Below, piece by piece: positions 1 to 64,000 of a stretch of 64,000 bases of DNA; position 1 is the first letter of the stretch; each line of letters opens with the position of its first letter. The notes below the pieces were generated by a model. That model saw only the letters and a list, made by a program, of their open reading frames with translations. It had not been told where the DNA came from and ran no database searches. Both the position numbers and the translations under genes were made by a program. The stretch is from a virus (taxonomy: Duplodnaviria; Caudoviricetes), in IMG/VR virus record IMGVR_UViG_3300021399_000003, positions 32,001 through 96,000 of that record. One strand, 5' to 3'.

Positions 1-932
1 AATTGTTCTTTTTCACAATAGATAATTATTTCAATTGTCCAATTCCAAAATCCAGTTTTCCATATTTCATGGTGTACCGCTTGGTCTGCGATTGTTTTTA
101 TACCAATTGAACTTTTAAAATGGTCGGCAATTCGTTTCTTAACATTGGTACTTTTACCAATATAGCATTTGCCAGTATCAATATTTGTGATTTTATAAAT
201 GCCGGGTTTATCTTCTATTCCAACCCGTTTAAAAGTCCCATCTATATAAGGTTTTACATATTCAGCCCATACAAGTTTATTTATAATATCAGGATGCTGA
301 ACTTTTTGTGAAACAGTGGTAATTAGAAAGCTTATATCTTCTTTATATTCATCAGGAACTTGTATTGTATAAAATAAGCGTTCTTGTTGTTTCATCTCAT
401 ATTGTCTTAAAGGAAGTAATAATCCTTCAAAACGCTCTTGTTGTGCGCGAGTTTCCGCAAGAATATCTTCTTGGCTTTCGCGCGCGGAATCAATCACTTT
501 TTGAACTTCTTCTTTAAATTTATATTCTTTCTCTAGTTCTTCGCGCTCAAATTGAATGTATTTGGTTTTTAAGTTTTCTTCTTTTTCACGCCACAATCGT
601 TCAAAATCTGTATCCATTTCTGATTGGCGCGTAAGTTTTTGATTTTCAAAATATAAGTCTAAATCTGTCGTTTTTTTATTTAGTTCTCGTTTATATTTGT
701 TTTGAATTTCAATTAATTTATCATTATATTCACTAACTAAATTAGTTTGTGTCTTAATATCTTTTGTTAATTCATCTTTTTGAAAACGAAGTTTTTCAAC
801 TCTTCCTTCTGCTTCAGAGATTTCTTTTTTATAAACTTCTAATTGTTTATTGTCAATTGAAACCTTCTGTCCTAATTTTATACTTAATACAATTATTATA
901 ATCGTAAGTATTCCTATTATTCCATATAACAT
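1..932 (-). CDS. N-terminal membrane anchor + long coiled coil + C-terminal GIY-YIG nuclease (partial, runs off the window edge)
   Basis: Not in the ORF track; manual translation from ATG at 932 (RBS AGGAG): MLYGIIGILTIIIIVLSIKLG...E/K/Q-rich...PGIYKITNIDTGKCYIGKSTNVKKRIADH; open to position 1. Confidence 0.8.
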   Translation of the reverse strand, partial: MLYGIIGILTIIIIVLSIKLGQKVSIDNKQLEVYKKEISEAEGRVEKLRFQKDELTKDIKTQTNLVSEYNDKLIEIQNKYKRELNKKTTDLDLYFENQKLTRQSEMDTDFERLWREKEENLKTKYIQFEREELEKEYKFKEEVQKVIDSARESQEDILAETRAQQERFEGLLLPLRQYEMKQQERLFYTIQVPDEYKEDISFLITTVSQKVQHPDIINKLVWAEYVKPYIDGTFKRVGIEDKPGIYKITNIDTGKCYIGKSTNVKKRIADHFKSSIGIKTIADQAVHHEIWKTGFWNWTIEIIIYCEKEQ

Positions 933-1015
933 CTACATCACAACCACTCCTTTACTTTATAATTAATTATATCATGGTTTTTTGAAAAAGTCAAGTAAAA
1001 AAGAAAAGAGCAGGC

Positions 1016-1702
1016 TTATGCCTGCTCATTTTTATATTTCCATTTATATCCACCGCAAGTTTTCTTTATACCGCGGCAAACTCCACTTATATTTTGGGCA
1101 TGTAAACCAGTTTGTCGCGCCGCTTCGCTTGCACTAATATATTCGGTAATAAAATTATTATCTAAGTCATATTGAATAACTGCTTTGCCTATAGGGCCAC
1201 TTTTCTTTTTGATAAAAGGTTTTATTGTAATTGTATCATCATTTTTAGTTTTAAATTGAAAACCTTTCGCTGTTGGCCTGCGTTGTTGTATTACAGCATT
1301 TATAAGAGAAAGATTACACTTTAATTCACGAGCGGCCGCACTCATAGAGGGAAAATCTTTTATGTAATTTCCATCTAAATCATACATTTCTATTTGACGA
1401 TTACAAATAGTATGAAGTGGTCGTTTTCCTCCAGAAGTTTCATTATAGCCATTAAAATAACTATCGTAATAATTAATCCAATAAATTTCTTTTTCGTCTA
1501 ATAATTTTTCATCACATTCTTCAAGAATTGAAAAGGTAAAATTATCAACCCCATATTTACTTATTGCTCTATGAATAGTGCAATCATCATATCGTGCTTT
1601 ATGTTGTCGCCATCTTTGATATATATCTATCGCTTGACCAATATAATCTTTATTATTAAGATTATTATGAATGCGATATATTCCACAAATAATATCTCGC
1701 AT
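1016..1702 (-). CDS. GIY-YIG homing endonuclease with two NUMOD1-like repeats
   Basis: GIYRIHN...YIGQA...R, E..WI..Y, GYN; IEMYDLDGN and VIQYDLDNN repeats ending GYKW. Confidence 0.9.
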   Translation of the reverse strand: MRDIICGIYRIHNNLNNKDYIGQAIDIYQRWRQHKARYDDCTIHRAISKYGVDNFTFSILEECDEKLLDEKEIYWINYYDSYFNGYNETSGGKRPLHTICNRQIEMYDLDGNYIKDFPSMSAAARELKCNLSLINAVIQQRRPTAKGFQFKTKNDDTITIKPFIKKKSGPIGKAVIQYDLDNNFITEYISASEAARQTGLHAQNISGVCRGIKKTCGGYKWKYKNEQA

Positions 1703-1710
1703 ATTTTTAA

Positions 1711-1796
1711 CTCCTTCAACTCCAAAATAAAAGATAAAGGAAGCGGGAGTTGAACGCTTATCAGAAAGGTAGCTAATCTTTCCTATCCTTTATCTT
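1711..1796 (-). promoter_or_regulatory. Structured endonuclease-gene leader, copy 1 (three-stem junction; loop pairs with RBS region)
   Basis: AAGATAAAGG/CCTTTATCTT stem; GAAAG-ATTAGCTAC-CTTTC; TGATAA; loop TTCAACTCC complementary to GGAGTTGAA next to the RBS. Confidence 0.7.
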
Positions 1797-1828
1797 AATA
1801 TATCATAAATTTTAGAAAAAGTCAAGTG

Positions 1829-4087
1829 TTAACCGCATTTACTCCAACCACAGCTGCTACAAATAACACATCCGCCCTCTCTGCGAATGGACTCTCCACA
1901 TTCTGGACACTTTTCGCTTATATCCTGAACACTTTTTGTAGCTGCGAGTTCAGTAGCTTTTTTGCTTTTTACTATGTTCTTTTGAGGTTTTTCTTCTTCT
2001 CCATAATAAAAAGTTTGAAGTGTTTTTGCCATAATATCTGGACAAGATAATCCATCTACAGGTTTGCTAGTTTTTGCACAAGCGGGACAATAAATACCAC
2101 GAAGTTGGTCAATAATTTCTTCAACTTTTACTCCAGAGCGTAGGCCAACTGAAATTAATCTATTTACTGCCGCCGTATTAGCTTTACAGATACCACCTTT
2201 GCTGCTTTCAATAAAAGTCTCAACAAGATTACCCTCATCATCACAATTAACAGTAATATATAATGTGCCACAAGCACAATGTCTGCAATAAGTATTGCCA
2301 TGAGTTGTTCCTAATGTTTTTCGTGATACTGGAATAATAGAATCAAAAATAACCGGAATATCTTCTGGATGAATAGTTTTTGTTTCTGATTTCTTTTCGG
2401 TTGTTAAAATGCCCGCTCTGCGGCAGTTATTTCTAAATACAGTAATACCTTTAAGACCTTTTTGCCACGCTTCCATATAAATATTCATAATATCTTCTAC
2501 AGTAGCTTCTTCCGGTAAATTAACAGTGGAAGAAATAGAAGCATCAATATAATTTTGCCAAGTAGCTTGCATATCAATTCTTTGATGATAATTTAAATCA
2601 CCGGCGGTTACGAAATAATCTGGAAGCATTTTATCATCTTTAATATTGTGCTTCTCCATATATTCCTTTACAATAGGCGTATAAATTTTATATTCTACAT
2701 CTCTACCATACAAGCTTTCTGTCTTACGTGTATAATAGTTTGCAAAAATTGGTTCTATGCCTCCACTAATACCAAGCATAGTGCTTAGAGTCCCTGTCGG
2801 TGCAATTGTTAATAATTGGCTATTTGCAAGACCATTTCTTGCAATAATCGCACGGACCTTATCATCTAGATTACTAAGATAAAAATCTGATTGGTTTAAC
2901 TTATGAAAATCATATTTAGGAAATGGGCCTTTCTGTACAGCTAAATTACAAGACGCATATGCTGCGAAATTTAGAATGTCATGTGCAATAGTATCGCATA
3001 ATTCAAGAGATTCTTGACTTCCATAGCGAATACCCATTTTGATTAGCATATCGGCAATTCCCATTACTCCAAGACCTATTTGACGCCAGTTTTTAACGCT
3101 TTCTCGCTGCTCTGCTAGTGGGTGAAGTGGCAGTCCTTCATCCAAGACATCATTCAGCGCTTCTACTGCTGAATAAGTAGTTTCAGCCAAATCATCAAAA
3201 TCAAAATAAATCGCGCCCGCTGGGCTTTCTTTTACGAAAGCCGCTAAGTTAAGAGAACCCAATAAACAACTGCCACCAGCCGGTAATGGCTCTTCGGCAC
3301 AAGGATTAGTTCCTGCGTATTCAAATTCTTCAAAACCAGAAAGTAGATTGTGCTTTGTAATTCTATCCCAGAATAGCATTCCTGGTTCTCCCATATCCCA
3401 ATTATTGTAAGCTATTTTTTTGAATAATTCATAAGCATCTATAGTTTTATTAATTACTTCGCCAGTTTCTTCTCTTGTAAAAGATAGGACATATGGCTTA
3501 TGATTTTTCGCGGCTTCCATAAAATCGTTAAATACTTTAATAGAAGTATTAGCTTTAGTTACTCTTTCTAAATCGCTCTTAATATCTATAAATTCTTCTA
3601 TATCGGGATGGTTACAATTCATAGAAAGCATAAGAGCTCCTCTACGGCCATTTTGACTAATAAGTCCAGTCACCATAGAATATAAATCCATAAAAGATAC
3701 AGCACCCGAACTTTCTTTCGCAGCATTTCTAACTCTTGCACCCTTAGGAGCCAATTTAGATAAATCTACGCCAACACCGCCTCCATAAGAATAAGTTCTT
3801 GCTAGACTTTTTGCACAATCAAAAATAGATTCAAGATTATCTTCTGGAGGAGAGACAACATAACAATTAGAGTATGTAATTTTTGCCTTATCTGCTAATC
3901 CACGATTGGCCAAGATACGGCCGCCAAATAAAAACTTTTTATCTCTAATGATTTGTTTAACATTTTCTTTTTTACCACTTACTCTATCTAGCCATTCTTC
4001 AAATGTTTCATTATTATATCTATATTTTCTTTCCCAAATTGAAATACCCACTTCATTATTTTCGCCAAGCCAATCTTGAATTTTCAT
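1829..4087 (-). CDS. nrdJ: Class II (adenosylcobalamin-dependent) ribonucleotide reductase
   Basis: SNCYV, GGGVG, RRGA, TNPCAE catalytic motif, IAPTGT, C-terminal CPECG/CSSCGWSKC; no beta subunit nearby. Confidence 0.92.
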   Translation of the reverse strand: MKIQDWLGENNEVGISIWERKYRYNNETFEEWLDRVSGKKENVKQIIRDKKFLFGGRILANRGLADKAKITYSNCYVVSPPEDNLESIFDCAKSLARTYSYGGGVGVDLSKLAPKGARVRNAAKESSGAVSFMDLYSMVTGLISQNGRRGALMLSMNCNHPDIEEFIDIKSDLERVTKANTSIKVFNDFMEAAKNHKPYVLSFTREETGEVINKTIDAYELFKKIAYNNWDMGEPGMLFWDRITKHNLLSGFEEFEYAGTNPCAEEPLPAGGSCLLGSLNLAAFVKESPAGAIYFDFDDLAETTYSAVEALNDVLDEGLPLHPLAEQRESVKNWRQIGLGVMGIADMLIKMGIRYGSQESLELCDTIAHDILNFAAYASCNLAVQKGPFPKYDFHKLNQSDFYLSNLDDKVRAIIARNGLANSQLLTIAPTGTLSTMLGISGGIEPIFANYYTRKTESLYGRDVEYKIYTPIVKEYMEKHNIKDDKMLPDYFVTAGDLNYHQRIDMQATWQNYIDASISSTVNLPEEATVEDIMNIYMEAWQKGLKGITVFRNNCRRAGILTTEKKSETKTIHPEDIPVIFDSIIPVSRKTLGTTHGNTYCRHCACGTLYITVNCDDEGNLVETFIESSKGGICKANTAAVNRLISVGLRSGVKVEEIIDQLRGIYCPACAKTSKPVDGLSCPDIMAKTLQTFYYGEEEKPQKNIVKSKKATELAATKSVQDISEKCPECGESIRREGGCVICSSCGWSKCG

Positions 4088-4090
4088 ATT

Positions 4091-4348
4091 TTAGTTTTCC
4101 TCCCAATTCAATCTATCTTGATAAATACCGCCAGTGCTAAAATGGAAACCACAATAAGGACAAGTGTCATTTGTAATTTCCCAATTATACTTTGTGCTTG
4201 TATGCGGGCAATGCTTTTGATTGTCAATAATGGCAAGCTTTATTTTTTGTATGGTATCTTTTCGCTCCATAGTGGAAAGAGCCATTCTTAATTCTTTATT
4301 AAGCTGTTCGCGAGTTTGAATAATATCATCAATCCTCATATTCTCCAC
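4091..4348 (-). CDS. Hypothetical protein with Zn-ribbon (CPH/CPYC)
   Basis: ORF in operon context. Confidence 0.7.
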   Translation of the reverse strand: MENMRIDDIIQTREQLNKELRMALSTMERKDTIQKIKLAIIDNQKHCPHTSTKYNWEITNDTCPYCGFHFSTGGIYQDRLNWEEN

Positions 4349-5415
4349 CTTCCTCCTTTCGCAACCATCTCGTGAGACTGTGTAAATAAGTCTTTTGCTG
4401 ATGGATAAAATTTTAATAATAGTTCTCGTTCATCCATTGCTGGATTTTTCTTTTTAGTATTTATTCTATCATTTAAAATTATTGAATAATTATCTTTTCT
4501 GGTGACATCCGCCCACCGTTCAATGCGAATAGATAAATTCGCTAATGGATTTTTATACCCAATAAATGGTGGTTCATATAAGATTTTTATTGGTATATCT
4601 ACACTCCAAAGACAATATAATAAATTCATTTTATAAATCATATCTTTGAAGTATTGAAAGTTTGTAGCAAAATTTCCACCTAGTTGTATATAAACATTAG
4701 AATAAGGAGTAATATCGGCTTTTAAATAATTTTTATATTTATTAGTCATGTAATACACTTCATCTAATGGTATATCTAAATCAAATATAATTGTATTTGA
4801 ACGAGTCATTTTAGGATAATTTCTTATTTCAAAAAACTCGGATAACTTTTTACAAACAATAGGATGTATTCTTACAATAGAAGATGGCTTTCTATTGCTA
4901 ATATCTTCTAATATGTCGCGCCAATCTGGATAGAAAAATTCACGGTCATACATTATTAATCGTTTGTTTGACATGATAGGCGGAACTGGTAATTTCTCTT
5001 CGCCCGCATAACAGCGATAATAGCTATTATCTAATACATTAGATATAACTTTTGCTTTTATACCGTCATCGTATTTTCCCTTAAGGTATTCTTTATAGAT
5101 TGCTGGCCGCGGAATGGTAAAGTCTATAATTGAATTTTCAAATGGAATATATTTTCCATTCGTAAAAGCAGTGCCGCCATATTCTACAGCAGGCGAGCGC
5201 AAGAATTTTTCTGGCACTTTTGGAACTGCGTGCCCTTCACTGAAAAAATAAATCTTTTCATATCCAGACAAATCTTCTTCATCCAAAGATAACAATCTAC
5301 AAAACCGATTTTCTTCGGTTTTGTAATAAGTTGCTAATTTCATTATTTCAAGATTAGGAATGATAAATTTAGAGGAAGAAAAATTAGATATATCATAATC
5401 AACTAGCCCTATCAT
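4336..5415 (-). CDS. Hypothetical protein; N-terminus resembles phage radical-SAM-type proteins but lacks CxxxCxxC
   Basis: IGLVDYD...PNLEIMKLATYYK...YGGT. Confidence 0.6.
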   Translation of the reverse strand: MIGLVDYDISNFSSSKFIIPNLEIMKLATYYKTEENRFCRLLSLDEEDLSGYEKIYFFSEGHAVPKVPEKFLRSPAVEYGGTAFTNGKYIPFENSIIDFTIPRPAIYKEYLKGKYDDGIKAKVISNVLDNSYYRCYAGEEKLPVPPIMSNKRLIMYDREFFYPDWRDILEDISNRKPSSIVRIHPIVCKKLSEFFEIRNYPKMTRSNTIIFDLDIPLDEVYYMTNKYKNYLKADITPYSNVYIQLGGNFATNFQYFKDMIYKMNLLYCLWSVDIPIKILYEPPFIGYKNPLANLSIRIERWADVTRKDNYSIILNDRINTKKKNPAMDERELLLKFYPSAKDLFTQSHEMVAKGGRWRI

Positions 5416-8400
5416 TCTTCTACCTCCGCGCGCTCATATTGGAAAGTTAAATTTCCATATTCGTCTACATTTGTTATTTTAGAAATAATCGGATAGATTG
5501 ACTGTTTCTTTTTCTTTGGGATAAAATCATTTCCACGGCGAATACCTTGAACCATAAGTTTTGTTCCTCTTTGAAACCAACTTCGCTCAAGAATTTTTTT
5601 GTGACCGTCATCTCCACGCTGGCTTAATTGCTTATCATAAATCGCATACTGATTCTTATAAATCTTTACATTTACAACGCCAGTCGGGGTTAAGAGCGTA
5701 ACTGTATTACGATTCTTATCCTTATCAATTACAGTTCCAATAATTTTAAATAACTTATATACTTTGATTTCTTGGCCATTACTTCCAGGGAAACTATACT
5801 CAATTTCAGGCTCTTCTGATAATTTGAAGAAATCATCAAAATCATTCTTGGCCTTTGCTAATTCGTGCTCATGATAGTAGAATGAGATACTATCCATTTC
5901 CCACTTACTAATATTACCATCAGCATATTTATCGGCAATTTCATCATATAAAGCCTTATTTAGCTTGGCCAATGCTTCTTCTTTATTATCTTTTAAATAC
6001 TGGCGCATTGGTTCCATTGCCTTCTTATAGATATTATCCCAAGTTTTCTGTAAAACTCTTGTGCCATCTTCAACTATATCTATATCAAAATGATTATCAA
6101 TAAAGTTAATTGCGGCTTCATTTAATTCGTAATAAATTCCATCCTTACAAGTTTTTAGAAACTTATTAAATGAAAATAATTTCGCATAGAATTGCATATC
6201 AGCCGGTATCTGATTTTTCGCAATTAACATTGACATATTTTGAAGAGTTAATCTTTGCTTCTTATCAGCAATCATGTCAATATATTTTGCCATAATTTCT
6301 TCGCGCGGAATATTCTCAATATTATCAAACGCGCCAGACTTAATTAAATTTATCATTTGAAGTTTATTCACCTTAATTTTCATTAAGAAATCTTTCAATG
6401 ACTCATATGGTCGCATAGCCATAATTTCATTAATCTTGTCCGTGGAGACGCGAGTGATGCCGCGTAGCCCATAAAGAATAACATTATCTTTTGCGACAGG
6501 TGTAAATGTAAAAGAAGACTGGTTGATGTCAGGTGGAGATACTTTAATTCCATAATCGCCCATTTTACCAATAATTGAGGCAATACGCCCATAGTCAACG
6601 ACTTTGTTCTTTTTCTTTTTCTTATCTGCCGTTGTTTCGGTTGTTTCTTCATTTGCTTCTTCCCATTCTTCTTCATCTTCTTCATCTAAATATTCAGAAG
6701 TATTCATATATTCAACACTATTTTCTAATAAGACAGCTTGAATTTCATCTTCATCTTCTTCATCAATATCTTCGGTTTGAACTCCACCGCTATCTACTAT
6801 CAGATTTGCTGTGTTCCAATACACAATTGGATACCTATATGCCAGATTCATTTCTTGAAGAGCAATAATGGAATAAGCATAAGTATGACTTGCGTTAAAA
6901 CCGTATCCGCGGCTTAACGCGATTTGAACATCCCAGACATAATGACAAAATCTTTTACTAAGATTCTTTTCATCTACTCGTTCATAAAATTCTTTGGTTA
7001 GTTGCTCATATTCTTTTGGGTTCTTCTTCGCAATACTCTTACGAAGTCTATCAGCCCATTGTAAGTCCCAGCCGCCGCATTCTGGTAGCTGAACTAATTT
7101 CATAAATTGTTCCTGTGTAATTGACAAACCGTCTGAAACATCTAATTGCTCATGAAGCAATTCTCGTTCCTTATTTGAAAGACCATACTGAATCATTTCA
7201 GTTTCCCAATCATTAGGATGCTTACGAAAACGAGCATATTTATCTAGTGGTGATTCTGCACCTTTTTCTGACGCCATAAGACGAATAACCGAGTTTAAAG
7301 TTGCTAAGTCATCAACATTTTTTGGATGAGTTAGTGAAATACCACGAATACCACTTGCCTTTTCCATTTGAAAAAGACTTACAATCTTATGTTCATCTAC
7401 TAACTTCCACATATCTTCGTCATCACGAAGAATGTTATATACACCCAATGCTTTTTCATATGTTTCACGTAAAGTCGGATACTTTTCAATATATCCATCT
7501 TTAATTAACATTTCAAGACAGGTCTGGATTTTATCTGCGGCTTCAACCGATAGAAGGTCCATTTTAATTTCTGAAACATCCTCCAAATCGTGAAGCTCAA
7601 ACTGAGTAATAATTGTTCCATCGGGCGCGCGCATAAGAGCACTAGACTCAGTGAAATCCTTATCCTTAAACACGACACCGCCCGCATGGATACCATATCC
7701 ACAAATTAGTCCTTCAATTTTACTAGCAACTTCCCATAACTTATCATACTTATTTATTTCTTCAACAAATGTTGGATTTGGTTTAATACCATTTTCTTCA
7801 TCACCATAATACATTTGATGTAATGTATATGCTTGGCCACGTTCCTGCGTAACCAGCGAAGAAATATACTGCGCATTATCTACATCAATTCCTAAACCGC
7901 GACATGCGGTAAGAATTGCTGATTTAGACTTTTCTAGTTTGAATGTTGCTACATTTGATACTCGGTTTTCACCATAATACTTTCTCAAATGTTCCAACAC
8001 TTGCGCGCGCTTAATACCAGAAATATCTACATCAATATCAAGAACAGACACACGTGCAGGATTAAGGAAACGCCAAGGATACATGGCTGTCTTTTCGCGC
8101 AAAGCATTAATTTGAATAATGTCTAACGCATATAAAAGTAAGAATCCGCCACCAGAACCACGTGCGGGCATAACTAATGTTCCAGCATTCCAACACTCAT
8201 CTATGATTTTTTGAAGATTAAGGAAGTAGGCGGACCATCTTGCTTTATTTACTTCACTAGAAACCCAAGTCATATTTAGACACTCATTAAGCGCATCATA
8301 TGCTTTTTGATTCTGTAAATCTTCGTGCTTTTGGATTCCATCAATAACAGCAAAGAATAATTCATTATCAGCACGATAAAAGGAATGAAGAAATTTATCT

Positions 8401-9401
8401 AATTCTGGAATATAATTAATATACTTATCTATTTCCTCTTGCGTGCGCGCGTGAAACTCGCGCCAAGGCAGCATAGGAATTTCTAACGGCTTTAAGATTG
8501 AAAAATCTTCACACTTATCTTTAATTTCTCTAATATAATAATATGCGGCTTCAATTTCTTCTTTTTCAAGATAAGGAAAAAACGAACGAATTTCCTCATC
8601 ACTCATCATATAAGTCGTTTCATAAAAACTTCTTACTTCGCGCTCACCATCCTGCGCATTAAGAAATGATTCGTGAATGAATGAATCTTCTGGCCGCAGA
8701 TAATGACTATCGGTTGTAATGATATATGGAAGTTTTAATTCTCTTGCTATCTTAATGAGATGTTGATTAATAAAAATTTGCTCTTTATTATTAGATGGTT
8801 GTAATTCAAGATAAAAATTACCACGACCAAATATATCTTCTATATATAGACACCATTGTTTAGCGGTTTTATAAAACTCTTCATCACCGGTATCCATATA
8901 TCTTAAAAGGAATTTATCAAGCTGTGAACCAAGACAAGCTGACGATGCAATTAAATGTCCTTGATTTGGCTTAACGACTTCTTTTAAATCTCGGTAGTAA
9001 GTTGGACGCCTCCTTAACCTACGACTAATATAAGAACGACGCCACGCGCGAGTAGAAAGTTCACAAATCTGATGATAACCTTCCAAATCACGACAAAGAA
9101 GAATAAAGTGGAAATACCTATCTTTATTCTTATCATAATTTGTCGCATTTAAATCATTTCGCGTAAGATAAATCTCATTACCACGAATAAGTTTAAAATC
9201 TGGATGTTCCTTTTTAATTTTATTGTAATATTTTTCAGCCTTAATATAACTTGAAATAGTTTCATGGTCTGTGATTGCTACACACTCATGATCTAATTCA
9301 ATAGCCGTATCAATCAGAGAATTTACTTTATTAATACAATCTCGTAAAGTCTCATTACTATAATCCGTGTGATTATGAAGACTACCAGGGTATTTACTCA
9401 C
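5412..9401 (-). CDS. dnaE: DNA polymerase III alpha subunit (family C, PHP domain)
   Basis: LHNHTDYS, AITDH, RGSGGG, LDIDVD, GIHAGG, KMDLL, YGFNASH. Confidence 0.95.
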   Translation of the reverse strand: MSKYPGSLHNHTDYSNETLRDCINKVNSLIDTAIELDHECVAITDHETISSYIKAEKYYNKIKKEHPDFKLIRGNEIYLTRNDLNATNYDKNKDRYFHFILLCRDLEGYHQICELSTRAWRRSYISRRLRRRPTYYRDLKEVVKPNQGHLIASSACLGSQLDKFLLRYMDTGDEEFYKTAKQWCLYIEDIFGRGNFYLELQPSNNKEQIFINQHLIKIARELKLPYIITTDSHYLRPEDSFIHESFLNAQDGEREVRSFYETTYMMSDEEIRSFFPYLEKEEIEAAYYYIREIKDKCEDFSILKPLEIPMLPWREFHARTQEEIDKYINYIPELDKFLHSFYRADNELFFAVIDGIQKHEDLQNQKAYDALNECLNMTWVSSEVNKARWSAYFLNLQKIIDECWNAGTLVMPARGSGGGFLLLYALDIIQINALREKTAMYPWRFLNPARVSVLDIDVDISGIKRAQVLEHLRKYYGENRVSNVATFKLEKSKSAILTACRGLGIDVDNAQYISSLVTQERGQAYTLHQMYYGDEENGIKPNPTFVEEINKYDKLWEVASKIEGLICGYGIHAGGVVFKDKDFTESSALMRAPDGTIITQFELHDLEDVSEIKMDLLSVEAADKIQTCLEMLIKDGYIEKYPTLRETYEKALGVYNILRDDEDMWKLVDEHKIVSLFQMEKASGIRGISLTHPKNVDDLATLNSVIRLMASEKGAESPLDKYARFRKHPNDWETEMIQYGLSNKERELLHEQLDVSDGLSITQEQFMKLVQLPECGGWDLQWADRLRKSIAKKNPKEYEQLTKEFYERVDEKNLSKRFCHYVWDVQIALSRGYGFNASHTYAYSIIALQEMNLAYRYPIVYWNTANLIVDSGGVQTEDIDEEDEDEIQAVLLENSVEYMNTSEYLDEEDEEEWEEANEETTETTADKKKKKNKVVDYGRIASIIGKMGDYGIKVSPPDINQSSFTFTPVAKDNVILYGLRGITRVSTDKINEIMAMRPYESLKDFLMKIKVNKLQMINLIKSGAFDNIENIPREEIMAKYIDMIADKKQRLTLQNMSMLIAKNQIPADMQFYAKLFSFNKFLKTCKDGIYYELNEAAINFIDNHFDIDIVEDGTRVLQKTWDNIYKKAMEPMRQYLKDNKEEALAKLNKALYDEIADKYADGNISKWEMDSISFYYHEHELAKAKNDFDDFFKLSEEPEIEYSFPGSNGQEIKVYKLFKIIGTVIDKDKNRNTVTLLTPTGVVNVKIYKNQYAIYDKQLSQRGDDGHKKILERSWFQRGTKLMVQGIRRGNDFIPKKKKQSIYPIISKITNVDEYGNLTFQYERAEVEE

Positions 9402-9456
9402 ACAATCACTTCCTTTCTTTATTCTATAATTATTATATCATAGAATTTTATTTTTG

Positions 9457-9621
9457 TCAATTATAAGGATATTCATGTTCTTTATAATCCCAAGCTACCT
9501 GTTCTTCATATTCATCTTTTTCTTGACGAATAGTCAAACAAGCAGCGTTATTTCTAGACCAAAATACAGGACAATTTTCTCCATACTTACATTCAAAACA
9601 TTCAATATCTTTAAAAATCAT
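9457..9621 (-). CDS. Small Cys-containing hypothetical protein (54 aa)
   Basis: Manual translation MIFKDIECFECKYGENCP...; overlaps the end of the upstream gene. Confidence 0.5.
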   Translation of the reverse strand: MIFKDIECFECKYGENCPVFWSRNNAACLTIRQEKDEYEEQVAWDYKEHEYPYN

Positions 9622-11389
9622 ATTTATTTTCATCCTTTAAAAGTTCATAATCATCAACAAACACTTGAATTGATGTGCGGCCAGCGAAAGTGTTTAGATT
9701 TGCACGCCCATAAACCGTAAGCTTATCCATTCTATTATTCATAACGGCATCAACAAAATCCATATCCTTAAATCTTACATAATCAACACCATTACAAGAA
9801 ATCTTCATACTATCCTTATTCGCGCCCATAGTCATAACATTTGAAAGTGTAATGTTTTTAATTACAAATTTAATTTCATCTATATGATTACCGAAAAACT
9901 CTGGGTGTGAAGCTAACACCGTGAGTAGCTCAGTATTATTATCGCCAGCATCAAGAATATAATCCACGGTATAACACTTTTTAAAATCATCATCATTAAG
10001 AACTGTGTTACTATAATTTAATAACCGCTCATCTAATGTAGCATTAATTCCAAAGCCTGCCGCGGCATCGTGTCCAGCGACATAATTCATTAGATTACTT
10101 TCTTCAAGAAACTGCTTAAAACTGGGCAGACCAGCAAAATTTCCGCTGCTACGAATACTTCCATTGATTTCACCTTTATCATTGCGGCGACCAATCATAA
10201 CTGGCTTATTATATTTATTTACAATAGCCATTGCGACTAGTCCAGTTAGTTCAGGCGGAATATTATCTTCTGGTTCAATTTCTACTAAAATAATATTATT
10301 GCTTGCCAAATCATTCTTTTGAATTTTGAAATCAATTAAGTCAATGGCCTTTTCTTTTAACTTATCTTGGCGGGCCTTTGCGTTTTTACCTACACGCGCG
10401 GTTTGCTCTGCGGCAGTCTCTGTGTCTCCTGGTCTTGCACCACGCTTCGTGCTTGGAAGGACTCTATCTGGTTCTACAAAGCAGTAGAACATTGCTTCTT
10501 TTTCTTTCATTGATCCAACACGAGTTAGAGCATTGATTAAAGGAGCGATATAAAAGGCAATATCAATGGGAGTTAAACCGCTCCATGGAAAAGTAGCTTT
10601 TTCTTTTAAGGAATATGATTGTGATGCCAGTAAAGTTTGAAAGCCCTTATTTTGAATATTAGAAAGACCTTCAAGCATAAGATAGTTAGTTTCAGCTGTT
10701 GTCCTATCCATAACATCAGCGATTTCTCCAAGAGCAACTAAATCCATATATTCTTGTGCTTGATGAATGCCGAGAATTTCATCCAGCACCTCACAAAACT
10801 TATATACTACACCCGCACCACAAAGAGATTTATTTTCATAATGTGGAGAAAGCTGATTATTTACTATTACTGTATTTGTAGCAGTAGAAATAACAGGATT
10901 GCCATCAGTATCATAAAGTTGTTCGTGATGGTCTAGCACAAGACAGTCAATATTTAAGTCTGCTAATCGTGCGTGTTCTTCTACATCATAACTCGCGGAA
11001 TCTGGACAAATGACTAAATCAATATCATTTAAAGTTTCTAACCAATCAATCTTGTCATCTAGACCATGCTGCTTATGCTCATGTAGCGTAAAATTAAGAT
11101 TAGCCTTTGGAAAAATATGCTTAATATAAAGCCATAAAATTGAGGAAGAAGTAAAGCCATCGCAGTCTGAATCTACGATAAACATAATTTTACTATCAGC
11201 GCGCAAATGCCGTAAGAGCATATCTGCGGCTAAATCAATATTTTCAAGTCCATATGGATCTAATTCGCATTTTGAAGTTGGATATAAAAAATTTTCAATA
11301 TCTTTTACGCCACGATCAATTAGAATTTCTTGAAGCGCGTAGTCTGGATTCATTGTATAATAATTTCTTAGTCTGTAAATCATAAACAT
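9611..11389 (-). CDS. recJ: RecJ-like DHH single-stranded DNA exonuclease
   Basis: DSDCDG, DHH, GAGV, ADVM, GSIR, GHDAAAG. Confidence 0.9.
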   Translation of the reverse strand: MFMIYRLRNYYTMNPDYALQEILIDRGVKDIENFLYPTSKCELDPYGLENIDLAADMLLRHLRADSKIMFIVDSDCDGFTSSSILWLYIKHIFPKANLNFTLHEHKQHGLDDKIDWLETLNDIDLVICPDSASYDVEEHARLADLNIDCLVLDHHEQLYDTDGNPVISTATNTVIVNNQLSPHYENKSLCGAGVVYKFCEVLDEILGIHQAQEYMDLVALGEIADVMDRTTAETNYLMLEGLSNIQNKGFQTLLASQSYSLKEKATFPWSGLTPIDIAFYIAPLINALTRVGSMKEKEAMFYCFVEPDRVLPSTKRGARPGDTETAAEQTARVGKNAKARQDKLKEKAIDLIDFKIQKNDLASNNIILVEIEPEDNIPPELTGLVAMAIVNKYNKPVMIGRRNDKGEINGSIRSSGNFAGLPSFKQFLEESNLMNYVAGHDAAAGFGINATLDERLLNYSNTVLNDDDFKKCYTVDYILDAGDNNTELLTVLASHPEFFGNHIDEIKFVIKNITLSNVMTMGANKDSMKISCNGVDYVRFKDMDFVDAVMNNRMDKLTVYGRANLNTFAGRTSIQVFVDDYELLKDENKYDF

Positions 11390-11394
11390 TACTC

Positions 11395-12519
11395 CTATCT
11401 TACTTTTACTCTTGTTTTATATAAATGTTCAAAAACTTCTTTTCCTTTATCAAATGGAGAATCTTTTTCCTCCAATACATTATCATAATCCCATATGTAA
11501 GAAAAAACAGCCTGGTTGCTATATTTACGGCACATAGATATTATTCGTTCTTTATATTTTCTGGCTTTTTCGGTTCTCCAATCTGTGTACTCTTTATCTA
11601 AAGCAATAATGATTTCATTTGCGCCAAGAACATTAGTTAATAAACTAATGTGATATTTATTAAAGGTGGAACCGCAGCAGGCAACACAATTACTTAAATC
11701 TCCATAATACCCATCATCTAGTAATACTGATTTTTCAGCTTCTGCTATAATGGCTTGTCGCCGCATTTTAATTCCATTTTGATGCTCATGTATACCATAC
11801 AAATTGAATTGCAACGGATGAGCGTAAGTTATTCTACCGATTTGTAATGGCCTGTATTTGCCATATGCTTCAGCTTCTTTTTTATCTAATGTACGCCCGC
11901 GAATACCAACTAATCTTCCATTTATATCAAAGTGCGGAATAATGATTTTATTTTGTCCCAGTGAAAATCCAATATGAAATTTATCCATAGCTTCTGGAGT
12001 TATTCCATCCCGCAGCCAAGTTGGATGATAATAATGTGTGAAGTAAGATAAAACTTCTTTAGGATATTCATCAAGAATGGGAATGTTATTATTAAATTGA
12101 TATTTGTTTAAATCTAATTCATAATTATATGATACTTTGTTTGTATTTATAACAATGTGTTTTAAACATTGTTTTACATATTCTTCAGCCTCTTCTATTG
12201 TAACTGGATAATGATTTAATGCCATATATTTTTGATATAATCCAAATATAGACATTGCTTCATTACATTCAGTATAGCATCTAAATATTTTATTATTTTG
12301 ATACCAATATAATTTCATAGATTCAGCTTCATTGATAGGATTATGACAAATTGTTGGACATACAAGATATTGTTTATCTTCATTCACCGTAATCTGTGTT
12401 ACTCCAAGACTTTCAAGAAAATTCTTTACATCATGAAGTGTAATTGAATCTACAATATCTTTTTTACTTGCTATTGCTAAATCAAGTTCACTATCTTGAT
12501 TTTGTAATGTCGTTAGCAA
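11395..12519 (-). CDS. DNA primase (Zn finger + TOPRIM)
   Basis: CPTICHN..FRCYTEC; IIPHFD..GIRGR; EAEKS; ALDKE; between helicase and RecJ. Confidence 0.85.
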   Translation of the reverse strand: MLTTLQNQDSELDLAIASKKDIVDSITLHDVKNFLESLGVTQITVNEDKQYLVCPTICHNPINEAESMKLYWYQNNKIFRCYTECNEAMSIFGLYQKYMALNHYPVTIEEAEEYVKQCLKHIVINTNKVSYNYELDLNKYQFNNNIPILDEYPKEVLSYFTHYYHPTWLRDGITPEAMDKFHIGFSLGQNKIIIPHFDINGRLVGIRGRTLDKKEAEAYGKYRPLQIGRITYAHPLQFNLYGIHEHQNGIKMRRQAIIAEAEKSVLLDDGYYGDLSNCVACCGSTFNKYHISLLTNVLGANEIIIALDKEYTDWRTEKARKYKERIISMCRKYSNQAVFSYIWDYDNVLEEKDSPFDKGKEVFEHLYKTRVKVR

Positions 12520-14139
12520 TTATGTTTCCTCCTTTATCATTTCGCGCCAATCACCTATCATTTCTTCTATTACCGTTTGGAATGTATCCGTTTTCCATTC
12601 TATTGGTGAATTATTTGAAGAAGTCATAAATAAATCTACTCTTCTTCCAGTGCCAAGATGGATGTGTGACCAGATTCTTATACCACGATAACGTCCACGA
12701 CGCATCTTATAAATATCTATAATATGAGTTGGACGATAATCAGGATTTTCTAGATATATTGCATCAATAATTCCTTCTCTTACATATGGTCTTAATTTTG
12801 GAATTAAATCATCCCACATTTTCGTATCTACTCTACTCATTACGCAACCCATATCGCATTTATCTGCTACTGCTTTTGAACCACGAATACAAGATTCATC
12901 TTTAAATTCTCCATCACTTTCCATGCCTTTCGCATTTACCTGCGTAGCAGAAAAAATAAAAACATTATAATCCTTTGCGATTTGCTTTAATTGATTTGCC
13001 ATCATCATAAGAATAACATCTTCGCGCAAACCATTTTTCGCAAACTGATTCATCATGCTCGCGGTTGAATGAATGTAATCAAAGAATACATATTTTACTC
13101 CATCTACTGTTGCATACTTTTTTATTGTCGCTTCAACATTTACAAGATTCGGTTCACTAATTTCCTCAATTAAAAAATAGCCTTGATATTCCTGCATTAT
13201 TGTCGCCGCAAACTTGACTCGTTGTAATTCTCCTGGTTCATATCTACCAGTAAGAATATGCGCTTCATCTACACCAGATAAATATGCTAACATCATTGTT
13301 TGAATTTCTTCAACATCCATCTCTGTGACAATAAATAAAACTTTACGAGGTTGTCGTGGTTCATCAAAATTTATTTCATGAATAAATGTTCCTTTTTCAT
13401 GCGACCATCTTTTTGGATATGCTAAACGACACGCATCAAAAACTGATGTTCTACTTTTACCAGCATTTGTGCTTGCGGATTTCAAAAAGAAACAACCTTC
13501 TCGCGCGCCACGACAAGCTGAACTAAAAATATCTCCTTCAAGATCAGGACCTATATTTGGAGTTTTTTGTAAATTATCAATAAGTTCAAAAATACTATTC
13601 GCGGGGTCACCATTTCTTTTTGTCCCATTAACAAAATCATTTCTAATTTCGTTAAATTTTCCCTCGACTTCTGCTAAAATATCATCAAGACTAGAATCTT
13701 CGCAATGTTTTTGAACTTCACTCGCTTTTAATGGGTCATCTACATCTTTATCATCTATATAAAAATTACTAATATCATAATGTGCTTTCTTTAATTGATA
13801 AAGTAATGAATACTTTTTTAATCGGTTATAATACATTTGAAAATTGCTTGGTTCAGCAAATTCATATGCATTTTTTAAATATTCTAAACCGCCATTACTA
13901 AAATATTGTGTCGCGGCCGCAGTACCTTTTTGATTTTCAAATTCCTTATCTACTTCATATACACTTAAACTTTTTGCTCCTGCTTCGTACATACCTCGTA
14001 TTACTAGAAAGCAGGCTCTATCAACTTTTGCTTCTACAAAGTCATAAGGATTTATATCTGGATATTCTATAAACAAAAGAAGATTATGCATTAAACTTCC
14101 TACTATCTGACGATATGCCGTCTTATCTGATAGTGTCAT
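12520..14139 (-). CDS. DnaB-like replicative helicase
   Basis: Walker A ASTNAGKS, FIVTEM, FFDYI, ATQVN, KMRRG. Confidence 0.88.
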   Translation of the reverse strand: MTLSDKTAYRQIVGSLMHNLLLFIEYPDINPYDFVEAKVDRACFLVIRGMYEAGAKSLSVYEVDKEFENQKGTAAATQYFSNGGLEYLKNAYEFAEPSNFQMYYNRLKKYSLLYQLKKAHYDISNFYIDDKDVDDPLKASEVQKHCEDSSLDDILAEVEGKFNEIRNDFVNGTKRNGDPANSIFELIDNLQKTPNIGPDLEGDIFSSACRGAREGCFFLKSASTNAGKSRTSVFDACRLAYPKRWSHEKGTFIHEINFDEPRQPRKVLFIVTEMDVEEIQTMMLAYLSGVDEAHILTGRYEPGELQRVKFAATIMQEYQGYFLIEEISEPNLVNVEATIKKYATVDGVKYVFFDYIHSTASMMNQFAKNGLREDVILMMMANQLKQIAKDYNVFIFSATQVNAKGMESDGEFKDESCIRGSKAVADKCDMGCVMSRVDTKMWDDLIPKLRPYVREGIIDAIYLENPDYRPTHIIDIYKMRRGRYRGIRIWSHIHLGTGRRVDLFMTSSNNSPIEWKTDTFQTVIEEMIGDWREMIKEET

Positions 14140-14151
14140 TTACATCTCTCC

Positions 14152-14661
14152 TTAATCATCAAAAAAATCATCAAGACTCCAATTTTTCTTTCCAACTGTA
14201 GAAGTGTTTTCTTTGATTTTTACCATTCGTGGCTTAACTGTTGAGTTCATACTTTCTGCAAAAGCACTAGCCAGCTTATTTTGTTCATATTCTTGACGTC
14301 GCTTATATTTCATCATCTTCTCAACTGTTGGCGGATTAACTAAACATAGAGACTCTGATAATTTTTGTGCTTTTTCTACTAAATAAATATAATTTAAACA
14401 ATCAATAATTATTTGATCGGTATAGCCATAAGTATCCATAAGACGCTTGCGTTCAGCCCATATACGAGGCCCTGGCGCCTTTAATCCAAAAATATTACAA
14501 ACACTTTCTGAAAACTTATCACGTGATTGTTGTTCTTTTAGACAATTCGGACAATATTTATGAAATGTAGTTGAACGTGGACTAGCATATTCTACTAGCT
14601 CATTTCGTAAAAATTGTTGCTTACACTTAAAACATTGTAATGTTGCTTTTGCCATAATCAT
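14152..14661 (-). CDS. Zn-finger replication-associated hypothetical protein
   Basis: CFKC..CPNC; directly upstream of the helicase. Confidence 0.65.
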   Translation of the reverse strand: MIMAKATLQCFKCKQQFLRNELVEYASPRSTTFHKYCPNCLKEQQSRDKFSESVCNIFGLKAPGPRIWAERKRLMDTYGYTDQIIIDCLNYIYLVEKAQKLSESLCLVNPPTVEKMMKYKRRQEYEQNKLASAFAESMNSTVKPRMVKIKENTSTVGKKNWSLDDFFDD

Positions 14662-14731
14662 CCCTCCTACTATTTAGTATATCACAGATTTGAAAAAAAG
14701 TCAATAAAAAAAGACCTATACAGGTCTTTTC

Positions 14732-15736
14732 TTATTCCATAATTTCTTTCATTTCATCTATGAATAACTCAACAAGGTCGCTTTGCGAGGGAACTGCTTG
14801 ACTAAGCTTAAACGTTTCTGTGCCAAACACACGCTTGATAATATCTTTAGCAATATTAAAGTGTTGCTCTTTTGCTTCGTCTGTTTCAGCTTCATTAATA
14901 TACGCTTGCCAAATTGCCTTGGCTTCTTCCATAATTTCATTAAATGGACGAGCCTTAATTTGCGCGATAACTGTATGGTCAGTTACTTCTGCTCCATCCT
15001 TTTCAACAGCTTGGTCAATTGCATCACCAATCGCATCAACCAATTCTTGATAACCAAACTTAATCTTTGGCGCCAAGTATTGATAACGACTGCCCGCAAA
15101 TACTGTCGGTGTAGAGCGTGTGTATAGATAGCGTTCAGAAGTGCCGTCATTATTCATCTGAACTTGTAAATATCCAATAATATCTACAATACTGTTTACA
15201 ATTTGATAGCACTGATTCGGCAAGTCAGGCGCTACCGCGGTGATTTCATTACCCTCTTCATCGCGCATTTCGGTTGGCTTTTCCTTACTATGCGCGATAA
15301 ATAAAATACCAAAACCAAGAAGTGTAATTTCACGCCAGCATTCAGAGAACTCATTTCGTAGCATACCCCAGCCTTGGCCCCAAGGAATTTCTCGGATGGA
15401 ATCAACACTTTCACGCTGACAAATATACTTCTCACAAAGTTGCCATGCGATAGAAGCGGTATCTACTACAATACTATCATACATTTCACGTGCCTGTGGC
15501 TTACGTAGTTGTGTAAGAACCTTGCGGAAATCACTCCAACGAAGAATAGGAACACTACGAATACCAGCTAAGGCATTAGTGCCTTGCTCAAAATTTAGAA
15601 ATAGTGAGCGAGGTAATTGCGAGCCAAATGTGGATTTACCCGTTTTAGGCTGCCCATAAATAAGTAAAAACTTTCCTTTTAGGTCGCGGGAAATCTTACT
15701 TGGTTCAAGAGAGAAAATATCAATATCGTTTGCCAT
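14732..15736 (-). CDS. AAA_24/Sak4-like ATPase (single-strand annealing/recombination)
   Basis: YGQPKTGKST, VVDT, FIAH; next to SSB. Confidence 0.8.
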   Translation of the reverse strand: MANDIDIFSLEPSKISRDLKGKFLLIYGQPKTGKSTFGSQLPRSLFLNFEQGTNALAGIRSVPILRWSDFRKVLTQLRKPQAREMYDSIVVDTASIAWQLCEKYICQRESVDSIREIPWGQGWGMLRNEFSECWREITLLGFGILFIAHSKEKPTEMRDEEGNEITAVAPDLPNQCYQIVNSIVDIIGYLQVQMNNDGTSERYLYTRSTPTVFAGSRYQYLAPKIKFGYQELVDAIGDAIDQAVEKDGAEVTDHTVIAQIKARPFNEIMEEAKAIWQAYINEAETDEAKEQHFNIAKDIIKRVFGTETFKLSQAVPSQSDLVELFIDEMKEIME

Positions 15737-15776
15737 ATGCTATCCCTCCTTAGAAAATGAGAATAAGGTTTTCACC

Positions 15777-16682
15777 TTATTCCCAATCATAGGACTTAGC
15801 AGCCTTGGCTGGCTCCTTAGCCGCCTTTGGAGCATTACCCTTCTTGGCATCAATCTGTAGCTGTTCAATCATTGCCTTACGGACATTGAACGCCTTCTTG
15901 ATGTCAGTCTTATCATAGGCAAACTCTTCCTCATAAGGTTCATCACTGCCCTTGGTAATGACTAGCTGACGTACCGTGCGAGTTGTAGTCTCGGGTACAT
16001 CCTCACCCCAAGAGCTTTCAGTAGCCTTTGGCTTATCTTCAATAGAAGTAACACGAATACGACCGCGAACCTCTACAGTGTCATCAATATTCCAGTTGCG
16101 CTCAATGTAATCAATAGTATCGGGATTCTCAACTACAAACTCAATCACATCTAGCTTACCCTGATACTGAACAATTGCGCCCTTGATGATTAGCTTGCCA
16201 GTCTCTTCACCCTCACGGTCAACCTCTGGCTTCATATCCATGATATAAATATCAATAATGAAAGAAGCTACATCTGCGGTCGCACCAGAGTTAATGAAGC
16301 TAGTATTAATCTGCCAGCCATGAATTAGCTGACCGCTATTACGAGAAACAAAGTTATTCTCGCGTAGATTCGCGCCAGAAATACGAACAGTATCGGCATT
16401 ATCAATGCCAACCATCTGTGCGGTCTTCATTTCGGCTAGATTCTCAATCTGAGTATAACCCGGATTTAGCTTATTTTGCTGAGTATATTGTGCAGCGAAC
16501 ATACTGACTGGGATTTCACTAGTCTCTTCGCGCCCGCCATAAGTCTGAGTTACACGAATTGTAAGATTCGCACGCTTATACTTGCGGCCATCACTTAATG
16601 TGCCATCGTTAATTACTGCGTCTAGTAGCTTGCCAACAACATTAATTTTGTTATTTGCTTGTGTCATAATATCCTTGCTCAT
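15777..16682 (-). CDS. Single-stranded DNA-binding protein (putative, two OB folds)
   Basis: NKINVVGKL OB-type start, acidic/aromatic C-terminus YDWE, high-expression codon bias. Confidence 0.7.
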   Translation of the reverse strand: MSKDIMTQANNKINVVGKLLDAVINDGTLSDGRKYKRANLTIRVTQTYGGREETSEIPVSMFAAQYTQQNKLNPGYTQIENLAEMKTAQMVGIDNADTVRISGANLRENNFVSRNSGQLIHGWQINTSFINSGATADVASFIIDIYIMDMKPEVDREGEETGKLIIKGAIVQYQGKLDVIEFVVENPDTIDYIERNWNIDDTVEVRGRIRVTSIEDKPKATESSWGEDVPETTTRTVRQLVITKGSDEPYEEEFAYDKTDIKKAFNVRKAMIEQLQIDAKKGNAPKAAKEPAKAAKSYDWE

Positions 16683-16790
16683 ATTACATTTCTCCTTATC
16701 TTTTCTTTACATTTATTATATCATAATTTTTATATGTTGTCAAGATAAAACTAAGGCGATTCCACGAGGGAATCGCCCTCATTTATTCTA

Positions 16791-17150
16791 TTAGGCGTTC
16801 TCCTTGGCAGCCTTAGCAGCAGCGCGCTCAGCGGCCTTACGCTCCTTCTCAGCAGCTTTAGCCGCCTGCTTGGCCTCTTCCTCAGCTACTGGGTCATAGG
16901 CTAGACCAGCCTCAGTTAGTGTCTCATGACGAACAGTCTTAACCTTTGCCTTGCGAGTCTCGGTAGCATCTTCAACAACCTTCTCTTCTAGACGCTCAGT
17001 AACATAGCCCTTCTTAACTAGGCCATTAATGGAACCGGTAACGGCGGGAATGGAAATACCTAGGGTCTCTGCAATCTCATTCTTGGTAAACTCCTGGCCA
17101 AAGTGCTTCTTAAGAAAATTTAATACTAACTCTGAGTTGGGTGTGATCAT
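16791..17150 (-). CDS. Winged-HTH DNA-binding protein with Ala/Lys-rich tail
   Basis: TKNEIAETLGISIPAVTGSINGLVKKGYV. Confidence 0.75.
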   Translation of the reverse strand: MITPNSELVLNFLKKHFGQEFTKNEIAETLGISIPAVTGSINGLVKKGYVTERLEEKVVEDATETRKAKVKTVRHETLTEAGLAYDPVAEEEAKQAAKAAEKERKAAERAAAKAAKENA

Positions 17151-17258
17151 AAAACATCAATCTCCTTTATTAAATAATTATTTTTATATTTGTAAGCGGC
17201 AGGAATTTTACTCCTTTTCCTCTTTACAATCTTATTATATCAGATTTTTATATAAAAG

Positions 17259-17948
17259 TCAAATATTAGTTAAGTATTTTGCTACTGTTTGACGAGAAAT
17301 TTTTAATTCTTTTCCTATTTCATTTAAAGTATATCCCTGTTGTCGAAGTTCACGGGCTCTTGTTTTATTATTTTCTCGTTGATTTGTTGTTAATAAATCA
17401 GGTCGTAGTCGCTGTAAAACTCTATTTATTGTAGTTGTTCCACAATTTAAAATACTTGCTATTAATACAGTGCCGTATCCAGCCTCTTTCATTTCACAAA
17501 TTAAAGCATCTTTAGCGTGAGCAGTATTTAAATTATGATTTTTTAAAATATCAACTACTGTTTCTCTACTACATTTTAATTCTTGACAAATTTCAAAAAT
17601 CTTTTTATTTTGTTGCCGTAATATTAAAACTTGTTTTTCAATGCCCTCATTTAATCGTTTATTGCCACAACCACCTAATGTAGAATTATAACCATTATAA
17701 TAACTATTATAATAATTAATCCAATACATTTCTCTTTCATCTAATAAAGAATCTGAAACTTCTTCTATTAAAAAAACATGAAACTTTTCTTGGCCTATTA
17801 AATGAATAGCATTATAAAATTTATTTTTAATATTATTATTAGAATTATATAAATGTTGTTTAAAACGAGTTTCAATAGATAACGTAGTTTGACCAATATA
17901 AACCTTGTCATTCACATCATTTGTGATTTTATAAATATATCCCATCAT
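17259..17948 (-). CDS. GIY-YIG homing endonuclease with C-terminal HTH repeats
   Basis: GYIYKITN..VYIGQT..R, GYNSTLGG. Confidence 0.9.
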   Translation of the reverse strand: MMGYIYKITNDVNDKVYIGQTTLSIETRFKQHLYNSNNNIKNKFYNAIHLIGQEKFHVFLIEEVSDSLLDEREMYWINYYNSYYNGYNSTLGGCGNKRLNEGIEKQVLILRQQNKKIFEICQELKCSRETVVDILKNHNLNTAHAKDALICEMKEAGYGTVLIASILNCGTTTINRVLQRLRPDLLTTNQRENNKTRARELRQQGYTLNEIGKELKISRQTVAKYLTNI

Positions 17949-17951
17949 AAT

Positions 17952-18034
17952 CCCTCCCAGGATATTGATTATATAAGAGGCTTGTGTGGGAGCACATTAT
18001 CTCAAAGAGTAGCTAATTCTTTGCTTCCCTCTTA
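17952..18034 (-). promoter_or_regulatory. Structured endonuclease-gene leader, copy 2
   Basis: AAGAGG/CCTCTT; CAAAGA-ATTAGCTAC-TCTTTG; AGATAA; TGTG-CTCCCA-CACA; loop pairs with RBS TGGGAG. Confidence 0.75.
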
Positions 18035-18072
18035 CTATAATAATTATATTATAAATTTAGAAAAAAGTCAAA

Positions 18073-18474
18073 TTATTCAGAATCTTCTTCATTTAATTCT
18101 ATATCTTCCTTAATTTCAAATAAATTTTCTGCGAGTTCTGCAGTTTCAGAAGCGTCAGCATTATTAATTTGATCTAGCTTAGGAATGATATCAATCTTAT
18201 ATCCTTGTAGGGCTTTTTGCTCACTCTTAATACGGGCATCTAGTTGATTGGTGACAATAATCGCACCAACAAGTAAACGAGCATAATCAGCCTTATCTAA
18301 TGCCTCGTCAGTTCCTAGCTTATCATGTAAATTAAGGAAATCATTTCGCATTGTTTCTGCGGTTTGATAGCCTTTTTCTTCGTTATTCTTCTTATGCTCT
18401 TCCATTACTTGTTCTGCTAGGTTAGCAGTAGTCTGAGCAATCAAAGTAAATAATTCTACATATCTCTTATCCAT
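18073..18474 (-). CDS. Hypothetical helical protein
   Basis: ORF with RBS GGAG. Confidence 0.7.
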   Translation of the reverse strand: MDKRYVELFTLIAQTTANLAEQVMEEHKKNNEEKGYQTAETMRNDFLNLHDKLGTDEALDKADYARLLVGAIIVTNQLDARIKSEQKALQGYKIDIIPKLDQINNADASETAELAENLFEIKEDIELNEEDSE

Positions 18475-18486
18475 ATTATTTCTCCA

Positions 18487-20874
18487 TTACATAATTTCAA
18501 TTCCACTTTCTACTCCGCGCGCATCAATAATGCGAATTCCACTAGTTACGCGGTTTTGAATGGGAATAGAATCAACATTTAATAAAACCGCTTTATTATT
18601 GGTAGTAATAAATATCTTTTCTTGTGTTTCGGGCACAGCAAATACTGTTGCTAAAGTTTCTATCTTTAAATCCATTACTTGTGGGCCTTTAATCGCGCGA
18701 CTAGTCATATTGAAATCTTCTATCCTAGTAATTTTACCTTTACCAGTAGTAGTAATAGTTAAAAGACCACGATAGTTTATGTCTTTCTTTACTAGGGTCG
18801 CCGCACAAATAGTTTCAGTTGTTCCTAACTTAATGGCCTTAACGCCCTTAGTCATTCTTCCAGTAGTAGAAACCTCGCCAATTTCATAGAAGTTATAATT
18901 ACCAGCACTACCCGTAATAAAAATCTTGTCTTCATCGTTCATAGAAAGATATACTCCGACAAGCCTATCGTCAGTATCTAGCTTCATTACAGCAGTGCCC
19001 TTCTTAGCCCGCACATTATATTCACGAGTAACTGTCTTTTTAATATAACCTTTCTTACTTATGGTTACTAAATTATGATATGCATTGAAGGAAGTTGTAT
19101 CTATTAGTAGCAGGACTTTTTCATTATCTTGTAGAACAATTAGTTCATAAACAGAATAGTCCTTTCCATAATCTAAATCAGCCAAAGAAAAATTATACAT
19201 ACGACCAGCATTGGTGAATGCGGCAACAACTCCAAGGTTGGTTGTATACAAAGTATTGATTAGGTTCGCACCCTTCGGAGGCTTAATATTTACACCCTTT
19301 CGCCCACGTTTTCCACCCTGTAAATCTTCTTTCTTAACAAGACGCAACATATTGTTATCAAATAACATTACGCCGACTTCTTCTTCTTGAATTTGCTGTT
19401 CCTCGTTATCTTCATTCTCTACAATATTTAAAATCTTAGTACGACGAGCGTCGCCATATTTATCAGCCACTATCTGTAGTATTTTAATTAGTTCATTGTT
19501 CAAAGCGGTAGTATCAGATAATAAGTGGCGATACTCCTCTATTTTTCTTTTAAGTTCTTCTAGTTCATCATTTAATTTGATAGCATCTATTTTTGTTAAT
19601 GAAGAAAGCTTCATAGCGAGAATTGCCTTTGTTTGTTCTTCATTAAACTTAAAACGAGCAATAAGTTTTTCAGATGCTTCTGCTGGATTTTGAGAAGAGC
19701 GAATAATCGCGACAACTTCATCAATAGAGGCCGCCGCAAGAATAAGTCCTTCTACTACATTTTCGCGTGCGAGTGCTTTATCTAAATCAAATTGAATAAT
19801 GTTGCGCTTACATTCACGAATGTGGGTTATGTAGGCATCACATGCTTCGCGCCAACCAAATACTTTTGGAAAGCGTCCATTATCCAGTAGAATCATATTA
19901 ATAGCATACCAATTCTCAAGTCTTGTATCCTTGTAAAGCTTGGCTATCATTCGCTTTGGATTTGCGCCTTTTGAAAGATAAATACGAATATCGGCTATTT
20001 TCTTGGTATGGTCTACAACTCGTTCTATTCCATAACTTTCATTTTCATTTGTAAGGGCGGCTAGCTGGTCAATAATAGTGTTTGTAAAGACACCATAAGG
20101 TAGTTCAGTAGCCTGAATCATATGCTGGTCGGGGAAATATTCAAGTTTTGCCTTTAAACGAATAGATTCGCCCTTACCGTTTTTTAAGCTTTCGCGCACC
20201 GCTTTAGCATTTGTAATTGTTCCACCTGTTGCGAAATCAGGAGCACAATAAATTTCATTAAAACTTACATTGGGATTCTGAATAATTTTGATTAGTGCCT
20301 CGTTGACTTCGCGCAGATTGAATTGAGGAACTGACGTGGCCATTGCAACCGCAATACCAGAACATCCATTTACAATATTCCAAAATCCAATAGAAGGCAA
20401 TACAGAAGGAATCATTTCTGTATCGTCATAATTAGAATACCATTGTTCTCCGATAGCGTTTTTCTTTAAACCAGCAAAGAAATAATCTGCCATTTCACCA
20501 GCACGCATTTCAACATAACGTGCGGCCGCATGGCTATCTGGGGAAGATGGATTGCCATAGTTGCCTTGAACTTCTTCAATCGGATAACGATATGACCACG
20601 GACGAGCGGTTCGTATGAAAGTATCATACATTGCTACATCACCATGGACATATGACTGAGCCATTGCCGCGGCAACAGACTTTTGTGCTTTCTGAAATTT
20701 ATCTTTATGTGTTATCTTATTAGAAAATTGAGCGTACAATCCTTGACGTAAGCCAATCTTTAGAAAATCCCTAGCATCCGGTATTGCACGTTCCTGTGCC
20801 ACCGAAGCGGCGTAAGTCAAGAAAGCTCCTTCAATTTGTTTTTGAAAATCAGTTTCGTAAATCAAATTGTTCAC
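18487..20874 (-). CDS. gyrA: Type IIA topoisomerase, gyrase A-like subunit
   Basis: RAIPDARD, YVHGD, AAARY catalytic Tyr, GIAVAMAT, C-terminal pinwheel repeats. Confidence 0.92.
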   Translation of the reverse strand: MNNLIYETDFQKQIEGAFLTYAASVAQERAIPDARDFLKIGLRQGLYAQFSNKITHKDKFQKAQKSVAAAMAQSYVHGDVAMYDTFIRTARPWSYRYPIEEVQGNYGNPSSPDSHAAARYVEMRAGEMADYFFAGLKKNAIGEQWYSNYDDTEMIPSVLPSIGFWNIVNGCSGIAVAMATSVPQFNLREVNEALIKIIQNPNVSFNEIYCAPDFATGGTITNAKAVRESLKNGKGESIRLKAKLEYFPDQHMIQATELPYGVFTNTIIDQLAALTNENESYGIERVVDHTKKIADIRIYLSKGANPKRMIAKLYKDTRLENWYAINMILLDNGRFPKVFGWREACDAYITHIRECKRNIIQFDLDKALARENVVEGLILAAASIDEVVAIIRSSQNPAEASEKLIARFKFNEEQTKAILAMKLSSLTKIDAIKLNDELEELKRKIEEYRHLLSDTTALNNELIKILQIVADKYGDARRTKILNIVENEDNEEQQIQEEEVGVMLFDNNMLRLVKKEDLQGGKRGRKGVNIKPPKGANLINTLYTTNLGVVAAFTNAGRMYNFSLADLDYGKDYSVYELIVLQDNEKVLLLIDTTSFNAYHNLVTISKKGYIKKTVTREYNVRAKKGTAVMKLDTDDRLVGVYLSMNDEDKIFITGSAGNYNFYEIGEVSTTGRMTKGVKAIKLGTTETICAATLVKKDINYRGLLTITTTGKGKITRIEDFNMTSRAIKGPQVMDLKIETLATVFAVPETQEKIFITTNNKAVLLNVDSIPIQNRVTSGIRIIDARGVESGIEIM

Positions 20875-20923
20875 TTCCTTTTCTTATTTATTATATTATA
20901 GCATAATTTTAAAGAGAAGTCAA

Positions 20924-21082
20924 TTATTTAAAAAGCTCTGGAGCATAGTGCTCTAATGCCTGATAAATACGAAAGACCGGAATTAGTCTTCCACCATTTG
21001 TATAAATTTGTTCGTTATCAAAGAAACTATAATCGTCTATAAATTCGTTAATAGTTTCAGGAAAAATCATCATATCTGCCAT
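20924..21082 (-). CDS. Small hypothetical protein (52 aa)
   Basis: Manual translation MADMMIFPETINEFIDDYSFFD... Confidence 0.5.
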   Translation of the reverse strand: MADMMIFPETINEFIDDYSFFDNEQIYTNGGRLIPVFRIYQALEHYAPELFK

Positions 21083-21251
21083 ATTATTAGCCTCATTTTA
21101 TTTTTTCATTTAATTCTTTGAAAATTTTCCATAAGCACTTAAAATTGCCTTCTTCATCTTTTATTGAAATATTGTAGAATTGACACATTCTATAAAATAA
21201 ATTTTCCCAATCATCTAATAAATCAAACATATTTCCATCCAAAATTATTTT

Positions 21252-23114
21252 TTAATTATTAAGAATACTAAAATCAACATTCTCAAATAGAAATTCTCTT
21301 CTCGGTTCAACATCAATACCCATAAGCATCTTTAAACTTTCAGCCGCGGCTTCAACATCTTTCATAGAGAGAATTTCAAGACGACGATTTTGTGGATGAA
21401 GCATAGACTGCTCCATATCTTCTGGATTGAGCTCTCCCAAGCCCTTCGCTCTTGTGATGTCCCAACTTTCGTGGCCTTTACGCACTTGCGCTAATTCATT
21501 ATCATCATAAGCAAACAAACGATTATTTCCTTTCTGAAGCTTGTAGAGCGGTGCACGCAACCAACAAAGTCTATTTTCAAGAATAAATTCCGGCATTAAT
21601 ACATAGAACATTGTTGCTACAAGACACATAATGTTATAGCCGTCAACATCAGCATCAACCGCGATAGCAACCTTACCATAATTTAACTTTTTACTATTAT
21701 ATCGGTTTTGAATGCCGCAACCAAGAGCCATAATAATATCCGAAACTTCCTGATTTTCAAGACATTCATCAAGTGGATGCTTTAATAAATTCTTTACCTT
21801 ACCGCGCACTGCATAAAGGGCTTCTGTATTAACATCGCGTGCAGGAAGCAATCCGCCCAACGCAGAATTACCCTCGCAAACAATTAGCATAGAATCTTGT
21901 CCATGCTTTTCACAATCTTTAAATTTATCAGAAGAAGTAATTTTTTGTTTCTTATGCTCGGTTTCCTTTTTCTCCATATTAAGGACGGCATTGCGGGCTT
22001 TTTCTGCCGCGGCTTCCGCTTTTTCAATTTTCTTTAACATCTCTACAATAGTGGTAAATTCATTATTATATTTAATGTTCATTTCTTTTAAAGCCGCGGT
22101 GAAAGCAGTTGTAGCCAGTGTTCGTAGAGAAGGGTTATTAATCTTGGTTTTTGTTTGGTTAGCAAATGAAGGATTTTCTACTTTACAATTAACTACATAA
22201 AATAGATTTTTACGAATATATTCTCCGTCAAAGTTCTGACCAGATAGATTGTTAAAAGTCTTAGTTATTGCCGCGCGAGCACCAGTTACTGGAGTCCCAA
22301 GTTCGGGGCAACGAAGACCGTTCACGAATACATATGGGGTTTCGCGCTTAGTTCCCCATTGAAACGCGATTTCTATTGTATCTGTTCCATCAGTAGCAGA
22401 ACCAGTAATGATATGTTTTTGTAGCGGCTTTTGAACCATTTCTTTTACAAAATCTACAATTCCTTCTTTCGCACAATAAGTTTTAGTTTCTTTCCCGCAA
22501 GAAACTATAAATTCAATGCCAGGATATAAATATGAAATGTCTTTGATGTCTGTGCAAATACGCTCATAAGAATATCCAATTTCTCCATTGGAAAATACTT
22601 CTGGGTCAGGCTTAAAGCGCACATATGTGCCATTGGCATCTTTTGTGGTTCCTTCTTTATAAGTAACTAAGTTACCCTTTTCAAAAAAGGCACAGGCACA
22701 CTTACCATCACGATTACTTTGAACTTCAAATTTTTCAGAAGATAGACAAGTACAACTAGCACCTAGGCCATTAAGACCACTAGAATTTTTATAAGCATTA
22801 TGATTAAATTTGCCGCCAGTATGAGATTGAGTGTAGACAGAAACTAATACATTTTCACCGTTTTCACGGATACCAAAGGGAACGCCGCGGCCATAATCAC
22901 GCACCATAACGGCATTTTCTTTTTCGTCTACATCAATTTCAATACGCTTGCCGAAACCGGCAAGTGCTTCATCTGTGCTATTATTTATAATTTCCTTTAA
23001 AGCCTGATAAGTTCCTTCTATGTCATCCGACCCTAAATACATCTGAATACGGGTACGAACACCAGTACGAAAATCCAACCTTTCAATGGAGTTAATGTCA
23101 TAATTTTGATTCAC
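21252..23114 (-). CDS. gyrB: Type IIA topoisomerase, gyrase B-like subunit
   Basis: EIINNSTDE, DYGRGVP, HTGGKF, EGNSA, DADVDG, KGLGE. Confidence 0.93.
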   Translation of the reverse strand: MNQNYDINSIERLDFRTGVRTRIQMYLGSDDIEGTYQALKEIINNSTDEALAGFGKRIEIDVDEKENAVMVRDYGRGVPFGIRENGENVLVSVYTQSHTGGKFNHNAYKNSSGLNGLGASCTCLSSEKFEVQSNRDGKCACAFFEKGNLVTYKEGTTKDANGTYVRFKPDPEVFSNGEIGYSYERICTDIKDISYLYPGIEFIVSCGKETKTYCAKEGIVDFVKEMVQKPLQKHIITGSATDGTDTIEIAFQWGTKRETPYVFVNGLRCPELGTPVTGARAAITKTFNNLSGQNFDGEYIRKNLFYVVNCKVENPSFANQTKTKINNPSLRTLATTAFTAALKEMNIKYNNEFTTIVEMLKKIEKAEAAAEKARNAVLNMEKKETEHKKQKITSSDKFKDCEKHGQDSMLIVCEGNSALGGLLPARDVNTEALYAVRGKVKNLLKHPLDECLENQEVSDIIMALGCGIQNRYNSKKLNYGKVAIAVDADVDGYNIMCLVATMFYVLMPEFILENRLCWLRAPLYKLQKGNNRLFAYDDNELAQVRKGHESWDITRAKGLGELNPEDMEQSMLHPQNRRLEILSMKDVEAAAESLKMLMGIDVEPRREFLFENVDFSILNN

Positions 23115-23182
23115 ATTATCCCTCCTTTTCTTTACATTTAATTATAACATAAAATAAAGAAAAAGTCAACTAATTAGTTGAC

Positions 23183-23572
23183 TTATTTATGCCAAGTTTC
23201 TCTAGCCCTTAATCTATATGAATAACGAGTAAATTCTTCTCCGCTCTCTAGGTCTCTTACTAACCAAGCATATCCATCATGTGGAACACGATACCCCAAT
23301 TCTTTAATTAATACACAATTATTATATTCCAATCCGGGTTTTAAATCTAGTTTTGGTAAACCGCCATTTTTACATTTTGGACATGCTTTTGGATAAGAGG
23401 TAAGATTATCTTGACGAACTGCGCCCCAAGGATTGTCTTTATTCTTTCCAGGGTTTTCTCTGCCGCAATATTTACATATTACATTCCAAAGTGGGCCACG
23501 TTGAAAATATTCTGTTGCTTCTTTATTAATACTAATTGGATTATAAGGGCTATATTCACTTATTTTAATCAT
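23183..23572 (-). CDS. Hypothetical Zn-ribbon protein (endonuclease DNA-binding-module-like)
   Basis: WNVICKYCG..CPKC. Confidence 0.55.
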   Translation of the reverse strand: MIKISEYSPYNPISINKEATEYFQRGPLWNVICKYCGRENPGKNKDNPWGAVRQDNLTSYPKACPKCKNGGLPKLDLKPGLEYNNCVLIKELGYRVPHDGYAWLVRDLESGEEFTRYSYRLRARETWHK

Positions 23573-23747
23573 TAGATTTATATTTCTCCTTATACTATCA
23601 TCGTAATAAAACTTAAAATCGGATGTTCTTTTTCTAATGGTTTAATTCTATTTTCATATATCCATTCTGCTTTTGGATAAGGTCCCCAATTATAGCAATA
23701 ATTAAAGAAAGACCAGTAATTACGTAATTCTTTATATATTTTCCACA

Positions 23748-24227
23748 TTATGTTAATACCGTTTCGCACTCTTTCTGCTGATAAAGTAATAAAGTCGGGT
23801 CAAGAATAATTTCAGCAATCTTTTTAATACTCTCATAAAGATTCTTTTTATTTGTGTTCCAAAAATGAGAGCATCCACAGAAAGTCATTAAAGAAGTTGA
23901 TTCTTCTGTAATTTGAATAACATAAACGATTTTTTTCTTCGCAAAGGCATATCCTTGTTCCCAATTTGTACCGGCTGTGCTATGTCTTCCAAGACTAATC
24001 ATTAGAAAAACATCACAATTATCAATTGCTTCTACATCTTTCCAAAATACTTGTGCACCCCAACTTTCTTGTGACATGTGCCAAGCATCTTCAATTTTAA
24101 GTTCCCAAGGACAATAAACTTCAAAACTCGGCTCATGACGAAGCCAACCAGCAATATTCATCATGGTTGTACGATTTTCAGTATCACAAGGGCCGGCAAG
24201 ATAGATTTTCATAGTTACTCCTTCCAA
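23748..24227 (-). CDS. Nucleoside 2-deoxyribosyltransferase family
   Basis: KIYLAGP, DVEAIDNCD, AGTNWEQGYA. Confidence 0.85.
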   Translation of the reverse strand: MEGVTMKIYLAGPCDTENRTTMMNIAGWLRHEPSFEVYCPWELKIEDAWHMSQESWGAQVFWKDVEAIDNCDVFLMISLGRHSTAGTNWEQGYAFAKKKIVYVIQITEESTSLMTFCGCSHFWNTNKKNLYESIKKIAEIILDPTLLLYQQKECETVLT

Positions 24228-24580
24228 ATTTCATTTAAAACATCATAAAGAACTTCTCCAAGTAAATAGCATCGTATAGTACAATCTAGATATCTAGCTA
24301 AATCATTGCTATGCAAATGAGTCAAAATAGTTTTCATTTCAACACCAAATTCTTCACATGCTATCATAGCCTTCTCTAAATTATGCGATAAATATGTTTC
24401 GCAATTATATTCATTATCATAATAATTACCGCCATTACCAGTAATAGAATCATCCGCCCATAGTTCACTATAAAGATAATCTTCAAGGTCAGTACGAAAT
24501 TCCCAGTCATCTAATGTAATATTACGATTAATATAATCTAATATATCTTGTTTCATTTCTGTTCTATAATGGTAACTCAT
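24215..24580 (-). CDS. Hypothetical protein
   Basis: ORF with RBS. Confidence 0.65.
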   Translation of the reverse strand: MSYHYRTEMKQDILDYINRNITLDDWEFRTDLEDYLYSELWADDSITGNGGNYYDNEYNCETYLSHNLEKAMIACEEFGVEMKTILTHLHSNDLARYLDCTIRCYLLGEVLYDVLNEIWKE

Positions 24581-24713
24581 GATTTACGCTCCATAATTTG
24601 TCTAATTTTTCGTAATTCTCTTTCAATACCATTTAATGAATAAAGAGAAATCCAAGGTAAAATAATACCTAATCCAATTATTGTAATTAGAATAATAATA
24701 ACTATTTCTTCAA

Positions 24714-25435
24714 TCATGCTATCTCCCATCTACCATCAGGCATAATTTCAAGTATATCTTGGTAAAGTATATTAAATTTTTGGTCATCATATGAACGGTC
24801 AACATGATAATGAGCCATATACCACTTATTAAAAGTAGTAGTCATTCTTACAAACTTTTCGAGAAAGTTTGTAATATCATCATGCGCGTTTTCATAAGGA
24901 AAAAGTTTATCTACAATATAATTTGGGCCACAATGAGTAATTATATTATTAATTTGGAAGTTATGTGCGCGAAGATTGTTTGCGGCATAATCCATTTCAT
25001 TCCAAGTAGGTATCTCTTGCGGCCACCAAGATTTACCTTCCTTACGATAAGCTTTATCTACAGAAGTGGCACCACCCATACAGAAAAAAGTTTGATTATT
25101 AATAGTGAAAATTTCACCATTTTCTATATACATTACATGCGGTCGCACTCTACGAACTTTCGCACCATGCCACTCGGTAATTGGAATCACGCGAAGAAGG
25201 TCATAATTCTCATGATTGCCAAGAACAGAAATTACTGTATAAGGTCTATCTTCAAGCCAATCACACCAATATTTAACTTCGTTTGAACTATCCCAAGTTA
25301 ATCCAGCGTCACCGCAAATGATAACTGTATCTTCTTTATCAAGTTCACGTGAATTGGGCCAATTTTTAAAATTTAGCTTTTTTATATCTATATTAAGGTG
25401 AATATCACCTAACCAGTCACGAAAATTCGTGACAC
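24714..25435 (-). pseudogene. Calcineurin-like metallophosphoesterase interrupted by a 5-nt insertion (pseudogene or recoded gene)
   Basis: GTG at 25435 gives MSRIFVTG then TAG; a shifted frame continues DIH..GDAG..GNHE..TH..HYH; extra TAGGT at 25407-25411. Confidence 0.75.
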
Positions 25436-25436
25436 A

Positions 25437-25646
25437 TTAATCATCTCCTTTTTTATCCCATTTTTCACAATGATTAAATTTATTTTCAATCATCCCATAA
25501 CAAACTAAAAATGGACAATTATCTAAATAATAATCGCGCGATTCCATACGATAATAACATCCGTAGCAATTACCATTACAATCCAATGCTTCTTTATCAA
25601 ATTTTTGTAGAAGATTTAGAAGTTGTAGTATTTCGGTCTGTGTCAC
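25437..25646 (-). CDS. Small Cys-rich hypothetical protein
   Basis: ORF track. Confidence 0.55.
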   Translation of the reverse strand: MTQTEILQLLNLLQKFDKEALDCNGNCYGCYYRMESRDYYLDNCPFLVCYGMIENKFNHCEKWDKKGDD

Positions 25647-25829
25647 TATTAATCTTCCTTTCTTTGATTATAAATGTCATCTCCGCCATAATAACGCGAT
25701 TCCGCGCAACCTTCATTAGCAAAATTAAAAGAGCATCCATAAAAATTAATTATAGTGCCAGTAGTTTCAAACTGTTCCTCAATTATTTTTTTAATTTCTT
25801 CTTCTATATTCATAATATTTTCTGCCATG

Positions 25830-26072
25830 TTATCCCTCCCATGAGTATTTTTCTATTTTCTTTGGCTTTTCGTTATACCACTTTTTGCGGGCACCGCAAT
25901 GTGGGCAATAGGAATAAATGTATTTTATCTTTGATTTCCAATAGCCTTCTTCATCTTTTTCATATGAAGAACAAGCATATTGAAAACCGCATTTACAATG
26001 GGCATAAATTGCGACATCTGCATAGTATCGCCGCATTTCCCACCAATGATCAGTTCCTCTTTTCATCTTCAT
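25830..26072 (-). CDS. Zn-ribbon hypothetical protein
   Basis: CKCG..YCPHCGA. Confidence 0.65.
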   Translation of the reverse strand: MKMKRGTDHWWEMRRYYADVAIYAHCKCGFQYACSSYEKDEEGYWKSKIKYIYSYCPHCGARKKWYNEKPKKIEKYSWEG

Positions 26073-26355
26073 TTATTGTTACACTGAAACCTACAATTTC
26101 TAGTCCATAAAATTTGTTGAGCAAATAATCACAAACAGAATCAATATTATCAATAAGCACATCTTTACCTAAAGAAAAATTATCGTTATCTAAATCGCCA
26201 AATCCAATAATTTCTACATCTCTATATCCTAGACTCTTTGCTTTTTCTCGTAAAGCGCGAGAATTAGATGTAAGAATTATATTGTTCTTTTCTCTTGCGG
26301 CTTGAAGTAACTTTATAGTTTTGCCGCTACCGCGAGGTCCAATAATATTAATCAT
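26050..26355 (-). CDS. Small P-loop protein
   Basis: GPRGSGKT, VLIDN. Confidence 0.7.
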   Translation of the reverse strand: MINIIGPRGSGKTIKLLQAAREKNNIILTSNSRALREKAKSLGYRDVEIIGFGDLDNDNFSLGKDVLIDNIDSVCDYLLNKFYGLEIVGFSVTINEDEKRN

Positions 26356-26701
26356 TTTCTAGTTCCTCCACCGTATAGACATCAGTGTATTTTGTATGTT
26401 CTATGATTTTATAATTATCATAGATTTCATTTATTGATGTATTGTCATTTACTTTTATAATATATTGCTTGCGGCCAGTATCCACTTTAGGCTCAATAAT
26501 TGTAAGAACAAGTCCAATTAAAAAAACTAATAATCCAATAGCAACAAAACAAGTTAATATTGTCGCGCTTATTTCATGACTCTCGCCATACAGCAATCCT
26601 GCTAAAATTAAGCATATGACAGCACCTGCTAAACCATATAACATAAAGTTTATATAATTTCCTGGCGCTTCAATAATAGGAATTGTTTCAAGTATAGTCA
26701 T
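26348..26701 (-). CDS. Membrane protein (2 TM)
   Basis: Two hydrophobic helices; same layout as 26688..27059. Confidence 0.7.
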   Translation of the reverse strand: MTILETIPIIEAPGNYINFMLYGLAGAVICLILAGLLYGESHEISATILTCFVAIGLLVFLIGLVLTIIEPKVDTGRKQYIIKVNDNTSINEIYDNYKIIEHTKYTDVYTVEELEND

Positions 26702-27059
26702 CTACATAATCTCCTTCAATTATATAAATTTCTTTTGTTTCATAAGGTTTTTCTTTTACTGTATAATTGGGACCGAGTTCTTTCCATGCGTTATCATCGG
26801 TTATTTCAATTGTATATTCAATTTTAGATGGATAATTAAAGATGGTTTTACTTTCTTCAATAAAAGTTAAAGCGATACAAACAATAAATAAAACGAAGAA
26901 AATCCAACAAACTGGGCCAGCCCATTCTTCACACCCATCTAGCCACATTAAAGCAAAGAAGAAAGTAAGACACATCATAATGGCCCACGCGGCAATACCA
27001 TACCACATTGGACTAAAAATAGTTCGTTGAGAAAGAATACATACGCCTTGAATATTCAT
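26688..27059 (-). CDS. Membrane protein (2 TM)
   Basis: Two hydrophobic helices; own promoter upstream. Confidence 0.7.
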   Translation of the reverse strand: MNIQGVCILSQRTIFSPMWYGIAAWAIMMCLTFFFALMWLDGCEEWAGPVCWIFFVLFIVCIALTFIEESKTIFNYPSKIEYTIEITDDNAWKELGPNYTVKEKPYETKEIYIIEGDYVDDYT

Positions 27060-27189
27060 TTTATTTCTCCTTTTTCTTTATTATAACATAGTTTTAAGAT
27101 TGTGTCAAATATTGCGCGCGTTCGCGCCATATTTTTTCTTTTTCTATATATTTTTATTTTTTACATATTTATATATATATTTATATTAC

Positions 27190-27382
27190 TATACCAAAAT
27201 TTGACCGCGAATATACCAATTTTTGGTATATAGATTTTTGAAACTACCAAAAATTGACTTTCAATATACCAATTTTTGACCGTTGGAACTATCAAAAATT
27301 GGGTTATTGAGAAACTACCAAAAATTGGTAGTTTCCCGCAGTCAATTTTTGGGTTATTTATGAAGTCAATTTTTGGTATATT
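27190..27382. repeat. Iteron-like array (candidate replication origin)
   Basis: About 9 copies of CAAAAATTG/CAATTTTTG-type units in both orientations, palindromes such as GAAACTACCAAAAATTGGTAGTTTC, flanked by an AT-rich tract at 27130-27190. Confidence 0.7.
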
Positions 27383-27720
27383 AAATCGGCATGACCGCAA
27401 GGATAAAAGTAATATACATTTTGTGAAACTTCTATCATATACTTTTTTTGAATAAGTTCGTCTTTTATTGTTCGTATTGTATTTTTGCTTCCTATTCCTA
27501 ATGCTTCACAAAGATGAACTGGCGAAAAATCATAATATCCTTTACCTTGCCATTTTAGAAGATAGAGCCATAGTTTAAAGGCATTGCCGCTAAGATTCTG
27601 TAAAGCGACTTCATAATATTCCCAATTTATTGGCTGTAAGAAACTATCATTAGTTCCTTCTTTATGAGTAATTGAATCAAATAATTTAATTTCAATTCTT
27701 TTTTGATTTTTATAATTCAT
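27358..27720 (-). CDS. Winged-HTH protein, replication-initiator-like
   Basis: LSGNAFKLWLYL...LCEALGIGSKNTIRTIKDELIQKKYM; abuts the repeat array. Confidence 0.6.
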   Translation of the reverse strand: MNYKNQKRIEIKLFDSITHKEGTNDSFLQPINWEYYEVALQNLSGNAFKLWLYLLKWQGKGYYDFSPVHLCEALGIGSKNTIRTIKDELIQKKYMIEVSQNVYYFYPCGHADLIYQKLTS

Positions 27721-27750
27721 ACTGCTTCCTCCTGAATAATAACCTGTATA

Positions 27751-27933
27751 TTAACGTTTAGCGCGTTTAACCGCTAATGGAATGGCCGCACGTAATTCTG
27801 GTGTATCTTCAAACCAATAAACATCGTATTGAGGCTTTTTAGTATTGGCAGTAGTTTTTATTAGTTTAAATCCTAAATCGCGTAATGCGGCCGCAACTCT
27901 TGGCATATAGATTATATAAAGTTTATCATTCAT
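27751..27933 (-). CDS. Small hypothetical protein (DUF5659-like)
   Basis: AAALRDLGF...VYWFEDTPEL. Confidence 0.55.
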   Translation of the reverse strand: MNDKLYIIYMPRVAAALRDLGFKLIKTTANTKKPQYDVYWFEDTPELRAAIPLAVKRAKR

Positions 27934-28153
27934 AATTATACTCCTTCATTTTTTCTTCCATTCGCATTAATAGGGATAGAGATGGCTTATCTCTTTTATG
28001 AATTATTTTGTTAAAATGAGAACGGCTGATACTTAATGCTCCAGCGGCTTCACCCTGATTTTTAAAATATAAAGGCCAAAATTTAATATATTTATTTATA
28101 ATTTCTTCAATCAATATTCCCACACCTCCAACATAAAGAAATAATCCTATCAT
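27926..28153 (-). CDS. Small XRE/Cro-like HTH protein
   Basis: QGEAAGALSISRSHFNKII..PS; true start probably downstream of the track start. Confidence 0.6.
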   Translation of the reverse strand: MIGLFLYVGGVGILIEEIINKYIKFWPLYFKNQGEAAGALSISRSHFNKIIHKRDKPSLSLLMRMEEKMKEYNYE

Positions 28154-28329
28154 AAGATAGGTATTATTTCTAATTTATTTCTTGAACATTTTATTCCATT
28201 CTTTTCTTGAAATTTGTAATAACCCTCTTCTCAACATATACTGCGCTCGCGTATAATTCTTTTTTCTTACTCGTTTCTTCTTATGCCAACAAGCACGCTG
28301 ATAGGTTTTATTAAACATGACAATTATTT

Positions 28330-28533
28330 TCATATGTTGTTCATTGAGTTGCATTCTTTTCTCCGTTGAATTAAGATGTTCATATTATCATAATCTAATT
28401 GCCAAGGCCAATATAAACTAGCATTTTTACAATCTTTTACATGAGGATGATGACAATCATCTATTTCAAAATATTTACAATGCGTATTGCCGCAAGTCTC
28501 TGCTAAATAAGAATACTCATGCCATTGAATCAT
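28330..28533 (-). CDS. Small hypothetical protein
   Basis: ORF with promoter and RBS. Confidence 0.55.
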   Translation of the reverse strand: MIQWHEYSYLAETCGNTHCKYFEIDDCHHPHVKDCKNASLYWPWQLDYDNMNILIQRRKECNSMNNI

Positions 28534-28587
28534 ATTTTTTCCTTTCTAAAATAAGTATACCATAATTTTATATAGAGGTCAAAGAAA

Positions 28588-29283
28588 TTAATAAGGTCTT
28601 ATGCGTCCTGATGTTTTCATTTTATTTTTATTCATTTTAACAATTTCTTCTATTGATAAAGTGTCATTAATTCTACGCCAAAGAAAATGTTTATGCGAAT
28701 AAGCATAGTGGGCACAACATCTATTTACTTCGTTTCTGTCAAAACCTGCTTCTTTGACTTCTTTTGAAGTATTAAAACGCCGGATAAAATTACCCTCCAA
28801 ATCATATTGTTCTATTGGAATACTATTTTTATTTTCTCGTATTTTAGCGGAGCGTTGTTTCTTTTGTTCGGTGTCAATACCTAAATTAGATAAAGTATAA
28901 CTGGCTGTCATATAAGTACATCCCAATTCATTACTAATATCAGAGCAAGAATAGCCTCTATTCCATAAATTAAGAATTTCTTTTTCAGAATATTTTTTAT
29001 CGCCCTCTCCGCCAATGGTAGAATTATATCCCTTTTTATAGGAATCATAGAAATTAATCCAATAAATTTCTCTTTCATTTAATTGTTCTTCAGGTATATT
29101 ATCTTCTATTATAGAAGGATAAAAATGTTCAATTCCATATTTACGAATTGCGTAATAAAATTTATTATTTGTATAATAGCTATCTTTTTGATGGTCTTTC
29201 CAACGAATTTCTAAAGTTCTTGTAGTTTTTCCTACATAAACCTTATTATTAATATCATTGATTATCTTATAAATTAAACCCAT
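28588..29283 (-). CDS. GIY-YIG homing endonuclease (HTH + NUMOD1-like)
   Basis: GLIYKIIN..VYVGKT..RW, GYNSTIGG, IEQYDLEGN. Confidence 0.9.
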   Translation of the reverse strand: MGLIYKIINDINNKVYVGKTTRTLEIRWKDHQKDSYYTNNKFYYAIRKYGIEHFYPSIIEDNIPEEQLNEREIYWINFYDSYKKGYNSTIGGEGDKKYSEKEILNLWNRGYSCSDISNELGCTYMTASYTLSNLGIDTEQKKQRSAKIRENKNSIPIEQYDLEGNFIRRFNTSKEVKEAGFDRNEVNRCCAHYAYSHKHFLWRRINDTLSIEEIVKMNKNKMKTSGRIRPY

Positions 29284-29287
29284 AAAA

Positions 29288-29500
29288 TCACATCCATATA
29301 TCTTCTAATTGTTTAATAAAAGATTGAATATGGTGTTCTATTGATTCTTCCATTCGTTTGGAAATATTGTAATCTGTTTTCATCCATTTAGAAATACTAG
29401 TTGCGTGGCATTCGCAAATTTTCCCTAATTGATTGAATGAAAAACCGTTGTCAATTAAATATTGAATTTTTTCCTTTAAAGTCATATTCAATCCCTCCAT
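29288..29500 (-). CDS. Small HTH protein
   Basis: FSFNQLGKICECHATSISKW. Confidence 0.6.
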   Translation of the reverse strand: MEGLNMTLKEKIQYLIDNGFSFNQLGKICECHATSISKWMKTDYNISKRMEESIEHHIQSFIKQLEDIWM

Positions 29501-29560
29501 AGGGATAGTGATGGAGAAAGAGAAGAAATATGTTAATTTCTTCTCATTTCTCTGATTTTT

Positions 29561-30859
29561 TTAAACATTTTCTAGATTTTTGTCTTTTAAAATAATATTT
29601 AAAATAATTCCCACAATAATTGCAAGACAGATGCCTGAAATATTAAAAGCTCCAGAAGTAATTGCTAAACCAGAAGTTCCTACCATTAGCATAATAGCAA
29701 AAATCCACATAGTTTTTTGATTTTCAAAGTTAATATTTGCTTGTTTTAAATATTTCATTGCACTCGCCCCAATCATACCATAGCAGCAAATTGATGCTCC
29801 CGCGAATACTGCATTAGGCATTGCTTGAAGTGCGGCATTAAAAGGCCCCAAGAACGCTAATAAAATTAATTCTATTGCTGCGAGTAATGTAATATATACA
29901 CTTGCACATTTGCTAATAAGAATAGCTGAAAGATTTTCTGTATAAGTTGTGTTTGGTTGAGCCCCAATGATAGTTCCAATTAAAGAACCTAAACCATCGC
30001 CGCATAGTGTCCTTGATAAACTAGGATCTTTTAGAAAATCTCTTCCGCAAATATTTGAAGCATTTATCATATCTCCAAGATGTTCAGCTAATGCCGCGGC
30101 GGAAACTAACGTGAAACTAATAATAATTTGTGGTAAAACACTCCAATCAAAATTCTTAAATGAAACGTGTAAAAATGCAAAATCTGGAATAGTGATTAAT
30201 TTCATATTTTGGAAGTGTGTTAAATCTACTAATGGAGCAAAATTAGTTAAAGTTAAAATTAAACTTAAAATATAACCTCCTAAAACTCCAAAAAGAATAG
30301 GCCAACGTTTAACAATTCCTTTTCCATAAAAAGCACAAAGTAAAGTAATTAACATATCAAATAATGCTATTCCAACACCAAGTAATGAATAAGAACCATT
30401 GATTTGTGCGTAAGTGGGAATAAAAAATCCTAATTGAATAGAAATAATTAATATAATTGCTCCTGACATTACTGGCGTAATTAATTTAGTTATCCAATCT
30501 ACGCCAAATCGTTTAATAAATAATGCTGCAAGACAGTAAATAGTTGCAATAACTATACCACCTAAAATTACCCCAGCAAAATTTTTTTGAATTGGTCCCG
30601 CGAGAGCAATAGCCCCAATAACTGCGGAAACTGTCGCACCACTATTTGAAATTACAATAGGAGCTCTAAATTTTGTGATAAATAGAAAAAATATTGTTGA
30701 AATACCTGCGGCACACATACCAGCAGTTAAATTTGTGCCCGCGATTAAGCAAATTAAAAGTGTCGCTGTAATACAAGATAAAACAACTTGTAAAGAATAG
30801 CCAATCCATTCTTTTAAGGTTTGTGGCTTATCGTTAATGCCATATAACATATTATTCAT
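29561..30859 (-). CDS. Uracil/xanthine permease, NCS2 family (UraA/PyrP-like)
   Basis: About 12-13 TM; AEHLGD, GDGLG, QPNTTYTEN signature. Confidence 0.88.
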   Translation of the reverse strand: MNNMLYGINDKPQTLKEWIGYSLQVVLSCITATLLICLIAGTNLTAGMCAAGISTIFFLFITKFRAPIVISNSGATVSAVIGAIALAGPIQKNFAGVILGGIVIATIYCLAALFIKRFGVDWITKLITPVMSGAIILIISIQLGFFIPTYAQINGSYSLLGVGIALFDMLITLLCAFYGKGIVKRWPILFGVLGGYILSLILTLTNFAPLVDLTHFQNMKLITIPDFAFLHVSFKNFDWSVLPQIIISFTLVSAAALAEHLGDMINASNICGRDFLKDPSLSRTLCGDGLGSLIGTIIGAQPNTTYTENLSAILISKCASVYITLLAAIELILLAFLGPFNAALQAMPNAVFAGASICCYGMIGASAMKYLKQANINFENQKTMWIFAIMLMVGTSGLAITSGAFNISGICLAIIVGIILNIILKDKNLENV

Positions 30860-31511
30860 CTTTATATTTCTCCTTTAAAATTGGTAAAATTTCATCAAAT
30901 GAATTATGTAAAGTCCCATCAGCTGTTGCCGCGAGAATTATACCATAAAGGAATTGATTTATAGAAAAACTACGACGCCAATCTTTTTCATTTAGGTGAT
31001 TGGTGCGAATATCAAAGTAATGGGCATAATTTTGTTTTTGCCATTGCTTATTCATTACTTCATAAAAGCAATCATACATATATGCTTTTTCTTCTTGAGT
31101 CATGTTTTTGTAACTAGAAGCTAATCTTTGCGCTGTTTCATCATCATTATTATATTTTTGCCAAAACTTTTCCTTAGCTTCGTCAGCAATATGTTCAAGC
31201 ATATACTTCCATCCATATAAAATCCCCATCTCGCACATAGTGCCAATGGCCGATTGTTCTGGACACATAACAGTATAATCACTATTCCATAGACGCTCTA
31301 CATCCGCGGCGACAATCTTTTCAGCTAAACAATTATTTTCTTCTTCTGTCATATTAGATTTATCATTAATAGACTTATTTTGAACTGGGCTATAAACTTC
31401 ACCAGGGATACCTGCTTCTAGAAATTTATCATATTCTTCTTGCCGCGCAAGGTTGCTCCCGCGAGTCATTATATCCCCGCCTAAATATCCAAGTGGCTTT
31501 TTATTTTTCAT
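30852..31511 (-). CDS. Nucleoside 2-deoxyribosyltransferase-like protein
   Basis: GYLGG, VYSP, INDK, ADVERL, GTMCEMG, DIR. Confidence 0.75.
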   Translation of the reverse strand: MKNKKPLGYLGGDIMTRGSNLARQEEYDKFLEAGIPGEVYSPVQNKSINDKSNMTEEENNCLAEKIVAADVERLWNSDYTVMCPEQSAIGTMCEMGILYGWKYMLEHIADEAKEKFWQKYNNDDETAQRLASSYKNMTQEEKAYMYDCFYEVMNKQWQKQNYAHYFDIRTNHLNEKDWRRSFSINQFLYGIILAATADGTLHNSFDEILPILKEKYKDE

Positions 31512-31635
31512 ACTACGCCTCCAAAAATTTTACAAATTTTAATCCATAATTTTCGTTTAAAACAAGTAGACCATTTATAACAATCTTCTTTTTTAGGATT
31601 GCATTTAACACAAGGACTATTCATAAAATCCTCCA

Positions 31636-31935
31636 TTAATCTAAAGTATCAAAATACCAACTTTTTTCATCAGAAGTCCCGTGGGCTTCAAGCCAATCCC
31701 ATTCTAATTCATTATACTTATAATAAAGGTCTGAATAGATTTTAGAAAGTTTTTCATTTCCATTATCGTACCAATACCAGCATTTATGATTTAGGGCAGT
31801 CACAAATGCGGCCATTGCTTGGACATCATCACAATAGGTTTCATAAGTTTGAGTAGTCCATTCTTCAAGATAATCTTCGTTTAGGCCTGATAGAATCCAA
31901 AACTTTAGCTTAAGTTCTTCAAAATAATTATTCAT
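31636..31935 (-). CDS. Hypothetical protein
   Basis: ORF with promoter and RBS. Confidence 0.65.
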   Translation of the reverse strand: MNNYFEELKLKFWILSGLNEDYLEEWTTQTYETYCDDVQAMAAFVTALNHKCWYWYDNGNEKLSKIYSDLYYKYNELEWDWLEAHGTSDEKSWYFDTLD

Positions 31936-32015
31936 ATTTTGCTCCTTTTTTCTTTTATTATAACATAAATTTTAAAAGAAGTCAAGATAAAGTAAAAGAG
32001 GGAGATTTCTCTCCC

Positions 32016-33251
32016 TCATATAATTTTGGCTAAGTCAGCAGTTTTACTGCGTTCTGTTTTTAATAATTTGACTGTTCCTGCTAGAGTGTTATCTTTTAAG
32101 GAATTAATTAAGCGAGCTAGCCCATTATTTTTTTCAAATTCTGCGCTATCGGTCTGTAGTATGTCCCCATTAACCCATAATTGGCTATTTTGGCCGCATC
32201 GACTTACTAGTAACTTATAACCGCCGCCAGTAATATTTTGTCCTTCAGAAACATAAATAATTGTGTTATCCCAAGAACAACCACGAATAAAACCAAGATT
32301 AGCAGCTTCAATAAGACCCTGATCCTGATATTGAGCTAATCCTTCTTCTCCTAAAATACTACTTATGGGGCCCAGTCCCCAAGCTATTTTTTCTTGCAAG
32401 TCTCCCGCGAGAAATCCTATTTCTGGTGCATCTTTAAATGGAACTAAATTACGTATAAATATAATTTTTTCCATGATGCCTTTTTGAATAAGATCTAAAG
32501 CATGCAATAGCATTAAATAATCTTTACCACTTCCTGGTACTCCGTATAAAATTTTAACCGGAATATCCATATTTTGAAGTAAATCAAATGCCATTTTTTG
32601 TTCTAGATTATATGGTTGTACTTTCTTGTTTAGAAAATTATTTTTAAAATTATTCCATTTAAGAGGGACATATTTATCGCCAGTCCATCTTAATACATCT
32701 TTTAATTCTTCATTTTCAAATATTTCACAATATTCATTAATATTTGCTTGAAGAATATTTACATTTGGATTTGAATATAAAGAAACTAATTCTTCTTCAT
32801 TTGGAGTAAATTTGCGCCAACCAGTATATTCTTCTATCGGCTTTTCTTTTTTTATCCAATAATAACATCTAATGTTGGCAATAGATGCCGCGCATATATT
32901 ATATAAACTAGCATCGCTAGTAATAAAAGTTACTTCTTCGTTTTTTTCTTGTTGTAAGAAAAAAGCTGAAGCAAGAATATTATGATCTGGAATATCCATT
33001 AAACATGGATGATGTTTAATGAATCTTTTAATTTTATTTAATGGTGGAAAATAGGTATGATATTGAGATGAAAAGACTATATCGCGTGTTGCTTTTCGTG
33101 CGAGATATTTTACTTCTTCATCTTTATGTACATTGGTCTTTATAGTCTCTAATTCTGTAATAACTAAAGGGCTGATCCAAATATCATCATAATACTCAGA
33201 ACAGCCATTTAGAATTGCAGAAGTATCTGCAAAATAAAGCAATATTATCAC
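32016..33251 (-). CDS. phoH: PIN-domain + PhoH ATPase
   Basis: DTSAIL/ELE/D PIN motifs; GVPGSGKD, FIRG, EGQN, GDILQ, ERS. Confidence 0.88.
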   Translation of the reverse strand: MIILLYFADTSAILNGCSEYYDDIWISPLVITELETIKTNVHKDEEVKYLARKATRDIVFSSQYHTYFPPLNKIKRFIKHHPCLMDIPDHNILASAFFLQQEKNEEVTFITSDASLYNICAASIANIRCYYWIKKEKPIEEYTGWRKFTPNEEELVSLYSNPNVNILQANINEYCEIFENEELKDVLRWTGDKYVPLKWNNFKNNFLNKKVQPYNLEQKMAFDLLQNMDIPVKILYGVPGSGKDYLMLLHALDLIQKGIMEKIIFIRNLVPFKDAPEIGFLAGDLQEKIAWGLGPISSILGEEGLAQYQDQGLIEAANLGFIRGCSWDNTIIYVSEGQNITGGGYKLLVSRCGQNSQLWVNGDILQTDSAEFEKNNGLARLINSLKDNTLAGTVKLLKTERSKTADLAKII

Positions 33252-33844
33252 TTCCCAATTATTTCATTTACTAAACCGTATTCTAGCATTTCTTCAGCAC
33301 TAATATACCACTGTTTACGATGATGTTGCTGATAAAGCTCTTCAGTAATATTAGTATTTTGTACTACATATTCTTTAATTTTATTATCAACACTGCGATT
33401 AAAATCAATTACATCATCTACAGAAGTAGATTCACCGCCAACATAAGTTTGACCAGAGTGAAAAAGTGCGAAAGAAAAAGGATAACATTTCTTAGTAACG
33501 TTGGGATTTTTATTACCTGAACAAAGTATTATAGTTCCCATACTACAAGAATAAGATGGTACTATAATTTCTAATGGCTTTGTATAATTGTCTATAATAT
33601 TACAAAGCATTAGTCCATCCGCGACGGAACCTCCGGGTGTATTTAAAATTAATGTAATTGGATCAGGAACACTATCTTTTTCAAAATCTAATAAAGGAAT
33701 AACAACAGTTTCTAAAATACTATCATCAATTTCTGCATTTAAAACTATTGTTCGTTTATTAAGTAGTTGATTAAAATATTGATACATAATAGGGTCGAGT
33801 GTGCTAACTTCATTAGCAAACCCTAAAAATTCTAAATCACTCAT
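33248..33844 (-). CDS. clpP: ClpP-like protease
   Basis: LNTPGGSV, CSMG nucleophile, LFH, ISAEEMLEYGLV. Confidence 0.85.
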   Translation of the reverse strand: MSDLEFLGFANEVSTLDPIMYQYFNQLLNKRTIVLNAEIDDSILETVVIPLLDFEKDSVPDPITLILNTPGGSVADGLMLCNIIDNYTKPLEIIVPSYSCSMGTIILCSGNKNPNVTKKCYPFSFALFHSGQTYVGGESTSVDDVIDFNRSVDNKIKEYVVQNTNITEELYQQHHRKQWYISAEEMLEYGLVNEIIGK

Positions 33845-33886
33845 TTAATCCTCCTCGTTGTCGGAGGGACAACTTATTTATTTATA

Positions 33887-35014
33887 TTAAGAAAGAATTT
33901 TTGATAGAGTACAGTCTTTTGGATCTATATCATTCTTTCTAATACTTTTTATATAAGGATGGCGAATTGATATGCCGGTACCATCACTTTCTGCCTGTGC
34001 GGTTGAAACCATCATTCCACCGATAGTTAATGGACACATATACCATTCATCAAAATTATCACGCAATTCAGTTTTAAAATCTTCTGTAAGACCCGCAACT
34101 TTACATAGTGGAATAATATTACCATTGTCGTCATAGACGCTAGTATAAATAGCACCCGGCCACCCATAAAAATAACCTTTTGATACTGGACGGATAGCTC
34201 TACCATTACGATATTCGCCGTAGAGTTCGCCAGTTAGCTTTTCGCCGCTGCGTTCATCCTCCCACAGATTCCACGAACCAATATCTTTGCCTGTATAATC
34301 TCGTACTGCTGGTTCGGTGCCTGTAATAAAACAATCAACATCTGCGGAAATTTCTTGTTTTACCTTACAGGTTTCCCAAGCAGAAGGGCCACGCTTTCCT
34401 GGAATGTAAATGGAAGAACGTTTATAGCATACAGCACCTTCGCCGCCATCCATAAAAATATTGTTTAAATCATCAAAGAAATCTTCGTCCATATAATGAT
34501 AATCAATTCCAGTAACTAATGGGCTATTAATCATTTTGACTACTTCTGGAATAAGTTTTACACGTTCTTCAACGCCGCAATTCATCATATCTTTGCCATT
34601 AAGAGCAAGAATATCAAAAATGCGCCATTCTAGTTTCTTATCTTTTTGCCGCGCCAATGCTTTTGGATCAAGGCAACGAAGAATGGAGCCGACATCTTTA
34701 TCAATACCGCCGGGAAGATAAACTTCACCAAGTATAACAGTAGTATCAGTAAATGTCTTTACTACATCTTCCCAAAAGAAAACTTTGTTTTGAATTTCAC
34801 CATAAGTTCCAGTTTTCTTGCTGATACCGCGAGTTTGAAGGGCACTACGATCAGGCGTAATAACAGCGCGAGACCAATTGCCGTCATACTTACGGCTCCA
34901 TATGTATTGGCCACCAGCAATCATCTGTTCCAAATGCTGACGTTTAACAGCTGGAGACATAGAACTCGCGGGTGCCCAATAACGCATCGGTTCACTAGTA
35001 AAATAATCAATCAT
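33887..35014 (-). CDS. ATP-dependent DNA ligase
   Basis: KYDG, GEVY, FDIL, EGAV, KVK, IRHP. Confidence 0.88.
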   Translation of the reverse strand: MIDYFTSEPMRYWAPASSMSPAVKRQHLEQMIAGGQYIWSRKYDGNWSRAVITPDRSALQTRGISKKTGTYGEIQNKVFFWEDVVKTFTDTTVILGEVYLPGGIDKDVGSILRCLDPKALARQKDKKLEWRIFDILALNGKDMMNCGVEERVKLIPEVVKMINSPLVTGIDYHYMDEDFFDDLNNIFMDGGEGAVCYKRSSIYIPGKRGPSAWETCKVKQEISADVDCFITGTEPAVRDYTGKDIGSWNLWEDERSGEKLTGELYGEYRNGRAIRPVSKGYFYGWPGAIYTSVYDDNGNIIPLCKVAGLTEDFKTELRDNFDEWYMCPLTIGGMMVSTAQAESDGTGISIRHPYIKSIRKNDIDPKDCTLSKILS

Positions 35015-35585
35015 AAAAATGCTCCTCTTTCATAATTTCGTCTACGCTGCCTTCAAGGTCTTCAAGTCCCCTACAATTCTCTATAATCCAATTAAACGCG
35101 AAATTATCAAGCTCACATTCACTAATATGATTTAATTGGTCAGAAGTCATATTTGGATTTTCCCAATCTAAACCATTTTCATCATATCTTATTATGCGAA
35201 TAGTAATTGTTTCATTGTTCTGAATAGCGGCATAATCGTATACTACTTCATATTCATTTATAAAACGCCAATCAGGAATTAAAATGTAATCAAAAAAACT
35301 ATGATCTGGAATTGTATAGGCATCAATAAACTTTCCAATTATTTCAGCCCAATAAGTTGGATAGCGGCCGCGCATAACTGTTGTGCCAATTTCTTGTAGT
35401 AAACTGCGACCAGCTTCATCTTTTTCGCCATTCCAATTAAAATACTGGACTGCGTAATACTTAACTAAATCAGCAAAGTGCATTACAAGAACACGCTTTC
35501 CAGTATTTTCTAGCTTTTCTTTCATAATGTTTGCTACGGTATCTTTGCCCGACATACTTTTTCCACTAATCATTACTATTTTCAT
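35007..35585 (-). CDS. Deoxynucleoside monophosphate kinase
   Basis: GKSMSGKD, FADLVK, R.LLQEIGT, DWRF.NE, HISE. Confidence 0.85.
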   Translation of the reverse strand: MKIVMISGKSMSGKDTVANIMKEKLENTGKRVLVMHFADLVKYYAVQYFNWNGEKDEAGRSLLQEIGTTVMRGRYPTYWAEIIGKFIDAYTIPDHSFFDYILIPDWRFINEYEVVYDYAAIQNNETITIRIIRYDENGLDWENPNMTSDQLNHISECELDNFAFNWIIENCRGLEDLEGSVDEIMKEEHFYD

Positions 35586-35814
35586 TTCTTAATTGCTCCA
35601 ATCTTAATCTAAAATAAAAGTCCACAAAATCTTTTTCTTCTTCTGTTTGACAGGAGTTTGCGAAATTAGAAACCATTTTTACACCTTCAAATGGATTAGG
35701 TTGTTGTAATGCTAAATCAACCCAATTTTTTGCTAAATCTCTAATATATCCAGGAACATTTGGAAATAATTCAATCATTTTGTTTTTCCTCTTGTATTTT
35801 TTTAATAGCGTCAA
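35566..35814 (-). CDS. Hypothetical protein
   Basis: ORF track; probable start at MIELFP. Confidence 0.6.
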   Translation of the reverse strand: MTLLKKYKRKNKMIELFPNVPGYIRDLAKNWVDLALQQPNPFEGVKMVSNFANSCQTEEEKDFVDFYFRLRLEQLRNENSND

Positions 35815-36112
35815 AAAAGGCTTGCACCTCTTCTTTTGAATTAAGAACTAATTTTCGCACTGGTATAGGTGGTCTTCGCTCGTCATCATCCGGCATTTCA
35901 AAAATATAATACTTTTCTGGTTCTGGTTCTCCAAAATCAGCCGAATAAAAAATACGGCTACATAAACACTTACCAGTTTTGTTACTATATATTTTTGCCG
36001 CACTATGAGTAGTCCCTATTTGTTCTAGTACAACTTTGCGGCATTCGGGCTTAATTTGTTCTACAAACCCCTTATAATCGTTTCTTGTAACTTCAAAAAT
36101 ACTATTATCCAT
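35771..36112 (-). CDS. Hypothetical protein
   Basis: ORF in operon. Confidence 0.65.
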   Translation of the reverse strand: MDNSIFEVTRNDYKGFVEQIKPECRKVVLEQIGTTHSAAKIYSNKTGKCLCSRIFYSADFGEPEPEKYYIFEMPDDDERRPPIPVRKLVLNSKEEVQAFFDAIKKIQEEKQND

Positions 36113-36113
36113 A

Positions 36114-36614
36114 TTAACCTCGCCAATGTATTTTTAGTGTTTCCGCTTCTAGTTGTGCAAGTTTATCACATTGTTCATTCCAGTAATTTCCAGTGTGTCC
36201 TTCTACTTTGCGGAAATCATACCAAAAATTATCAAAGAATGGAATAATTTCTTGCCACAAATCTTGATTTGCAACAGGTTGGTTTTTAGAGTTTTGCCAG
36301 CCATTAGTTCGCCAACTTGTATACCATTCTTGTTTATAGCAATTAATAGCATAAGCAGAATCACTATAAATAATTACTTTTTCTCCTTTTTGTCGAATAC
36401 CTTGAGCATATCTTAGCGCTTCAAGGATAGCCATTAATTCCATACGTTGATTAGTAGTCATTGGAACTCCGCCTGATTTATGATAGAAGTCATTTCCTTC
36501 GCGTAAAGCATAAAAAGCCCATCCACCAAAAGTGGATTGTTGTCCCATATGTTTTAATGAACCGTCAGTGTAAATTTCTAATGGAATAATTTTTTCCTTG
36601 CTTCGCTTTTCCAC
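36114..36614 (-). CDS. rnhA: Ribonuclease HI
   Basis: YTDGS, TNQRMEL, SDSAY, NQDLW, KVEGH, NEQCDKLA. Confidence 0.93.
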   Translation of the reverse strand: MEKRSKEKIIPLEIYTDGSLKHMGQQSTFGGWAFYALREGNDFYHKSGGVPMTTNQRMELMAILEALRYAQGIRQKGEKVIIYSDSAYAINCYKQEWYTSWRTNGWQNSKNQPVANQDLWQEIIPFFDNFWYDFRKVEGHTGNYWNEQCDKLAQLEAETLKIHWRG

Positions 36615-36681
36615 AAGATATCCTCCTTTTATTCTTTATATTTATTATATAATAAATTATAAAAAAAGTCAAGGAAGAAGC

Positions 36682-36924
36682 TTATGCTTCTTCCTCTTCT
36701 TCAATTTCATCATCATCTTCATCTTCATATTTTTCTAGTTCTGGTAATCCAGCTATACTAGTTAAAAGACTAAGAATACCAGCCAATACAGAAGCAGATG
36801 CCACAACTGCCCAATTTACTTCAGAAAGAATTGCACTTGTGCCTATAGTTGCTACAGCTGTTTGAGCTACGGTTTTAATTGCGCGGATGCCTGCTGCCGC
36901 GAACCAACGTTTAAAGTTGAACAT
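36682..36924 (-). CDS. Holin (r1t-like)
   Basis: [34 protein letters not shown]. Confidence 0.85.
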
Positions 36925-36936
36925 AATAATACCTCC

Positions 36937-37413
36937 TTATTTTAAAAAGCCATCTGTTTTTAATAAATCTTCATAAAGTGATTTTATATAATTAAATTCC
37001 ATTTTAAATACTCCATTTTTATCATCGGTTTGAGCTAATAAAATGGTATATTTATCATTTAATTCAATTATATGTTTAAATTCATCTTTGGTATGTTGTC
37101 TACCATTATGACAAGAATTAGCAAAATCTAATATTTCCCATCGTATACGGTCTTTTTCATTTTCTTTAACTTCTCTTTCAATTATATTTATTTGTTTAAC
37201 CAAGTCATCGATTTTTCCGCACGCTTCTCCCATTATTGTTTTGCCAATCCATTTGATGATAGTAGACCAAGGATTTACTTTTATTGGAGCAATTTGGATA
37301 AACAAAGAACCAACTAGTATTATTTGCCATAGGTTCTTTCCTATCCACTCCCATATTTGTTGAGCATTTCCCACTGGCCTTCCCCTCCATAAAAAGAATA
37401 AATGAGATTTCAT
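36937..37413 (-). CDS. Membrane-anchored protein typical of holin neighbourhoods
   Basis: IQIAPIKVNPW, RWEILDFANSC. Confidence 0.65.
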   Translation of the reverse strand: MKSHLFFLWRGRPVGNAQQIWEWIGKNLWQIILVGSLFIQIAPIKVNPWSTIIKWIGKTIMGEACGKIDDLVKQINIIEREVKENEKDRIRWEILDFANSCHNGRQHTKDEFKHIIELNDKYTILLAQTDDKNGVFKMEFNYIKSLYEDLLKTDGFLK

Positions 37414-37465
37414 TTCTCATGAGATATGTAGTGTGTGTAAAGAAGGGATTGAATAAAATGTTCTA

Positions 37466-39592
37466 TTAAAAACTCATTGCTTCATTTATATTACTTAATA
37501 TATCAAGTATGCCAGCAAGGAAATGCATATCTAGTTTTGTTGCTCCCATAGCAGCTTCACTTGTGGCTTCCCAATCAGATGTTTCTAAATGGCCGTCTGA
37601 ATTTATTGGTCCATTATTATATGTATATAATGTTGCTTTTATTCCGCCTTTTAAATTTGATTTAATATCTGCGCTTGCTTTTATTAATGTATTGTAAGTT
37701 TGTTGTAATATAAAAGAATTTGGCATATATATTCCATTAATAGTGTATAAATGAATATCATTCGCGCCAGTATCATTATAGCCTATTTGTTTAATAGCAT
37801 CTTCAAACATTAACTGAGCATCATTAAACATTAAAAAACCAATCATTGTTGAAAAATAATTCTCTAAAGAACTTTTATTATTTTGACCTATTGCTCCACT
37901 GCCAGCATTTAACATAGCAAACAGTAACCAGTTAATATCAGTAGAAGTAAGAAAACCATTCATTGTTTCTTGTATAATGGATAATTGTTCAAAGATGTTA
38001 GAACCGAATGACGCTCCTTGTAATCCTTGATATTCACGATTGTTTTCTCCAATACTAATATATCCTTTAATAGAGCCATGAATATTTACGCTATTTAAAA
38101 AATTATTAATGATTCCTTCCTCATCTTCTATGCTTTGCAATGTTTGTTGAATAATGATATTTTGTTTTGTTCGTAAATTTCGTAAAGTCGTAATATTTGC
38201 TCTATAGCTTGCCAAATCAGTAGTAGTTTGAATATTTTTAAAGGCGTCTTCTCTTCGAGAAGATATTAATTTTTGAGCTTTTTCAATTTTTTGATTTACT
38301 TTTTCATTTTCTGTAATTGTAAAAAATAATCTTCCAGCCAAATAGTCATTAGTAGGGTTTTTATTACCACCTAAAGTTCCATCTAATCCAGCGGCAATCA
38401 TTTCCATGAGAGTTATTTGTTCACTGGCATAGTAATGTTGAATTGATACATTTTGACTGCTTAAATACATTTGTTTAAGTGTTTCATCATCAGCCCCTAT
38501 TTCTTTTCTCCATTTATCGAAATTTTTTCCGCGCCTGCCGTGGGGCCTAGTTTGCTTGTAAGATTGAAGTAAACGATTTTTAATTGTTTCTATTTGTTGT
38601 TCTATATTCTCTATTTCTTTAACATTTTTATCCATACCCATTTGTTTTGCCATAGAAGTCAAAGCTGGTTTTAAAGCAGAAGATTTTTCTAAAGATTCAA
38701 TAAAATTGGTAAACTCTTTTCCTTCTATTATTTTTTCCATTTCTTCTTGATATTGTGGGATATTATCTTGTGTTTTTATTTTGGTTGCTTCTATTCCTTT
38801 AGTTATAATAAATATTTCATTAGCTTTATCAATAAGGGTTTTTAATAAACTATTCATTTCACTCCCATTTAATTCTAATTGTTTTCTTATTGTAAACAAT
38901 TTGCTCCCATATTTTTTTATTATTATTTCTGTTAATATACTTATATTACTTTTATTAGAAAAAATACTATTAATGACAGTGCTTGTTTTCCCTGTTTTAT
39001 CATCATTTTGAAAACTGCTTAATTGAGTACGATTAGAATAATAATGCTCTGATTTTATCTGACTGCGCTCTTTAGAGTCCGTTATATCTTTTACTAAATT
39101 TTCTGCTTCTGATATTAATTTTTTTCTTTCTTCTGCTCGTGCGAGTTCTTGTTCTAACTGTTTTTTAAATGGTTCAAAATTTTTTATTATACTATTTAAT
39201 TTAATAATTAACTTCATATAATCATCTTTAACACTTTCAATACCAAGAGGAAGTTGCTTTTCAGGAAATTGTTTTAAAAAATTTTCTATAAATTTTTCTT
39301 CTTTAACTCTTTCATTAGATGCAGCTTTTTGTAAATATTGAAGAGCTATGTCCATTTTTGTTTGTGGCTCTCCATTTTTAGAGGATGTTAATTGCCCTAA
39401 TCCGCTATTTAAATAATTTACCGCGTCATCATAAGCTCTTACTCCTTGGGGAGTTTTTACATTAGCTAATGATGAATAATAAACGTATCTTGCTCCGACC
39501 GTAAATGGGTATCCATTTTCAGCCATAAAATATTTTGAATAGTCTATTTTTGTTTTTTTCGCGTTAGTTTTTCCCATTCCCTCACCCCACAT
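37466..39592 (-). CDS. Large hypothetical protein (~700 aa)
   Basis: Long ORF, no recognised motif. Confidence 0.7.
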   Translation of the reverse strand: MWGEGMGKTNAKKTKIDYSKYFMAENGYPFTVGARYVYYSSLANVKTPQGVRAYDDAVNYLNSGLGQLTSSKNGEPQTKMDIALQYLQKAASNERVKEEKFIENFLKQFPEKQLPLGIESVKDDYMKLIIKLNSIIKNFEPFKKQLEQELARAEERKKLISEAENLVKDITDSKERSQIKSEHYYSNRTQLSSFQNDDKTGKTSTVINSIFSNKSNISILTEIIIKKYGSKLFTIRKQLELNGSEMNSLLKTLIDKANEIFIITKGIEATKIKTQDNIPQYQEEMEKIIEGKEFTNFIESLEKSSALKPALTSMAKQMGMDKNVKEIENIEQQIETIKNRLLQSYKQTRPHGRRGKNFDKWRKEIGADDETLKQMYLSSQNVSIQHYYASEQITLMEMIAAGLDGTLGGNKNPTNDYLAGRLFFTITENEKVNQKIEKAQKLISSRREDAFKNIQTTTDLASYRANITTLRNLRTKQNIIIQQTLQSIEDEEGIINNFLNSVNIHGSIKGYISIGENNREYQGLQGASFGSNIFEQLSIIQETMNGFLTSTDINWLLFAMLNAGSGAIGQNNKSSLENYFSTMIGFLMFNDAQLMFEDAIKQIGYNDTGANDIHLYTINGIYMPNSFILQQTYNTLIKASADIKSNLKGGIKATLYTYNNGPINSDGHLETSDWEATSEAAMGATKLDMHFLAGILDILSNINEAMSF

Positions 39593-39668
39593 ACAAAAAA
39601 TTCGCCCGCAAACGCGGGCGTTCCTCTGTATATAAGTATTAAATTATCATTTTATTTACATCATTTTC

Positions 39669-39914
39669 TTAATGAACCCTATCATAAAAATACTTTAAAA
39701 GATAGGCTTCATCTGCTAAGTCCATACAAAAAATTTCATATTCATCGCCATGAGTATCAGCAAGCTTTCCAAGTGCAATAAACTCAGATAACTTACTTTT
39801 AAGATTAAATTCTTCAGTTCCATCTACACTACGAAGAATTACATCTCCTCTACATTGTCTAATTGCAGCGCGAAACGCTTCTAGATCACTAATATTCTTT
39901 AAAAACCTACTCAT
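39669..39914 (-). CDS. Small hypothetical protein (HPr-like fold possible)
   Basis: CRGDVIL...NLKSKLS. Confidence 0.6.
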   Translation of the reverse strand: MSRFLKNISDLEAFRAAIRQCRGDVILRSVDGTEEFNLKSKLSEFIALGKLADTHGDEYEIFCMDLADEAYLLKYFYDRVH

Positions 39915-40213
39915 TACTCAATCACATCCCTTATTATTCTTTCATAGTGTATTGGATCAATATTTTTATAATCTGACCACTTTACTAAGTTATCAACAGA
40001 TTCTGCGTCACTTAAATCATATTCTTGACGCCAACCTGACCAATCGTAAAACTTATCAAAGTTACGGAAAAGGAAATGTCCCTCTACAAGGTCATACCAA
40101 ATTTCTCCCTTAAATCGCATCTTAAGAATGCGCGCAAAGTAGTAACAGTTTCCTTCTAACCAATCACAGTTTGATGGAAAACGACGGTTAATAAATTCCT
40201 CTATCTTATCCAT
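39914..40213 (-). CDS. Hypothetical protein
   Basis: GNCYYFA..GHF..YDW; RBS AGGAGG. Confidence 0.65.
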   Translation of the reverse strand: MDKIEEFINRRFPSNCDWLEGNCYYFARILKMRFKGEIWYDLVEGHFLFRNFDKFYDWSGWRQEYDLSDAESVDNLVKWSDYKNIDPIHYERIIRDVIE

Positions 40214-40238
40214 TCCGAATACCTCCTAGAATAATTAC

Positions 40239-40309
40239 TAGACGCCTTATAAATAAAATAAAAATGGAGCCAAAATATAATTGCTGTTGTTGTGGCACAA
40301 TGGCGTCTA
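40239..40309 (-). ncRNA. ACAGCAA stem RNA, copy a
   Basis: TAGACGCC..ACAGCAA..GGCGTCTA. Confidence 0.5.
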
Positions 40310-40316
40310 AAATTAG

Positions 40317-40389
40317 CAGGCGTGGCTGGATTTGAACCAGCGAATGCATGGGTCAAAGCCATGTGCCTTAACCACTTGGCTACACGCCT
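40317..40389 (-). tRNA. tRNA-Gln(UUG)
   Basis: Cloverleaf; CATGG-CT TTG AC-CCATG; followed by CTA. Confidence 0.92.
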
Positions 40390-41108
40390 ATAATTTTATT
40401 ATACCATTCTATTAGTTCTTTTTTCTTAGACGGAATATTATTTTTTACACACCATTTTACAACTGCTTTATCAGAAACTCCATATTTTCTGCCTACTGCA
40501 GAAAAACTAGATTCAACAATTTCTTTTGCCAGTTGAATACCTTGCGGGCGTGCAGATATTTTTTCTTGTCTTTCTTGTATTTTTTGTTCTTTTTGACGTT
40601 GTTTTTCGTTTCGAGCAATATCTATTAAAGACGGTCTAATAGGATAGATTAAATAATCTTTTCTCCAAGAAGCTCCACTATTAATTGCTCGAATAGTTCT
40701 TCCAGAAACATTATATTTTGCACCAATAATATCGCTATTATCTAATGTATTTTTTAAATCATTAACAATATTATTAAAAATTTCGTCCGTCATTTTAATT
40801 GCATGAGGAGCATTTTGACCACCTTCTGTTCGATTATATCCATTATTAAAACTGTCATAATAAGAAATCCAATATTTTTCTTTTTCATCTAATTCGGATA
40901 CAAGACATTCTTCTAATATTTCAAAAGAAAAATTATTTAATCCATACAATCTCATATCTTTATATAATGGATTATTATAATTGACTATATTATTACCTAA
41001 ATAATCTGTTCTATGATTTCTCCAACGAGTTTTAATATCTTGTGCTTGACCAATATAAACTAATCCATTTATTAAATTAGTTATTTTATAAATACCACAT
41101 TGTACCAT
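40380..41108 (-). CDS. GIY-YIG homing endonuclease
   Basis: GIYKITN..VYIGQA..RW, GYNRTEGG; stop lies within tRNA-Gln. Confidence 0.9.
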   Translation of the reverse strand: MVQCGIYKITNLINGLVYIGQAQDIKTRWRNHRTDYLGNNIVNYNNPLYKDMRLYGLNNFSFEILEECLVSELDEKEKYWISYYDSFNNGYNRTEGGQNAPHAIKMTDEIFNNIVNDLKNTLDNSDIIGAKYNVSGRTIRAINSGASWRKDYLIYPIRPSLIDIARNEKQRQKEQKIQERQEKISARPQGIQLAKEIVESSFSAVGRKYGVSDKAVVKWCVKNNIPSKKKELIEWYNKIIGV

Positions 41109-41114
41109 AATATC

Positions 41115-41205
41115 ACTCCTATTTGTGATTTAAATTATAATATTGGCTTAATGAATAGGCATTATTATCTCAAAAGTTAATTACTCTTTTGCTACCCAAT
41201 ATTAT
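41115..41205 (-). promoter_or_regulatory. Structured endonuclease-gene leader, copy 3
   Basis: ATAATATTGG/CCAATATTAT; CAAAAG-AGTAATTAA-CTTTTG; AGATAA; TAATG-CCTATT-CATTA; loop pairs with AATAGG at the RBS. Confidence 0.75.
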
Positions 41206-41206
41206 T

Positions 41207-41283
41207 TGGTGCGAGTAGAGGTAGTCGAAACCTCATCTCCTGGGTGGAAGCCAGGTATTCGAGCTGTTGAACTATACACCTGC
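41207..41283 (-). tRNA. tRNA-Gly(UCC), irregular acceptor stem
   Basis: CCTGG-CT TCC AC-CCAGG; T arm GAGGT-TTCGACT-ACCTC; ACCA. Confidence 0.75.
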
Positions 41284-41626
41284 ATAATGCCACTTTAACC
41301 GCTGTGGCCGCGTGCTCCCCAGGTACGCTTGAATCAGAGGCGCGGGCAAGTCTATCAACAAAGTCGCAAAGCGACTTTTCCGCTCTTTCTACACATGGTA
41401 GATGAGCTATGTAGTAACCCCGTGTTTAATGAGCTTTCTGCACGCTACTCTGGCCAGCTCAATATTTGTGGTGTGCTATTACGCCAAATCTCATGTTCCC
41501 ATTATCCGTAGGCACATCATACTCAAAAGGGCGTTCCACAATCGTAGCCTTTTGATACATTTCGCACCCACGGGAGAACTTAGAACTCCTTAGCTGGTGG
41601 CTGCTTCTAAGCCAACAGTCCACATT

Positions 41627-41722
41627 TGGCGACAGGCTTCGGACTTGAACCGAAACATCAGTATATACTAATTACTCTCTGATTAGCAATCAGATGCCTT
41701 ACCAAATTAGGCTTAGCCTGTC
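41627..41722 (-). tRNA. tRNA-Ser(GCU)
   Basis: TCTGA-TT GCT AA-TCAGA; long variable arm; GCCA. Confidence 0.9.
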
Positions 41723-42378
41723 TTATCATTATCTTGCCATTTCCAAATATAGCCATAAGCGATATTCCTTAGTCCTCGTGCGCATTGACTAATATGGTTA
41801 CTACCTGATTCTTTTCCTAAACTTTTTGCAGCAGAATAACAAGAATAAAATTTATTGATTAAATTACCATTTAAATCATATTGACATAAAATATTATAGT
41901 TATTTTTTATTTGTTTTTCATTAAATAAATCATTTTTTAATTTTATTTCTTTGTTCAAAATAGTAGATAAAACATTCTCTGCGGTATAATTTTCAATGAA
42001 AAAATTAACATTTTGATTTTTTTGTATAGGTGTAAAACTTAAAGTGATTTTATTAGAATAATTTTCACATTCTTGAACAGGAATTAAATAACATTGATTA
42101 TTAAAGTAAGTTGCAAATAAATCAATTTCATTACTAGAATAATTATGTTTAATGTTTTCTTTACCTGATGTTGTTAGACTATATAAATTAAATTCAATTC
42201 CAGTATCTTTTTCTTTACAAGTTTTTACTTGTATTTTTAACAATTTCAACTTAATATCTAATATCATATCATATCTGCAATCTTCTCCAATTGGAATGCT
42301 TATATTATATCCTAAAGAAGTAAGATATGCTTGACATAATAATTCTGTTGTGATTCCTTTAATTTTAGTATCTACCAT
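41713..42378 (-). CDS. PD-(D/E)XK free-standing homing endonuclease (group I intron-associated type) with NUMOD1-like tail
   Basis: KG..TE..SIP..RYD..KIQVKT..Y...IDLFATY; start moved to ATG at 42378 by RBS spacing; stop lies inside tRNA-Ser. Confidence 0.82.
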   Translation of the reverse strand: MVDTKIKGITTELLCQAYLTSLGYNISIPIGEDCRYDMILDIKLKLLKIQVKTCKEKDTGIEFNLYSLTTSGKENIKHNYSSNEIDLFATYFNNQCYLIPVQECENYSNKITLSFTPIQKNQNVNFFIENYTAENVLSTILNKEIKLKNDLFNEKQIKNNYNILCQYDLNGNLINKFYSCYSAAKSLGKESGSNHISQCARGLRNIAYGYIWKWQDNDKTG

Positions 42379-42386
42379 TTTTATCA

Positions 42387-42462
42387 CTCCTTTGATAAAA
42401 CTTTGTAGGGCTTGCGAAGGAGCGCATTATCTCATCAGTTAATTACTCTGATGCTACCCCTA
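42387..42462 (-). promoter_or_regulatory. Structured endonuclease-gene leader, copy 4
   Basis: TAGGG/CCCTA; CATCAG-AGTAATTAA-CTGATG; AGATAA; TGCG-CTCCTT-CGCA; loop pairs with RBS AAGGAG. Confidence 0.75.
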
Positions 42463-42463
42463 G

Positions 42464-42606
42464 TGCGCCATCACGGATTTGAACCGTGGACTCCTTGATT
42501 AATGGTGGAGACCGCCAGAATTGCACTGGCACTATCAGTTTGTTCCTTTACTTCAATGCGCTTGCAGTCCCCAAGTCAAGTGCTCTACCAACTGAGCTAA
42601 TGGCGC
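42464..42606 (-). tRNA. tRNA-Lys(UUU) interrupted in the anticodon by a 70-nt tRNA/tmRNA-like insert (42503-42572)
   Basis: CTTGA-CT T[insert]TT AA-TCAAG; all other arms canonical. Confidence 0.88.
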
Positions 42607-42607
42607 A

Positions 42608-42682
42608 TGGCGTCCTTACTAGGAGTCGAACCTAGATTTTGAACTTAGAAGGTTCAAGTCCTATCCTTTAGACGATAAGGAC
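42608..42682 (-). tRNA. tRNA-Arg(UCU)
   Basis: TGAAC-CT TCT AA-GTTCA; GCCA. Confidence 0.9.
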
Positions 42683-43008
42683 ATTCTTTTATAATATTTT
42701 TCTTCATCTTTTCCGCAATTATCACACCAAGGAAGAATCCAACCAGTAGAATATTTTGTAGCAGGTTGGCCGCAAACACAACACGTTCGTGCGCTTAATT
42801 CTTCGTATTTATTTTCAATTGCATCTATTTCACGCCAATAAGTCATATCACATCTTGCAATTACATCAAGACTTCCCCATTTCTCTTTTAGGTCACAAAT
42901 GTAATAAGTTGGGTCAATAGCTTCACACTCTTCTATCATTTTTCGCGCAAGTTCAATCCAACCAGAAGGAATTGAAGAAAGCCATTTATAATTATTTACT
43001 TGCTCCAT
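42661..43008 (-). CDS. Hypothetical phage protein
   Basis: GW...KEKWGSL...CCVCG..GW...C; 3' end overlaps tRNA-Arg. Confidence 0.7.
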   Translation of the reverse strand: MEQVNNYKWLSSIPSGWIELARKMIEECEAIDPTYYICDLKEKWGSLDVIARCDMTYWREIDAIENKYEELSARTCCVCGQPATKYSTGWILPWCDNCGKDEEKYYKRMSLSSKG

Positions 43009-43430
43009 TCTTTTAACTCCATACCATGCTCTTTAAACCACCGAATAAGAGGCCATCGTTCGGAACAAATATTATCATATTTTTCATAGACTAACAACGC
43101 AAAATCTACATCATTAAATTGTTCTCCAATTTTTATGGTCTCGCTTAATACTTGAAGATGCTCCATCAACATATTGAAATCTATTTTATCTAGTTGTTTT
43201 TTATATTCGTGCAGGAAATCACAATTATTTGGATGCTTAGGAGAGCACTTGCCATTACATAGCCCATCGCAACTCTTTCCGGGCTTCAGCGGTGGAATAT
43301 CTAACCAAATAATTCCATTTTGACTTCTTCCTTTTTGAAGCCATTTTGGATTCCAAACCGCAGTAGAAAGCCCGACCAAATTAGGCGGGAAGTTACGAAT
43401 TTGAGCAAAATAGGAAATATAAATCTTCAT
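42996..43430 (-). CDS. DUF488-like hypothetical protein
   Basis: KIYISYFA..P..YKKQL..LLVYEK..CSER..W. Confidence 0.6.
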   Translation of the reverse strand: MKIYISYFAQIRNFPPNLVGLSTAVWNPKWLQKGRSQNGIIWLDIPPLKPGKSCDGLCNGKCSPKHPNNCDFLHEYKKQLDKIDFNMLMEHLQVLSETIKIGEQFNDVDFALLVYEKYDNICSERWPLIRWFKEHGMELKEWSK

Positions 43431-43444
43431 AAAATCCTTTCATC

Positions 43445-43556
43445 TAGGCACATTATTTTCTATTGCCCTACCTGCTGGGCGACATGCTAAATTTAGCACA
43501 ATCGGACTCGAACCGATGACTCATAGATTACCTATGTAAGTTGCTGTGTGCGCCTA
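43445..43556 (-). ncRNA. ACAGCAA stem RNA, copy b: circularly permuted tRNA mimic (YrlA-like Y RNA candidate)
   Basis: AGGCGCAC-ACAGCAA; T arm ATCGG-TTCGAGT-CCGAT, closed acceptor hairpin TGTGC..GCATG, D arm GCCC-AGCAGGTA-GGGC; ATGTGCCT. Confidence 0.7.
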
Positions 43557-43639
43557 TTTATTATAATTTTAATTCTGGTTTCTTATTAAATTTGGCTTGC
43601 GGTTCTGCGATTGGTTTTTTAATGAAAATCCAATAGTAG

Positions 43640-43711
43640 AGGTCCCGAGCGGCCATGATCCGCTAATTGAAGATTACAAATCTACTATTTTGCCAATTAA
43701 ATTACAGGACC
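43640..43711 (-). tRNA. tRNA-Thr(UGU), atypical T-loop
   Basis: GTAGA-TT TGT AA-TCTTC; T-loop ATCATGG. Confidence 0.7.
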
Positions 43712-43717
43712 AAATTC

Positions 43718-43800
43718 AAGGCACTAATAATTTACTTTAATATACTATTCAAATCTATATTTGTATTTGTAATTATAAAAGTAATTGCTGTATGTGCCTT
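43718..43800 (-). ncRNA. ACAGCAA stem RNA, copy c
   Basis: AAGGCACAT-ACAGCAA..GTGCCTT. Confidence 0.6.
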
Positions 43801-43814
43801 ATTTGTAATAATAC

Positions 43815-43915
43815 TAAGCCGTTTATTGTTTAATTGTGATGGACTTGAACCATCTCTCATTTTGTTTCTCAATCAAAATAATTTATCCACTTAAAAAGAT
43901 TGCTGTGACGGCTTA
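43815..43915 (-). ncRNA. ACAGCAA stem RNA, copy d (contains a T-arm mimic)
   Basis: TAAGCCGTC-ACAGCAA..GATGG-TTCAAGT-CCATC..ACGGCTTA. Confidence 0.62.
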
Positions 43916-43919
43916 AATT

Positions 43920-44147
43920 TTAAGATTTCTTAGAAATAAATTTCATTTCGATTTTAGTATTTGCGGGAATAGAATATAAATCAAAATAATCCGCGGGCAA
44001 TTGACACATAATACTAGAACCCTCAATAGTAAAACAATCACTATACTCTTCTTTATCATTCTGTTTAAGAGTATTCATAAGCCAATGATGAATTGACTTA
44101 ACAAATTCAGCTTTGGTTGCTTGCGCGGACAATTCTTTCTTATCCAT
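43920..44147 (-). CDS. Hypothetical protein
   Basis: ORF with promoter and RBS. Confidence 0.65.
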   Translation of the reverse strand: MDKKELSAQATKAEFVKSIHHWLMNTLKQNDKEEYSDCFTIEGSSIMCQLPADYFDLYSIPANTKIEMKFISKKS

Positions 44148-44263
44148 AATATTTATTTCCTTTCCTTTGATATATTTATTATATCAAAAATTCTAGAAAA
44201 AGTCAAGAAAGAAAGGGGAAGATTTTACGGTTGGGATAATCTTCAAACCCAGTTTTTAAATAG

Positions 44264-44337
44264 TCGGAATGACACGATTTGAACGTGCAACCCTACGCTC
44301 CCAAAGCGTATGCTCTACCAAATTGAGCCACATTCCG
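44264..44337 (-). tRNA. tRNA-Pro(UGG)
   Basis: TACGC-TT TGG GA-GCGTA. Confidence 0.92.
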
Positions 44338-44341
44338 ATAG

Positions 44342-44414
44342 CGAGCCTAACAGGATTCGAACCTGCGATCTTCCGGGAGACAACCGGATATTCTAGCCGC
44401 TGAACTATAGGCTC
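44342..44414 (-). tRNA. tRNA-Asp(GUC)
   Basis: TCCGG-TT GTC TC-CCGGA. Confidence 0.9.
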
Positions 44415-44427
44415 AAATTAGAGTGGC

Positions 44428-45012
44428 TTATGGCCACTCGCCTAGAGGCATACCAAGCCCCGCGCGCTCTACATTGGTATTATAAAATACACCTTCAGTA
44501 GCAGGGCCAGTTAGAAGCTCATCAGCAATAATCTCATATAGAGTACTAATAACACCATGACAATCATTTAAATTATCTGCCGCGAATTGTACTACGCAAT
44601 TATTAAATACTACATAAGTAGTTCCAATCCACTGATAGCCTTCTTCAGCAGGACATACAGAATATGCATAAGCAGGATTACCCTTGAAAGCTGTATCAAA
44701 CAATTCAACCTTACTGGTAAAAGCGCGGTTAGAAGGAATACCATCTACATTTACAGCCAACTTAATATTACCAAAAGAAACTTCTGAAGGAAGAATTTGC
44801 TGCAGTGCGGCGACCTTATCACCATTATTACATGCTAGAACAATAGAAGGATTAGAGCCGCCAAAATTACAATTACAAGCAATCTGTGGGTCACCATCAA
44901 ATAGAGCCTCAAATTTACGAATAGCTATAGTCCAAGGTGGTAGAATCTTTAGTCTTACATCACTCATTTTGTTTTCTCCTTTAATATGAATCGTAGAATA
45001 ACAAATAAACAT
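44428..45012 (-). CDS. Hypothetical phage protein
   Basis: Probable start MSDVRLKILPPW; VVQFAADNLND. Confidence 0.7.
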   Translation of the reverse strand: MFICYSTIHIKGENKMSDVRLKILPPWTIAIRKFEALFDGDPQIACNCNFGGSNPSIVLACNNGDKVAALQQILPSEVSFGNIKLAVNVDGIPSNRAFTSKVELFDTAFKGNPAYAYSVCPAEEGYQWIGTTYVVFNNCVVQFAADNLNDCHGVISTLYEIIADELLTGPATEGVFYNTNVERAGLGMPLGEWP

Positions 45013-45397
45013 CAGGGTTATTTTTCATAAATGAAGCGATTAATGCCAAATTTATGATATCTTGCTGTAAAATAGGAAGTATTTCATCATAATCCCAAAT
45101 GGAATCACCATCTTCTTCCCAAGTTTCTTTGTTCATAAAAGAAACAATAATGCGAATTAGCTCAAATACTTGCTGCGGAGTTTCGATAAGATAGTCATAG
45201 CCAGTATCTTTATAAATTGGAAAAATATTTACTACCTTATTTCTTAAACCCCAATTCTTTCGCCAATAAAGAATTTCTACTCCTCCATCTTGATTATCAA
45301 ATTTTTCATCCAAAGGGTATACCATTCCTTCTGGTAGTATTTCACGCGTAATCTTGCGATGATTTGAGCGGGCAATTATACCATTATCCAATCCCAT
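44981..45397 (-). CDS. Hypothetical phage protein
   Basis: MGLD...EILYWRK family-like. Confidence 0.7.
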   Translation of the reverse strand: MGLDNGIIARSNHRKITREILPEGMVYPLDEKFDNQDGGVEILYWRKNWGLRNKVVNIFPIYKDTGYDYLIETPQQVFELIRIIVSFMNKETWEEDGDSIWDYDEILPILQQDIINLALIASFMKNNPDVYLLFYDSY

Positions 45398-45667
45398 GCT
45401 TATTACTCCTTTTATGAAATAGCTTTAAGATCAGCTAACCGCGCATCCGTTTATTTGCTATCGTGATGGTGATAGGCTTTTCTTAGGAACCTAACGAACC
45501 TATACTCTTTGCCAGCTACATTAGGCGGCTCATGGCACCGCTTATCCCCGTAGACCATTTTAGGGGTTCCTTCGTACTTCGGAAGGGCTAGCTCTCTTAT
45601 GTGACTTCGCGCGTTCACATAAGTGAGACATTGAGTAAGCATAGAGAATAAGTCCTCTATGTGACTA

Positions 45668-45744
45668 TGGCGGCCCGCCACGGACTTGAACCGCGGACAT
45701 CTTGCTTAACAGGCAAGCGCTCTAACCAACTGAGCTAGCGGGCC
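45668..45744 (-). tRNA. tRNA-Asn(GUU)
   Basis: CTTGC-CT GTT AA-GCAAG; GCCA. Confidence 0.93.
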
Positions 45745-45812
45745 AAGGAGGTCCCGTTTATTACTCTAACGGGCAAGAGTGAGGTCATATCAAAGAACAC
45801 ACATTAGGGCAA

Positions 45813-46396
45813 ATACCCTATTTAATAAAACCGTTGCGGCCTTCGCCGTACTTGTATTATCCTTCTAACATATTCAACCACGTTGGAGATGAAGGCTGAG
45901 CCACGGGTAGCAATTCCGGACTTCTTCACCCCGTCTTTCGACCAACAACGGAGAGACTGTTTACTCTCAAATTTCACCTAAACCATTCAGCACAATAATA
46001 TCTAATCAAATCTATTAGATTCATTGTCGTTTTGGGCTACTTTTTCTGTGAACCTCGCTTATATCCTATTTCTAGGTTTCAACGACATCAAGCGTCTTGT
46101 TGGCATTTCCAAGGTTTGCGGTGGTAGCCAGCCACATCTAAAACGCCTAACTTGGATTCAGGTCACGCTTTTAACGCTCACCTTCTATTGCGACGCCGCG
46201 AGGAGCCAAGTTTTTGTTAGCGGATAACCAAGCACCTATCCTTAACATTAGGAGTTTCTCCATATCGCTAGTCATTACTGATTTCGCGGCCTTGGCTTGA
46301 AAGTATCCCATCAAGTTTGGGGCTGTTATTCAGATAGTCCAAGCAGAGTGGTTAGCTCTTCTTCACTTGGTTCAACCATTTTATTAAATAGGGTAT
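45813..46396 (-). ncRNA. Large structured RNA, ROOL-like
   Basis: 584 nt closed by a perfect 18-bp terminal helix (45813-45830/46379-46396), own sigmaA promoter at ~46450, no credible ORF, located in a tRNA cluster. Confidence 0.7.
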
Positions 46397-46422
46397 CTAC
46401 TTCCTTTCCTTGTTTCTATAAT

Positions 46423-46452
46423 CATTATAGCATGATTTTCAGAAAAAGTCAA
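46423..46452 (-). promoter_or_regulatory. SigmaA-type promoter (representative of >20 copies across the window)
   Basis: TTGACT-N17-TATAAT with extended -10 TG; similar -35 boxes near 995, 1825, 14704, 17262, 18071, 20923, 23169, 31985, 36672, 44206, 47422, 47625, 49374, 52127, 53622, 54752, 55160, 57614, 58825, 60096. Confidence 0.8.
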
Positions 46453-46615
46453 ATATTAAAGTGAGCTGTTTTCATCGTGGCCGGTCCACTCTTATCCACG
46501 CTTTCTTGTACACCCCGGGTTCCCTTATACGGGTGCTCGCACCCGCCCAATATCACTGGGGAGCTCTTTGGCATTTCTACTCGCTGATCAGGACGGGAAA
46601 TGCGCTCTTTAATAT
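46452..46615 (-). ncRNA. Unassigned ~165-nt GC-rich structured RNA
   Basis: AATATTAAAG/CTTTAATATT closing stem; internal hairpins such as CGGGTG-CGAG-CACCCG. Confidence 0.45.
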
Positions 46616-46972
46616 TTATTGTAAAGATTAGTCTCAACTACGCCACCAGACGGGCTTATAAGAAGCAATCAAATGCTCTGATTATTTGGTTAGTTGATTA
46701 ACAGCATCGCCACGAGAAGGCTCTTTACTTGATGCCGTAACATCCTAGGATTTGTTCGCTGAGTATTAAGTCCAATAACGAGTCAGGACTCCTAGAATGT
46801 GATAGTTACAGCGGTCGCTACATACGGTTAGCGCCGTTGGCCTGGCTTCTTTTATTTTATAGTCGCGTTTTCCCAGCGTAACTAACAAACGAATGTTAAC
46901 GCGACTTGTCACATTAGCGGGAGGTGACTTGCGTCTGATAGGTTATCATCGCAAACCATTCAGACATAAACT

Positions 46973-47037
46973 AGGCGGATTTTTAGCTATATAGTTTACA
47001 AAATCTATTGCTTAAATAATAGTTGCTGTGGCCGCCT
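46973..47037 (-). ncRNA. ACAGCAA stem RNA, copy e
   Basis: AGGCGGCC-ACAGCAA..CCGCCT. Confidence 0.6.
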
Positions 47038-47214
47038 TGTATCTTATCATTGTAAAGAATTGAGACATATAAATTGTGCTAAAGGACTTGCACCTTTAGG
47101 AGCAGCGACTGACTTGATTGCGCACATCACATCAGTAGGGCTTTAATCATAATCTTCTATTTTCCACTCAACTGCTTTTTCATACTCTATGTTTTTAAGA
47201 GATTTTCTTTTTGT

Positions 47215-47285
47215 TCGAAGCATTGCGATTTGAACGCAACCTTGCCCCTCACAGCGGGGCCGTGCTGCCGCTACACTATACTTCT
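47215..47285 (-). tRNA. Degenerate tRNA-like gene (His GUG- or Thr-like, irregular anticodon loop)
   Basis: D arm; GCCCC-GCTGTGA-GGGGC; TTGCG-TTCAAAT-CGCAA. Confidence 0.55.
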
Positions 47286-47418
47286 AATCTCTGCCGCACC
47301 ATAATTAGGCTGTACGGGCCTTAATATATGGGTTGTACGTGCGACACATTTCATATGGCTTTATACTCACTACACAATTTTTCTTACATATTTATTATAG
47401 CAGATTTTCTGCTAAAAG

Positions 47419-47568
47419 TCAATTATTTTTCTTTTCTATTTTGTCAACAACTGGTGCCCATTCGCCGCAACCTTCACATAGCCAAGGCTCTTCAGAAAGA
47501 ATAATTTCTTCATCTTCTTCAACTGGGCCAAATAGTTTTAGAAAACAATCTTTACAAAACTCTGCCAT
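47419..47568 (-). CDS. Small Zn-binding hypothetical protein (49 aa)
   Basis: MAEFCKDC...LCEGCGE; own promoter and RBS. Confidence 0.65.
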   Translation of the reverse strand: MAEFCKDCFLKLFGPVEEDEEIILSEEPWLCEGCGEWAPVVDKIEKKNN

Positions 47569-47628
47569 TTTATTATCCTTTCCCTTTACTATAATTATTA
47601 TACTATAATTTTAAAAGAAAGTCAAATA

Positions 47629-47844
47629 CTACTTAGTTGGAATCCAAGAAAACTTTCCGCGGCCTCCGTTCCACGCCTGATTCTCTTCTACAAGTTCAAA
47701 AGATGCACAACTACTCTCCTTAAAATAACCATCACCATATTTTTCAAATAGATGGTCAATAGTATCCTGATAAATAACGTTATCTATATTTTTATAAAGC
47801 TGGTCAAGAAGATATGATAGCTAGCCCTTAGTTAATGCTTGCAT
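47629..47844 (-). pseudogene. Small ORF with an in-frame TAG at codon 8
   Basis: MQALTKG*LSYLLDQLYKN...; RBS and promoter present, frame continues 63 codons. Confidence 0.5.
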
Positions 47845-47900
47845 AATTGTTTCCTTTCTCTGCTATAATTATTATACTATAATTTTAGAAGAATGCCAAA

Positions 47901-47978
47901 TGGTAGCACCGATGGGATTCGGACCCATACTGAAATCATTTTGAGTGATTTGCCTCCTGCCAATTGGGCTACGGTGCC
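47901..47978 (-). tRNA. tRNA-Leu(CAA), short variable arm
   Basis: AATCA-CT CAA AA-TGATT; ACCA. Confidence 0.85.
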
Positions 47979-48084
47979 ATAATGGTTATTGTTCCACTAT
48001 CAACTACTTACAGGGTTCTCTTACCCAAGCCATATTACTTCTAATCAGTTTATATAGGACGTATGAAGTAAGAACAGTAGTCCT

Positions 48085-48218
48085 TGGTGCCCCAGACGGG
48101 ACTTGAACCCGTACACCCTCACGGATAGCGGATTTTGGTCGTGGGAAGGAGTGCTGCTCTCCAACAAGCCACTGGGCCCACGTAAGTCCGCTGCGTCTGC
48201 CAATTCCGCCACCAGGGC
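48085..48218 (-). tRNA. tRNA-Leu(UAA) interrupted in the anticodon by a 47-nt mini-tRNA insert (48136-48182)
   Basis: GCGGA-CT TA[insert]A AA-TCCGC; long variable arm; ACCA. Confidence 0.88.
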
Positions 48219-48938
48219 ATAAAAACCTGATGTAACCCTCACGCAGCTAGATGGTTACTTTGAATAGTACTTTAAGGTATACTGCTAATATATAGGCTAT
48301 CAGGCGTAGCCTTAACAAGTAAATGTGTGGTTGTTCGATATTTGCTCCTTTTATTTCTGAACCACACTAAGAAGCCCTTAAATCGACACTCCTCGAACAG
48401 GGTGCGTCCGCGACCATCACGCCGCTATGCATTGTTAACAATGGGCGATTTTTATCGTTGTTCGCCGCAACTACCTAGGTAATAAGTCTCCTAGTGGTGC
48501 GCTTCTTTGAGAGGCGTAAGGAGAACATTTGCGGTGGCGCCTCACAATTAACCGCAATTTCCCTTATAAAGCCCAGTGGGTGGACTCTGGCGCCGAAGTT
48601 TTATTTTCTAGTTTGTGGTGAACTTCAAACCCTTTATAAACTCCATTAATTGCTTCATACTAGAAAAGTAATTAATTTCATCGTTTCATAATCATCTTGT
48701 GATTATGCCGAATACGCTTTCACGTATTCTAAAACTCCTTGTACGCTTGGTACATGAGATAGCGGTGACGCCCTTCAAAAGTACTGGCCGCAATTTTTCG
48801 TTCAGCGTCTAATCCTGCCACTCATCAAGCTTTTCAGCTTGCTCACGGCGAGTCCAAGAAGAAGAAAATACAGTACGAGAAGTCTTACGCACAACTATCA
48901 TTCCTTTCCTTGTTTCTATAAATATTATATCACAATTT

Positions 48939-49313
48939 CTATTCTTCGTCAAATAATTCTTTTAGTTGATTTTCACCATTTTGAATTTTACGTTTATCTG
49001 CGGGAGACCAATTTTTAGAAGGATTATAATTTCCATAGGCATTACGATGTTTGCCCTTGTTATTAGTCTTATTCCGTCTTTGATAATAAAATTCTGGTTT
49101 AGTTTTTGAATAGTAATGAATGGGCTTAAAATATTCTAGAAATTTTTCGCCCCATTTTTCGCGCAATAATTTATAGTTGCGCTTGGCATGACGCCAATCA
49201 TTTTTTCTTTTTTGAGGAGATTCGTCTATATGAATCTCCTCTTCATATGTATACCAGTCATTTCCAAATTCATCACTTTGAGGGCCAATAAGAAAATCAT
49301 CAAATTCTTCCAT
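48939..49313 (-). CDS. Hypothetical protein (acidic N-terminus, basic C-terminus)
   Basis: ORF with promoter and RBS. Confidence 0.65.
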   Translation of the reverse strand: MEEFDDFLIGPQSDEFGNDWYTYEEEIHIDESPQKRKNDWRHAKRNYKLLREKWGEKFLEYFKPIHYYSKTKPEFYYQRRNKTNNKGKHRNAYGNYNPSKNWSPADKRKIQNGENQLKELFDEE

Positions 49314-49370
49314 AAATGATTTGCTCCTTTCCTCTTACTATAATAATTATACTATAATTTTTATAGAAAG

Positions 49371-51086
49371 TCAATCATTTATTCTATAATATTTTATCGG
49401 GACAAATTTTTCTTCCTCTAATTCTTGTAAAAATTTATTAATATTAGCATTAATTTTAGAAATATTATAAAATCGTTGTTTCATTTGAACTAAACAACTA
49501 TGATAACATAAAGACAAAGTTTTTGGAGCGATTTTCATATATTGACGATAATGATTAAAATAAAAGTTTTGAATTATATTCCACTCATCTTCAAGTAATT
49601 CCGGACGTTCATAAGCGATAGCAATAAAGAAGAAATATTCTTGTGCTAAAATATAATTATATTCATCAATTAAATTTTCTATTTCGACATTATTATTTTT
49701 AGCAATGTTTATTGCATGAAGTCCATTGATAATAATTCCTTTACTTAATTTAGTATAGAAAAATTCATTATTATTTTTTTTCGTTAAGGAATTTTTATTA
49801 ATGTGTTCATAGAGAACAGGAATTTTAATTAACTTTGTCATAGGCCAAAATCCATACTCTTCTAACTGATTTAAAATTATTCTACAAGCGCGGCTAAAGC
49901 CATAATCTTCATTAGCATATGATCCTTCTTTATTAAAATGAATATTATACATTTCAATAAAAGAACGTTTATATACAGTACCAATGGTTTTATCATCTTT
50001 ATAGTCAACTAAAATATTTTTATCATCATATACATACGACCAATCATACATTTTAATATAAGTATTTTGTTGAATTTGATTTAAAATAATATTTATACCA
50101 TTTTCATAAAAATAATCGCCTGTATCAACAAAAATAAAATAAGTTCCATTACTATGTTCAATACCAAACTGTCTTGCCATTCCAGGCCCTTGATTTTTTT
50201 TGAGTTGATATAACTGTATTAATGGATATTCATTAATAATATCAGTATAATCTAAATTAGAACAGTCATCAATAACTATTGTATTAATTTGATTATAATT
50301 TTTAAAATCTTTAGTAAAAATTGAATTTAATGTTCTTCTTAGTTCTTTTTTATTTTTATATGTAGGGATGATAATATCTAATACTATATTATCTTGCTTG
50401 TTTCGTTGAATTTTTTCAATCGGTAAATTTTTATAATAATTAAAATGAGGAAAATTTTTTAATTTATAAATGCCAGCAAAATGAGTAATTTTTTCATGTA
50501 TAGGCTCATTTGCTTGTATACAACAATTATAATCCGCAGGAAGAATTAAAACTTTTCCTCGTAATAATTCATTGAAACAATCTTGTTCTTTATATCTATA
50601 CCAATAAGTATTAACCGCATTAATTAATTCGTCATCTTTTTTATCTTCTCGCATTTTATGTAAATTTAACATTACTACACCCATATTAAAATAAGAACCT
50701 TCTTTTTCAGTCAGAACTCTTTCTTCAACTGCGGCTAGATAATAATTGGATAAATCAATTTCCCATAAATCAGATATATTTTCATTTACTATTGTATCCA
50801 TATCAATAGATAAAATTTTATCTAAATGTGGAAAAAATTTAGTATAGGCCGCGCGCAAAAGAACCATATAACTTAAAACATTATCATAATTAGGTCCTGT
50901 TGAAGGGAAATATTGCTGGTCACTAATATTTATACACTCTATTTCTGCTGGAAGTGAATAGGGAAAAATATCATCTTCTATAAGAAAATATATTTTTTCT
51001 ACATTTGAATGTTCGAGTAATGATTTAGCGGAGGTTAACATATTTTCGTATATATTATGCGTTCCACTATAGACAGCCGCGTTCAT
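49371..51086 (-). CDS. Fused glycosyltransferase (GT8 + GT2)
   Basis: IDMDTIV, YFNMGV, EQDCFN, HFAG (GT8); IIIPTY, IDDCS, NQGPGMAR, FVDTGD, ED (GT2). Confidence 0.88.
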   Translation of the reverse strand: MNAAVYSGTHNIYENMLTSAKSLLEHSNVEKIYFLIEDDIFPYSLPAEIECINISDQQYFPSTGPNYDNVLSYMVLLRAAYTKFFPHLDKILSIDMDTIVNENISDLWEIDLSNYYLAAVEERVLTEKEGSYFNMGVVMLNLHKMREDKKDDELINAVNTYWYRYKEQDCFNELLRGKVLILPADYNCCIQANEPIHEKITHFAGIYKLKNFPHFNYYKNLPIEKIQRNKQDNIVLDIIIPTYKNKKELRRTLNSIFTKDFKNYNQINTIVIDDCSNLDYTDIINEYPLIQLYQLKKNQGPGMARQFGIEHSNGTYFIFVDTGDYFYENGINIILNQIQQNTYIKMYDWSYVYDDKNILVDYKDDKTIGTVYKRSFIEMYNIHFNKEGSYANEDYGFSRACRIILNQLEEYGFWPMTKLIKIPVLYEHINKNSLTKKNNNEFFYTKLSKGIIINGLHAINIAKNNNVEIENLIDEYNYILAQEYFFFIAIAYERPELLEDEWNIIQNFYFNHYRQYMKIAPKTLSLCYHSCLVQMKQRFYNISKINANINKFLQELEEEKFVPIKYYRIND

Positions 51087-51098
51087 TTGGTTTCCTCC

Positions 51099-52046
51099 TT
51101 ATTCAACTGGGACATTTATATATTCCAAAACCTCACGCAAACCAAGTCCACCTTCATCCCAAGATCTCATACAATATTCCCAAATTTTTGGATGAGTTTC
51201 TTTTAATTGTTGAAAACGATTAGGACATTTTTCTCTATGGCACCCAAAACCACAGAAAATACATCCAGTGCGGTGAATACCAGTTGTGGTCCAATTTCCT
51301 TTTTTGTCCTTGACAATATCACCATACAATGAACAATATGGAATTTCAAATTTAGTTATATATTCAAAAATATCATTATCTGTCCAAAATGAAATAGGCT
51401 TACTAGTCGGCTTTTTACTATCAAATAAATTACATCCACTACGCATCCATTCATTACGACGAGCAATGGATTCACAGGCTAATGTTCCAAGAATTGGAAA
51501 GCGTCCAGTTTCTTTAGAATAATGGTGATTTGGTTGTTTTTTCATTACATCGCAGCAGTAATCACTAATTTTAAATGGAGCATCTACTAAGAAATTCCAT
51601 TTGCCATTACCAAAGCCAAAAATTTTACTGTCATATTCGCCACTAAGAAATTTAGCCCGAGCAGAATTAGGATTACGTTTAGCGGTAGCCACATATCCTG
51701 CTATTTTTTTACTAACAATAGGATAACCAAATTCTTCAATAACCTGCCTGAATGTTTTTTTAGGACGAATTACCTCTACATTTTCATGTGATTTTACAAA
51801 TTGCTTAACTTCAGGATATTCTAAACCGGTATCAATAAAAACAGCAGGACAATTAGGCCATACTCGCCGCACTAAATCAAGTAACACGGTGCTATCTTTT
51901 CCGCCACTAAAAGCTACAAATATTTTATCTTCACCTAATTTAAGTCCATACTCAAGTATACGGGTTTGAGAAACTTGAATTTTACGTTCTAATGGCCATT
52001 GTTGCATTTCTTTTAAATCAGTAGCAGTATACTTATTTTCTGCCAT
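51099..52046 (-). CDS. PAPS reductase family protein
   Basis: FSGGKDS, DTGLEYPE, CCDVMKK, RTGCIFC; start set at MAENKY by RBS. Confidence 0.88.
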   Translation of the reverse strand: MAENKYTATDLKEMQQWPLERKIQVSQTRILEYGLKLGEDKIFVAFSGGKDSTVLLDLVRRVWPNCPAVFIDTGLEYPEVKQFVKSHENVEVIRPKKTFRQVIEEFGYPIVSKKIAGYVATAKRNPNSARAKFLSGEYDSKIFGFGNGKWNFLVDAPFKISDYCCDVMKKQPNHHYSKETGRFPILGTLACESIARRNEWMRSGCNLFDSKKPTSKPISFWTDNDIFEYITKFEIPYCSLYGDIVKDKKGNWTTTGIHRTGCIFCGFGCHREKCPNRFQQLKETHPKIWEYCMRSWDEGGLGLREVLEYINVPVE

Positions 52047-52187
52047 AATTATACACCTCGCTTTATTTATAATAGGCCTGGGCCTACCTTTATACATAAT
52101 TATAACAGAAAATAAAGAAAAAGTCAAGTATTTACTTGACTTTTCTTTAAGAAGGCCGTTTGAATATTAAGCTTTAGAAATAATGAA

Positions 52188-52258
52188 TACTGCGTAGGGG
52201 AATTGAACCCCTCTGTCGAGATTGAAAGCCTCGTGTCTTACCACTGGACTAACGCAGC
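52188..52258 (-). tRNA. tRNA-Glu(UUC)
   Basis: CGAGG-CT TTC AA-TCTCG. Confidence 0.88.
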
Positions 52259-52323
52259 ATATTGCGGCTTTAAGCCAGCCGCACGGCTGATTCGATTATG
52301 GCGATTTATAATGTTTATAAATA

Positions 52324-52965
52324 TTATGTGCTATTTTTATCGTATATCATATATTCCCATTTATATCCGCCAGTAGTCTTACGTTTTCCATTACATACTT
52401 CTTGAATATGATTACTGCGGCAACCAATAGCTTCTGCTGCCTCTCGTGCCGAAGAATACACTTTAATTAATGTACCATCTTTTAATAACTGTTTAACAGG
52501 TTTACTATACAAATGTTGCATAGTTTGATAACCTCTTAATATCCGTTCTTGTGATGGAATATCTTTTAAAGCTTGAGATACTGTTGTATCACAATATCCA
52601 GTAATTTCTTTAATAGATTTTTTACTATATCCCTCATTCCATAAATTAATAATTAATTCATAGCTGGCATAAGGTTTTCCATCGCCGCCAATAGTAGCAT
52701 TATAACCATTAGAAAATGAATTATAACTTTCAATCCAAAAACGTTCTTTTTCATCTAGTTCTTCCAAAGTGCATTCTTCTACTATTTCAATATGAAAATT
52801 TTCAATTCCATATTTATTCATGGCAGAATATAATGGACGATGTTCTTTTGATGACCGTTTTGCGTCTTTACAATGTTCTTTCCAACGACGTTCAATAGTA
52901 AAAGCAGTTTTGCCAATATAAATTTTTCCATTAATATCATTAATAATTTTATAAATGTATGGCAT
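52324..52965 (-). CDS. GIY-YIG homing endonuclease (NUMOD1-like tail)
   Basis: YIYKIIN..IYIGKT..RW, GYNATIGG, GGYKW. Confidence 0.9.
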   Translation of the reverse strand: MPYIYKIINDINGKIYIGKTAFTIERRWKEHCKDAKRSSKEHRPLYSAMNKYGIENFHIEIVEECTLEELDEKERFWIESYNSFSNGYNATIGGDGKPYASYELIINLWNEGYSKKSIKEITGYCDTTVSQALKDIPSQERILRGYQTMQHLYSKPVKQLLKDGTLIKVYSSAREAAEAIGCRSNHIQEVCNGKRKTTGGYKWEYMIYDKNST

Positions 52966-53488
52966 AGTTAAATACCTCCTATTTATAATAGGACTAAAGT
53001 GGTTTGATTATAAAGTATAGTTTACTAAGTTCATAGATAAACACTTCTCCCAATCCACTTGAGTCCTGAAAATTCAGGAAATTTTAAAATCTGTGTCTAC
53101 GGACACTTCCTCCCGAATCAATAACATTTGATAACCCAGCTGCCTACTGGGGAGCCAGGGTAACTTTGCTACAGGTGCACCGGTATTACCGCTCATGTCG
53201 CTCCTAACGACTTAATTACATAAATCAACCGGTTGTTTTAAATGAAGTGTCTTCTATCATAGGTCATGACTTCTATGGCAGTTATTACTTCATTTAATAT
53301 GCTGTATTTAATTGGTTTTTCCTATTTATATAGCGCCGATAAGACCATTTGGAGTAACAGTTTGCTCTCCTTTTGCGCTCTAACTTATATTGCACCCTCT
53401 GCTTCACAGGAATCGAACCCGATATAAGTTAGAAACTTATCTTTTAGATAAGATTAAGTTTTTCACAGATAAAACTTTAAAAACTGGC

Positions 53489-53561
53489 TGGTTGCAGGGG
53501 TGGTTGCTGCCACCACGGAGTCTGGTTTATGAGGCCAGATTGAATACTGATTCTCCCTGCA
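53489..53561 (-). tRNA. Atypical tRNA with CAU anticodon (Met/Ile2), minimal D arm, T-loop GGCAGCA
   Basis: TGCAGGG/CCCTGCA-ACCA; CT CAT AA loop. Confidence 0.65.
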
Positions 53562-53618
53562 TTATTTGGTGAGTTCCCTCACCTTGTATAATAATTATAT
53601 CAAAATTTTTAATAAAAG

Positions 53619-53849
53619 TCAAGTATTTTCTTCAGCTAAAATGTCCTTAATTTCCTCATCACACATACAATCTTCACATTCATATACTTTTACGGTATTT
53701 ACATTAGTTTTTCCGTAGTAGTCAACTATTCTATCTACCGCAGCGCCTAACGTTGTTCCTATAGTAAATCCGCCCTCTGTATGACAAGTTTTATCAATTT
53801 CATCCCAAAATTCAATTATATAACGCACTATCATAATATTTTCTCCCAT
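53619..53849 (-). CDS. Hypothetical protein
   Basis: ORF track. Confidence 0.55.
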   Translation of the reverse strand: MGENIMIVRYIIEFWDEIDKTCHTEGGFTIGTTLGAAVDRIVDYYGKTNVNTVKVYECEDCMCDEEIKDILAEENT

Positions 53850-54070
53850 ATAGTATAAATACTATTATCGTCATATTGATTATTAGAAAATTGTTTAATC
53901 AGATCAATTGAAGTCATATGTAAAAGTCCATCTGAAGTTTTCCATGAAACCATTTTATTCTGCATTTTATTCTTATCTGCGGCGATAAGAATAATAAAAT
54001 CTTTAATTGTTATTTTTTCTAGTCCGCGTACTTTATTCCATCTCATACAAACTCTTTCATATCTTCCCAT
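53831..54070 (-). CDS. Hypothetical protein
   Basis: ORF track. Confidence 0.5.
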   Translation of the reverse strand: MGRYERVCMRWNKVRGLEKITIKDFIILIAADKNKMQNKMVSWKTSDGLLHMTSIDLIKQFSNNQYDDNSIYTIWEKIL

Positions 54071-54693
54071 TTAATTTTTACAATTATACGTTCGCCGCGA
54101 CGATTGCGCAATTCAATAGCAGGTCTACATACTACTCCTTCCATTTCACGTTCCTCTTCCGCGATTACAGAATTAGGATGGGTCTTTACATATTCTTCTG
54201 CTGCGTATAAGGAACCAGTGCCTACAATAGGCACAGCCTTAATTCCGAACATTTTTGCAGTTGTTTCTACCCATTCGCGCTCCTGATAGTTATCGCCAAT
54301 AAGCACATCAAAGAGAATAAAATCTACACCGTTGGGAATATACTTTCCACCGCCCTTCTGAATCTTGCGGCCATAACCTTCACCGAAAAGAATAACTTCC
54401 TTTTCGCCAAAAACCTGTTCAAAAATCTGAGCATTAACCTCACCGCCGAACAACTCATTCAAACGAGTAACAAGTTCTGCGGGAATAGCAGCATTATCGG
54501 TGCGACCACCAAAGGTAACAGTATGGCCATCCCAACATACGCGAATGTTAGTGCCATCAACCTTCTCAGTCCAAATCCAGCAATTATCGCTGAGATATTC
54601 TATAGTTGGGTCACGAAATACTCCCGGAAGTAGCTTTTTAGTTCCAGTTGTGTCTCTTTGATAGAGAGTATCAATCTTTTCATACTTTCTCAT
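54043..54693 (-). CDS. ATP-dependent RNA ligase (Rnl2-like adenylyltransferase core)
   Basis: YEKI, TEKVDGTN (motif I), FGEGYG, FDV, EGVV, KIK; no OB domain. Confidence 0.85.
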   Translation of the reverse strand: MRKYEKIDTLYQRDTTGTKKLLPGVFRDPTIEYLSDNCWIWTEKVDGTNIRVCWDGHTVTFGGRTDNAAIPAELVTRLNELFGGEVNAQIFEQVFGEKEVILFGEGYGRKIQKGGGKYIPNGVDFILFDVLIGDNYQEREWVETTAKMFGIKAVPIVGTGSLYAAEEYVKTHPNSVIAEEEREMEGVVCRPAIELRNRRGERIIVKIKWEDMKEFV

Positions 54694-54755
54694 GTGTTTT
54701 GTTCCTTTCTACTTACTATAATAATTATAGCAAAAATTATATAGAAAGTCAAATA

Positions 54756-55109
54756 TTAAATTTCCTTATATCCATAATGAGTAAGAAGTTGCCGCATATT
54801 TGCGACACCAACAGGATTCATGCTATGGATATGAAAACCTACAAGTGGAATTTGATTTTCTACAATATATTTACAAATATCATAACCTGATTTAGCAAGA
54901 GTGTCATCTATTTCATGCCCTTCACCCAAATCATGGTCAAGGTCAATAATTATATTATAAAACTCCTCATTATAATAGTTTAGAAAGAAAATTGCTTCTT
55001 CTACGCTACGGCAAGTAATAGGAATCCATTCCATATGGGTATAGTTACCCAACGTCTTGAAGAAAGTATCATCTTCACGAATATCATCTACATAGATATA
55101 AATATTCAT
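54756..55109 (-). CDS. Cyclic-phosphate-processing receiver-domain protein
   Basis: IYVDDIR, DLDHDLG, GYDICKY, IHSMNPVG. Confidence 0.8.
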   Translation of the reverse strand: MNIYIYVDDIREDDTFFKTLGNYTHMEWIPITCRSVEEAIFFLNYYNEEFYNIIIDLDHDLGEGHEIDDTLAKSGYDICKYIVENQIPLVGFHIHSMNPVGVANMRQLLTHYGYKEI

Positions 55110-55179
55110 ATCTCTCACCCTTTCTATAATTATTATACTATAATTTCTATATTTAGTCAAGAAAAAAGAAGATGAACTT

Positions 55180-55965
55180 TCATTCATCTTCTTCTTTCAC
55201 TAAATATTCATCACTAAATAACATTTCAAGAGTAATATTATCGCGTTCCCAGTATGGAATGCGAACGAGAGGAATGTTGTGGGAAAGGGCGTATTGATTT
55301 TTTTCTTTATCGCGTTGCTGCTGCTCTTTTAATCCATTTCGTGCCTGCCATTTGCCCCATGTTTCTTGATAATGTTGAATACCATCAAATTCAATTAAAC
55401 GGATTAATTCATTATTTTTATTATATATTCCAAAGTCATACCAATAAGGATGTTTATTTTTTCCTAGCAAATTATCAAATCGTACTTCAGGTTTAAAATT
55501 GATATTATTTTCTTTTAAAATTTTTGTTATATTAACTGCTCCAACTGATTTTTCTCTTTTTATACACCCACAAGAAATCGTATGTAAACTACGTAAATTA
55601 TTAGCATCTACATCGCATTCATTTCCGCAAGCACATTTACAATGCCATATGGCATTTTGACTTATGTTACTTCCAGTTTTATAAAGAGCAGTTAAATATC
55701 CAAATGTTTGACCAGTAATATCTTTAGTTAATTTATCACCTATAATTTTACTTTTCATACATCCACAACTGGTATCTCTTTGTAAATTACGAAAATTCTT
55801 TACACAATAATTTCCGCAATGTTTACATAAACAATTCCAAAAGGTATGAGTACCTTTGTTGGGAGCTCGTCCTATTATTTTAAAATTCTCATCTTCATAT
55901 CCAGTTCTATCTTTAAGTGTATTACCTGCTACACCATTAAACCACTGTAATTCTTCATATAACAT
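55180..55965 (-). CDS. Zn-repeat + Vsr/DUF559-like PD-(D/E)XK endonuclease (mobile)
   Basis: WNCLCKHCG/SCGC repeats; YDF, IEFDGIQHY, DKEKN, LVRIPYW. Confidence 0.8.
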   Translation of the reverse strand: MLYEELQWFNGVAGNTLKDRTGYEDENFKIIGRAPNKGTHTFWNCLCKHCGNYCVKNFRNLQRDTSCGCMKSKIIGDKLTKDITGQTFGYLTALYKTGSNISQNAIWHCKCACGNECDVDANNLRSLHTISCGCIKREKSVGAVNITKILKENNINFKPEVRFDNLLGKNKHPYWYDFGIYNKNNELIRLIEFDGIQHYQETWGKWQARNGLKEQQQRDKEKNQYALSHNIPLVRIPYWERDNITLEMLFSDEYLVKEEDE

Positions 55966-55989
55966 AACATCACCTAAAAGAGCCCGTTC

Positions 55990-57522
55990 TTAATGAATGG
56001 GCTCATATCTCTTACTGTTCAGCTTTTCATACATCATGTCCTCAGCCTTCTTGCCAGACATAATCATTTCAAAGATTACAGGAGAGCAACCAGAAACAGT
56101 AGTTACGTCAGGGCCAACGTCCAAAACTGTATTATTACGTGCGTTTACATTCCAAAAAACAAGAGAAGGCATCTTGTATCCAGAATGGCTCCACTTATCA
56201 CGCATCTTATCCATAAAGGTTTGTACCTGATTGGCACTGTAGCCATTATTTCTATTCCAAGAGGAATATCCCTGTGCGGAATCAATTTCTTGGTCACTGA
56301 TAATGACAATGGTTTCAGGCATATCTGCCTGACGCAGATGATTCCGAACAGCAGTATTCAGCACAAGGTCAAATACAGACTGTAGATTGGTGTTTTCGCA
56401 AAGATTCGTCTTTACGATACGGTCAACCTTGTCGCAGAAGTCCACGCCGCGAGTCTCAACAAACTTCGCCGTGCGGCTGAAGCTGATGTAAGAGTTTGCG
56501 AAAGGTCCCTTATTACGCTCTGCGGCATAAAGAGCAAGAGAGACTGCGACATCAATAGGAGCAACGCTACCAGCACCACTCGTCATACTTCCGCTTGTAT
56601 CGGCGACAACAAGGGCATTCAGGGACATGCCATGGAAGTAATCAGTTAGATTCTCCCAATACTTGTTAATCATCAGGCGGTCGGTATTGTCAAGGGCAAT
56701 ATTACTGCCACGGCCATACCAGCTATAGTCCGAACCCATAAGCTTAATGGCCTTAGCAACCACATCATAAGGATATAGTGCGGCTGCATTAACCTTGGTA
56801 GAGGTATCCTTGGCAAACGCTTCATACTTCGCCTTGATTAGATCACGACGAGCAAAAGCGTTCTTATAAATCAGGCCAGCACGAGAAGGAATCTTGTCAA
56901 ATTCAATCTCATTCCAGCGATTTGTGGACATAAGGCGCTCCAGTACACGAATACGCTCACGAAGGTTAGAAAGCAGTACACGATACTGACGAGAGGTTAG
57001 ACCCATAGTATGGGCAGTTAGACGTCCATAACGCTTAGTCTTGGCAGAAGAAGCGTTCTCGGAAGCTGCCCACTTACCAGCAAGGGAAATAGCACCCTTG
57101 GTCTTGTAGTCAAGGGCAAGCTGCTTACCAAGAGCATATAGAGCCTCATGCTCACAGGAAGTCCCTACGAGAGCATATAGGTCGTCCCAGCGGCCATACT
57201 CAGCAATCTGGTCAAGATTGCGAAGTACAGCATCACGATCTACATCAGCAAGCCAATGTAGGCATACACGGAAAAATCTTCTTTCCCCTTGGCCGCCGCG
57301 CACGTCCCGCTCGTAGAATAGGCACTTTAGGGCATATACAGGGTTCTCCTGATAGGCTTCCTTAAAAAGCAGAATACAATCACTTTCGGTGCGCTGACGA
57401 TAAGCTGCGCCGAAAGAGAAGAGGTCATATAGCTTAGAGCTAGTAGTGGTTCGCGCAACAGCATGATTTTCGGTATACTTATAAGTATTTTGAGAAGCCA
57501 TAGCATTGTAAAGACGATTCAT
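55990..57522 (-). CDS. DUF2828 family TROVE/Ro60-like protein with vWA domain
   Basis: TEN, RDVRGGQGER, YGRWDDL, KW, LYPYD, VADTSGSM (MIDAS), ISD, FWNV. Confidence 0.85.
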   Translation of the reverse strand: MNRLYNAMASQNTYKYTENHAVARTTTSSKLYDLFSFGAAYRQRTESDCILLFKEAYQENPVYALKCLFYERDVRGGQGERRFFRVCLHWLADVDRDAVLRNLDQIAEYGRWDDLYALVGTSCEHEALYALGKQLALDYKTKGAISLAGKWAASENASSAKTKRYGRLTAHTMGLTSRQYRVLLSNLRERIRVLERLMSTNRWNEIEFDKIPSRAGLIYKNAFARRDLIKAKYEAFAKDTSTKVNAAALYPYDVVAKAIKLMGSDYSWYGRGSNIALDNTDRLMINKYWENLTDYFHGMSLNALVVADTSGSMTSGAGSVAPIDVAVSLALYAAERNKGPFANSYISFSRTAKFVETRGVDFCDKVDRIVKTNLCENTNLQSVFDLVLNTAVRNHLRQADMPETIVIISDQEIDSAQGYSSWNRNNGYSANQVQTFMDKMRDKWSHSGYKMPSLVFWNVNARNNTVLDVGPDVTTVSGCSPVIFEMIMSGKKAEDMMYEKLNSKRYEPIH

Positions 57523-57787
57523 ATTTTATTTCTCCTTTTCATTTGGTCAGCCCTGGACTAGGGCTCGTTTCTTTCTTACAATATTATTATAGCAGAATTT
57601 TTAGTAAAAGTCAAATAATTTTTCTTAAATGAAATCGCCAAATTTTTCTCTTTTGCTTTATTTCATTACGCTTGGATTTTTCAGTAAGATGAAAAAATTG
57701 AGCTTGCAATTCATTGAATTCTTGCAGCAACTCAGTATGCGCTTGCTGTAATTCATTAAATTTTTCTTTATATTCTAATCCAAACAT

Positions 57788-57970
57788 TTATTGCTCCTTT
57801 GGTCCAATATAGGTATCCCAAATATATTGTAAAACTTTTTGCTCCGCTCCCTTACAGCCATAATTCATACGATAAATGACATCTACTGGTGCTTTTCCAA
57901 AGAAAACGCGATAAGCATAATTGTATACGTCTTTCATCGCATCATATAAATTATCATCTTGAATAAACAT
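57788..57970 (-). CDS. Small hypothetical protein
   Basis: ORF with RBS. Confidence 0.55.
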   Translation of the reverse strand: MFIQDDNLYDAMKDVYNYAYRVFFGKAPVDVIYRMNYGCKGAEQKVLQYIWDTYIGPKEQ

Positions 57971-58142
57971 AATTACTCCTTAGTAAGTTGTGTGGGAGAA
58001 ATTGAAAACATTTCATGCGTTCTCGTGTCCTCTACATAACAAATCATTCCTTTTTCAGTTAAATTAATATCTAATATTTTTCCGCCCTTCATGAATCCGT
58101 CATACCAAAATTTAATTGAATCAAACTTTTTAATATCTTCCA

Positions 58143-58604
58143 TTATTCATGTTCCTCCATAATTTTAGCGGTGTTTATTAAAATTTGAGTCAATTGATTA
58201 CTAATGCCAAAACGTTTGGCATTAATTTCTATACTTTTAAGTAAATTACCCGACTGTTGTCGTTCAGCAGATGCTTTCCAATCAGCCATCATTTCAATTA
58301 AATCTAACAAAGACATGTCATTTATGCCTTCTTTCCAATGCTGTGGATGGTGTTTATTTACGGCATAATGATGGTCAAGTGCTGGTTTAAGTGCCTCTAA
58401 TTCTTTTTTATATTCTTCTGAGCCATATTCAATTTTATTCAAATTTTCTGTATGTTCTGCGAATAATTCTACTTCAGGAGAGACTAATTTACTAGCATCA
58501 TGTTCTACACCACGAGTAGTTAATCTATCAGTAAAAAAGCGGATATACTTACGCACTTTTTCTATGTGCTTTTGAGTTTCCACTCTACATTCGTCAAGTG
58601 TCAT
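58143..58604 (-). CDS. HD-like protein (DUF5662-like)
   Basis: HI..V, HDASK, HHY..NKHHP, EMMADW. Confidence 0.75.
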   Translation of the reverse strand: MTLDECRVETQKHIEKVRKYIRFFTDRLTTRGVEHDASKLVSPEVELFAEHTENLNKIEYGSEEYKKELEALKPALDHHYAVNKHHPQHWKEGINDMSLLDLIEMMADWKASAERQQSGNLLKSIEINAKRFGISNQLTQILINTAKIMEEHE

Positions 58605-58861
58605 TGTTCTTTACCTCCGAAAGGATAAAAGCCTTGAAAGCATTATATCTTATGAACCAATAGTCATTTATACTATTATAGAAAGATACTCCTTCTTTCT
58701 TTTCTTCAAAATTATGAATATTTTCAAAAGTTTCTCGATTGTTATCAGTGTTAATAAAAATAACGTTCATAAAATGCTCCTTTTCTTTTATATAATAATT
58801 ATACTATAATTTCTACTAGAAGTCAAATAGAAAAAACGCACGGTTTCCCGTGCATTTTGAA

Positions 58862-58931
58862 AGCGTCCGGTCAGTGCTGCCCTGACTATCAAGCGGGTTA
58901 CAGCCGCCGTTTGCTGATTCGGTACGGACGC
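58862..58931 (-). tRNA. Atypical tRNA-Tyr(GUA)-like, degenerate D arm, T-loop GGCAGCA
   Basis: GCGTCCG/CGGACGC; GGCGG-CT GTA AC-CCGCT; GTCAG-GGCAGCA-CTGAC. Confidence 0.6.
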
Positions 58932-59072
58932 ATTATTTTGTCACTTCAATTATTGTACATAGACACATTAAAAGGCAACCTGCTAAATTAATGCCACGCA
59001 CCCATGTAGCATTATCTTTAAAAGTATAAAAACAAAAAAGATTTAAAGCCGCTATAAAAGCATAAAATAGTT

Positions 59073-59234
59073 TCATCGTCCACTAAAATCCTCCAAAAAA
59101 GTCATAAAAGACATCATCCACGCGGAACCATACACTACCCAAAATTGCCAAGTTTTGATATTGAAACCAATATTAAACATTACTACTATAAGAATGGTGC
59201 CAAAAATAATGCGACCAAATTTGTATTTGTTCAT
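59073..59234 (-). CDS. Small membrane protein (53 aa)
   Basis: MNKYKF.. with RBS AAGGAG; two hydrophobic segments. Confidence 0.6.
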   Translation of the reverse strand: MNKYKFGRIIFGTILIVVMFNIGFNIKTWQFWVVYGSAWMMSFMTFLEDFSGR

Positions 59235-59253
59235 TATGTTCTCCTTTGAATAG

Positions 59254-59404
59254 TCGGGAACCTGGGACTCGAACCCAGGACACACGGCTTATTGGTCATG
59301 AAGGATAGATTTGAACTATCATTATCTTCTGCTAGACAGAAGTAGTTTTCCAATTTAACTTACTTCATGAAGGCCGCTGCTCTGACCTACTGAGCTAGTT
59401 CCCG
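59254..59404 (-). tRNA. tRNA-Ile(UAU) interrupted in the anticodon by a complete 77-nt tRNA-like insert (59293-59369)
   Basis: GCGGC-CT T[insert]AT AA-GCCGT; insert is a full cloverleaf ending ACCA. Confidence 0.88.
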
Positions 59405-59815
59405 ATAAATCTCGCGGCTTCTTCTCCTATTGGCATCTTCCGGGCCTCAATCCATCCGAGCCGCCACTTGATTCCACCGCGAATGTCGTTATGAAGGAGC
59501 AAACACTCGCGTTGTGTATACTCCAAGAAATATTTATGTATCATTTGCTCTTATTGGTAGATACTAGACCTCACCGCCTATTTTTCACGCACGGATTCGT
59601 GGCCACCACTAACGAGGACGACTTCCGCTGAATCAAATTATCACGGCCGACCCAGATACCGGGCAACCTCTTGTACTATTCCGGACTAGCTCTCGGTGCA
59701 AGCTCACCGGCATTCTATTCAGAGAATCATATTGTCGCGTTTGCCGTTTCAACAATATTAGCTATATCTGCTTATTTCTTTTGTTCGCGATACTGGCAGA
59801 AATAAGAACAGCCAT

Positions 59816-59889
59816 TGGCAGGAACTGAAAGATTTGAACTCTCATCTGGCGGGTTGGAGCCGCATATGTTGCCATTACACCAAGTTCCT
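59816..59889 (-). tRNA. tRNA-Trp(CCA)
   Basis: GCGG-CT CCA AC-CCGC; GCCA. Confidence 0.9.
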
Positions 59890-59939
59890 AAATTACAATC
59901 TCTCCCTATAATCTTTAGTTATTTTTCTGTTCTCTTTTC

Positions 59940-60030
59940 TAGGCACGAAAAACTATCCAATTATAGGGAGATTGTATCAAACCATCTACATTTCTTAATA
60001 CTTATGTAAAAAGTATTGCTGTACGTGCCA
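59940..60030 (-). ncRNA. ACAGCAA stem RNA, copy f
   Basis: GGCACGT-ACAGCAA..CGTGCC; degenerate T-then-D arms inside. Confidence 0.6.
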
Positions 60031-60099
60031 AAAGAGATTTTTTTGTTTCCCTCAACCTTACATAAATATTATAGCAGAATTTTAATCAAAAGTCAAATA

Positions 60100-60780
60100 T
60101 TATGGAAGTGTAGTTTTTGCCGCGGTTTCTATAGCCTTTTTATGCTTGGGGCATACTTTATTGCTACAGTGAGTTCTTGAATTTGTAAAATGAATACAAT
60201 GGTGTCCAGGGAAATTATTATTTTTAATGGAACCATTACCATGTGGCTGGCAATTCATAGAAGCCGCGTAATTTACTCCTTTAATAGTAACAAAAATCGC
60301 GCGACGTTCCCATGACCATTTTTTACAAGCTTTCTTAAAAGCAGCAGTATCTGCTGCGGTACAAGGCTGACAATCGGCATGATTTGTGCCGCCCTTGCGT
60401 TGTTCGCGCCAAGATAAGCCGGTTTTTACATCAGTAATAGTTGCTACTGTACCTTTAGAAAATATTTTTCTAATATCTGATTTCCACCAATCCATCTTTT
60501 TTGCAGTACCGTGAGCAGGTTCACAAGTGCTTCCTGCTTTTCCAGTAGACTTTGGTATTTCATACTTTTTAGCTTCTTCTGAAAATAATTTAGCTTTTGT
60601 TTTTGGGCCATATATTCCATCTGCGACTAAACCATTTTGAGATTGAAATGTAGTTACTGCTTCTTGAGTTAAAGATAAATAATTACCTCTAATTTCTCCA
60701 GTAAAATATCCTAATTCTTTAAGGCGTTTTTGTAGCTCTTTTACCGCATCGCCTTTGTCACCATATTTGAGTGATGCCAT
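60100..60780 (-). CDS. Peptidoglycan-binding domain protein (putative cell-wall enzyme)
   Basis: LKYGDKGDAVKELQKRL..FQSQNGLVADGIYGPKT; C-terminal GHHCIHF..RTH. Confidence 0.8.
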   Translation of the reverse strand: MASLKYGDKGDAVKELQKRLKELGYFTGEIRGNYLSLTQEAVTTFQSQNGLVADGIYGPKTKAKLFSEEAKKYEIPKSTGKAGSTCEPAHGTAKKMDWWKSDIRKIFSKGTVATITDVKTGLSWREQRKGGTNHADCQPCTAADTAAFKKACKKWSWERRAIFVTIKGVNYAASMNCQPHGNGSIKNNNFPGHHCIHFTNSRTHCSNKVCPKHKKAIETAAKTTLP

Positions 60781-60837
60781 AAAATCACCTCATAAAATAA
60801 TAAAGCCCGTGTTTTCCACGGGCTTGTGTAAAATGAT

Positions 60838-61140
60838 TTAAGAGAAGATATTAAAAATGTCGTTAAAAAGGGTAGGAATATCACTTACATCCTTTGTTGA
60901 ATAGTGATATGTACCATACTTCTTACAAAAGGCTTCTAGTTCCTTCTTATAATTAGATTGGGCCTCTGTCATTGCCTTACGCGCGGCTTCAACCTTGTCC
61001 GCGGCAGCCTTGCGTTCTGCGGCCTGACGTTCCTTCTCATACTTTTCCTTGTCGCGCTTTGCGATTAGCTCTCGTTCCGCCGCGAGACAATCGTTAGCGT
61101 TGTCATAAAACTTTTTAGTTTCTTCAGAATAATACTTCAT
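60838..61140 (-). CDS. Hypothetical coiled-coil protein
   Basis: ORF with promoter and RBS. Confidence 0.7.
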   Translation of the reverse strand: MKYYSEETKKFYDNANDCLAAERELIAKRDKEKYEKERQAAERKAAADKVEAARKAMTEAQSNYKKELEAFCKKYGTYHYSTKDVSDIPTLFNDIFNIFS

Positions 61141-61227
61141 ATAAGTTCCTCTCCTTATATATTTTATTTATCAGATAAGAGTTCCTTTCCTCTCTCTGAT
61201 AATAATATTATAGCATGAATTTGATTA

Positions 61228-63330
61228 TTAGTCAAGTGTTAAACCATATGATTTGCGAATTATTTTTTCTATGTTATCTTTATTGGTGATAAAAGCAGTA
61301 CAACCGGCTTCATAAAGTTTTATTATATCTGCTGTACTAGTATTTTCTTGTATTGTCCAAGTACTTACTTTCATACCGTAGTTCGCGGCAGTTCCAATAA
61401 TGTCTATATTATTATTATCTATAGCACTAATTAAATTACCAGAAGAAGGATTAAAGAAAACATTTTTTACTGTTTTTCCTTCAAGATAGTCTGCGGCAGT
61501 TTCTATTGCCCCTTCACTTGCTTCGCCATTGTTAATAATAATACAAAAATTTTGTGCACCCGCGCCAGCTGCTTCTTCTATAACTTTGTTTGCAACAGCA
61601 TATGCTATTATATAAGCATTATCTAACATACCATATTTTTTAATTATATTGACTATATTTGTTACTTGTCCTGTATATTTAGTATCGTTTAAAGAAAATT
61701 TAGGCTCAATAAATACGGTGGCGCCAGCTGCTTTAGCTAATAATAAAAATTCTTGAAGAGTTGGAATTTTTTCATCTTCAAAACCAGAAATAATTTCACT
61801 TGGTGGAGTTGGTGGATTAGTACTATAACTTCCTGCAAGACAACCAAAATTATATTGTCTAAGATCCGCTAAGGTTTTTTTAGAAATTTTTATTATATTA
61901 TCTCCCTCATAAGGTAATTCATTGCCATTTGCATCGCGAGCATGAATATAAATATTGTCATCATGACATAAGACATAATCATGTTTAGTTGCACCTTCGG
62001 TCATGTTTGTAACCATGATGTCACATTCCCAATTCATGATATTATTTTTATAATATTGCTTATACAAACCTAAAGTATTTGGAGGCCAAACTTTTGTACC
62101 GCCGTGGCCTATGGATAAAATTTTAGATGGAGCCGGACTAAAAGCAGTAGTAAAAGGTGTAATTATTGAAGAAACATTAAATTTTACATCGTTCATAAAG
62201 TTATTGATATCTAATTTTTCTGAAGTATTCGTTTCTGGCTGAGTACGAAATAAAAGACGATAGTGAATATTTGGTTGTAGTATAACTGAAGTAGTCCAAC
62301 TAATATCACCATTAGTTATATATTCACCATTATCATTAAAAGTTTGACAAAAAATACGATAAGTAGAGTTTGTAAAAGTAATTTCTACTGCGTGTTCAAA
62401 AGTTAATATAGACTCACTAACAATACGATGAGTCTTTGTTTTGTCAACTACTCCTTTATCATTACTATTGCCATTAATAAGTGTTAATTTTTTCCAAAAA
62501 GTATCGGGGAATAAAGCACCATAAGGCTCTATCGCGGCGATCCGTAATGAATTTATGCTGGTTGATAATTCAGTGTTTGTTAGTGCATTAAAAATCATTG
62601 GATGAACTGTTTCCTCATCAATTTCCATTCCACTAGCGACTCTTAATTTTATCTCAAGACCTTTTACATTTGGGCCAATAGTATATTCTTCGTTTTTATA
62701 TATTACTGTAATTACTGATGTTCCGTCTTGTTTGTACTCTGTTAATGAAAGCCCAACTTTTTCGCCGGTATATTTTATATAATATGTCTTACCAATTTCA
62801 AATCCAGCAGGAAGACTTGTCTGACTACCATATAGAGTTTTAGCGCGAGTTAAGGCTACAGTATTAGATGAAGTAGTAACAGTCCATGAACCATCATTGT
62901 TATTTGTAAATGTAACTTCTTGTACAGTACCTGATGCCGCAGGTGGTAAATTATTTAATATGTTATAAGCGCTGTTTTCTTCTATCGTAGCAATGTTTTC
63001 TTCTATCGTAGCGATATTTGTAGTAAGCGATGTTATATCAGACGCTTTGCCTGCACCAATATTTGACCTCGCTTGTGTTTTTTGTGCGTCTGTAAGAGAT
63101 TGAGGTTCATTAAAAAGCACTACGTTATTATTATCATTTAATAACATCCAAGGGGCACCTGTAGCACCAGGACGATTATCATCTTTACTCTTATTCTCAG
63201 CAGTAGCTATATAACTGGCATTATTGAAAGTGACTATATCTAATTCTTTATATTCTATTCCTTTATTGCTCCAAGCGCCTTTTGGTTTCATAGCTATTTT
63301 ACCTAAAGCGACAAAATTTTCATTGGCCAT
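61228..63330 (-). CDS. Virion/tail-type protein with C-terminal glycerophosphodiester phosphodiesterase domain
   Basis: QSLTDAQKTQARSNIGA motif; IGHGG..PPNTL, ECDI, VLCHD, IPTLQEFL, IEPK, WT, ITN. Confidence 0.78.
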   Translation of the reverse strand: MANENFVALGKIAMKPKGAWSNKGIEYKELDIVTFNNASYIATAENKSKDDNRPGATGAPWMLLNDNNNVVLFNEPQSLTDAQKTQARSNIGAGKASDITSLTTNIATIEENIATIEENSAYNILNNLPPAASGTVQEVTFTNNNDGSWTVTTSSNTVALTRAKTLYGSQTSLPAGFEIGKTYYIKYTGEKVGLSLTEYKQDGTSVITVIYKNEEYTIGPNVKGLEIKLRVASGMEIDEETVHPMIFNALTNTELSTSINSLRIAAIEPYGALFPDTFWKKLTLINGNSNDKGVVDKTKTHRIVSESILTFEHAVEITFTNSTYRIFCQTFNDNGEYITNGDISWTTSVILQPNIHYRLLFRTQPETNTSEKLDINNFMNDVKFNVSSIITPFTTAFSPAPSKILSIGHGGTKVWPPNTLGLYKQYYKNNIMNWECDIMVTNMTEGATKHDYVLCHDDNIYIHARDANGNELPYEGDNIIKISKKTLADLRQYNFGCLAGSYSTNPPTPPSEIISGFEDEKIPTLQEFLLLAKAAGATVFIEPKFSLNDTKYTGQVTNIVNIIKKYGMLDNAYIIAYAVANKVIEEAAGAGAQNFCIIINNGEASEGAIETAADYLEGKTVKNVFFNPSSGNLISAIDNNNIDIIGTAANYGMKVSTWTIQENTSTADIIKLYEAGCTAFITNKDNIEKIIRKSYGLTLD

Positions 63331-63333
63331 ATA

Positions 63334-63741
63334 TTATGCCACCTCCTTCCAACCAGCTGGATAAGCAGAAGGAGACCAAATATTATTTGCAATTACACAT
63401 TCATAAACTTTTCCTTCAAACATAACTTTATCGCCAATTTGATAGGCATTTGTGCTATCTGGTTGCTCCCACTCTGGTATTATTTCTGGGTCTGGAATTA
63501 ACACTTTAGCCCAAAGACTTGGAGCTGAAATTGGACTCCAAGTAGGTTGAGCAATGTGGTCTTGTAAACAGCGATAGAGTACATTATGAAAACGTACTCT
63601 ATCACCTGTTGTATATTTTGCGCTATCATTCCATTGAGGGAATAATTGCACAGCTTCCAAAGCATCTGTATCATCTAAAGCAATTGCTGCTTTTTCAATA
63701 TATGGGCGGAGTTTAACCGCTAAATCAACTAAAGTACCCAA
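63334..63741 (-). CDS. Carbohydrate-binding (CBM5/12-like) phage protein
   Basis: W...YTTGDRV..LYRCLQDH..WSP..PSLW; YQIGDKV. Confidence 0.78.
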   Translation of the reverse strand: MGTLVDLAVKLRPYIEKAAIALDDTDALEAVQLFPQWNDSAKYTTGDRVRFHNVLYRCLQDHIAQPTWSPISAPSLWAKVLIPDPEIIPEWEQPDSTNAYQIGDKVMFEGKVYECVIANNIWSPSAYPAGWKEVA

Positions 63742-63996
63742 TTACTCCACCCCCAATAATATTTTTGCTGCTTGAAGTTCTTCTTGTAATGCTGCGATAT
63801 CTTGTTGATTTTGAGAGAGAATAGTAAGATATTCATCTTTATCATATTCTGTTAAGGTGTATTGATAGCAATGTTCAATTGTATCTTCCACTTCACGCTC
63901 AATTTCTTGAATATCAGAAGCGATAAAAACTTTTGTTGCAGTTATATCAATTTTGGGTGGTTCTATTGTAGAATAGGTAAAATTATAGGTTTTCAT
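63742..63996 (-). CDS. Hypothetical tail-associated small protein
   Basis: EYDKDEY..LQEEL..KILLG. Confidence 0.6.
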   Translation of the reverse strand: MKTYNFTYSTIEPPKIDITATKVFIASDIQEIEREVEDTIEHCYQYTLTEYDKDEYLTILSQNQQDIAALQEELQAAKILLGVE

Positions 63997-64000
63997 TTTA

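Follow-up and report, generated by a model that had tools for sequence, protein, structure and literature searches.

Why should four nuclease genes of one phage, encoding enzymes of two families, each be preceded by the same kind of structured leader? The genes lie in a stretch of 64,000 nucleotides (hereafter the window) from the 169-kb genome of an uncultured phage, all of them on the minus strand. Homing endonucleases are selfish and may be toxic, and to our knowledge little is known about the control of free-standing homing endonucleases outside T4. The initial annotation had assigned the genes starting at 1702, 17948 and 41108 to the GIY-YIG family and the gene starting at 42378 to the PD-(D/E)XK family, and Pfam agrees; further nuclease genes of the same genome have no such leader. 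Reading TAG as a sense codon barely alters the open-frame coverage of the window, so that the phage is not clearly recoded; stop-codon recoding is seen in many related phages.

The four leaders are approximately 85-100 nt long and share a common layout, P1 - GNAG - P2 (9-nt loop) - AGAUAA - P3 (6-nt loop) - AG - P1', in which P1, P2 and P3 form a three-way junction and the joining strands GNAG, AGAUAA and AG are near-invariant (Table 1). The Shine-Dalgarno (SD) target is the 6-nt loop (L4) of a covarying downstream hairpin, P4, which is poorly defined in copy 1 and which in copy 4 has an 8-bp stem that reaches the AUG. The three-stem architecture with its joining motifs, the two alternative 9-nt P2 loops (one in copies 1 and 2, the other in copies 3 and 4) and the match of each P3 loop, here called L3, to its own gene had all been described from the four copies, and our coordinates reproduce them, with an exact complement of every P3 loop at its own ribosome-binding site. 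Neither the P4 hairpin with the SD in its loop nor the palindrome in the P2 loop had been part of that description.

Table 1. Nuclease genes, leader elements and upstream features in the window (all on the minus strand; leader motifs as RNA, promoters as DNA).
Feature	Position	Strand	Basis or detail
GIY-YIG + NUMOD1 endonuclease gene	1016..1702	-	Pfam
Leader copy 1, divergent member	1703..1796	-	sequence; R1 19.5 bits; R2 32.2 bits
Copy 1 P1	1787-1796/1731-1740	-	
Copy 1 P2; P3	1778-1782/1764-1768; 1755-1757/1743-1745	-	
Copy 1 joins	J2/3 1758-1763	-	J1/2 AUAG; J2/3 UGAUAA; J3/1 UU
Copy 1 P2 loop	1769..1777	-	AUUAGCUAC, holds palindrome UAGCUA
Copy 1 P3 loop	1746..1754	-	UUCAACUCC, anti-SD; 9-nt complement at 1715-1723
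Copy 1 target and SD	1711..1723	-	GGAGUUGAA; SD GGAG
Promoter, sigma-70-like	1797..1825	-	TTGACT-17-TATATT; -10 box ends at first P1 base of copy 1
GIY-YIG + HTH_7 endonuclease gene	17259..17948	-	Pfam
Leader copy 2	17949..18035	-	joins GAAG, AGAUAA (17997-18002), AG
Copy 2 P1; P2	18028-18035/17973-17980; 18018-18023/18003-18008	-	
Copy 2 P3; P4	17993-17996/17983-17986; 17960-17963/17950-17953	-	
Copy 2 P2 loop	18009..18017	-	AUUAGCUAC (UAGCUA)
Copy 2 P3 loop	17987..17992	-	CUCCCA
Copy 2 P4 loop	17954..17959	-	UGGGAG = SD, predicted kissing partner of P3 loop
Promoter	18043..18071	-	TTGACT-17-TATAAT; -10 box ends 7 nt before copy 2 P1
GIY-YIG endonuclease gene	40380..41108	-	Pfam
Leader copy 3	41109..41205	-	joins GUAG, AGAUAA (41165-41170), AG
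Copy 3 P1; P2	41196-41205/41137-41146; 41186-41191/41171-41176	-	
Copy 3 P3; P4	41160-41164/41149-41153; 41125-41129/41112-41116	-	
Copy 3 P2 loop	41177..41185	-	AGUAAUUAA (UAAUUA)
Copy 3 P3 loop	41154..41159	-	CCUAUU
Copy 3 target	41118..41123	-	AAUAGG, within P4 loop, overlaps SD AGGAG
tRNA-Gly(UCC)	41207..41281	-	3' end 1 nt before copy 3 P1
PD-(D/E)XK (PDDEXK_5) + NUMOD1 endonuclease gene	41713..42378	-	Pfam, E 2.7e-26; ATG at 42378
Leader copy 4	42379..42462	-	joins GUAG, AGAUAA (42427-42432), AG
Copy 4 P1; P2	42458-42462/42406-42410; 42448-42453/42433-42438	-	
Copy 4 P3; P4	42423-42426/42413-42416; 42393-42400/42379-42386	-	
Copy 4 P2 loop	42439..42447	-	AGUAAUUAA (UAAUUA)
Copy 4 P3 loop	42417..42422	-	CUCCUU
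Copy 4 P4 loop	42387..42392	-	AAGGAG (SD)
tRNA, intron-bearing	42464..42606	-	73-nt insertion in anticodon loop; 3' end 1-2 nt before copy 4 P1

MAFFT misaligned copy 1. Covariance model R1 was therefore built from a seed of copies 2-4 only, and copy 1 served as the test. When 128 kb were searched with R1, copy 1 was the best other match (19.5 bits, E 0.003) and the next scored 11 bits; the likeness of the four leaders exceeds chance. No fifth copy was found in the 169-kb genome. Related phage and metagenome contigs yielded 110 copies (89 distinct), in which pairing holds in 96.1% of the cells at paired positions; shuffles give 70.4% and slid partners 23-46%. Compensatory change is present at all 15 pairs, in agreement with a 37-copy set, and it preserves pairing at 26 positions while the primary sequence drifts; the earlier claim of stems that differ and yet stay paired is thus upheld on a much larger alignment. 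The motif GNAG is found in 96 and AGAUAA in 89 of 98 leaders, and the closing pairs are likewise near-invariant while the stems vary freely, this conservation of the junction being due in part to the search patterns that retrieved the homologs. Among seven pattern matches in bacterial genomes one was genuine, in a Clostridia MAG from roe-deer abomasum. Minimum free energy (MFE) z-scores are weak (-0.3 to -1.6), and the MFE fold yields the three-way junction for copy 1 and misses it for copy 4; as the z-scores are unremarkable, the case for the fold rests on covariation, by which the leader is a real RNA family. That family is absent from Rfam: no Rfam 15 family reaches its gathering threshold on any of the four leaders, permissive scans returned chance-level matches only, with no riboswitch model, and we found no published description in the literature.

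An RBS pseudoknot had been proposed for these leaders. The covarying complementarity between P3 loop and SD on which it was based holds, the whole P3 loop being complementary to its own SD region in 34/35 unique leaders with 22 distinct P3 loops, compared with 44 of 1148 cases (3.8%) for the loops of other leaders. What does not hold is a plain pseudoknot; since the SD target is itself a hairpin loop, that of P4, the predicted contact is a kissing complex of two loops. The target is 8-11 nt upstream of the start codon, and in 36 of 39 leaders it is closed into a loop by a stem of 4 bp or more. All six L3-L4 pairs, which were absent from the model that produced the alignment, show compensatory change and are 88-94% paired; P4 is 95% paired, and 5/5 of its pairs covary. 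Among 89 leaders the loop length is 6 nt for L3 in 67 and for L4 in 70, and a fully paired 6-nt hairpin loop in a kissing helix is sterically tight, which counts against a lock of this kind. Pairing of L2 with L3, as in purine riboswitches, was rejected, the loops being non-complementary by inspection. The hexamer TATAAT occurs in 22 of 75 linkers (4.7 expected), ending only 2 nt before the SD loop in 11 of the 22, and many of these occurrences belong to the P4 stem; mostly in that stem and too near the SD, the enriched TATAAT is an unconvincing candidate for an internal late promoter as in T4.

The P2 loop has a second kind of complementarity, to itself. It is 9 nt long in 84/89 leaders, with a 2+6+1 layout, and its positions 3-8 are perfectly palindromic in 81/98 unique leaders and 25/35 loop types, with seven hexamers represented (UAAUUA, UAGCUA, UCAUGA, UGAUCA, UUGCAA, UGGCCA and GUCGAC). 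The symmetric positions covary (AU 54, CG 15, GC 6 and UA 2 at one pair; AU 55 and GC 30 at a second) and are 93% paired against 75% in shuffles, none of 500 shuffles reaching as high a value. Maintenance of the palindrome across seven hexamers suggests RNA homodimers, and most likely it lets two leaders pair loop-to-loop, even though UAAUUA, the commonest palindrome, is worth only -0.4 kcal/mol when taken as a plain duplex. In one lineage the P2 loops are not palindromic (GGUCGCUAC, GGUCGCUCC, AGUCGCUCU and AGUCACUCU), and no cis partner for them was found within the flanking 60-70 nt.

The position of the leader is also constrained. In the window, copies 3 and 4 follow the 3' end of a tRNA and copies 1 and 2 follow a promoter, as first annotated, and across 38 contexts at least 11 leaders begin 0-6 nt past a tRNA and another 13 begin 0-7 nt past a -10 box. 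By these predicted boundaries the mRNA opens with the leader, at a promoter start site or right after a tRNA. Elsewhere in the window, an apparent "tRNA within a tRNA" at 59254-59404 is an alignment artefact, and a plain tRNA(CUA) is located at 59296-59369.

Every classifiable protein encoded downstream of the leader is a nuclease. The 75 distinct downstream proteins comprise 25 of GIY-YIG, about 19 of HNH type and 12 of PD-(D/E)XK type (Pfam: HNH_3 11, HNH 7, PDDEXK_5 8, DUF2726 2, DUF559 2), and the remainder are unannotated or have NUMOD or HTH DNA-binding domains alone; no family other than nuclease or DNA-binding domains appears in this tally. In one related locus the copy 3 leader is present at 97-100% identity up to the ATG and is followed by an HNH_3 gene in place of the GIY-YIG gene, the homology stopping at the ATG; a genome may have several copies. 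A related phage has an 86-bp spacer at its tRNA-Gly/tRNA-Gln site and lacks both leader and gene there. This empty allele, together with the spread over unrelated endonuclease families, substantiates the suggestion that the leader is portable.

Taken together, we consider it probable that this is a cis-acting 5' leader of free-standing homing-endonuclease genes, in which loop kissing would hide the SD and lower nuclease translation and P2 would dimerise. L3 and L4 would kiss within one leader and hide the SD from the 30S subunit, leaving nuclease translation low, and two leaders may pair through their P2-loop palindromes, as in HIV-1 DIS, the dimer possibly stabilising or tuning the lock. Both repression and dimerisation are what we infer from pairing, and the leader is most likely a portable translational lock. 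A simple lock would account for only part of the function, since it would have no need for the 12 near-invariant bases of the junction. One rather doubtful elaboration is a protein-free and ligand-free quaternary RNA governor, in which an mRNA dimer joined by P2 loops, with loops possibly swapped, would set the tightness of the SD-loop lock; if true, translation per mRNA would drop with rising nuclease mRNA level and a rising copy number of the phage genome, and different palindromes on co-resident leaders would insulate the genes from each other.

The junction might instead be bound by a small molecule or by a protein of phage or host that decides the access of the P3 loop to the SD loop. Such a true switch, which would time nuclease synthesis and not merely damp it, extends the translational lock and does not exclude it, and near-invariant joins amid variable stems are the pattern of an aptamer pocket or protein site, and P2 has a fixed geometry; yet that conservation was in part imposed by the search patterns, no Rfam riboswitch model matches, and although the conserved junction and a predicted SD-occluding contact are seen, we found no mutually exclusive alternative fold, ligand or protein. 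We consider the switch possible but unlikely. Autoregulation by the encoded protein is also unlikely because the nucleases belong to unrelated families. In at least 24 of 38 contexts P1 lies 0-7 nt from where the transcript is predicted to start or 0-6 nt from the 3' end of a tRNA, which might mean that a folded terminus shields the mRNA from 5'-dependent decay, or marks a processing boundary after the tRNA, with SD pairing secondary. We regard this as improbable: it leaves both the covarying complementarity of L3 with the SD loop and the palindromic P2 loop unexplained, and adjacency to tRNAs would follow just as well from the targeting of conserved tRNA genes by homing endonucleases.

The occurrence of one leader before different ORFs, with homology ending at the ATG and several copies per genome, could also reflect a DNA-level element, a site of recombination or of homing or else a common homology arm for swapping nuclease ORFs, with the RNA fold incidental. 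Compensatory change at 26 positions despite sequence drift, loop-SD complementarity that is sensible only in RNA, and an asymmetric 2+6+1 loop ill-suited to a symmetric DNA site render this very improbable. Even less credible is a self-cleaving ribozyme that frees the upstream tRNA or trims the mRNA, despite the abundance of small ribozymes in phage contexts and the placement of leaders directly after tRNA 3' ends. Cleavage would be purposeless in the roughly one third of copies that are promoter-initiated, models for hammerhead, twister, twister-sister, pistol, hatchet and HDV-like ribozymes gave no match even at E 10, and neither a tRNA-like nor a ribozyme identity has model support. The weak resemblance of copy 1 to RAGATH-14 (RF03145; 15.5 bits, E 1.3, against a gathering score of 149.1 for a 190-position model) comes with a shared hairpin whose 9-nt loop, AUUAGCUAC, is the same in both and which precedes small hairpins; the other leaders did not match at E 1, and with copy 1 alone matching, far under the gathering score, membership was rejected.

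In large gut and rumen phages a conserved RNA module thus moves with nuclease genes from three or more unrelated superfamilies. It combines a predicted intramolecular lock between two loops, one of them the ribosome-binding site, with a further loop seemingly built for RNA-RNA dimerisation. It would offer a compact natural part for translation control and a new candidate for the short list of natural RNA homodimers, and it could flag phage nuclease cassettes even when the encoded protein is unrecognisable.

Elements of the leader have counterparts in known systems. With the preQ1-II and SAM-II riboswitches it shares an SD hidden (here by prediction) through a tertiary contact, and with the purine riboswitch a three-way junction of P1, P2 and P3 with a conserved core; unlike in such riboswitches, L2 and L3 do not pair, and no Rfam model matches. 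TAR-TAR* and ColE1 RNA I/RNA II pair through 6-7-nt hairpin loops with complementarity along the entire loop, as between L3 and L4, but in the leader the contact would be intramolecular and one loop is the SD. The HIV-1 DIS loop has 9 nt in a 2+6+1 layout, the same as that of the P2 loop. HIV-1 DIS and the dimerization loop of the oskar 3'UTR form kissing homodimers through a six-nucleotide palindrome at the centre of an apical loop (PMC7357161), and P2, one lineage excepted, likewise has an apical loop with a central self-complementary, covarying hexamer; it differs from these in that its palindromes are mostly A/U-rich, it is part of a DNA phage's mRNA leader and its dimer is putative. SD sequestration regulates I-TevI, I-TevII, I-TevIII and segB of T-even phages and mobE of Aeh1, by RBS hairpins that are simple, gene-specific and relieved by an internal late promoter (PMC2988022). 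Like these hairpins, the leader lies directly upstream of a homing-endonuclease gene, is predicted to pair at the SD and presumably limits translation (PMC2988022). As the initial annotation had proposed, it is more elaborate than the T4-type hairpins (PMC2988022): where they bury the SD in a stem, the leader presents it as the P4 loop, complementary to and predicted to be bound by the P3 loop, within a portable, conserved three-way junction whose third loop is palindromic.

Read on the minus strand, the leaders upstream of all four genes follow one order of elements, exactly as laid out in the initial annotation: P1, a 4-nt joiner (AUAG, GAAG, GUAG and GUAG in copies 1-4, respectively), P2 (its 9-nt loop being AUUAGCUAC in the first two copies and AGUAAUUAA in the other two), a 6-nt joiner (UGAUAA or AGAUAA), P3, a 2-nt joiner (UU or AG) and P1'. 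The suggested match between the P3 loop and the ribosome-binding site holds in four of four leaders, the exact complements of the loops UUCAACUCC, CUCCCA, CCUAUU and CUCCUU all being found at this site. Copy 3 starts 1 nt past tRNA-Gly and copy 4 starts 1-2 nt past an intron-bearing tRNA, and near-consensus promoters precede the other two, with the -10 box ending 0 nt (copy 1) or 7 nt (copy 2) before the leader; the division into two post-tRNA and two post-promoter copies was therefore correct, at distances of 0-7 nt. Pfam places the genes in the two nuclease families originally named, GIY-YIG for three and PDDEXK_5 for one.

Features of the leader-bearing phage and of related loci (L-numbers, homolog loci; G020, related complete phage)
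Feature	Location	Strand	Remarks
Leader copies 1-4	window 1703-1796, 17949-18035, 41109-41205, 42379-42462	minus	
GIY-YIG genes, with NUMOD1 or HTH domains	window, starts 1702, 17948, 41108	minus	Pfam
PDDEXK_5 + NUMOD1 gene	window, start 42378	minus	Pfam, E 2.7e-26
Leader copy 3 + GIY-YIG allele	window 40380-41205		
Empty allele	G020:120680-120915		86-bp spacer, without leader or gene
Leader + HNH_3 allele	L245:1403-2229		leader 97-100% identical to copy 3, homology ending at ATG
GIY-YIG gene with plain SD hairpin	window 52324-52965		hairpin at 52966-53010 (minus)
GIY-YIG gene overlapping upstream ORF	window 28588-29283		no leader
Leader without ORF	L296:3642-3724	minus	60 bits
tRNA gene adjoining copy 4	window 42464-42606	minus	73-nt anticodon-loop insertion
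tRNA gene	window 48088-48218	minus	~50-nt anticodon-loop insertion
ROOL RNA, full-length	window 45818-46394	minus	298 bits
drum RNA	window 48591-48686	minus	60 bits
tRNA, anticodon CUA	window 59296-59369	minus	
DnaE-type DNA polymerase	window 5412-9401	minus	1329 aa

A covariance model built from copies 2-4 only (R1), run over the whole window on both strands with filters off, returned copy 1 as its top other match (19.5 bits, E 0.003), followed by a runner-up at 11 bits. The source record is complete (169,459 bp, with terminal repeats in IMG/VR), and no fifth copy was found in it beyond the four in the window. No characterised family was matched when the leaders were scanned against Rfam 15 at gathering thresholds, and permissive scans gave chance-level matches only. 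RAGATH-14 has the hairpin AUUAGCUAC in common with the leader; the resemblance is faint, its 15.5 bits lying far below the threshold of 149, and we rejected it as the leader's family. Full-text searching found no description of the leader in the literature.

In the search for homologs, a degenerate pattern, for which about one chance match was expected, retrieved 29 viral loci, and a model-based search of 26 whole phage records, mostly of 80-185 kb and several of them complete, gave 41 leader copies at one to four per phage; patterns with the P2 loop unconstrained added further viral and metagenome copies. Of seven pattern matches in the collection of bacterial and archaeal genomes, that in a roe-deer abomasum MAG of the Clostridia was a real copy, the other six being chance, near the expected number. 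The DNA polymerase encoded in the window shares 37% identity with YorL of Bacillus phage SPbeta, suggesting a Firmicutes-type host.

The claim of a shared, covarying structure is borne out by 110 copies (89 distinct), in which compensatory change is seen at each of the 15 modelled pairs and a position may have as many as six pair types; the first 37 copies gave the same pairing picture. Standard pairs fill 96.1% of cells, against 70.4% in shuffles and 23-46% when the partners are slid, where cells are sequence counts rather than independent events and lean towards the modelled structure because the alignments were fitted to the model. By MFE folding, the junction is recovered for three of the window's four copies and the z-scores are unremarkable; it is therefore covariation that carries the structural case, and not stability.

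Among 35 unique leaders, which have 22 different P3 loop sequences, the entire P3 loop (L3, at least 6 nt) complements a site 8-11 nt ahead of the start codon in 34; foreign P3 loops, taken from other leaders, match their targets over the same length in just 44 of 1148 comparisons. This target forms the loop (L4) of a further hairpin, P4, in 36 of 39 leaders; the P4 stem averages 6 bp, and its 3' strand ends 0-9 nt before the AUG. Thus, of the RBS pseudoknot originally described, the covarying complementarity between P3 loop and SD stands, but the predicted contact is one of loop with loop. When 108 copies were realigned to a longer model (R3), which includes P4 and leaves out the loop-loop pairs, P4 was 95% paired with covariation at five of five pairs; the six L3-L4 pairs, absent from the model, were 88-94% paired, each with compensatory changes, and the complete 26-pair structure was 95.3% paired against 66.8% in shuffles. 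L3 is 6 nt long in 67 of 89 leaders and L4 in 70 of 89, which together with their complementarity gives two 6-nt loops complementary over their full length. We propose an intramolecular kiss between L3 and L4 that conceals the SD and would thereby lower translation of the nuclease.

About 12 junction bases are near-invariant across leaders, the only deviations within copies found by covariance model being UGAUAA, AGUAA, AGACAA and AGAUUAA. This invariance could reflect a site for a ligand or protein, a rearrangement that depends on the dimer, or a precise scaffold by which P3 is aimed at P4; no alternative fold indicative of a switch was found for the leader.

Positions 3-8 of the P2 loop (L2) read UAAUUA or UAGCUA in the window and UCAUGA, UGAUCA, UUGCAA, UGGCCA or GUCGAC in other leaders, with UGAUUA (self-complementary with G-U), AGGCCA (GGCC core) and UAUAUA (one weak match) as further hexamers. 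A perfect six-base palindrome is present in 81 of 98 unique leaders and 25 of 35 P2 loop types, against a chance rate that we estimate from base composition at 2-3%, and it is no artefact of the homolog search, because the added search patterns left the loop free. Scored as pairs, symmetric positions gave AU 54, CG 15, GC 6 and UA 2 at one pair and AU 55 and GC 30 at a second; they are paired in 93% of cases as opposed to 75% when shuffled, a value reached by 0 of 500 shuffles. Six bases within a 9-nt loop are unable to pair among themselves, which makes an intermolecular kissing dimer, with L2 as the putative mediator, the simplest interpretation. Against a dimer, however, a plain duplex of the commonest hexamer, UAAUUA, yields just -0.4 kcal/mol, and one lineage (L301, L302, L342, L349, L375, L376, L392, L398 and L401, all after tRNAs) has the non-palindromic P2 loops GGUCGCUAC, GGUCGCUCC, AGUCGCUCU and AGUCACUCU, for which the flanking 60-70 nt yielded no complementary partner. 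Differing palindromes are often seen within phages holding two or three copies, and the window phage has two palindromes with two leader copies of each; both observations could be chance. On the comparative evidence, then, the leader comprises four helices, L3-L4 complementarity and a self-complementary L2.

We scanned 75 distinct downstream proteins, some translated with TAG as Gln because many of these phages have an in-frame TAG at the conserved GIY-YIG Gln. The nuclease tally was GIY-YIG 25, HNH_3 11, HNH 7, HNH_2 1, PDDEXK_5 8, DUF2726 2 and DUF559 2; NUMOD1/3/4 and HTH modules, typical of homing endonucleases, also occur, and none of the 25 families listed lies outside nuclease or DNA-binding domains. 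Three alleles exist at one tRNA-Gly/tRNA-Gln site, namely leader with GIY-YIG, leader with HNH_3, and an empty spacer. The empty site in G020 and the ORF swap in L245 indicate that the leader is part of the inserted cassette and that ORFs are exchangeable behind it. Together with the protein tally, they uphold the idea of a portable leader on endonuclease genes: as far as sequences can tell, the leader is linked to nuclease genes and the cassette is portable. At L296 a good leader copy has no ORF behind it but a promoter-like site and a tRNA gene; it may be a remnant of a lost nuclease cassette. The leader is not universal, as further GIY-YIG genes in the window lack it, one with its SD buried in a plain hairpin (CCUAUU-AUA-AAUAGG) and another overlapping the upstream ORF.

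The leader starts 0-6 nt past a tRNA 3' end in 11 of 38 distinct contexts by ARAGORN, plus uncalled ones such as copy 4, and another 13 have a -35/-10 pair with the -10 box ending 0-7 nt before P1. With such starts the fold lies at the very 5' terminus of the mRNA; post-tRNA placement also fits nucleases targeting conserved tRNA genes. The tRNA adjoining copy 4, which looks like tRNA-Lys(UUU), has uninterrupted relatives in L245 and G020, and its anticodon-loop insertion, like that of a second tRNA, is far too short for a group I intron. The tRNA region also holds a ROOL RNA and a drum RNA, with a hairpin GAAA-AGUAAUUAA-UUUC, its loop containing UAAUUA, on the plus strand of the drum region.

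Among the tRNAs of the window is one with anticodon CUA. In many related phages (L264, L272, L198 and L288, for example) an in-frame TAG stands at the conserved Gln of 'YIGQ' in GIY-YIG, suggesting that TAG is read as Gln in them; the window's own nuclease genes contain no in-frame TAG, and its open-frame coverage barely changes with TAG read as sense.

Loop pairs complementary over their full length are the geometry of the TAR-TAR* and RNA I/RNA II complexes, and the two 6-nt loops of the leader share it. Occlusion of the SD on endonuclease genes is a functional kind already known: SD-sequestering hairpins of T-even endonucleases lower translation, as shown experimentally (PMC2988022), a parallel to the hiding of the SD that is predicted here. 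A simple SD hairpin of the T4 style coexists with the elaborate leader in the same genome. Palindromic kissing dimers are known from the HIV-1 DIS and the oskar 3'UTR (PMC7357161), the likeness lying in the self-complementary P2 loop, through which the leader would dimerize. What is new here is that the junction is conserved and portable and combines two separate contacts, both predicted, of loop with loop.

Follow-up and report, generated by a model that had tools for sequence, protein, structure and literature searches.

Three tRNA genes of a rumen phage are interrupted within the anticodon, which raises the question of whether the interrupting pieces are introns and, if so, how a phage would have them removed. 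The genes lie in a 64,000-nt stretch of DNA (the window) that belongs to a record of 169 kb with the standard genetic code; the host of this phage is probably a member of the Clostridia and not Prevotella.

Interrupted tRNA genes and the form of their inserts

The affected genes are those for tRNA-Lys(UUU), tRNA-Leu(UAA) and tRNA-Ile(UAU) (Table 1). After in silico deletion of the inserts, canonical tRNAs remained, which ARAGORN called as Lys(ttt), Leu(taa) and Ile(tat). The junction sequences expected from splicing are CTTGACTTTTAATCAAG, GCGGACTTAAAATCCGC and GCGGCCTTATAAGCCGT. In the minimum-energy folds of the Lys and Leu precursors, the outer cloverleaf was accompanied by an inner helix. 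Direct reading agreed in every detail with the anatomy given in the original prediction (loops, insert limits, acceptor-like stem, T arm and ACCA end), and the ARAGORN calls bore out its claim that removal of the inserts restores the anticodon loop. The split genes are the only tRNA genes for UUU, UAA and UAU in this phage, in which TTA (46%) and AAA (69%) are the most used Leu and Lys codons and ATA accounts for 30% of the Ile codons.

Table 1. Split tRNA genes, their parts, and genes of the repair cluster in the window
Feature	Position	Strand	Remarks
Split tRNA-Lys(UUU) gene	42464-42606	-	anticodon loop CTT[70 nt]TTAA, insert after U34; end-to-end match to Rfam tRNA model, 58 bits
tRNA-Lys(UUU) 5' exon	42573-42606	-	34 nt; ends C32 U33 U34
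Lys insert	42503-42572	-	70 nt; acceptor GGGGACT/GGTCTCC, G3:U70; T arm GCCAG-TGCAATT-CTGGC; tail ACCA
tRNA-Lys(UUU) 3' exon	42464-42502	-	begins U35 U36 A37 A38; CTA in place of CCA
Split tRNA-Leu(UAA) gene	48088-48218	-	anticodon loop CTTA[47 nt]AAA, insert after A35; end-to-end match to Rfam tRNA model, 40.6 bits
tRNA-Leu(UAA) 5' exon	48183-48218	-	36 nt; ends CUUA
Leu insert	48136-48182	-	47 nt; acceptor CGTGGGC/TCCCACG, 6 pairs and a C.U mismatch; T arm TGGAG-AGCAGCA-CTCCT; tail ACCA
tRNA-Leu(UAA) 3' exon	48088-48135	-	class II, long variable arm
Split tRNA-Ile(UAU) gene	59254-59404	-	anticodon loop CTT[77 nt]ATAA, insert after U34; end-to-end match to Rfam tRNA model, 50.8 bits
tRNA-Ile(UAU) 5' exon	59370-59404	-	35 nt; ends CUU
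Ile insert	59293-59369	-	77 nt; full cloverleaf, anticodon CUA; acceptor CATGAAG/CTTCATG; T arm GATAG-TTCAAAT-CTATC; tail ACCA
tRNA-Ile(UAU) 3' exon	59254-59292	-	begins AUAA
Rnl2-family RNA ligase	54043-54693	-	216 aa, NTase domain only; PF09414, 60.5 bits; phrog_548; candidate sealing enzyme
cREC_REC protein	54756-55187	-	PF20274, 60.7 bits; predicted cyclic-phosphate-processing domain, repair cluster
DUF2828/DUF7788 protein	55990-57522	-	phrog_850 'RNA-binding protein'; RNA-binding part of repair cluster

In each insert of the window, base 1 opens a stem whose partner strand lies directly 5' of A-CCA, and a T arm of five layers with a 7-nt loop abuts this acceptor-like stem. The Ile insert is called a tRNA by ARAGORN on its own (Rfam tRNA model, 50.1 bits). 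Recoding of TAG was considered as a reason for its CUA anticodon and rejected: the standard code gives dense open reading frames, TAG is a rare stop and the extensions beyond TAG are short.

The original prediction had described the three inserts as unrelated in sequence and alike in tRNA shape, a description that now extends to 18 distinct inserts in about ten families. All 18 fitted one template, consisting of a 7-layer acceptor stem that starts at base 1, a 5-layer T stem, a 7-nt loop and A73. Pairing over the template amounted to 93%, compared with 57% in shuffled sequences (maximum 66%), and acceptor pairing fell from 97% to 35-45% when the register was slid. Since six or more of the seven terminal pairs would form with P = 0.013 per insert and the pairing was seen in all of the about ten independent families, a chance origin of the template is excluded. 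The pair G53:C61 and a discriminator A were present in every distinct insert. CCA stood at the last base in 17 of the 18, the exception being a copy in L004 that ends in ACAA, and searches in which CCA was not required recovered only ACCA-ended inserts. Deviations comprised a weak T stem in family Ile-b (3/5 pairs) and mismatches at 7:66 and 49:65 in the Leu and Ile-c inserts. The inserts, 44-105 nt long in the relatives and 47-77 nt in the window, possess the features of RNase P and RNase Z substrates: a 12-layer coaxial stack of acceptor stem and T arm, with one or two mismatched junction layers in some families, a 7-nt T loop, and a discriminator followed by CCA. An encoded CCA is only weakly supported as a trait specific to the inserts, being found also in 88 of 103 stand-alone tRNA genes of the clade (5 of 12 in this genome). 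Each insert is best explained as a tRNA, or the 'top half' of one (acceptor stem, T arm, A73 and CCA), lodged at the anticodon loop within a tRNA gene of a phage that is itself functional as a gene.

Since group I introns are known from the anticodon loops of tRNAs in bacteria and phages, among them that of Leu(UAA) between U34 and A35, self-splicing or self-cleaving RNA had to be considered, either as a small ribozyme or as a group I-like intron of miniature size. We regard this as extremely improbable, given the small size of the inserts, the presence of about ten unrelated sequences with the tRNA shape alone in common, junction bases without conservation, and the lack of any ribozyme or intron match to the inserts in an Rfam search at E up to 1 over positions 42400-59500. 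The Rfam result and the geometry of the junction agree with the original statement that the inserts are too short for group I introns and show no obvious bulge-helix-bulge (BHB) motif.

Split genes and inserts in related phages

In related rumen phages the same tRNA genes are uninterrupted in some genomes and carry unrelated inserts in others. The insert families are distributed over genes for Ile (four), Lys (two), Leu (two), Asn (one) and Glu (one). An uninterrupted Ile orthologue (L024:3641-3717) differs from the Ile exons of the window by only one base, which fixes the junction at CTT/ATAA and shows that no bases were duplicated. When distinct genes were spliced in silico, 23 of 23 yielded canonical tRNAs with the expected anticodon. 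The insertion point lies between U34 and N35 in Lys, Ile and Asn, and between N35 and N36 in Leu and Glu. A rule that the cut always falls between 34 and 35 was discarded because synteny and a shared D arm identify the gene of G003 and G004 as Glu(UUC), which is cut between 35 and 36. The insert boundaries track the ends of the tRNA-like insert and not a fixed position in the exons.

The flanking halves of the split genes have not decayed. Fully compensated acceptor stems occur in the Ile split copies (CGGGAAC, CGATCCC and CGTTCCC types), and the T stems of the Lys split copies are compensated as well (CACGG to CGCGG). On these comparative grounds the exons of the split genes are under selection. 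The inserts themselves also show covariation: a compensatory swap from G:C to A:U in the Leu insert, and in the Ile insert a swapped and compensated pair 1:72 with the CTA loop kept. A copy 94% identical to the Lys insert was found at L001:178-247. The inserts look mobile, as their sequences are better conserved than the surrounding exons; they seem to behave as mobile cassettes that are gained and lost in orthologues and transferred among tRNA genes whose anticodon loops are the same. A homing endonuclease beside every split gene was sought as a companion and rejected as inconsistent, the PD-(D/E)XK gene downstream of the Lys gene in the window being absent beside the same split gene in L001. 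A blastn search for cultured relatives among 50,697 phage records returned generic tRNA matches only.

Conservation of the inner RNAs, which exceeds that of the exons, is also what would be seen if no splicing took place and a mobile tRNA-like element had disrupted the outer genes. The inner RNA, a CUA tRNA or an alanine-type minihelix, would then be released by normal 5' and 3' tRNA processing, for which no ligase is required, and the outer halves would be discarded. The maintained CUA loop and the compensated 1:72 swap fit such a scheme. We nevertheless judge it improbable. Diverged split copies keep perfect, compensated exon stems, removal of the insert restores exactly seven loop bases every time, the split genes are the sole decoders of the commonest Leu and Lys codons of the phage, and the minimal inserts of 44-50 nt have no obvious use of their own.

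Candidate enzymes for excision and sealing

On balance we lean slightly towards the view that the inserts are true introns belonging to a class that is tRNA-shaped and dependent on protein, excised by tRNA-end processing and sealed by the phage ligase. From the anatomy, boundaries, conservation pattern and gene content observed here we infer each of the following enzymatic steps. The precursor would fold into an outer cloverleaf with the inner tRNA mimic projecting from its anticodon loop. Host RNase P would cut at base +1 of the mimic and leave a 3'-OH on the 5' exon, and a CCA-respecting endonuclease similar to RNase Z or RNase BN would cut right after CCA, leaving a 5'-phosphate on the 3' exon. 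The exon halves would stay joined through the outer acceptor and anticodon stems until the phage Rnl2-family ligase sealed the nick and restored the 7-nt loop.

The assignment of the open reading frame at 54043-54693 to the Rnl2-type ligases was confirmed by the PF09414 match and by intact catalytic motifs: EKVDGTN, EGVV and IVKIK align to K35, EGYV and AIKCK of T4 Rnl2 (motifs I, IV and V). The protein has no counterpart of the C-terminal domain with which T4 Rnl2 binds nicked duplex. Each of the ten large insert-bearing records that were tested encoded a PF09414 ligase, of which three architectures occurred (216 aa; OB-fold joined to NTase, 408 aa; and intein-split). The expected co-occurrence of ligase and inserts thus held in this direction but not in the other, as five relatives (G005-G009) bear a ligase and have no split tRNAs. 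The cREC domain encoded next to the ligase has a predicted role in cyclic-phosphate processing (PMC7824862). The phage further encodes an AAA_33 polynucleotide kinase fused to an HD domain, with the CthPnkp kinase as nearest relative. The DUF2828/DUF7788 protein is presumably TROVE-like, judging from its family. Because the ligase belongs to this generic heal-and-seal repair set, it would be expected even in the absence of introns and does not point specifically to splicing. As regards the original interpretation of excision and sealing, the exact insert boundaries and the intact ligase motifs are in accordance with it, whereas the mere presence of the ligase does not discriminate.

RNase Z of B. 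subtilis is inhibited by CCA, RNase Z of Thermotoga and RNase BN of E. coli have been reported to cut after CCA, and we know of no Gram-positive host enzyme documented to cut exactly 3' of an internal CCA. Near-threshold RNase Z matches were obtained in two of five candidate host-class genomes, but the host assignment is too loose for these matches to carry weight. Five complete insert-bearing phage genomes contained no RNase Z-like metallo-β-lactamase (PF12706), EndA (PF01974), RtcB (PF01139) or CCA-adding enzyme (PF01743). A reverse transcriptase (PF00078) was not found among the phage-encoded enzymes, nor was an RNase P RNA in the genome of this phage. Rumen metatranscriptome runs contained 5-10% of the sampled words, and the assembled contigs of four runs were compared with positions 42300-59500. 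These contigs covered the ROOL RNA (one exact 507-nt contig) and tRNA parts common to other organisms; none bridged or ended at any insert.

A precise cut after CCA, which no known enzyme explains, would leave room for a dedicated, unrecognised endonuclease of phage or host that reads the tRNA-like insert or the helix-loop-helix junction. Its products, a 2',3'-cyclic phosphate and a 5'-OH, would be healed by the kinase-HD and cREC proteins before ligation, as in the T4 Pnkp/Rnl1 repair. The whole healing set is indeed encoded, and many open reading frames of the tRNA island have no assigned family. We consider this route fairly unlikely, as in about ten unrelated families both boundaries fall exactly on the ends of a mature tRNA, whereas the exon position varies. 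Such agreement is expected of tRNA-end enzymes, and a nuclease that reads the junction would have no need of it; moreover, no EndA-like gene was found in the five complete phage genomes. Very improbable in our estimation is a process in which the halves are cut apart and never ligated, giving nicked or split tRNAs or regulatory tRNA halves. Nicked tRNA halves remain annealed in cells, and the presumed TROVE-like protein and a Y-RNA-like match are located in the neighbourhood; on the other hand, a tRNA broken within the anticodon cannot decode, and the ligase consistently co-occurs with the inserts. Returning to excision by tRNA-end processing, the suggestion of inserts that shield anticodons from anticodon nucleases is weak, since splicing would yield a tRNA no less exposed than others.

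Relation to known introns and biological implications

The arrangement had been put forward as undescribed. Inserts of this kind have in fact been noted in passing, and a full-text literature search returned no paper that proposes a mechanism. The 'enigmatic' tRNA introns of Lak megaphages were reported with their mechanism not known (Devoto et al. 2019, PMC6784885, Fig. 4, Table S6), and a jumbo-phage survey of 2026 mentions tRNA introns that may encode a tRNA. Like the present inserts, Lak introns are short anticodon-loop inserts of phage tRNA genes with a tRNA-like fold inside, polymorphic in presence among close relatives and better conserved than their surroundings, and the Lak genomes encode an RNA ligase (PMC6784885). 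The inserts described here thus share three Lak-type traits (restoration of a canonical tRNA, tRNA-like fold, and polymorphism with a conserved insert) but not the Lak architecture, in which a hairpin at the 5' end is followed by an A-rich linker and then by a tRNA-like unit that closes with C as discriminator and A or TA after it (Table S6, PMC6784885). Whereas Lak introns lack CCA and are not flush with the tRNA-like unit at their 5' end, the present inserts consist of the tRNA mimic alone, flush at both ends and terminated by A-CCA. Owing to the extra hairpin, RNase P alone cannot define the 5' splice site of Lak introns.

Group I introns resemble the inserts in occupying the same site in the same kinds of tRNA and in their mobility, presence/absence polymorphism and co-conversion of the flanking exon. 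They differ in having at least about 200 nt, a conserved P3-P9 core and self-splicing activity, whereas the inserts possess the tRNA shape and no such core. With archaeal and eukaryal tRNA introns the proposed pathway would share the protein-dependent removal of a short anticodon-loop intron followed by enzymatic ligation. Those introns are defined by a BHB (splice sites marked by two 3-nt bulges with a 4-bp helix between them), lie between 37 and 38, and depend on EndA or Sen and on RtcB or Trl1; bacterial hosts lack EndA. In the split phage genes the outer anticodon stem is followed by 3-4 nt on the 5' side, by 7-8 nt on the 3' side (ACCA plus loop bases) and by the inner acceptor stem, with no central 4-bp helix. 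Unlike those of BHB introns, the cut sites would be set by the intron's own tRNA ends.

An embedded tRNA shape recruits RNase P and RNase Z in MALAT1 mascRNA, in plant mitochondrial t-elements and in mitochondrial tRNA punctuation, as proposed here. In those cases ends are made and nothing is religated, whereas the flanks of the inserts would rejoin into a working tRNA. The sealing step has its counterpart in the T4 repair system (cut by PrrC, healing by Pnkp, sealing by Rnl1) and in Rnl2-type nick sealing, in which a phage ligase closes an anticodon-loop break in tRNA-Lys(UUU) or tRNAs like it; the present phage likewise encodes partners of the kinase and phosphoesterase type. The T4 system mends damage inflicted by the host, while in the split genes the structure of the gene itself would dictate the break.

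Taken together, tRNA-shaped introns in phage tRNA genes are a barely described kind of intron, previously noted in passing and here provided with a proposed mechanism. More tentative, though close to evenly balanced, is the broader proposal of a third way of tRNA splicing beside self-splicing and the BHB/EndA route, in which a tRNA-mimic intron recruits the 5'- and 3'-end machinery of the cell and a phage ligase completes the reaction. The phage would then need its ligase to obtain tRNAs for its commonest codons (UUA, AAA and AUA), the excised pieces might serve separate functions, and the introns would spread as cassettes between the anticodon loops of different phages. If the pathway is real, it would constitute protein-only tRNA splicing in bacteria-phage systems, assembled from housekeeping tRNA-end enzymes and a repair ligase; to our knowledge, such a route appears in no textbook. 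It would offer an explanation for the 'enigmatic' introns known in large phages since 2019, and it would give phage Rnl2-type ligases a constitutive function beyond the repair of host-inflicted damage. The excised pieces may act as an amber-suppressor tRNA and as minihelices with the G3:U70 identity mark for alanine. For the phage, splicing would provide a switch on its own translation, and the inserts would represent mobile elements of a new type, independent of any ribozyme or encoded protein.

Anatomy of the split tRNA genes

Three over-long genes of the window, for the lysine, leucine and isoleucine tRNAs, were covered end to end by the Rfam tRNA model. When the inserts were removed in silico, ARAGORN called tRNA-Lys(ttt), Leu(taa) and Ile(tat). 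Together with the loops read directly (see table), these results bore out in every detail the anatomy of the original prediction, in which tRNA-shaped sequences ending in CCA split the anticodons. The split genes are a real pattern, far beyond chance. For the Lys and Leu precursors, minimum-energy folding predicts that the inner helix projects from the anticodon loop of the outer cloverleaf; the Ile insert by itself is an entire cloverleaf whose anticodon is CUA (50.1 bits).

Features of the window and of related sequences (L numbers, individual sequences fetched; G000, the phage genome containing the window; other G numbers, related phage genomes or records)
Feature	Position	Strand	Remarks
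Split tRNA-Lys gene	42464-42606	-	loop CTT[70]TTAA; insert (Lys-a) 42503-42572
Split tRNA-Leu gene	48088-48218	-	loop CTTA[47]AAA; insert 48136-48182
Split tRNA-Ile gene	59254-59404	-	loop CTT[77]ATAA; insert 59293-59369, nested CUA (amber) tRNA
Stand-alone tRNA genes (examples)	40316-40389, 43639-43711, 44263-44337, 44341-44414		
Y-RNA-like match (YrlA, RF02553)	43441-43535	-	sub-threshold, 34.3 bits, E = 3e-4
ROOL RNA	45818-46394	-	full-length, 298 bits
drum RNA	48591-48686	-	60 bits
RNA ligase, PF09414	54043-54693		216 aa; nearest solved structure T4 Rnl2
HNH/homing-endonuclease-like ORF	55180-55965	-	PHROG matches, no Pfam match
DUF2828/DUF7788 protein	55990-57522		RNA-binding
Polynucleotide kinase, AAA_33	L061:1024-1908 = G000:125027-125911	-	weak HD match; outside window; nearest structure Clostridium thermocellum Pnkp kinase
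Unsplit tRNA-Ile gene of G003	L024:3641-3717		
Split tRNA-Lys(UUU) gene	L030:2226-2406	-	105-nt insert
Ile-c	L043:10023-10174		
Nested CUA tRNA, locus in a relative	L039:25-177		
Split class I tRNA, anticodon UAA	L004:7237-7360		Leu-type insert
Unsplit class I tRNA, anticodon UAA	L008:10114-10190		
Ligase gene of G013	L047:103-1899		intein (Hint + LAGLIDADG)

The split genes are the sole genes for the anticodons UUU, UAA and UAU in G000, in which TTA represents 46% of the Leu, AAA 69% of the Lys and ATA 30% of the Ile codons. Between 130 and 160 kb, beyond the window, TTA drops to 7-20% and AAA to 38-62%, against 46% and 69% in the remaining genome; the genes of this block may be expressed before phage tRNAs become available.

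Relatives were gathered with the ligase protein, by whole-record tRNA scans, with exon and insert patterns in viral contigs and with the exon pattern in metagenome contigs. The search for anticodon inserts in phage genomes that the original prediction had suggested raised the count to 18 distinct inserts of 44-105 nt in about ten families: four for Ile (a to d), two each for Lys and Leu, and one each for Asn and Glu. All carried the tail A-CCA except the Leu-type insert of L004, which ends in ACAA. Three search routes set no condition on CCA, namely ARAGORN with introns enabled, the exon pattern of Lys and, in metagenomes, that of Ile; their true matches were all ACCA-ended.

The families have no sequence kinship, yet one template in a fixed register fits them all: bases 1-7 form pairs with the last seven bases ahead of the tail, and a 5-layer stem with a 7-nt loop lies immediately 5' of the 3' acceptor strand. 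Over the 12 template pairs and 18 inserts, 93% of the cells were paired compared to 57% in column shuffles (maximum 66%), and acceptor pairing fell from 97% in the true register to 35-45% after a slide of 1-3 nt. The majority of the pairs show three to four Watson-Crick or G.U types, while 53:61 is G:C without exception, like in real tRNAs. Compensatory changes were found in Leu inserts (CGTGGG/CCCACG versus CGTAGG/CCTACG), Asn inserts (GTTGGAT/ATCCAGC versus GTCAGAT/ATCTGGC) and Ile-a inserts (pair 1:72, C:G to G:C).

Several inserts have features of their own. The 105-nt Lys insert of L030 occupies the same U34|U35 site as the 70-nt insert of the window and is unrelated to it. The unrelated Lys-a and Ile-c both start with GGGG, end with CUCCACCA and combine G3:U70 with A73, which together form the identity set for alanine in tRNA-Ala and tmRNA; because of this set, the excised pieces might be charged with alanine. 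The nested CUA anticodon is kept in relatives (L039, L040, L058, L059). TAG recoding as its explanation was considered and rejected: the genetic code of G000 is standard, TAG is the rarest of its stops, and extensions past TAG are short. Seven of the 12 stand-alone tRNA genes of G000 lack CCA and mostly have CTA or CAA at this position, where the outer Lys and Ile genes have CTA; the host would have to repair the 3' ends of such tRNAs. CCA is encoded in 83 of 91 genes of the relatives G001-G004.

Exons and inserts in related phages

Orthologous tRNA genes were found both split and unsplit in the same syntenic slots.

Occurrence of uninterrupted and split tRNA genes
tRNA	Uninterrupted	Split
Ile(UAU)	G003, G004	G000, G001, G002
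Leu(UAA)	G003, G010	G000, G001, G002, G004
Lys(UUU)	G001-G003	G000, G010
Asn(GUU)	G000, G001, G002, G004, G010	G003
Glu(UUC)	G000, G001, G002, G010	G003, G004

The unsplit Ile gene of G003 differs from the Ile exons of the window by one base and places the insert cleanly between CTT and ATAA, with zero duplication. In diverged split copies the acceptor and T stems are perfect and compensated, and all 23 distinct versions spliced in silico are canonical tRNAs. The exons of homologs, for which decay and misplaced boundaries had been named as refuting observations, are thus undecayed. Judged by these compensated stems and canonical spliced forms, and because they are the sole genes for heavily used codons, the split genes are not decaying pseudogenes. 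The conservation of the exons also disfavours the view that the inserts are not spliced at all. Self-splicing is disfavoured as well, since the inserts share no element except the tRNA shape. A class I tRNA (short variable arm) with the anticodon UAA likewise occurs split (L004) and uninterrupted (L008).

Exons were less conserved than the inserts they carry in the Leu (69-78% versus 94-100% identity), Asn (70% versus 86%) and Ile-a families (81% versus 92%). The reverse was observed for nearly identical Ile exons (92%) with unrelated inserts; at least four insert families have occupied the Ile U34|A35 site. The anticodon stem moves together with the insert: GCGGA/TCCGC was present in three different tRNA-Leu bodies, whereas uninterrupted Leu genes have GCAGA or TCAGA. 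This resembles the co-conversion of flanks in intron homing. The tRNA island contains many free-standing genes for homing endonucleases, which are only inconsistently located next to split genes; no reverse transcriptase was found.

Proposed excision of the inserts and the phage RNA ligase

The inserts follow base 34 in Lys, Ile and Asn and base 35 in Leu and Glu. A universal 34|35 cut was rejected: it would restore UAC (Val) in the Glu case, but the gene occupies the Glu(UUC) slot ahead of Glu(CUC), its D arm is also that of Glu(UUC) in G010, and a separate Val(UAC) gene exists in G003. Invariant across families are the insert start at acceptor base 1 and the insert end at the tail position (CCA; CAA in L004). 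Varying exon positions with constant insert ends argue for a recognition that would act on the insert's own tRNA ends.

As the most likely and well-motivated mechanism we infer splicing by RNase P, a post-CCA endonuclease and an Rnl2-type ligase. RNase P would cleave the precursor where the inner mimic starts (base +1), so that the 5' exon ends in a 3'-OH; an endonuclease would cleave directly 3' of the encoded CCA and leave a 5'-phosphate on the 3' exon; and the ligase would close the nick between the annealed tRNA halves, with the predicted junctions CTTGACTTTTAATCAAG, GCGGACTTAAAATCCGC and GCGGCCTTATAAGCCGT. The end chemistry of RNase P and RNase Z cuts is what an Rnl2-type ligase needs. 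The 3' cut is the weak link of this pathway. RNase Z of B. subtilis is blocked by CCA; RNase Z of Thermotoga and RNase BN of E. coli have been reported to cut after it. The main rival is excision by a dedicated nuclease, followed by healing and sealing with kinase, phosphoesterase and ligase. The phage encodes the full heal-and-seal set, hence its ligase could cope with both kinds of ends and does not, by its presence, speak specifically for splicing. A nuclease measuring from the outer anticodon stem is at odds with the variable exon cut position and the constant insert ends.

The ligase has the motif I lysine (EKVDGTN) and motifs IV and V in place and lacks the Rnl2 C-terminal domain. The other members of its RNA repair cluster are a cREC protein and the DUF2828/DUF7788 protein, which we take to be TROVE-like; the HNH-like ORF interrupts this cluster between the latter two genes. 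The Y-RNA-like element, located in the same island, could be the RNA partner of the DUF2828/DUF7788 protein. The kinase-HD protein is the likely, putative end-healing partner of the ligase. A PF09414 ligase was present in ten of ten large split-tRNA records tested, as the 216-aa type (G000-G004, G012, G015), a 408-aa OB-fold and NTase type (G011, G014) or an intein-split form (G013). The ligase also occurs in five phages of greater distance (G005-G009), whose few tRNA genes are all unsplit. RtcB, a CCA-adding enzyme, an RNase Z-like MBL protein and EndA were absent in five complete genomes, and G000 contained no RNase P RNA and, outside the window, no other Rfam family. Cleavage must therefore depend on enzymes of the host or on unrecognised proteins of the phage.

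The phage, its likely host and described tRNA introns

The source record of 169,459 bp (IMG/VR, direct terminal repeats) is rated complete; the window comprises its bases 32001-96000, where all tRNA genes and the majority of genes lie on the minus strand. The ROOL and drum RNAs are located among the tRNA genes, and one rumen metatranscriptome run holds an exact 507-nt ROOL contig. No close cultured relative of G000 was found. Its lysin has relatives of 50-65% identity in Clostridia MAGs from rumen and gut and a GDPD domain is present in a protein of the tail region, which makes Gram-positive Clostridia the likely host.

'Enigmatic introns' were described in tRNAs of Lak megaphages from alignments of intron-plus and intron-minus copies; one was suggested to possibly encode a tRNA itself, and no mechanism was proposed (Devoto et al. 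2019, PMC6784885). In our reading of Table S6 of that study, every listed intron contains a tRNA-like unit. In the Lak introns this unit comes after a small hairpin with an A-rich linker and the end lacks CCA, whereas the window inserts are flush and CCA-ended; the two architectures are related but different. A 2026 jumbo-phage survey noted that such introns might encode another tRNA, and our literature search found no publication on their excision. By their architecture, the window inserts belong to a class of phage tRNA introns that has barely been described, as a variant with flush ends and a terminal CCA; the present analysis adds to this class the occupation of one site by several unrelated inserts, the discordant histories of inserts and exons, and a consistent ligase context.

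Follow-up and report, generated by a model that had tools for sequence, protein, structure and literature searches.

How might a phage obtain a leucine tRNA from a gene whose anticodon loop is interrupted by 47 bases that themselves resemble part of a tRNA? The question is raised by a locus in the window, the 64,000-nucleotide stretch of DNA analyzed here, which represents bases 32001-96000 of the complete 169,459-bp genome of an uncultured phage (direct terminal repeats, 34% G+C). The portal protein of this phage is nearest to those of Enterococcus, Bacillus, and Lactococcus phages (~31-33% identity), which makes the host probably a Firmicute. A minus-strand tRNA cluster spans 40.3-59.9 kb of the window, and the Rfam tRNA model revealed three over-long tRNAs: 42464-42606, 48088-48218, and 59254-59404. 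The cluster also holds a full-length ROOL RNA (298 bits, 45818-46394, minus strand) and a drum RNA (60 bits, 48591-48686, minus strand), the latter ~370 nt upstream of the interrupted tRNA-Leu. ROOL and drum RNAs adjoin tRNAs in related phages too (loci L002 and L004).

The gene at 48085-48218 on the minus strand encodes a type-II tRNA whose acceptor stem, D arm, long variable arm, T arm, and encoded CCA are intact. The Rfam tRNA model matched 48088-48218 at 40.6 bits and placed a 50-nt insertion in the anticodon loop; the anticodon stem encloses 54 nt, versus the usual 7. When bases 48136-48182 were deleted in silico, ARAGORN called the remainder tRNA-Leu(UAA). A 47-nt insert in tRNA-Leu(UAA) at exactly this position had been proposed in the original prediction, and the Rfam insertion and the ARAGORN call bear it out. 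The gene thus consists of an 87-nt tRNA with encoded CCA plus the 47-nt insert. Specifically, the 5′ exon (48183-48218) comprises the 5′ strand of the acceptor stem, the D arm, the 5′ strand of the anticodon stem, and loop bases C32-A35; the 3′ exon (48085-48135) comprises loop bases A36-A38, the 3′ strand of the anticodon stem, the variable arm, the T arm, the 3′ strand of the acceptor stem, and ACCA. The D and anticodon arms of the 5′ exon are identical to those of an uninterrupted tRNA-Leu (L092, 128-223). The phage carries no second tRNA-Leu(UAA), and the interrupted gene is its only one. Relatives of the locus among cultured phages were matched at the level of the tRNA only.

All three interrupted tRNAs were missed by ARAGORN when it was run without its intron option. 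With that option, the intron was misplaced and the identities were wrong: 42463-42606 was called Thr (true Lys), 48085-48218 was called Val (true Leu), and 59253-59404 was called Arg (true Ile). Standard tRNA finders miss or mislabel such genes, so that phage tRNA repertoires, the tally of hidden suppressor tRNAs, and arguments from codon usage are biased.

Read in the direction of the tRNA, the insert (48136-48182, minus strand) begins with the 5′ strand of an acceptor-like stem (insert bases 1-6, 48177-48182), which pairs with 48140-48145; base 7 faces a mismatch in this copy. A mini D-like hairpin with a CAGU loop between CC and GG lies in the linker (48169-48176). There follow a T-like stem-loop with 5-nt strands, forming four pairs here, and the 7-nt loop AGCAGCA (48147-48163), the 3′ strand of the acceptor-like stem (48140-48146), and an ACCA tail of discriminator A plus CCA (48136-48139), the final base of which is the final base of the insert. 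The elements listed in the original prediction are all present: the 6-bp CGUGGG/CCCACG stem, the 4-bp GGAG/CUCC stem, the loop, and the ACCA tail. This copy is among the least perfect of the family described below, with 6/7 acceptor-like and 4/5 T-like pairs, the two non-pairs lying at the stem junction. Folded alone, neither the 47-mer (z = -1.23) nor the whole precursor (z = +0.20) was better than its shuffles. A single insert sequence is not significant alone, and it is the comparative evidence that is decisive.

The possibility that the insert is a genuine tRNA gene was rejected: ARAGORN found no tRNA in the 47-mer itself, and neither ARAGORN nor the Rfam tRNA model called a cloverleaf with an anticodon arm in it. 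In an Rfam search over the region, the outer tRNA was the only significant match, and the insert itself had none. A weak match to mascRNA-menRNA (16.1 bits, E = 0.72), covering part of the 5′ region of the insert and the T arm of the outer tRNA, shows generic tRNA-like shape only.

Ten related phage loci, fetched via a neighbouring glycosyltransferase gene, proved to carry homologous inserts in tRNA-Leu(UAA). A scan for this tRNA-Leu type with 35-65 extra loop bases yielded a further body of material, namely 24 IMG/VR loci and 51 metagenome loci with 50 distinct loop-plus-insert strings. Thirty-eight distinct homologous inserts, all in tRNA-Leu(UAA) genes of uncultured phages, fit a single template anchored at the 3′ end: 7 nt, linker, 5 nt, 7-nt loop, 5 nt, 7 nt, and a 4-nt tail. 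Members were kept only if at least 9 of the 12 pairs formed. The inserts are 35 to 63 nt long, the linker being mostly 10-28 nt and absent in one member. Copies identical or near-identical to the window's insert occur in L017, L023, L026, and L029; in L023 and L029, its nearest variants, G4:C of the terminal stem is replaced by A:U, a compensatory change.

Covariation within the family is strong. Paired cells amounted to 93.6% in the acceptor-like stem and 96.8% in the T-like stem, values inflated by the requirement for at least 9 of 12 pairs. The number of standard pair types, four to six at most positions, is not inflated by this selection. Among the twelve gap-free members of 47 nt, 91.5% of cells were paired versus 34-48% in slid registers, 11 of the 12 pairs had changes on both sides, and the observed covariation was reached by none of 500 shuffles. 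An alignment of 23 inserts with MAFFT and RNAalifold recovered only the T-like helix, with compensatory changes in 4/5 pairs, the 5′ strands being out of register from the variable linkers. The 3′-anchored alignment and the gap-free 47-nt subset were used in its place. Of the 456 stem cells in the family, 47 are G:U, which shows that it is RNA of the tRNA's own strand that folds in this way. For the same reason, the terminal inverted repeats of a DNA transposon were rejected as an explanation: with these G:U cells, the pairing holds only in RNA of this strand.

The family also resembles tRNA in detail. The loop-closing pair is G:C in 38/38, like G53:C61, and loop positions 3 and 4 are C and A in 36/38, like C56 and R57. 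Discriminator A (A73) is found in 32/38 and G1:C72 in 22/38. All 38 have 12 nt between the 7-nt loop and the 4-nt tail, a distance selected by the template. The tail is NCCA in 35/38 (ACCA in 31, GCCA in 2, UCCA in 2) and ACAA, CGGA, or CCGA in the other three. Otherwise typical inserts with the tail ACAA or ACUA were seen at L018 2703-2749, L005 12489-12607, and L013 3003-3120. These could be decaying copies, or CCA could be not strictly required; the length of 4 nt is retained where CCA has been lost.

The linker is more than a spacer. A 3-bp stem around an NAGW loop (CAGU-type) is fully paired in 20 of the 33 members that bear the motif, with several covarying stem sequences. This hairpin was evident only in a test centred on the motif; a generic search found linker hairpins in 28/38 inserts versus a shuffle mean of 23, no difference. 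The idea that linker bases go together with loop positions 2 and 5 was rejected, the pattern being broken by L022. The insert had been described as keeping only the top half of a tRNA. The geometry of an acceptor/T minihelix is indeed found in every family member, but the linker also holds the covarying D-like hairpin, and by its pairing pattern the insert is better described as a tRNA without an anticodon arm than as acceptor plus T arm only. Equally, the proposal that selection acts on processing determinants only is countered by this hairpin and by the conserved, GGCAGCA-like loop, in which the unpaired bases C3, A4, and A7 are maintained.

We next consider the outer tRNA. Across the family, 189 of 190 cells of the anticodon stem, whose two strands the insert separates, are paired, and three positions show 3-4 pair types. 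Such pairing with compensatory changes across the insert indicates selection on the two exons as a single folded tRNA. This tRNA-Leu type is commoner without an interruption, with at least 117 IMG/VR loci versus the 24 interrupted ones. In 1.02 Mb around 117 uninterrupted tRNA-Leu genes, we found a single NCCA-ended tRNA-like insert; thus, the inserts concentrate in particular phages.

The inserts occupy three sites in the loop: 32/33 (18 members), 34/35 (13), and 35/36 (7, the window's copy included). Removing everything from the first base of the stem through the A of CCA restored the loop CUUAAAA in 38/38, and ARAGORN called each of the 38 products spliced in silico as tRNA-Leu(UAA). Three sites and one restored loop indicate that the predicted cut sites are defined by the insert and not by the host tRNA, since a site fixed by the host tRNA cannot explain three. 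The window's insert had been placed one nucleotide later (35/36) than the other two inserts of the window (34/35). In the sequence this offset is ambiguous, because there is an A before the insert and an A at its end: removal of 48136-48182 or of 48137-48183 gives the same product. The structural rule favours 35/36. A closely related insert in L043 lies unambiguously at 34/35.

Sub-lineages of the family, defined by loop and linker, are each found at more than one site. The inserts at L027 2012-2058 and L071 1450-1496 share an identical linker and T arm (34 nt) and have unrelated acceptor-like stems and different sites; either the stem changes far more quickly than the core or each insertion brings a new one. 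Together, these observations argue for repeated insertion, and the family is probably mobile.

The other two over-long tRNAs in the window are interrupted in the same manner. The tRNA-Lys(UUU) gene (42463-42606, minus strand) contains a 70-nt, ACCA-ended, tRNA-like insert (42503-42572) at 34/35. The tRNA-Ile(UAU) gene (59253-59404, minus strand) contains, also at 34/35, a whole 77-nt tRNA(CUA) ending in ACCA (59293-59369). Removing the inserts gives tRNA-Lys(UUU) and tRNA-Ile(UAU). The three inserts of the window share no sequence beyond the common architecture, in agreement with the independent origins that had been suggested for them. More NCCA-ended tRNA-like inserts, 44-129 nt long, interrupt the tRNAs for Thr, Lys, Ile, Gln, Val, and Asn in related loci. 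These range from 44-nt minihelices to whole tRNAs, are unrelated in sequence, and obey the same end rule.

Several observations touch on these siblings. The nested tRNA(CUA) (59293-59369, minus strand) is of the amber suppressor type. Very long open reading frames, such as one of 5129 aa at genome positions 5308-20697, are open under the standard code, and the phage does not look TAG-recoded throughout. Related phages also contain anticodon-loop inserts of 174-295 nt (L002 15263-15529, L005 7713-7975, and L004 17355-17742); by eye these resemble small group I introns, and Rfam reported none at the gathering threshold. In L010, a phage tmRNA (13930-14227, 62 bits) lies directly upstream of a tRNA (14229-14350) whose interrupting 48-nt minihelix ends in ACCA and has a canonical T loop.

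Taken together, the comparisons suggest that the 47 bases form a genuine intervening sequence within a functional tRNA-Leu(UAA) gene and belong to a widespread, probably mobile family of mini-introns. The same data can be read without splicing. The outer tRNA would then be a disabled carrier whose product is a CCA-ended mini-tRNA, acting as decoy or cofactor and freed by RNase P plus 3′ trimming, or a selfish mobile element would have killed the gene. Conservation extends to the shape of the insert and to some of its unpaired bases, one sibling is a complete and presumably functional tRNA(CUA), and the related cores with unrelated acceptor stems at different sites (L027 and L071) fit mobility. 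We nevertheless regard this reading as quite improbable. The exons are perfect in 38/38 genes, with covariation in the anticodon stem on either side of the insert, and the exact 7-nt loop is regained every time. Neither would be expected of a dead carrier. In addition, the phage, at 34% G+C, has only this tRNA-Leu(UAA).

If the insert is an intron, its relation to known introns has to be considered. Group I introns are marked by a U before the 5′ splice site and a G at their 3′ end. A group I intron was rejected for the window's insert, which is 47 nt long, has no Rfam match at E up to 10, and has an A before it and an A at its end. The broader idea of a small self-cleaving or self-splicing ribozyme would accommodate the conserved unpaired bases, and group I introns occupy the same tRNA-Leu(UAA) loop in other organisms. 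Even so, it is very improbable: 47 nt is far below the size of any self-splicing intron, the Rfam ribozyme and intron families gave no match even at E up to 10, the window copy has neither the U before it nor the G at its end, and the unrelated sibling inserts have only tRNA shape in common. The likeness to the classical group I intron of cyanobacteria, plastids, and some bacteria, which lies between U34 and A35 of tRNA-Leu(UAA) (cf. bioRxiv 10.1101/2020.01.27.920355), extends to the tRNA and the loop; those introns are at least 200 nt long, have a catalytic core (P3-P9), and splice themselves, whereas the window's insert has 47 nt and the shape of the top half of a tRNA.

The introns of archaeal and eukaryotic tRNAs offer a different likeness. 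They too are small, depend on proteins, and lie in or near the anticodon loop, and their exons are held by the tRNA fold and joined by a ligase. They rely on a bulge-helix-bulge, EndA, and RtcB or Trl1, whereas the window's insert has no bulge-helix-bulge and is not at 37/38; here the intron would be recognized by its own tRNA-like shape. An archaeal-type intron was rejected on these junctions, which flank the terminal stem without 3-nt bulges, and on the genome of the phage, which encodes no EndA or RtcB. In RNase P model hairpins, in mascRNA from MALAT1, and in mitochondrial tRNA punctuation, an embedded tRNA-shaped module likewise marks exact cuts. In those systems, however, the flanks are released and not rejoined, and none lies within the anticodon loop of another tRNA or has an encoded CCA followed by the next exon.

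Bacterial RNase P cleaves model hairpins consisting of an acceptor/T arm and a 3′ NCCA at the base of the stem, leaving a 3′-OH on the upstream product and a 5′-phosphate on the downstream one. T4 Rnl1 seals breaks with 3′-OH and 5′-phosphate ends in tRNA anticodon loops. We propose that RNase P would make the 5′ cut, before the first paired base of the insert, and that a host tRNA 3′-end endonuclease or another CCA-respecting nuclease would make the 3′ cut, immediately 3′ of the A of CCA. The 5′ exon would then end in a 3′-OH and the 3′ exon begin with a 5′-phosphate. The exon halves would be held together by the folded outer tRNA, and an ATP-dependent RNA ligase of the phage, Rnl1-like or Rnl2-like, would seal the anticodon loop. 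We infer splicing itself, the cutting enzymes, and the sealing enzyme alike, and we assign this combination of RNase P, a cut after CCA, and a phage ligase a probability of about 0.5.

The 5′ cut is the step for which the insert itself says most. As judged from sequence and covariation, the insert has the features of an RNase P model hairpin: ~12 stacked pairs, a T-like loop, a single-stranded 5′ leader, and a 3′ RCCA. RNase P-type cutting at this end is plausible. The claim that the insert is the part recognized by RNase P and RNase Z is plausible, by sequence, in its first half and does not fit a classical RNase Z cut. Classical RNase Z cleaves on the 3′ side of the discriminator, and CCA impedes it; here, CCA is encoded and must leave with the insert if a 7-nt loop is to result, and the insert was rejected as a substrate of RNase Z on this ground. 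Endonucleolytic activity after CCA is known for some RNase Z/BN enzymes. In Firmicute-type hosts, precursors that encode CCA are usually finished by exonucleases. As exonucleolytic trimming would destroy the 3′ exon, the proposed 3′ cut would require an RNase Z/BN-type endonuclease acting after CCA or another nuclease.

Several observations count against the RNase P model. The base before the 5′ cut is C in 18, A in 7, and U in 13 members, C or A more often than the U that RNase P prefers. Three members lack CCA, and the window's copy has its two non-pairs at the stem junction. The conserved loop and the CAGU hairpin suggest a specific partner beyond the general tRNA enzymes. Finally, the phage encodes a kinase/HD enzyme that would be needed only for cyclic-phosphate and 5′-OH ends, not for the products of RNase P. 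A rival, modelled on the repair of anticodon-nuclease damage by T4, holds that the insert is a true intron read by a dedicated phage or host endonuclease that recognizes the minihelix, its loop, and the CAGU hairpin. Cleavage at both junctions would leave 2′,3′-cyclic phosphate and 5′-OH ends, which the kinase/HD enzyme would heal and Rnl1 would seal. The phage has the full heal-and-seal set for this, a Pnkp-like kinase with an HD domain and Rnl1, and a surface for specific recognition seems to be offered by the conserved loop (C3, A4, A7) and the CAGU-loop hairpin. Hosts do not ordinarily cut after CCA, and the clustering of inserts in particular phage lineages is expected if a phage factor is needed. 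On the other side, no candidate nuclease was found, the genes sought (EndA, RtcB, and RNase Z-like) being absent from the phage. Siblings with unrelated loops and linkers, even a whole tRNA, obey the same end rule, which points to generic tRNA shape, and the NCCA tail and the 12-bp measure are exactly the determinants of RNase P. We consider a dedicated nuclease unlikely, although it deserves to be taken seriously.

Both the RNase P model and this rival call for a ligase, and the phage encodes two. An Rnl2-type RNA ligase gene of 216 aa (54043-54693, minus strand; Pfam PF09414, E = 2.9e-16) lies inside the tRNA cluster. Its product, which weakly matches the T4 Rnl2 structure 1S68, is a candidate sealing enzyme. 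An Rnl1-like ligase is encoded at genome positions 130833-131975 (T4 Rnl1 structures 2C5U/5TT6, E about 1e-14). In near-complete records, Rnl1 was present in 6/9 insert-bearing phages versus 1/23 phages with uninterrupted tRNA (p = 0.0006), and either ligase family in 9/9 versus 9/23 (p = 0.002); these p values ignore relatedness and are confounded by the kinship of the insert-bearing phages, and the control phages were not fully screened for inserts elsewhere in their genomes.

The Rnl1-like gene belongs to an RNA repair neighbourhood outside the window (genome positions 121536-131975, loci L088 and L001), together with genes for a Thg1-like 3′-5′ polymerase (121536-122357) and the Pnkp-like kinase with an HD domain (125027-125911). 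Within the window, a Ro60/TROVE-like protein (DUF2828 plus DUF7788; 55990-57522, minus strand) and a PIN-PhoH protein (32016-33251, minus strand) are encoded. Along with the ligases, they suggest heavy investment in RNA surveillance and repair. A search of the phage genome for genes encoding RtcB, EndA, RNase Z-like, and CCA-adding enzymes returned none, and the rest of the genome yielded neither an RNase P RNA nor any other Rfam family. A functional parallel to these genes is the tRNA repair of T4, in which Rnl1 and a kinase/phosphatase reseal a break in the anticodon loop (PrrC; Pnk, Rnl1); the window's phage has Rnl1 and Pnkp-type homologues. T4 repairs damage inflicted by the host and removes no sequence, whereas here the break would be programmed by an insert encoded in the gene.

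Introns of this kind have been noticed before. Devoto et al. 2019 (Nat Microbiol, PMC6784885) described 'enigmatic' introns in tRNAs of Lak megaphages, one of which, in Thr(UGU), 'may encode a tRNA'. According to a 2026 survey of jumbo phages (PMC13037316), introns of this sort 'could encode another tRNA'. No mechanism is offered by either paper. Like the window's insert, the Lak introns are short, non-group-I inserts in the anticodon loops of phage tRNAs. They differ in that they are 80-114 nt long, with an extra hairpin before the tRNA-like part and no terminal CCA (Table S6 of PMC6784885), whereas the window's insert has 47 nt, no 5′ hairpin, and an ACCA end; the two are alike in kind and not one sequence family. 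The same two papers contain no CCA-ended minihelix of 45-55 nt, no rule running from the first stem base to CCA, no multiple sites, and no link to RNase P or a ligase. A search of the literature on nested and tRNA-like introns found no paper on CCA-ended minihelix inserts, their cut-site rule, or their mechanism. The inserts are a variant of known but unexplained phage tRNA introns.

More broadly, several phage lineages may use a third, undescribed route of tRNA splicing, in which a mini-tRNA serves as the intron, RNase P and a CCA-respecting nuclease cut, a phage ligase seals, and the mini-tRNAs move between loop positions and from one tRNA to another. We advance this generalization tentatively, at a little under even odds. 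If true, a tRNA splicing pathway that depends on protein or RNP would be seen for the first time in the bacterial world, as would an intron of any kind defined by tRNA end-processing signals. RNase P and phage RNA ligases would gain a further function, and the phage tRNA introns called 'enigmatic' since 2019 would have an explanation. As the smallest version, the 47-nt form offers the best substrate for testing this biochemically.

Once excised, the CCA-ended minihelix may itself be functional. In the loci examined, minihelices with the loop GGCAGCA, GGCAGUA, or GUCAUCA were not found outside the anticodon loops of tRNA-Leu, and the phage genome contained no free-standing copy with any of these three loops at 12/12 pairs. 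Two 46-nt CCA-ended minihelices with canonical or near-canonical T loops, at L052 9461-9506 and L169 5905-5950, lie apparently outside any recognizable anticodon loop.

Follow-up and report, generated by a model that had tools for sequence, protein, structure and literature searches.

A tRNA-shaped insert within the anticodon of a phage tRNA-Ile(UAU) gene: a candidate intron for removal by tRNA end-processing enzymes and a phage RNA ligase

Phage tRNA introns that themselves take the shape of a tRNA form a barely described class. 'Enigmatic' tRNA introns were reported from Lak megaphages (Devoto et al. 2019, Nat Microbiol, PMC6784885, Fig. 4, Table S6), and a study of jumbo phages remarked that their tRNA introns 'could encode another tRNA' (Anim Microbiome 2026, PMC13037316). 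Both papers (PMC6784885, PMC13037316) present such introns as unexplained observations, with no proposal or test of how they might be spliced. A full-text literature search found no publication in which a mechanism for these phage tRNA introns is put forward or tested.

The anticodon loops of bacterial and phage tRNAs also house group I introns, for example, in cyanobacterial tRNA-Leu(UAA), where the intron lies between U34 and A35. The insert described here occupies the same U34/A35 site in the tRNA-Ile(UAU) gene of a 169-kb phage. The window analyzed is the whole 64,000-nt stretch spanning positions 32,001 to 96,000 of IMG/VR record IMGVR_UViG_3300021399_000003, and within it the gene runs from 59404 to 59254 on the minus strand, split within the anticodon by 77 nt. 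The 5' exon (59370..59404, minus strand, 35 nt) comprises the 5' strand of the acceptor, the D arm, the 5' strand of the anticodon stem, and loop bases C32, U33, and U34. The insert (59293..59369, minus strand) forms a full cloverleaf that starts at N1, ends in ACCA, and has the loop G-U-CUA-G-C at the anticodon position. The 3' exon (59254..59292, minus strand) supplies A35, U36, A37, and A38, the 3' strand of the anticodon stem, the variable region, the T arm, the 3' strand of the acceptor, and the discriminator A; its CCA is not encoded. On balance, and with moderate confidence drawn from sequence comparison, we read the 77-nt element as a tRNA-shaped intron and a member of a probably mobile insert family, which would be excised by tRNA end-processing enzymes and resealed by a phage RNA ligase.

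Both ends of the insert are fixed to the base because a related phage carries the same gene uninterrupted (L004:7960-8036, loop CTTATAA, called Ile(tat) by ARAGORN). This allele differs from the exons in the window by 1 nt. Removal of the insert joins CTT to ATAA and restores a canonical arm, and the bases flanking the insert permit no shift of the junction. The host tRNA (59254-59404) scores 50.8 bits with the Rfam tRNA model. The first-pass annotation had described the host gene as a tRNA-Ile(UAU) enclosing a complete cloverleaf, a description borne out by ARAGORN, Rfam, and the uninterrupted Ile(tat) allele. When the 151-nt precursor was folded as RNA, both nested structures were predicted, with a z-score of -3.5, and 0 of 200 shuffles folded as well. 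The intron mode of ARAGORN moved the intron by one base and called Arg(tct), a placement ruled out by the empty-site allele. Its intron-mode calls of Arg tct, Thr tgt, and Val tac are contradicted by the empty-site allele together with loop arithmetic.

All cloverleaf elements listed for the insert in the first-pass annotation (acceptor, D, anticodon, and T arms, and ACCA) are present on the minus strand from 59369 to 59293. The acceptor, CATGAAG/CTTCATG, forms 7 bp and is followed by U8-A9. The D arm (AGTT/AACT) has a 9-nt loop with GG, the anticodon arm (CTTCT/AGAAG) encloses the loop G-T-CTA-G-C, and a 5-nt variable region precedes the T arm, GATAG-TTCAAAT-CTATC, after which come the discriminator A and CCA. 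The acceptor and T helices form a 7 + 5 bp stack that leads into ACCA. Core tRNA bases, taken from the ARAGORN drawing and the cmscan alignment, include U8, A14, G18G19, U54 U55 C56 of the T loop, A58, and the G53-C61 pair. Scanned alone, the insert matches Rfam tRNA RF00005 at 50.1 bits (gathering score 29, E 1.2e-10), a score equal to that of its host, and it matches no other Rfam family. A source tRNA for the cloverleaf was not found among 232 predicted tRNAs in the phage and its relatives, none of which is more than 66% identical.

ARAGORN applied to the insert, a check suggested in the first-pass annotation, returned a tRNA-'Pyl'(cta) at exactly 59293-59369. The 'Pyl' label arises from the CTA triplet alone. 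A tRNA-Pyl core is marked by a short D loop without GG and a 3-nt variable loop, whereas G18G19 is present in the insert, its T loop reads TTCAAAT, and its variable region has 5 nt; the phage genome, moreover, lacks the PylS C-terminal domain. Run in default mode, ARAGORN reports only the 'tRNA-Pyl(cta)' at this locus and no host tRNA-Ile. Because of this label and the missed host, pipelines will annotate such phages with a suppressor tRNA, and possibly a genetic-code change, that they do not have.

Two further tRNA genes in the window are split in a similar manner. The tRNA-Lys(UUU) gene (42464..42606, minus strand) scores 58 bits with the Rfam tRNA model across its insert. That insert consists of 70 nt after U34, with acceptor GGGGACT/GGTCTCC, T arm GCCAG-TGCAATT-CTGGC, and a terminal ACCA, and ARAGORN calls no tRNA in it when it is scanned alone. 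The tRNA-Leu(UAA) gene (48088..48218, minus strand, 40.6 bits with the Rfam tRNA model) contains a 47-nt minihelix with acceptor CGTGGG/CCCACG, T arm GGAG-AGCAGCA-CTCC, and again a terminal ACCA; its homologues in L005, L009, and L019 display a compensatory change. By their predicted shape, both inserts are of the same class as that of tRNA-Ile.

Other relatives carry different inserts at the same Ile site, including degenerate cloverleaves and 45-47-nt minihelices. The 74-nt inserts of the distant homologues L005 and L009 share with the cloverleaf only the acceptor, positions 8-9, the T arm, and ACCA. Their middle has diverged, they score 16.4 bits as tRNA, and their loops read CACCACT and AATTACT, respectively; the degenerate L005 insert also gives a weak mascRNA match (13.8 bits). 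A common architecture emerges from 15 inserts compared across four tRNA species (Ile, Lys, Leu, and Glu-like). In every insert measured, the first base opens an acceptor helix of 6-8 bp, the T arm encloses a 7-nt loop, and the tail is RCCA. The sum of acceptor pairs, offset, and T pairs is 12 positions in all inserts compared, and the acceptor sequences are unrelated yet always paired. The splice sites coincide with both natural tRNA ends in 15/15 inserts, with U at -1. All inserts begin at base 1 of an acceptor helix, continue through a T arm, and end in ACCA; what they share under selection is therefore the tRNA-processing shape and not the anticodon. On this view, the CUA cloverleaf is the form in which the processing module has degenerated least, and the 77-nt RNA, once excised, would most likely be a by-product with no role in decoding.

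Four variants of the cloverleaf insert were found, 92-99% identical to each other, with L007, L008, and L022 among the carriers. All pairs (21/21) are kept across the four variants, and the pair-preserving changes comprise a swap of C1-G72 to G1-C72 and a C-G, U.G, and U-A series at pair 30-40. In the covariation test, 62 of 500 shuffles keep the pairs as well, the sample of four being too small for significance. The D and anticodon arms of the cloverleaf are themselves kept with pair-preserving changes, although a pure minihelix signal would not need them. The exact T-arm/acceptor pattern occurs only in L022 among viral contigs and in L039 (the same contig as L007) and L040 in metagenomes. 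A D-arm pattern search recovered only contigs already known, and neither pattern matched in 185,579 bacterial and archaeal genomes. Searches with a 14-mer and with a gapped junction pattern produced chance matches and no real member among the 117 loci listed, and about 2 Mb of randomly matched viral loci contained no further clear member. Among the INPHARED cultured phages, the region and the uninterrupted allele returned nothing or only generic tRNA similarity. A stand-alone copy of the insert tRNA was not found in the viral, metagenome, or bacterial genome collections searched.

The histories of the inserts disagree with the lineages of the exons. Compared with L005, the exons are 100% identical and the inserts 68%; compared with L022, the exons are 85% identical and the inserts 95%, with flanks at the background level of ~58-59%. 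Conservation across phages is higher for the insert than for the exons, whose lineages it does not follow, and this suggests that the insert is mobile. The tRNA island includes four homing-endonuclease-like genes and encodes GIY-YIG, PD-(D/E)XK, and HNH proteins. Transfer of the inserts from phage to phage probably took place by recombination or homing within the tRNA core, which is highly conserved, and the free-standing homing-endonuclease genes of the island may help or select for this spread.

The proposed splicing route would begin with transcription of the Trp-Ile region as a precursor, in which both nested structures are predicted to form. Minihelices of acceptor and T stems are substrates of bacterial RNase P, which favors U at -1 and base-pairs with RCCA. 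Through the 12-bp acceptor/T stack, the U at -1, and the RCCA tail, the host RNase P may take the insert for a pre-tRNA and would cut between U34 and the first base of the insert, leaving a 3'-OH on the 5' exon. A tRNA 3'-end endonuclease, of the RNase Z/BN type or another, would cut right after CCA and leave a 5'-phosphate on the 3' exon, which is the weakest step of the scheme. The tRNA halves would be kept together by the acceptor, D, and anticodon stems until a phage Rnl2-like ATP-dependent ligase joins them into tRNA-Ile(UAU) with the loop CUUAUAA. Cleavage by RNase P or RNase Z yields 3'-OH and 5'-P ends, which need no healing before an ATP-dependent ligase can join them. When CCA is encoded, the RNase Z of Thermotoga maritima cuts after it. 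In many bacteria the enzyme is blocked by such a CCA, and the phage encodes no RNase Z-family protein, two points that weigh against an RNase P/RNase Z route.

A candidate sealing enzyme is encoded within the window. This predicted ATP-dependent RNA ligase (54043..54693, minus strand, 216 aa) consists of the Rnl2-like nucleotidyltransferase domain only (Pfam PF09414, E 3e-16; PHROG 548 'RNA ligase', E 9e-22) and weakly matches the T4 Rnl2 structure 1s68. PF09414 matches occur in 5/5 related phage records tested, 4 of them above the family cut-off. The Rnl2-like enzyme is the only ligase type found in the phage, where RtcB was not detected. Rnl2 enzymes prefer nicks in duplex RNA over loops, and the restriction of this protein to an Rnl2-type catalytic domain is a second observation that speaks against Rnl2-like sealing. 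Two genes adjoin the ligase. One is Ro60-like, and the other encodes a cREC_REC protein (54756..55187, minus strand; cyclic-phosphate-processing receiver domain, Pfam PF20274, E 2e-16) as a possible RNA-end healing factor. A kinase (AAA_33) and HD protein is encoded elsewhere in the genome. Together with cREC_REC, its presence stands against the RNase P/RNase Z route.

These healing-type genes belong to the rival explanation that survives best. According to this scenario, the intron is the same, and a dedicated structure-specific endonuclease of the phage or host makes the cuts instead of RNase P and RNase Z; cREC_REC and the kinase-HD protein would heal the ends and the ligase would seal them, as in T4 Pnkp/Rnl1. 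We consider it unlikely. The position of the ligase beside cREC_REC and the Ro60-like gene, the kinase and HD protein elsewhere, and the lack of a phage RNase Z all agree with it. So do the Lak introns, which also count against the RNase P route: extra 5' sequence precedes their tRNA-like part, and RNase P therefore cannot define their 5' splice site. However, an unrelated nuclease has no reason to need natural tRNA ends in every insert, a 12-position stack, U at -1, and RCCA. Moreover, no candidate nuclease was found, and the nucleases of the island look like DNA homing endonucleases.

A doubtful but far-reaching alternative concerns the fate of the released RNA. The nested cloverleaf freed by tRNA-Ile splicing might be a stable CCA-ended 77-nt RNA with a job of its own, either as a conditional amber suppressor whose loop opens when modified or bound, or as a tRNA mimic that titrates a host tRNA-targeting defense enzyme or feeds the phage Ro60-like/Y-RNA system. 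If so, one gene would give rise to two functional RNAs via protein-only splicing by RNase P, a 3' endonuclease, and a ligase. To our knowledge, no such protein-only route is on record for bacteria or the viruses that infect them.

A working amber suppressor, as suggested in the first-pass annotation, is considerably harder to sustain. On this reading, the locus would supply two working tRNAs, and the cloverleaf, once excised, would be aminoacylated and decode UAG, perhaps after release only on splicing of the host tRNA. Its appeal lies in the 50.1-bit tRNA score and in the presence of U8, A14, G18G19, U33, the TTCAAAT T loop, A73, and an encoded CCA. CUA is invariant in all homologous cloverleaf inserts found, as is the entire 7-nt loop, and the anticodon stem changes only in pair-preserving ways; insert conservation also exceeds exon conservation across phages. 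Yet the invariance carries little weight, because the variants number only four and are near-identical. A decoding loop has 7 open nucleotides with a pyrimidine at 32, U33, a purine at 37 (A37 if position 36 is A), and 32-38 unpaired, and the loop G-U-CUA-G-C departs from this pattern. The combination of G32 and C38 occurs in 0/138 distinct stand-alone tRNAs of related phages, and G37 after A36 in 4/43 of their ordinary tRNAs. The caveat of the first-pass annotation that G32-C38 may close the loop agrees with the MFE fold, which pairs 32-38 and 33-37 and shuts the arm to a 7-bp stem with a 3-nt CUA loop.

Genome-wide codon usage also argues against suppression. The phage uses the standard code, and its ORFs cover 89% of the genome. 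TAG ends 27/175 long ORFs, with a median in-frame extension of 8 codons, about the same as for TGA (7-8). The genome contains no clients for TAG read-through and no excess of long TAG read-through frames. Treating TAG as a sense codon gained only ORFs that are antisense artefacts or trivial extensions. One carrier of the insert, L022, is TAG-recoded, with a radical-SAM ORF that includes 6 in-frame TAGs, a circumstance in favor of suppression; but it already has a separate canonical suppressor tRNA (L022:2330-2419, loop CTCTAAA). In carriers L007 and L008, plus-strand ORFs of at least 120 aa revealed no convincing in-frame TAG, the single instance being an ORF with TAG at codon 7 of its longest frame. 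In sister inserts at the tRNA-Ile site, the loop is not conserved or the entire arm is missing, and the flip of the 1-72 pair would hardly be tolerable for an identity element. The lack of a stand-alone copy in the collections searched and of PylS in the phage points in the same direction.

The idea that no splicing occurs at all, with the tRNA-Ile gene a pseudogene inactivated by a tRNA-like mobile element or only the inner RNA being made, is highly improbable, although the insert does look mobile. The exons retain 98-100% identity to those of relatives, while the flanks drift to 60-85%. Among relatives, interrupted alleles included, every change in the host acceptor stem keeps the pairing by compensation, and insert removal always restores a perfect 5-bp stem with a 7-nt loop. 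The host tRNA is thus still under purifying selection despite being split. The three split tRNAs read AUA, AAA, and UUA, which occur at 24.5, 50.7, and 36.3 per 1000 codons in the long ORFs of the phage and together make up about 11% of its codons. These are heavily used codons, and therefore the phage needs all three tRNAs, none of which has an uninterrupted copy in the same genome. Self-splicing or archaeal-type removal is the least credible option of all: although group I introns occupy the same U34/A35 position in bacterial tRNA-Leu(UAA), the insert has 77 nt (45 nt in relatives) against the at least 200 nt of a P3-P8 core, it matches neither Intron_gpI nor any other Rfam intron or ribozyme family even at E up to 10, and its 5' site is the first helix base and its 3' site 4 nt past the helix end, so that neither sequence nor predicted fold offers the two 3-nt bulges around a 4-bp helix of an archaeal or eukaryal bulge-helix-bulge substrate.

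Should excision by tRNA end-processing enzymes and resealing by the phage ligase be the true route, it would represent phage tRNA splicing without a ribozyme or splicing endonuclease, based on two universal tRNA-trimming enzymes and a ligase. Such a strategy would constitute a third way to remove tRNA introns and provide a physiological role for phage RNA ligases beyond damage repair. It would also explain the 'enigmatic' megaphage introns reported since 2019. As the three split tRNAs read about 11% of codons, splicing could act as a control point, or a vulnerability, in phage translation.

Comparison with known systems places the insert among several partial analogs. Amber suppressor tRNAs of TAG-recoded phages (crAss-like, Lak, and others) also have CUA at the anticodon, and the carrier L022 is one such recoded genome. 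Those suppressors possess a canonical loop, such as CTCTAAA in L022, whereas the insert has G32, C38, and G37 and resides in a standard-code genome. An embedded tRNA-shaped module is likewise found in mascRNA (MALAT1 3' end) and in mitochondrial 'tRNA punctuation', where RNase P and RNase Z excise the module and set the ends of its neighbors. Those systems are eukaryotic or organellar and their flanks are not rejoined, whereas the flanks here are tRNA halves that require ligation.

The repair of PrrC-cut tRNA-Lys by T4 Pnkp/Rnl1 offers a parallel for the sealing step, given that a phage ligase reseals an anticodon loop while the halves stay paired, as proposed here, and that healing-type genes are present. 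T4 mends damage inflicted by host defense, whereas the break in tRNA-Ile would be a programmed maturation step, and the ligase is Rnl2-like, not Rnl1. Group I introns share the insertion site in the anticodon, a patchy distribution that looks mobile, and an association with homing endonucleases. They are ribozymes of at least 200 nt, in contrast to a 77-nt insert without a group I core or Rfam match of this kind, and for that reason proteins must perform the excision chemistry. The published phage tRNA introns of Lak and jumbo phages come closest. They too occupy the anticodon loop, have a tRNA-like acceptor/T-arm domain abutting the 3' exon, occur as intron-plus and intron-minus alleles, and are predicted one base off their position. 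The Lak introns (Table S6, PMC6784885) start with an extra hairpin and an A/T-rich linker and end in ...CA instead of ACCA, whereas the intron described here is the tRNA shape alone, from N1 to CCA, in a 169-kb phage with the standard code.

The virus record is an uncultured genome of 169,459 bp with direct terminal repeats, and the window comprises its bases 32001-96000 (G+C, 35.7%). The window features discussed here all lie on the minus strand, within an island of tRNAs and non-coding RNAs about 20 kb long. ARAGORN reports 13 tRNAs in the window, including a 'tRNA-Pyl (cta)' at exactly 59293-59369, and the Rfam tRNA model detects a 151-nt tRNA spanning this call (59254-59404, 50.8 bits). 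The larger tRNA reads CGGGAAC, D arm, GCGGC and C-U-U, followed by 77 nt and then by A-U-A-A, GCCGU, a variable region, the T arm, GUUCCCG and A. The first-pass annotation had described the interruption as a complete cloverleaf nested in tRNA-Ile(UAU). Every detail of that description was borne out by sequence reading, by ARAGORN run on the insert (tRNA(cta)) and by an Rfam scan of the insert alone (50.1 bits, E 1.2e-10), in which no family other than tRNA matched. The insert consists of a 7-bp acceptor (CATGAAG/CTTCATG) followed by U8, a 4-bp D stem with GG within its loop, a 5-bp anticodon stem with loop G-U-C-U-A-G-C, a 5-nt variable region, the T arm GATAG-TTCAAAT-CTATC, and A73 followed by CCA.

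Relatives were gathered via the neighbouring DUF5662 gene and via sequence patterns. One of these loci carries tRNA-Ile without an insert (L004:7960-8036; loop CTTATAA), differing from the window's exons at one base. ARAGORN calls it Ile(tat). Because of this uninterrupted allele and of flanking bases that prevent the junction from sliding, the insert is delimited precisely at 59369..59293, between U34 and A35. An ARAGORN intron-mode call of Arg(tct), in which the intron is moved by one base, is contradicted by the same allele and was rejected as wrong. Between tRNA-Trp and the split gene lies a stretch of about 410 nt (59405-59815, minus strand) with no ORF of at least 60 aa and no Rfam match, yet sharing 81-83% identity with relatives. 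This stretch may represent a leader, a spacer or an RNA of unrecognised type. Co-transcription of tRNA-Trp with the split tRNA-Ile is suggested by a strong promoter-like site (60096-60068, minus strand, 11/12 matches).

Different inserts occupy the U34/A35 site of tRNA-Ile(UAU) in different relatives. CUA cloverleaves of 76-77 nt occur in the window's phage and in the viral or metagenome loci L007/L008/L039, L040 and L022; degenerate cloverleaves of 74 nt in L005/L006 and L009; a 75-nt insert of G3:U70 type with an oversized 'anticodon' loop in L037; and bare minihelices of 45-47 nt in L002, L025 and L026. Within the window, tRNA-Lys(UUU) (42464-42606, minus strand) is split by an insert of 70 nt whose acceptor helix has a G3:U70 pair and tRNA-Leu(UAA) (48088-48218, minus strand) by a 47-nt minihelix with the non-canonical T loop AGCAGCA. 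In relatives, a tRNA that is probably Glu(UUC) holds a 44-nt minihelix (L004:19447-19566, L007:12924-13043, L019:17055-17174), apparently inserted after position 35 rather than 34 (loop CTTT/CAA) and ending in ACCA in L004 and L019 and in GCCA in L007.

Insert anatomy was measured across the family, with the Lys insert read by hand. Every measured insert opens at its first base with an acceptor helix of 6-8 bp, carries a 7-nt loop on its T arm and has an RCCA tail directly against the 3' exon; acceptor pairs, offset and T-stem pairs together make 12 positions, i.e., the canonical 7+5 stack. The preceding base is U, except in the Leu insert if this is delimited after A35 (CTTA); that junction may alternatively be drawn after U34, the insert then ending in ACC. 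Acceptors are always paired, with unrelated sequences (CATGAAG, CACGAAG, CATTCGT, GGAGTT, GGGGCTT, GGGGCG, GGGGACT, CGTGGG, GTGAGAT). The 74-nt inserts score 16.4 bits as tRNA, and their 'anticodon' loops are unlike each other (CACCACT, AATTACT). Only their acceptor, positions 8-9, T arm and ACCA can be aligned with the cloverleaf, and the part in between is unrecognisable; what the family conserves is thus a tRNA-processing shape and not an anticodon. Acceptor, T arm and CCA form the shape that bacterial RNase P, RNase Z and the CCA-adding enzyme recognise. On an unrelated viral contig, retrieved as a chance match, a tRNA called by ARAGORN (L223:7914-8098) includes an intron of 99 nt, which holds the canonical GGTTCGAATCC T-arm motif and may be another nested tRNA-like insert.

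Neither Rfam scans nor folding of the precursor returned a ribozyme, group I core or bulge-helix-bulge motif, which leaves cutting and joining to proteins. The two splice sites fall exactly where a tRNA has its natural ends. In the simplest model, which probably applies, RNase P would cleave 5' of the first insert base; a 12-bp stack, U at -1 and an RCCA tail are known RNase P preferences. An endonuclease would cleave directly 3' of CCA, an activity known for RNase Z of Thermotoga maritima. Both cleavages would produce 3'-OH and 5'-phosphate ends, of the kind that ATP-dependent ligases can seal without healing. The candidate sealing enzyme is an Rnl2-like ATP-dependent RNA ligase (54043-54693, minus strand), whose family was matched in each of the five related phage records tested, above its cut-off in four. 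RtcB was not found in the phage; nor were RNase Z and the CCA-adding enzyme, a weak point of the proposed 3' cut. Two further phage products would instead fit a cyclic-phosphate chemistry at the splice ends, an unlikely rival: cREC_REC and a kinase-HD protein of 294 aa, in which an AAA_33 kinase domain is accompanied by a weak HD domain (genome 125027-125911, minus strand, outside the window; L268:1024-1908). The latter is a candidate RNA-repair polynucleotide kinase/phosphatase, and its gene lies far from the ligase cluster.

The first-pass annotation also held that one locus could yield two tRNAs, the second bearing an amber-type CUA. The nested cloverleaf is real, but the idea of two tRNAs, one of them an amber suppressor, is improbable. 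The insert scores well as a tRNA, and its loop GTCTAGC, including CUA, is unchanged in all four cloverleaf variants; these are 92-99% identical, however, which leaves the invariance almost without statistical weight. None of the 21 pairs is lost: pair 1-72 switches from C1-G72 to G1-C72, and pair 30-40 runs through the series C-G / U.G / U-A. The covariation score was matched by 62 of 500 shuffles. A set of 138 distinct ordinary tRNAs from these phages contains none that combines G32 with C38 and 137 with C or U at position 32; G37 follows A36 in 4 of 43. As had been foreseen, the minimum-free-energy fold pairs G32-C38, and with it U33-G37, leaving a 3-nt loop. One insert carrier, L022, appears TAG-recoded: reading TAG as sense raises its coverage from 21% to 70%, and six in-frame TAGs lie in a radical-SAM ORF (L022:558-1856). 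Yet L022 has a real suppressor, a canonical long-arm tRNA(CUA) with loop CTCTAAA (L022:2330-2419). The window's phage itself uses the standard code. ORFs of at least 60 aa cover 89% of its genome, with gaps mainly in the RNA island and, outside the window, in another group of short stretches free of ORFs (genome 135-159 kb); TAG ends 27 of 175 long ORFs, with a median in-frame extension of 8 codons versus 7 for TGA. PylS was not found in the phage, and the carriers L007 and L008 lack a convincing in-frame TAG in plus-strand ORFs. No stand-alone copy of the insert tRNA was found in viral, metagenome or bacterial genome collections, and the closest tRNA of the phage group is no more than 66% identical. 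The minihelix carrier L025 has a 566-aa ORF with five in-frame TAGs (L025:2173-3873); because L022 and L025 both appear to read TAG as sense, the genetic code varies among insert-sharing phages.

The host tRNA appears to be in use despite the insert, and that the split genes are pseudogenes is very unlikely: interrupted alleles share 98-100% exon identity with one another and with the empty allele, against just 60-85% in the 300-nt flanks; the host acceptor stem changes solely by compensatory pairs (CGGGAAC/GTTCCCG, CGTTCCC/GGGAACG, CGGGCAC/GTGCCCG, CGATCCC/GGGATCG); and the genome has no uninterrupted tRNA-Ile(UAU), Lys(UUU) or Leu(UAA), yet its long ORFs use AUA, AAA and UUA at 24.5, 50.7 and 36.3 per 1000 codons. 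Judging from these sequence comparisons, the inserts would have to be removed at the RNA level.

Insert and exon histories are discordant. Relative to L005, the exons are 100% identical, the insert 68% and the upstream flank 85%. Relative to L022, the exons reach 85% and the insert 95%, with flanks at 58-59%, the local background for unrelated AT-rich sequence. Relative to L040 and L007, the inner exon core is identical, four acceptor pairs differ, and the insert is 92-94% identical between flanks of low identity. Because the insert outdoes its tRNA in conservation, with identity limited to the insert and inner exon core, it looks as if it had spread by gene conversion or homing, for which the conserved tRNA core would supply homology arms. 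Four homing-endonuclease-like genes are free-standing and scattered among the island tRNAs, as in relatives: two GIY-YIG (40380-41108 and 52324-52965), one PD-(D/E)XK with NUMOD1 (41713-42387) and one HNH-like (55180-55965, between the cREC_REC and Ro60-like genes), all on the minus strand. In T4, the GIY-YIG enzyme SegB has the tRNA gene region of related phages as its target. Selection would favour an insert if it disrupted such a target site and could still be spliced out. The same island holds ROOL RNA (45818-46394, minus strand, 298 bits), drum RNA (48591-48686, minus strand, 60 bits), a sub-threshold YrlA/Y-RNA-like match (43441-43535, minus strand, 34 bits against a gathering score of 69) and the Ro60-like DUF2828/DUF7788 gene (55990-57522).

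Lak megaphage tRNAs contain 'enigmatic introns'; one of these 'itself may encode a tRNA', and both intron-containing and intron-free alleles have been reported (Devoto et al. 2019, PMC6784885). In Table S6 of that study, Lak introns start with a hairpin at the 5' end, followed by a linker and by a tRNA-like domain whose ...CA end directly precedes the 3' exon (PMC6784885). This extra 5' sequence is a weak point for the simplest, RNase P-type model. According to a 2026 survey, jumbo-phage tRNA introns 'could encode another tRNA' (PMC13037316), and we found no paper in the literature proposing or testing a mechanism for such phage tRNA introns. The interest of the present insert lies in its proposed protein-only splicing route and apparent mobility, not in the CUA triplet. 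It is best filed among the phage tRNA-shaped introns, as a variant that is exactly tRNA-shaped from N1 to CCA and forms a full cloverleaf.
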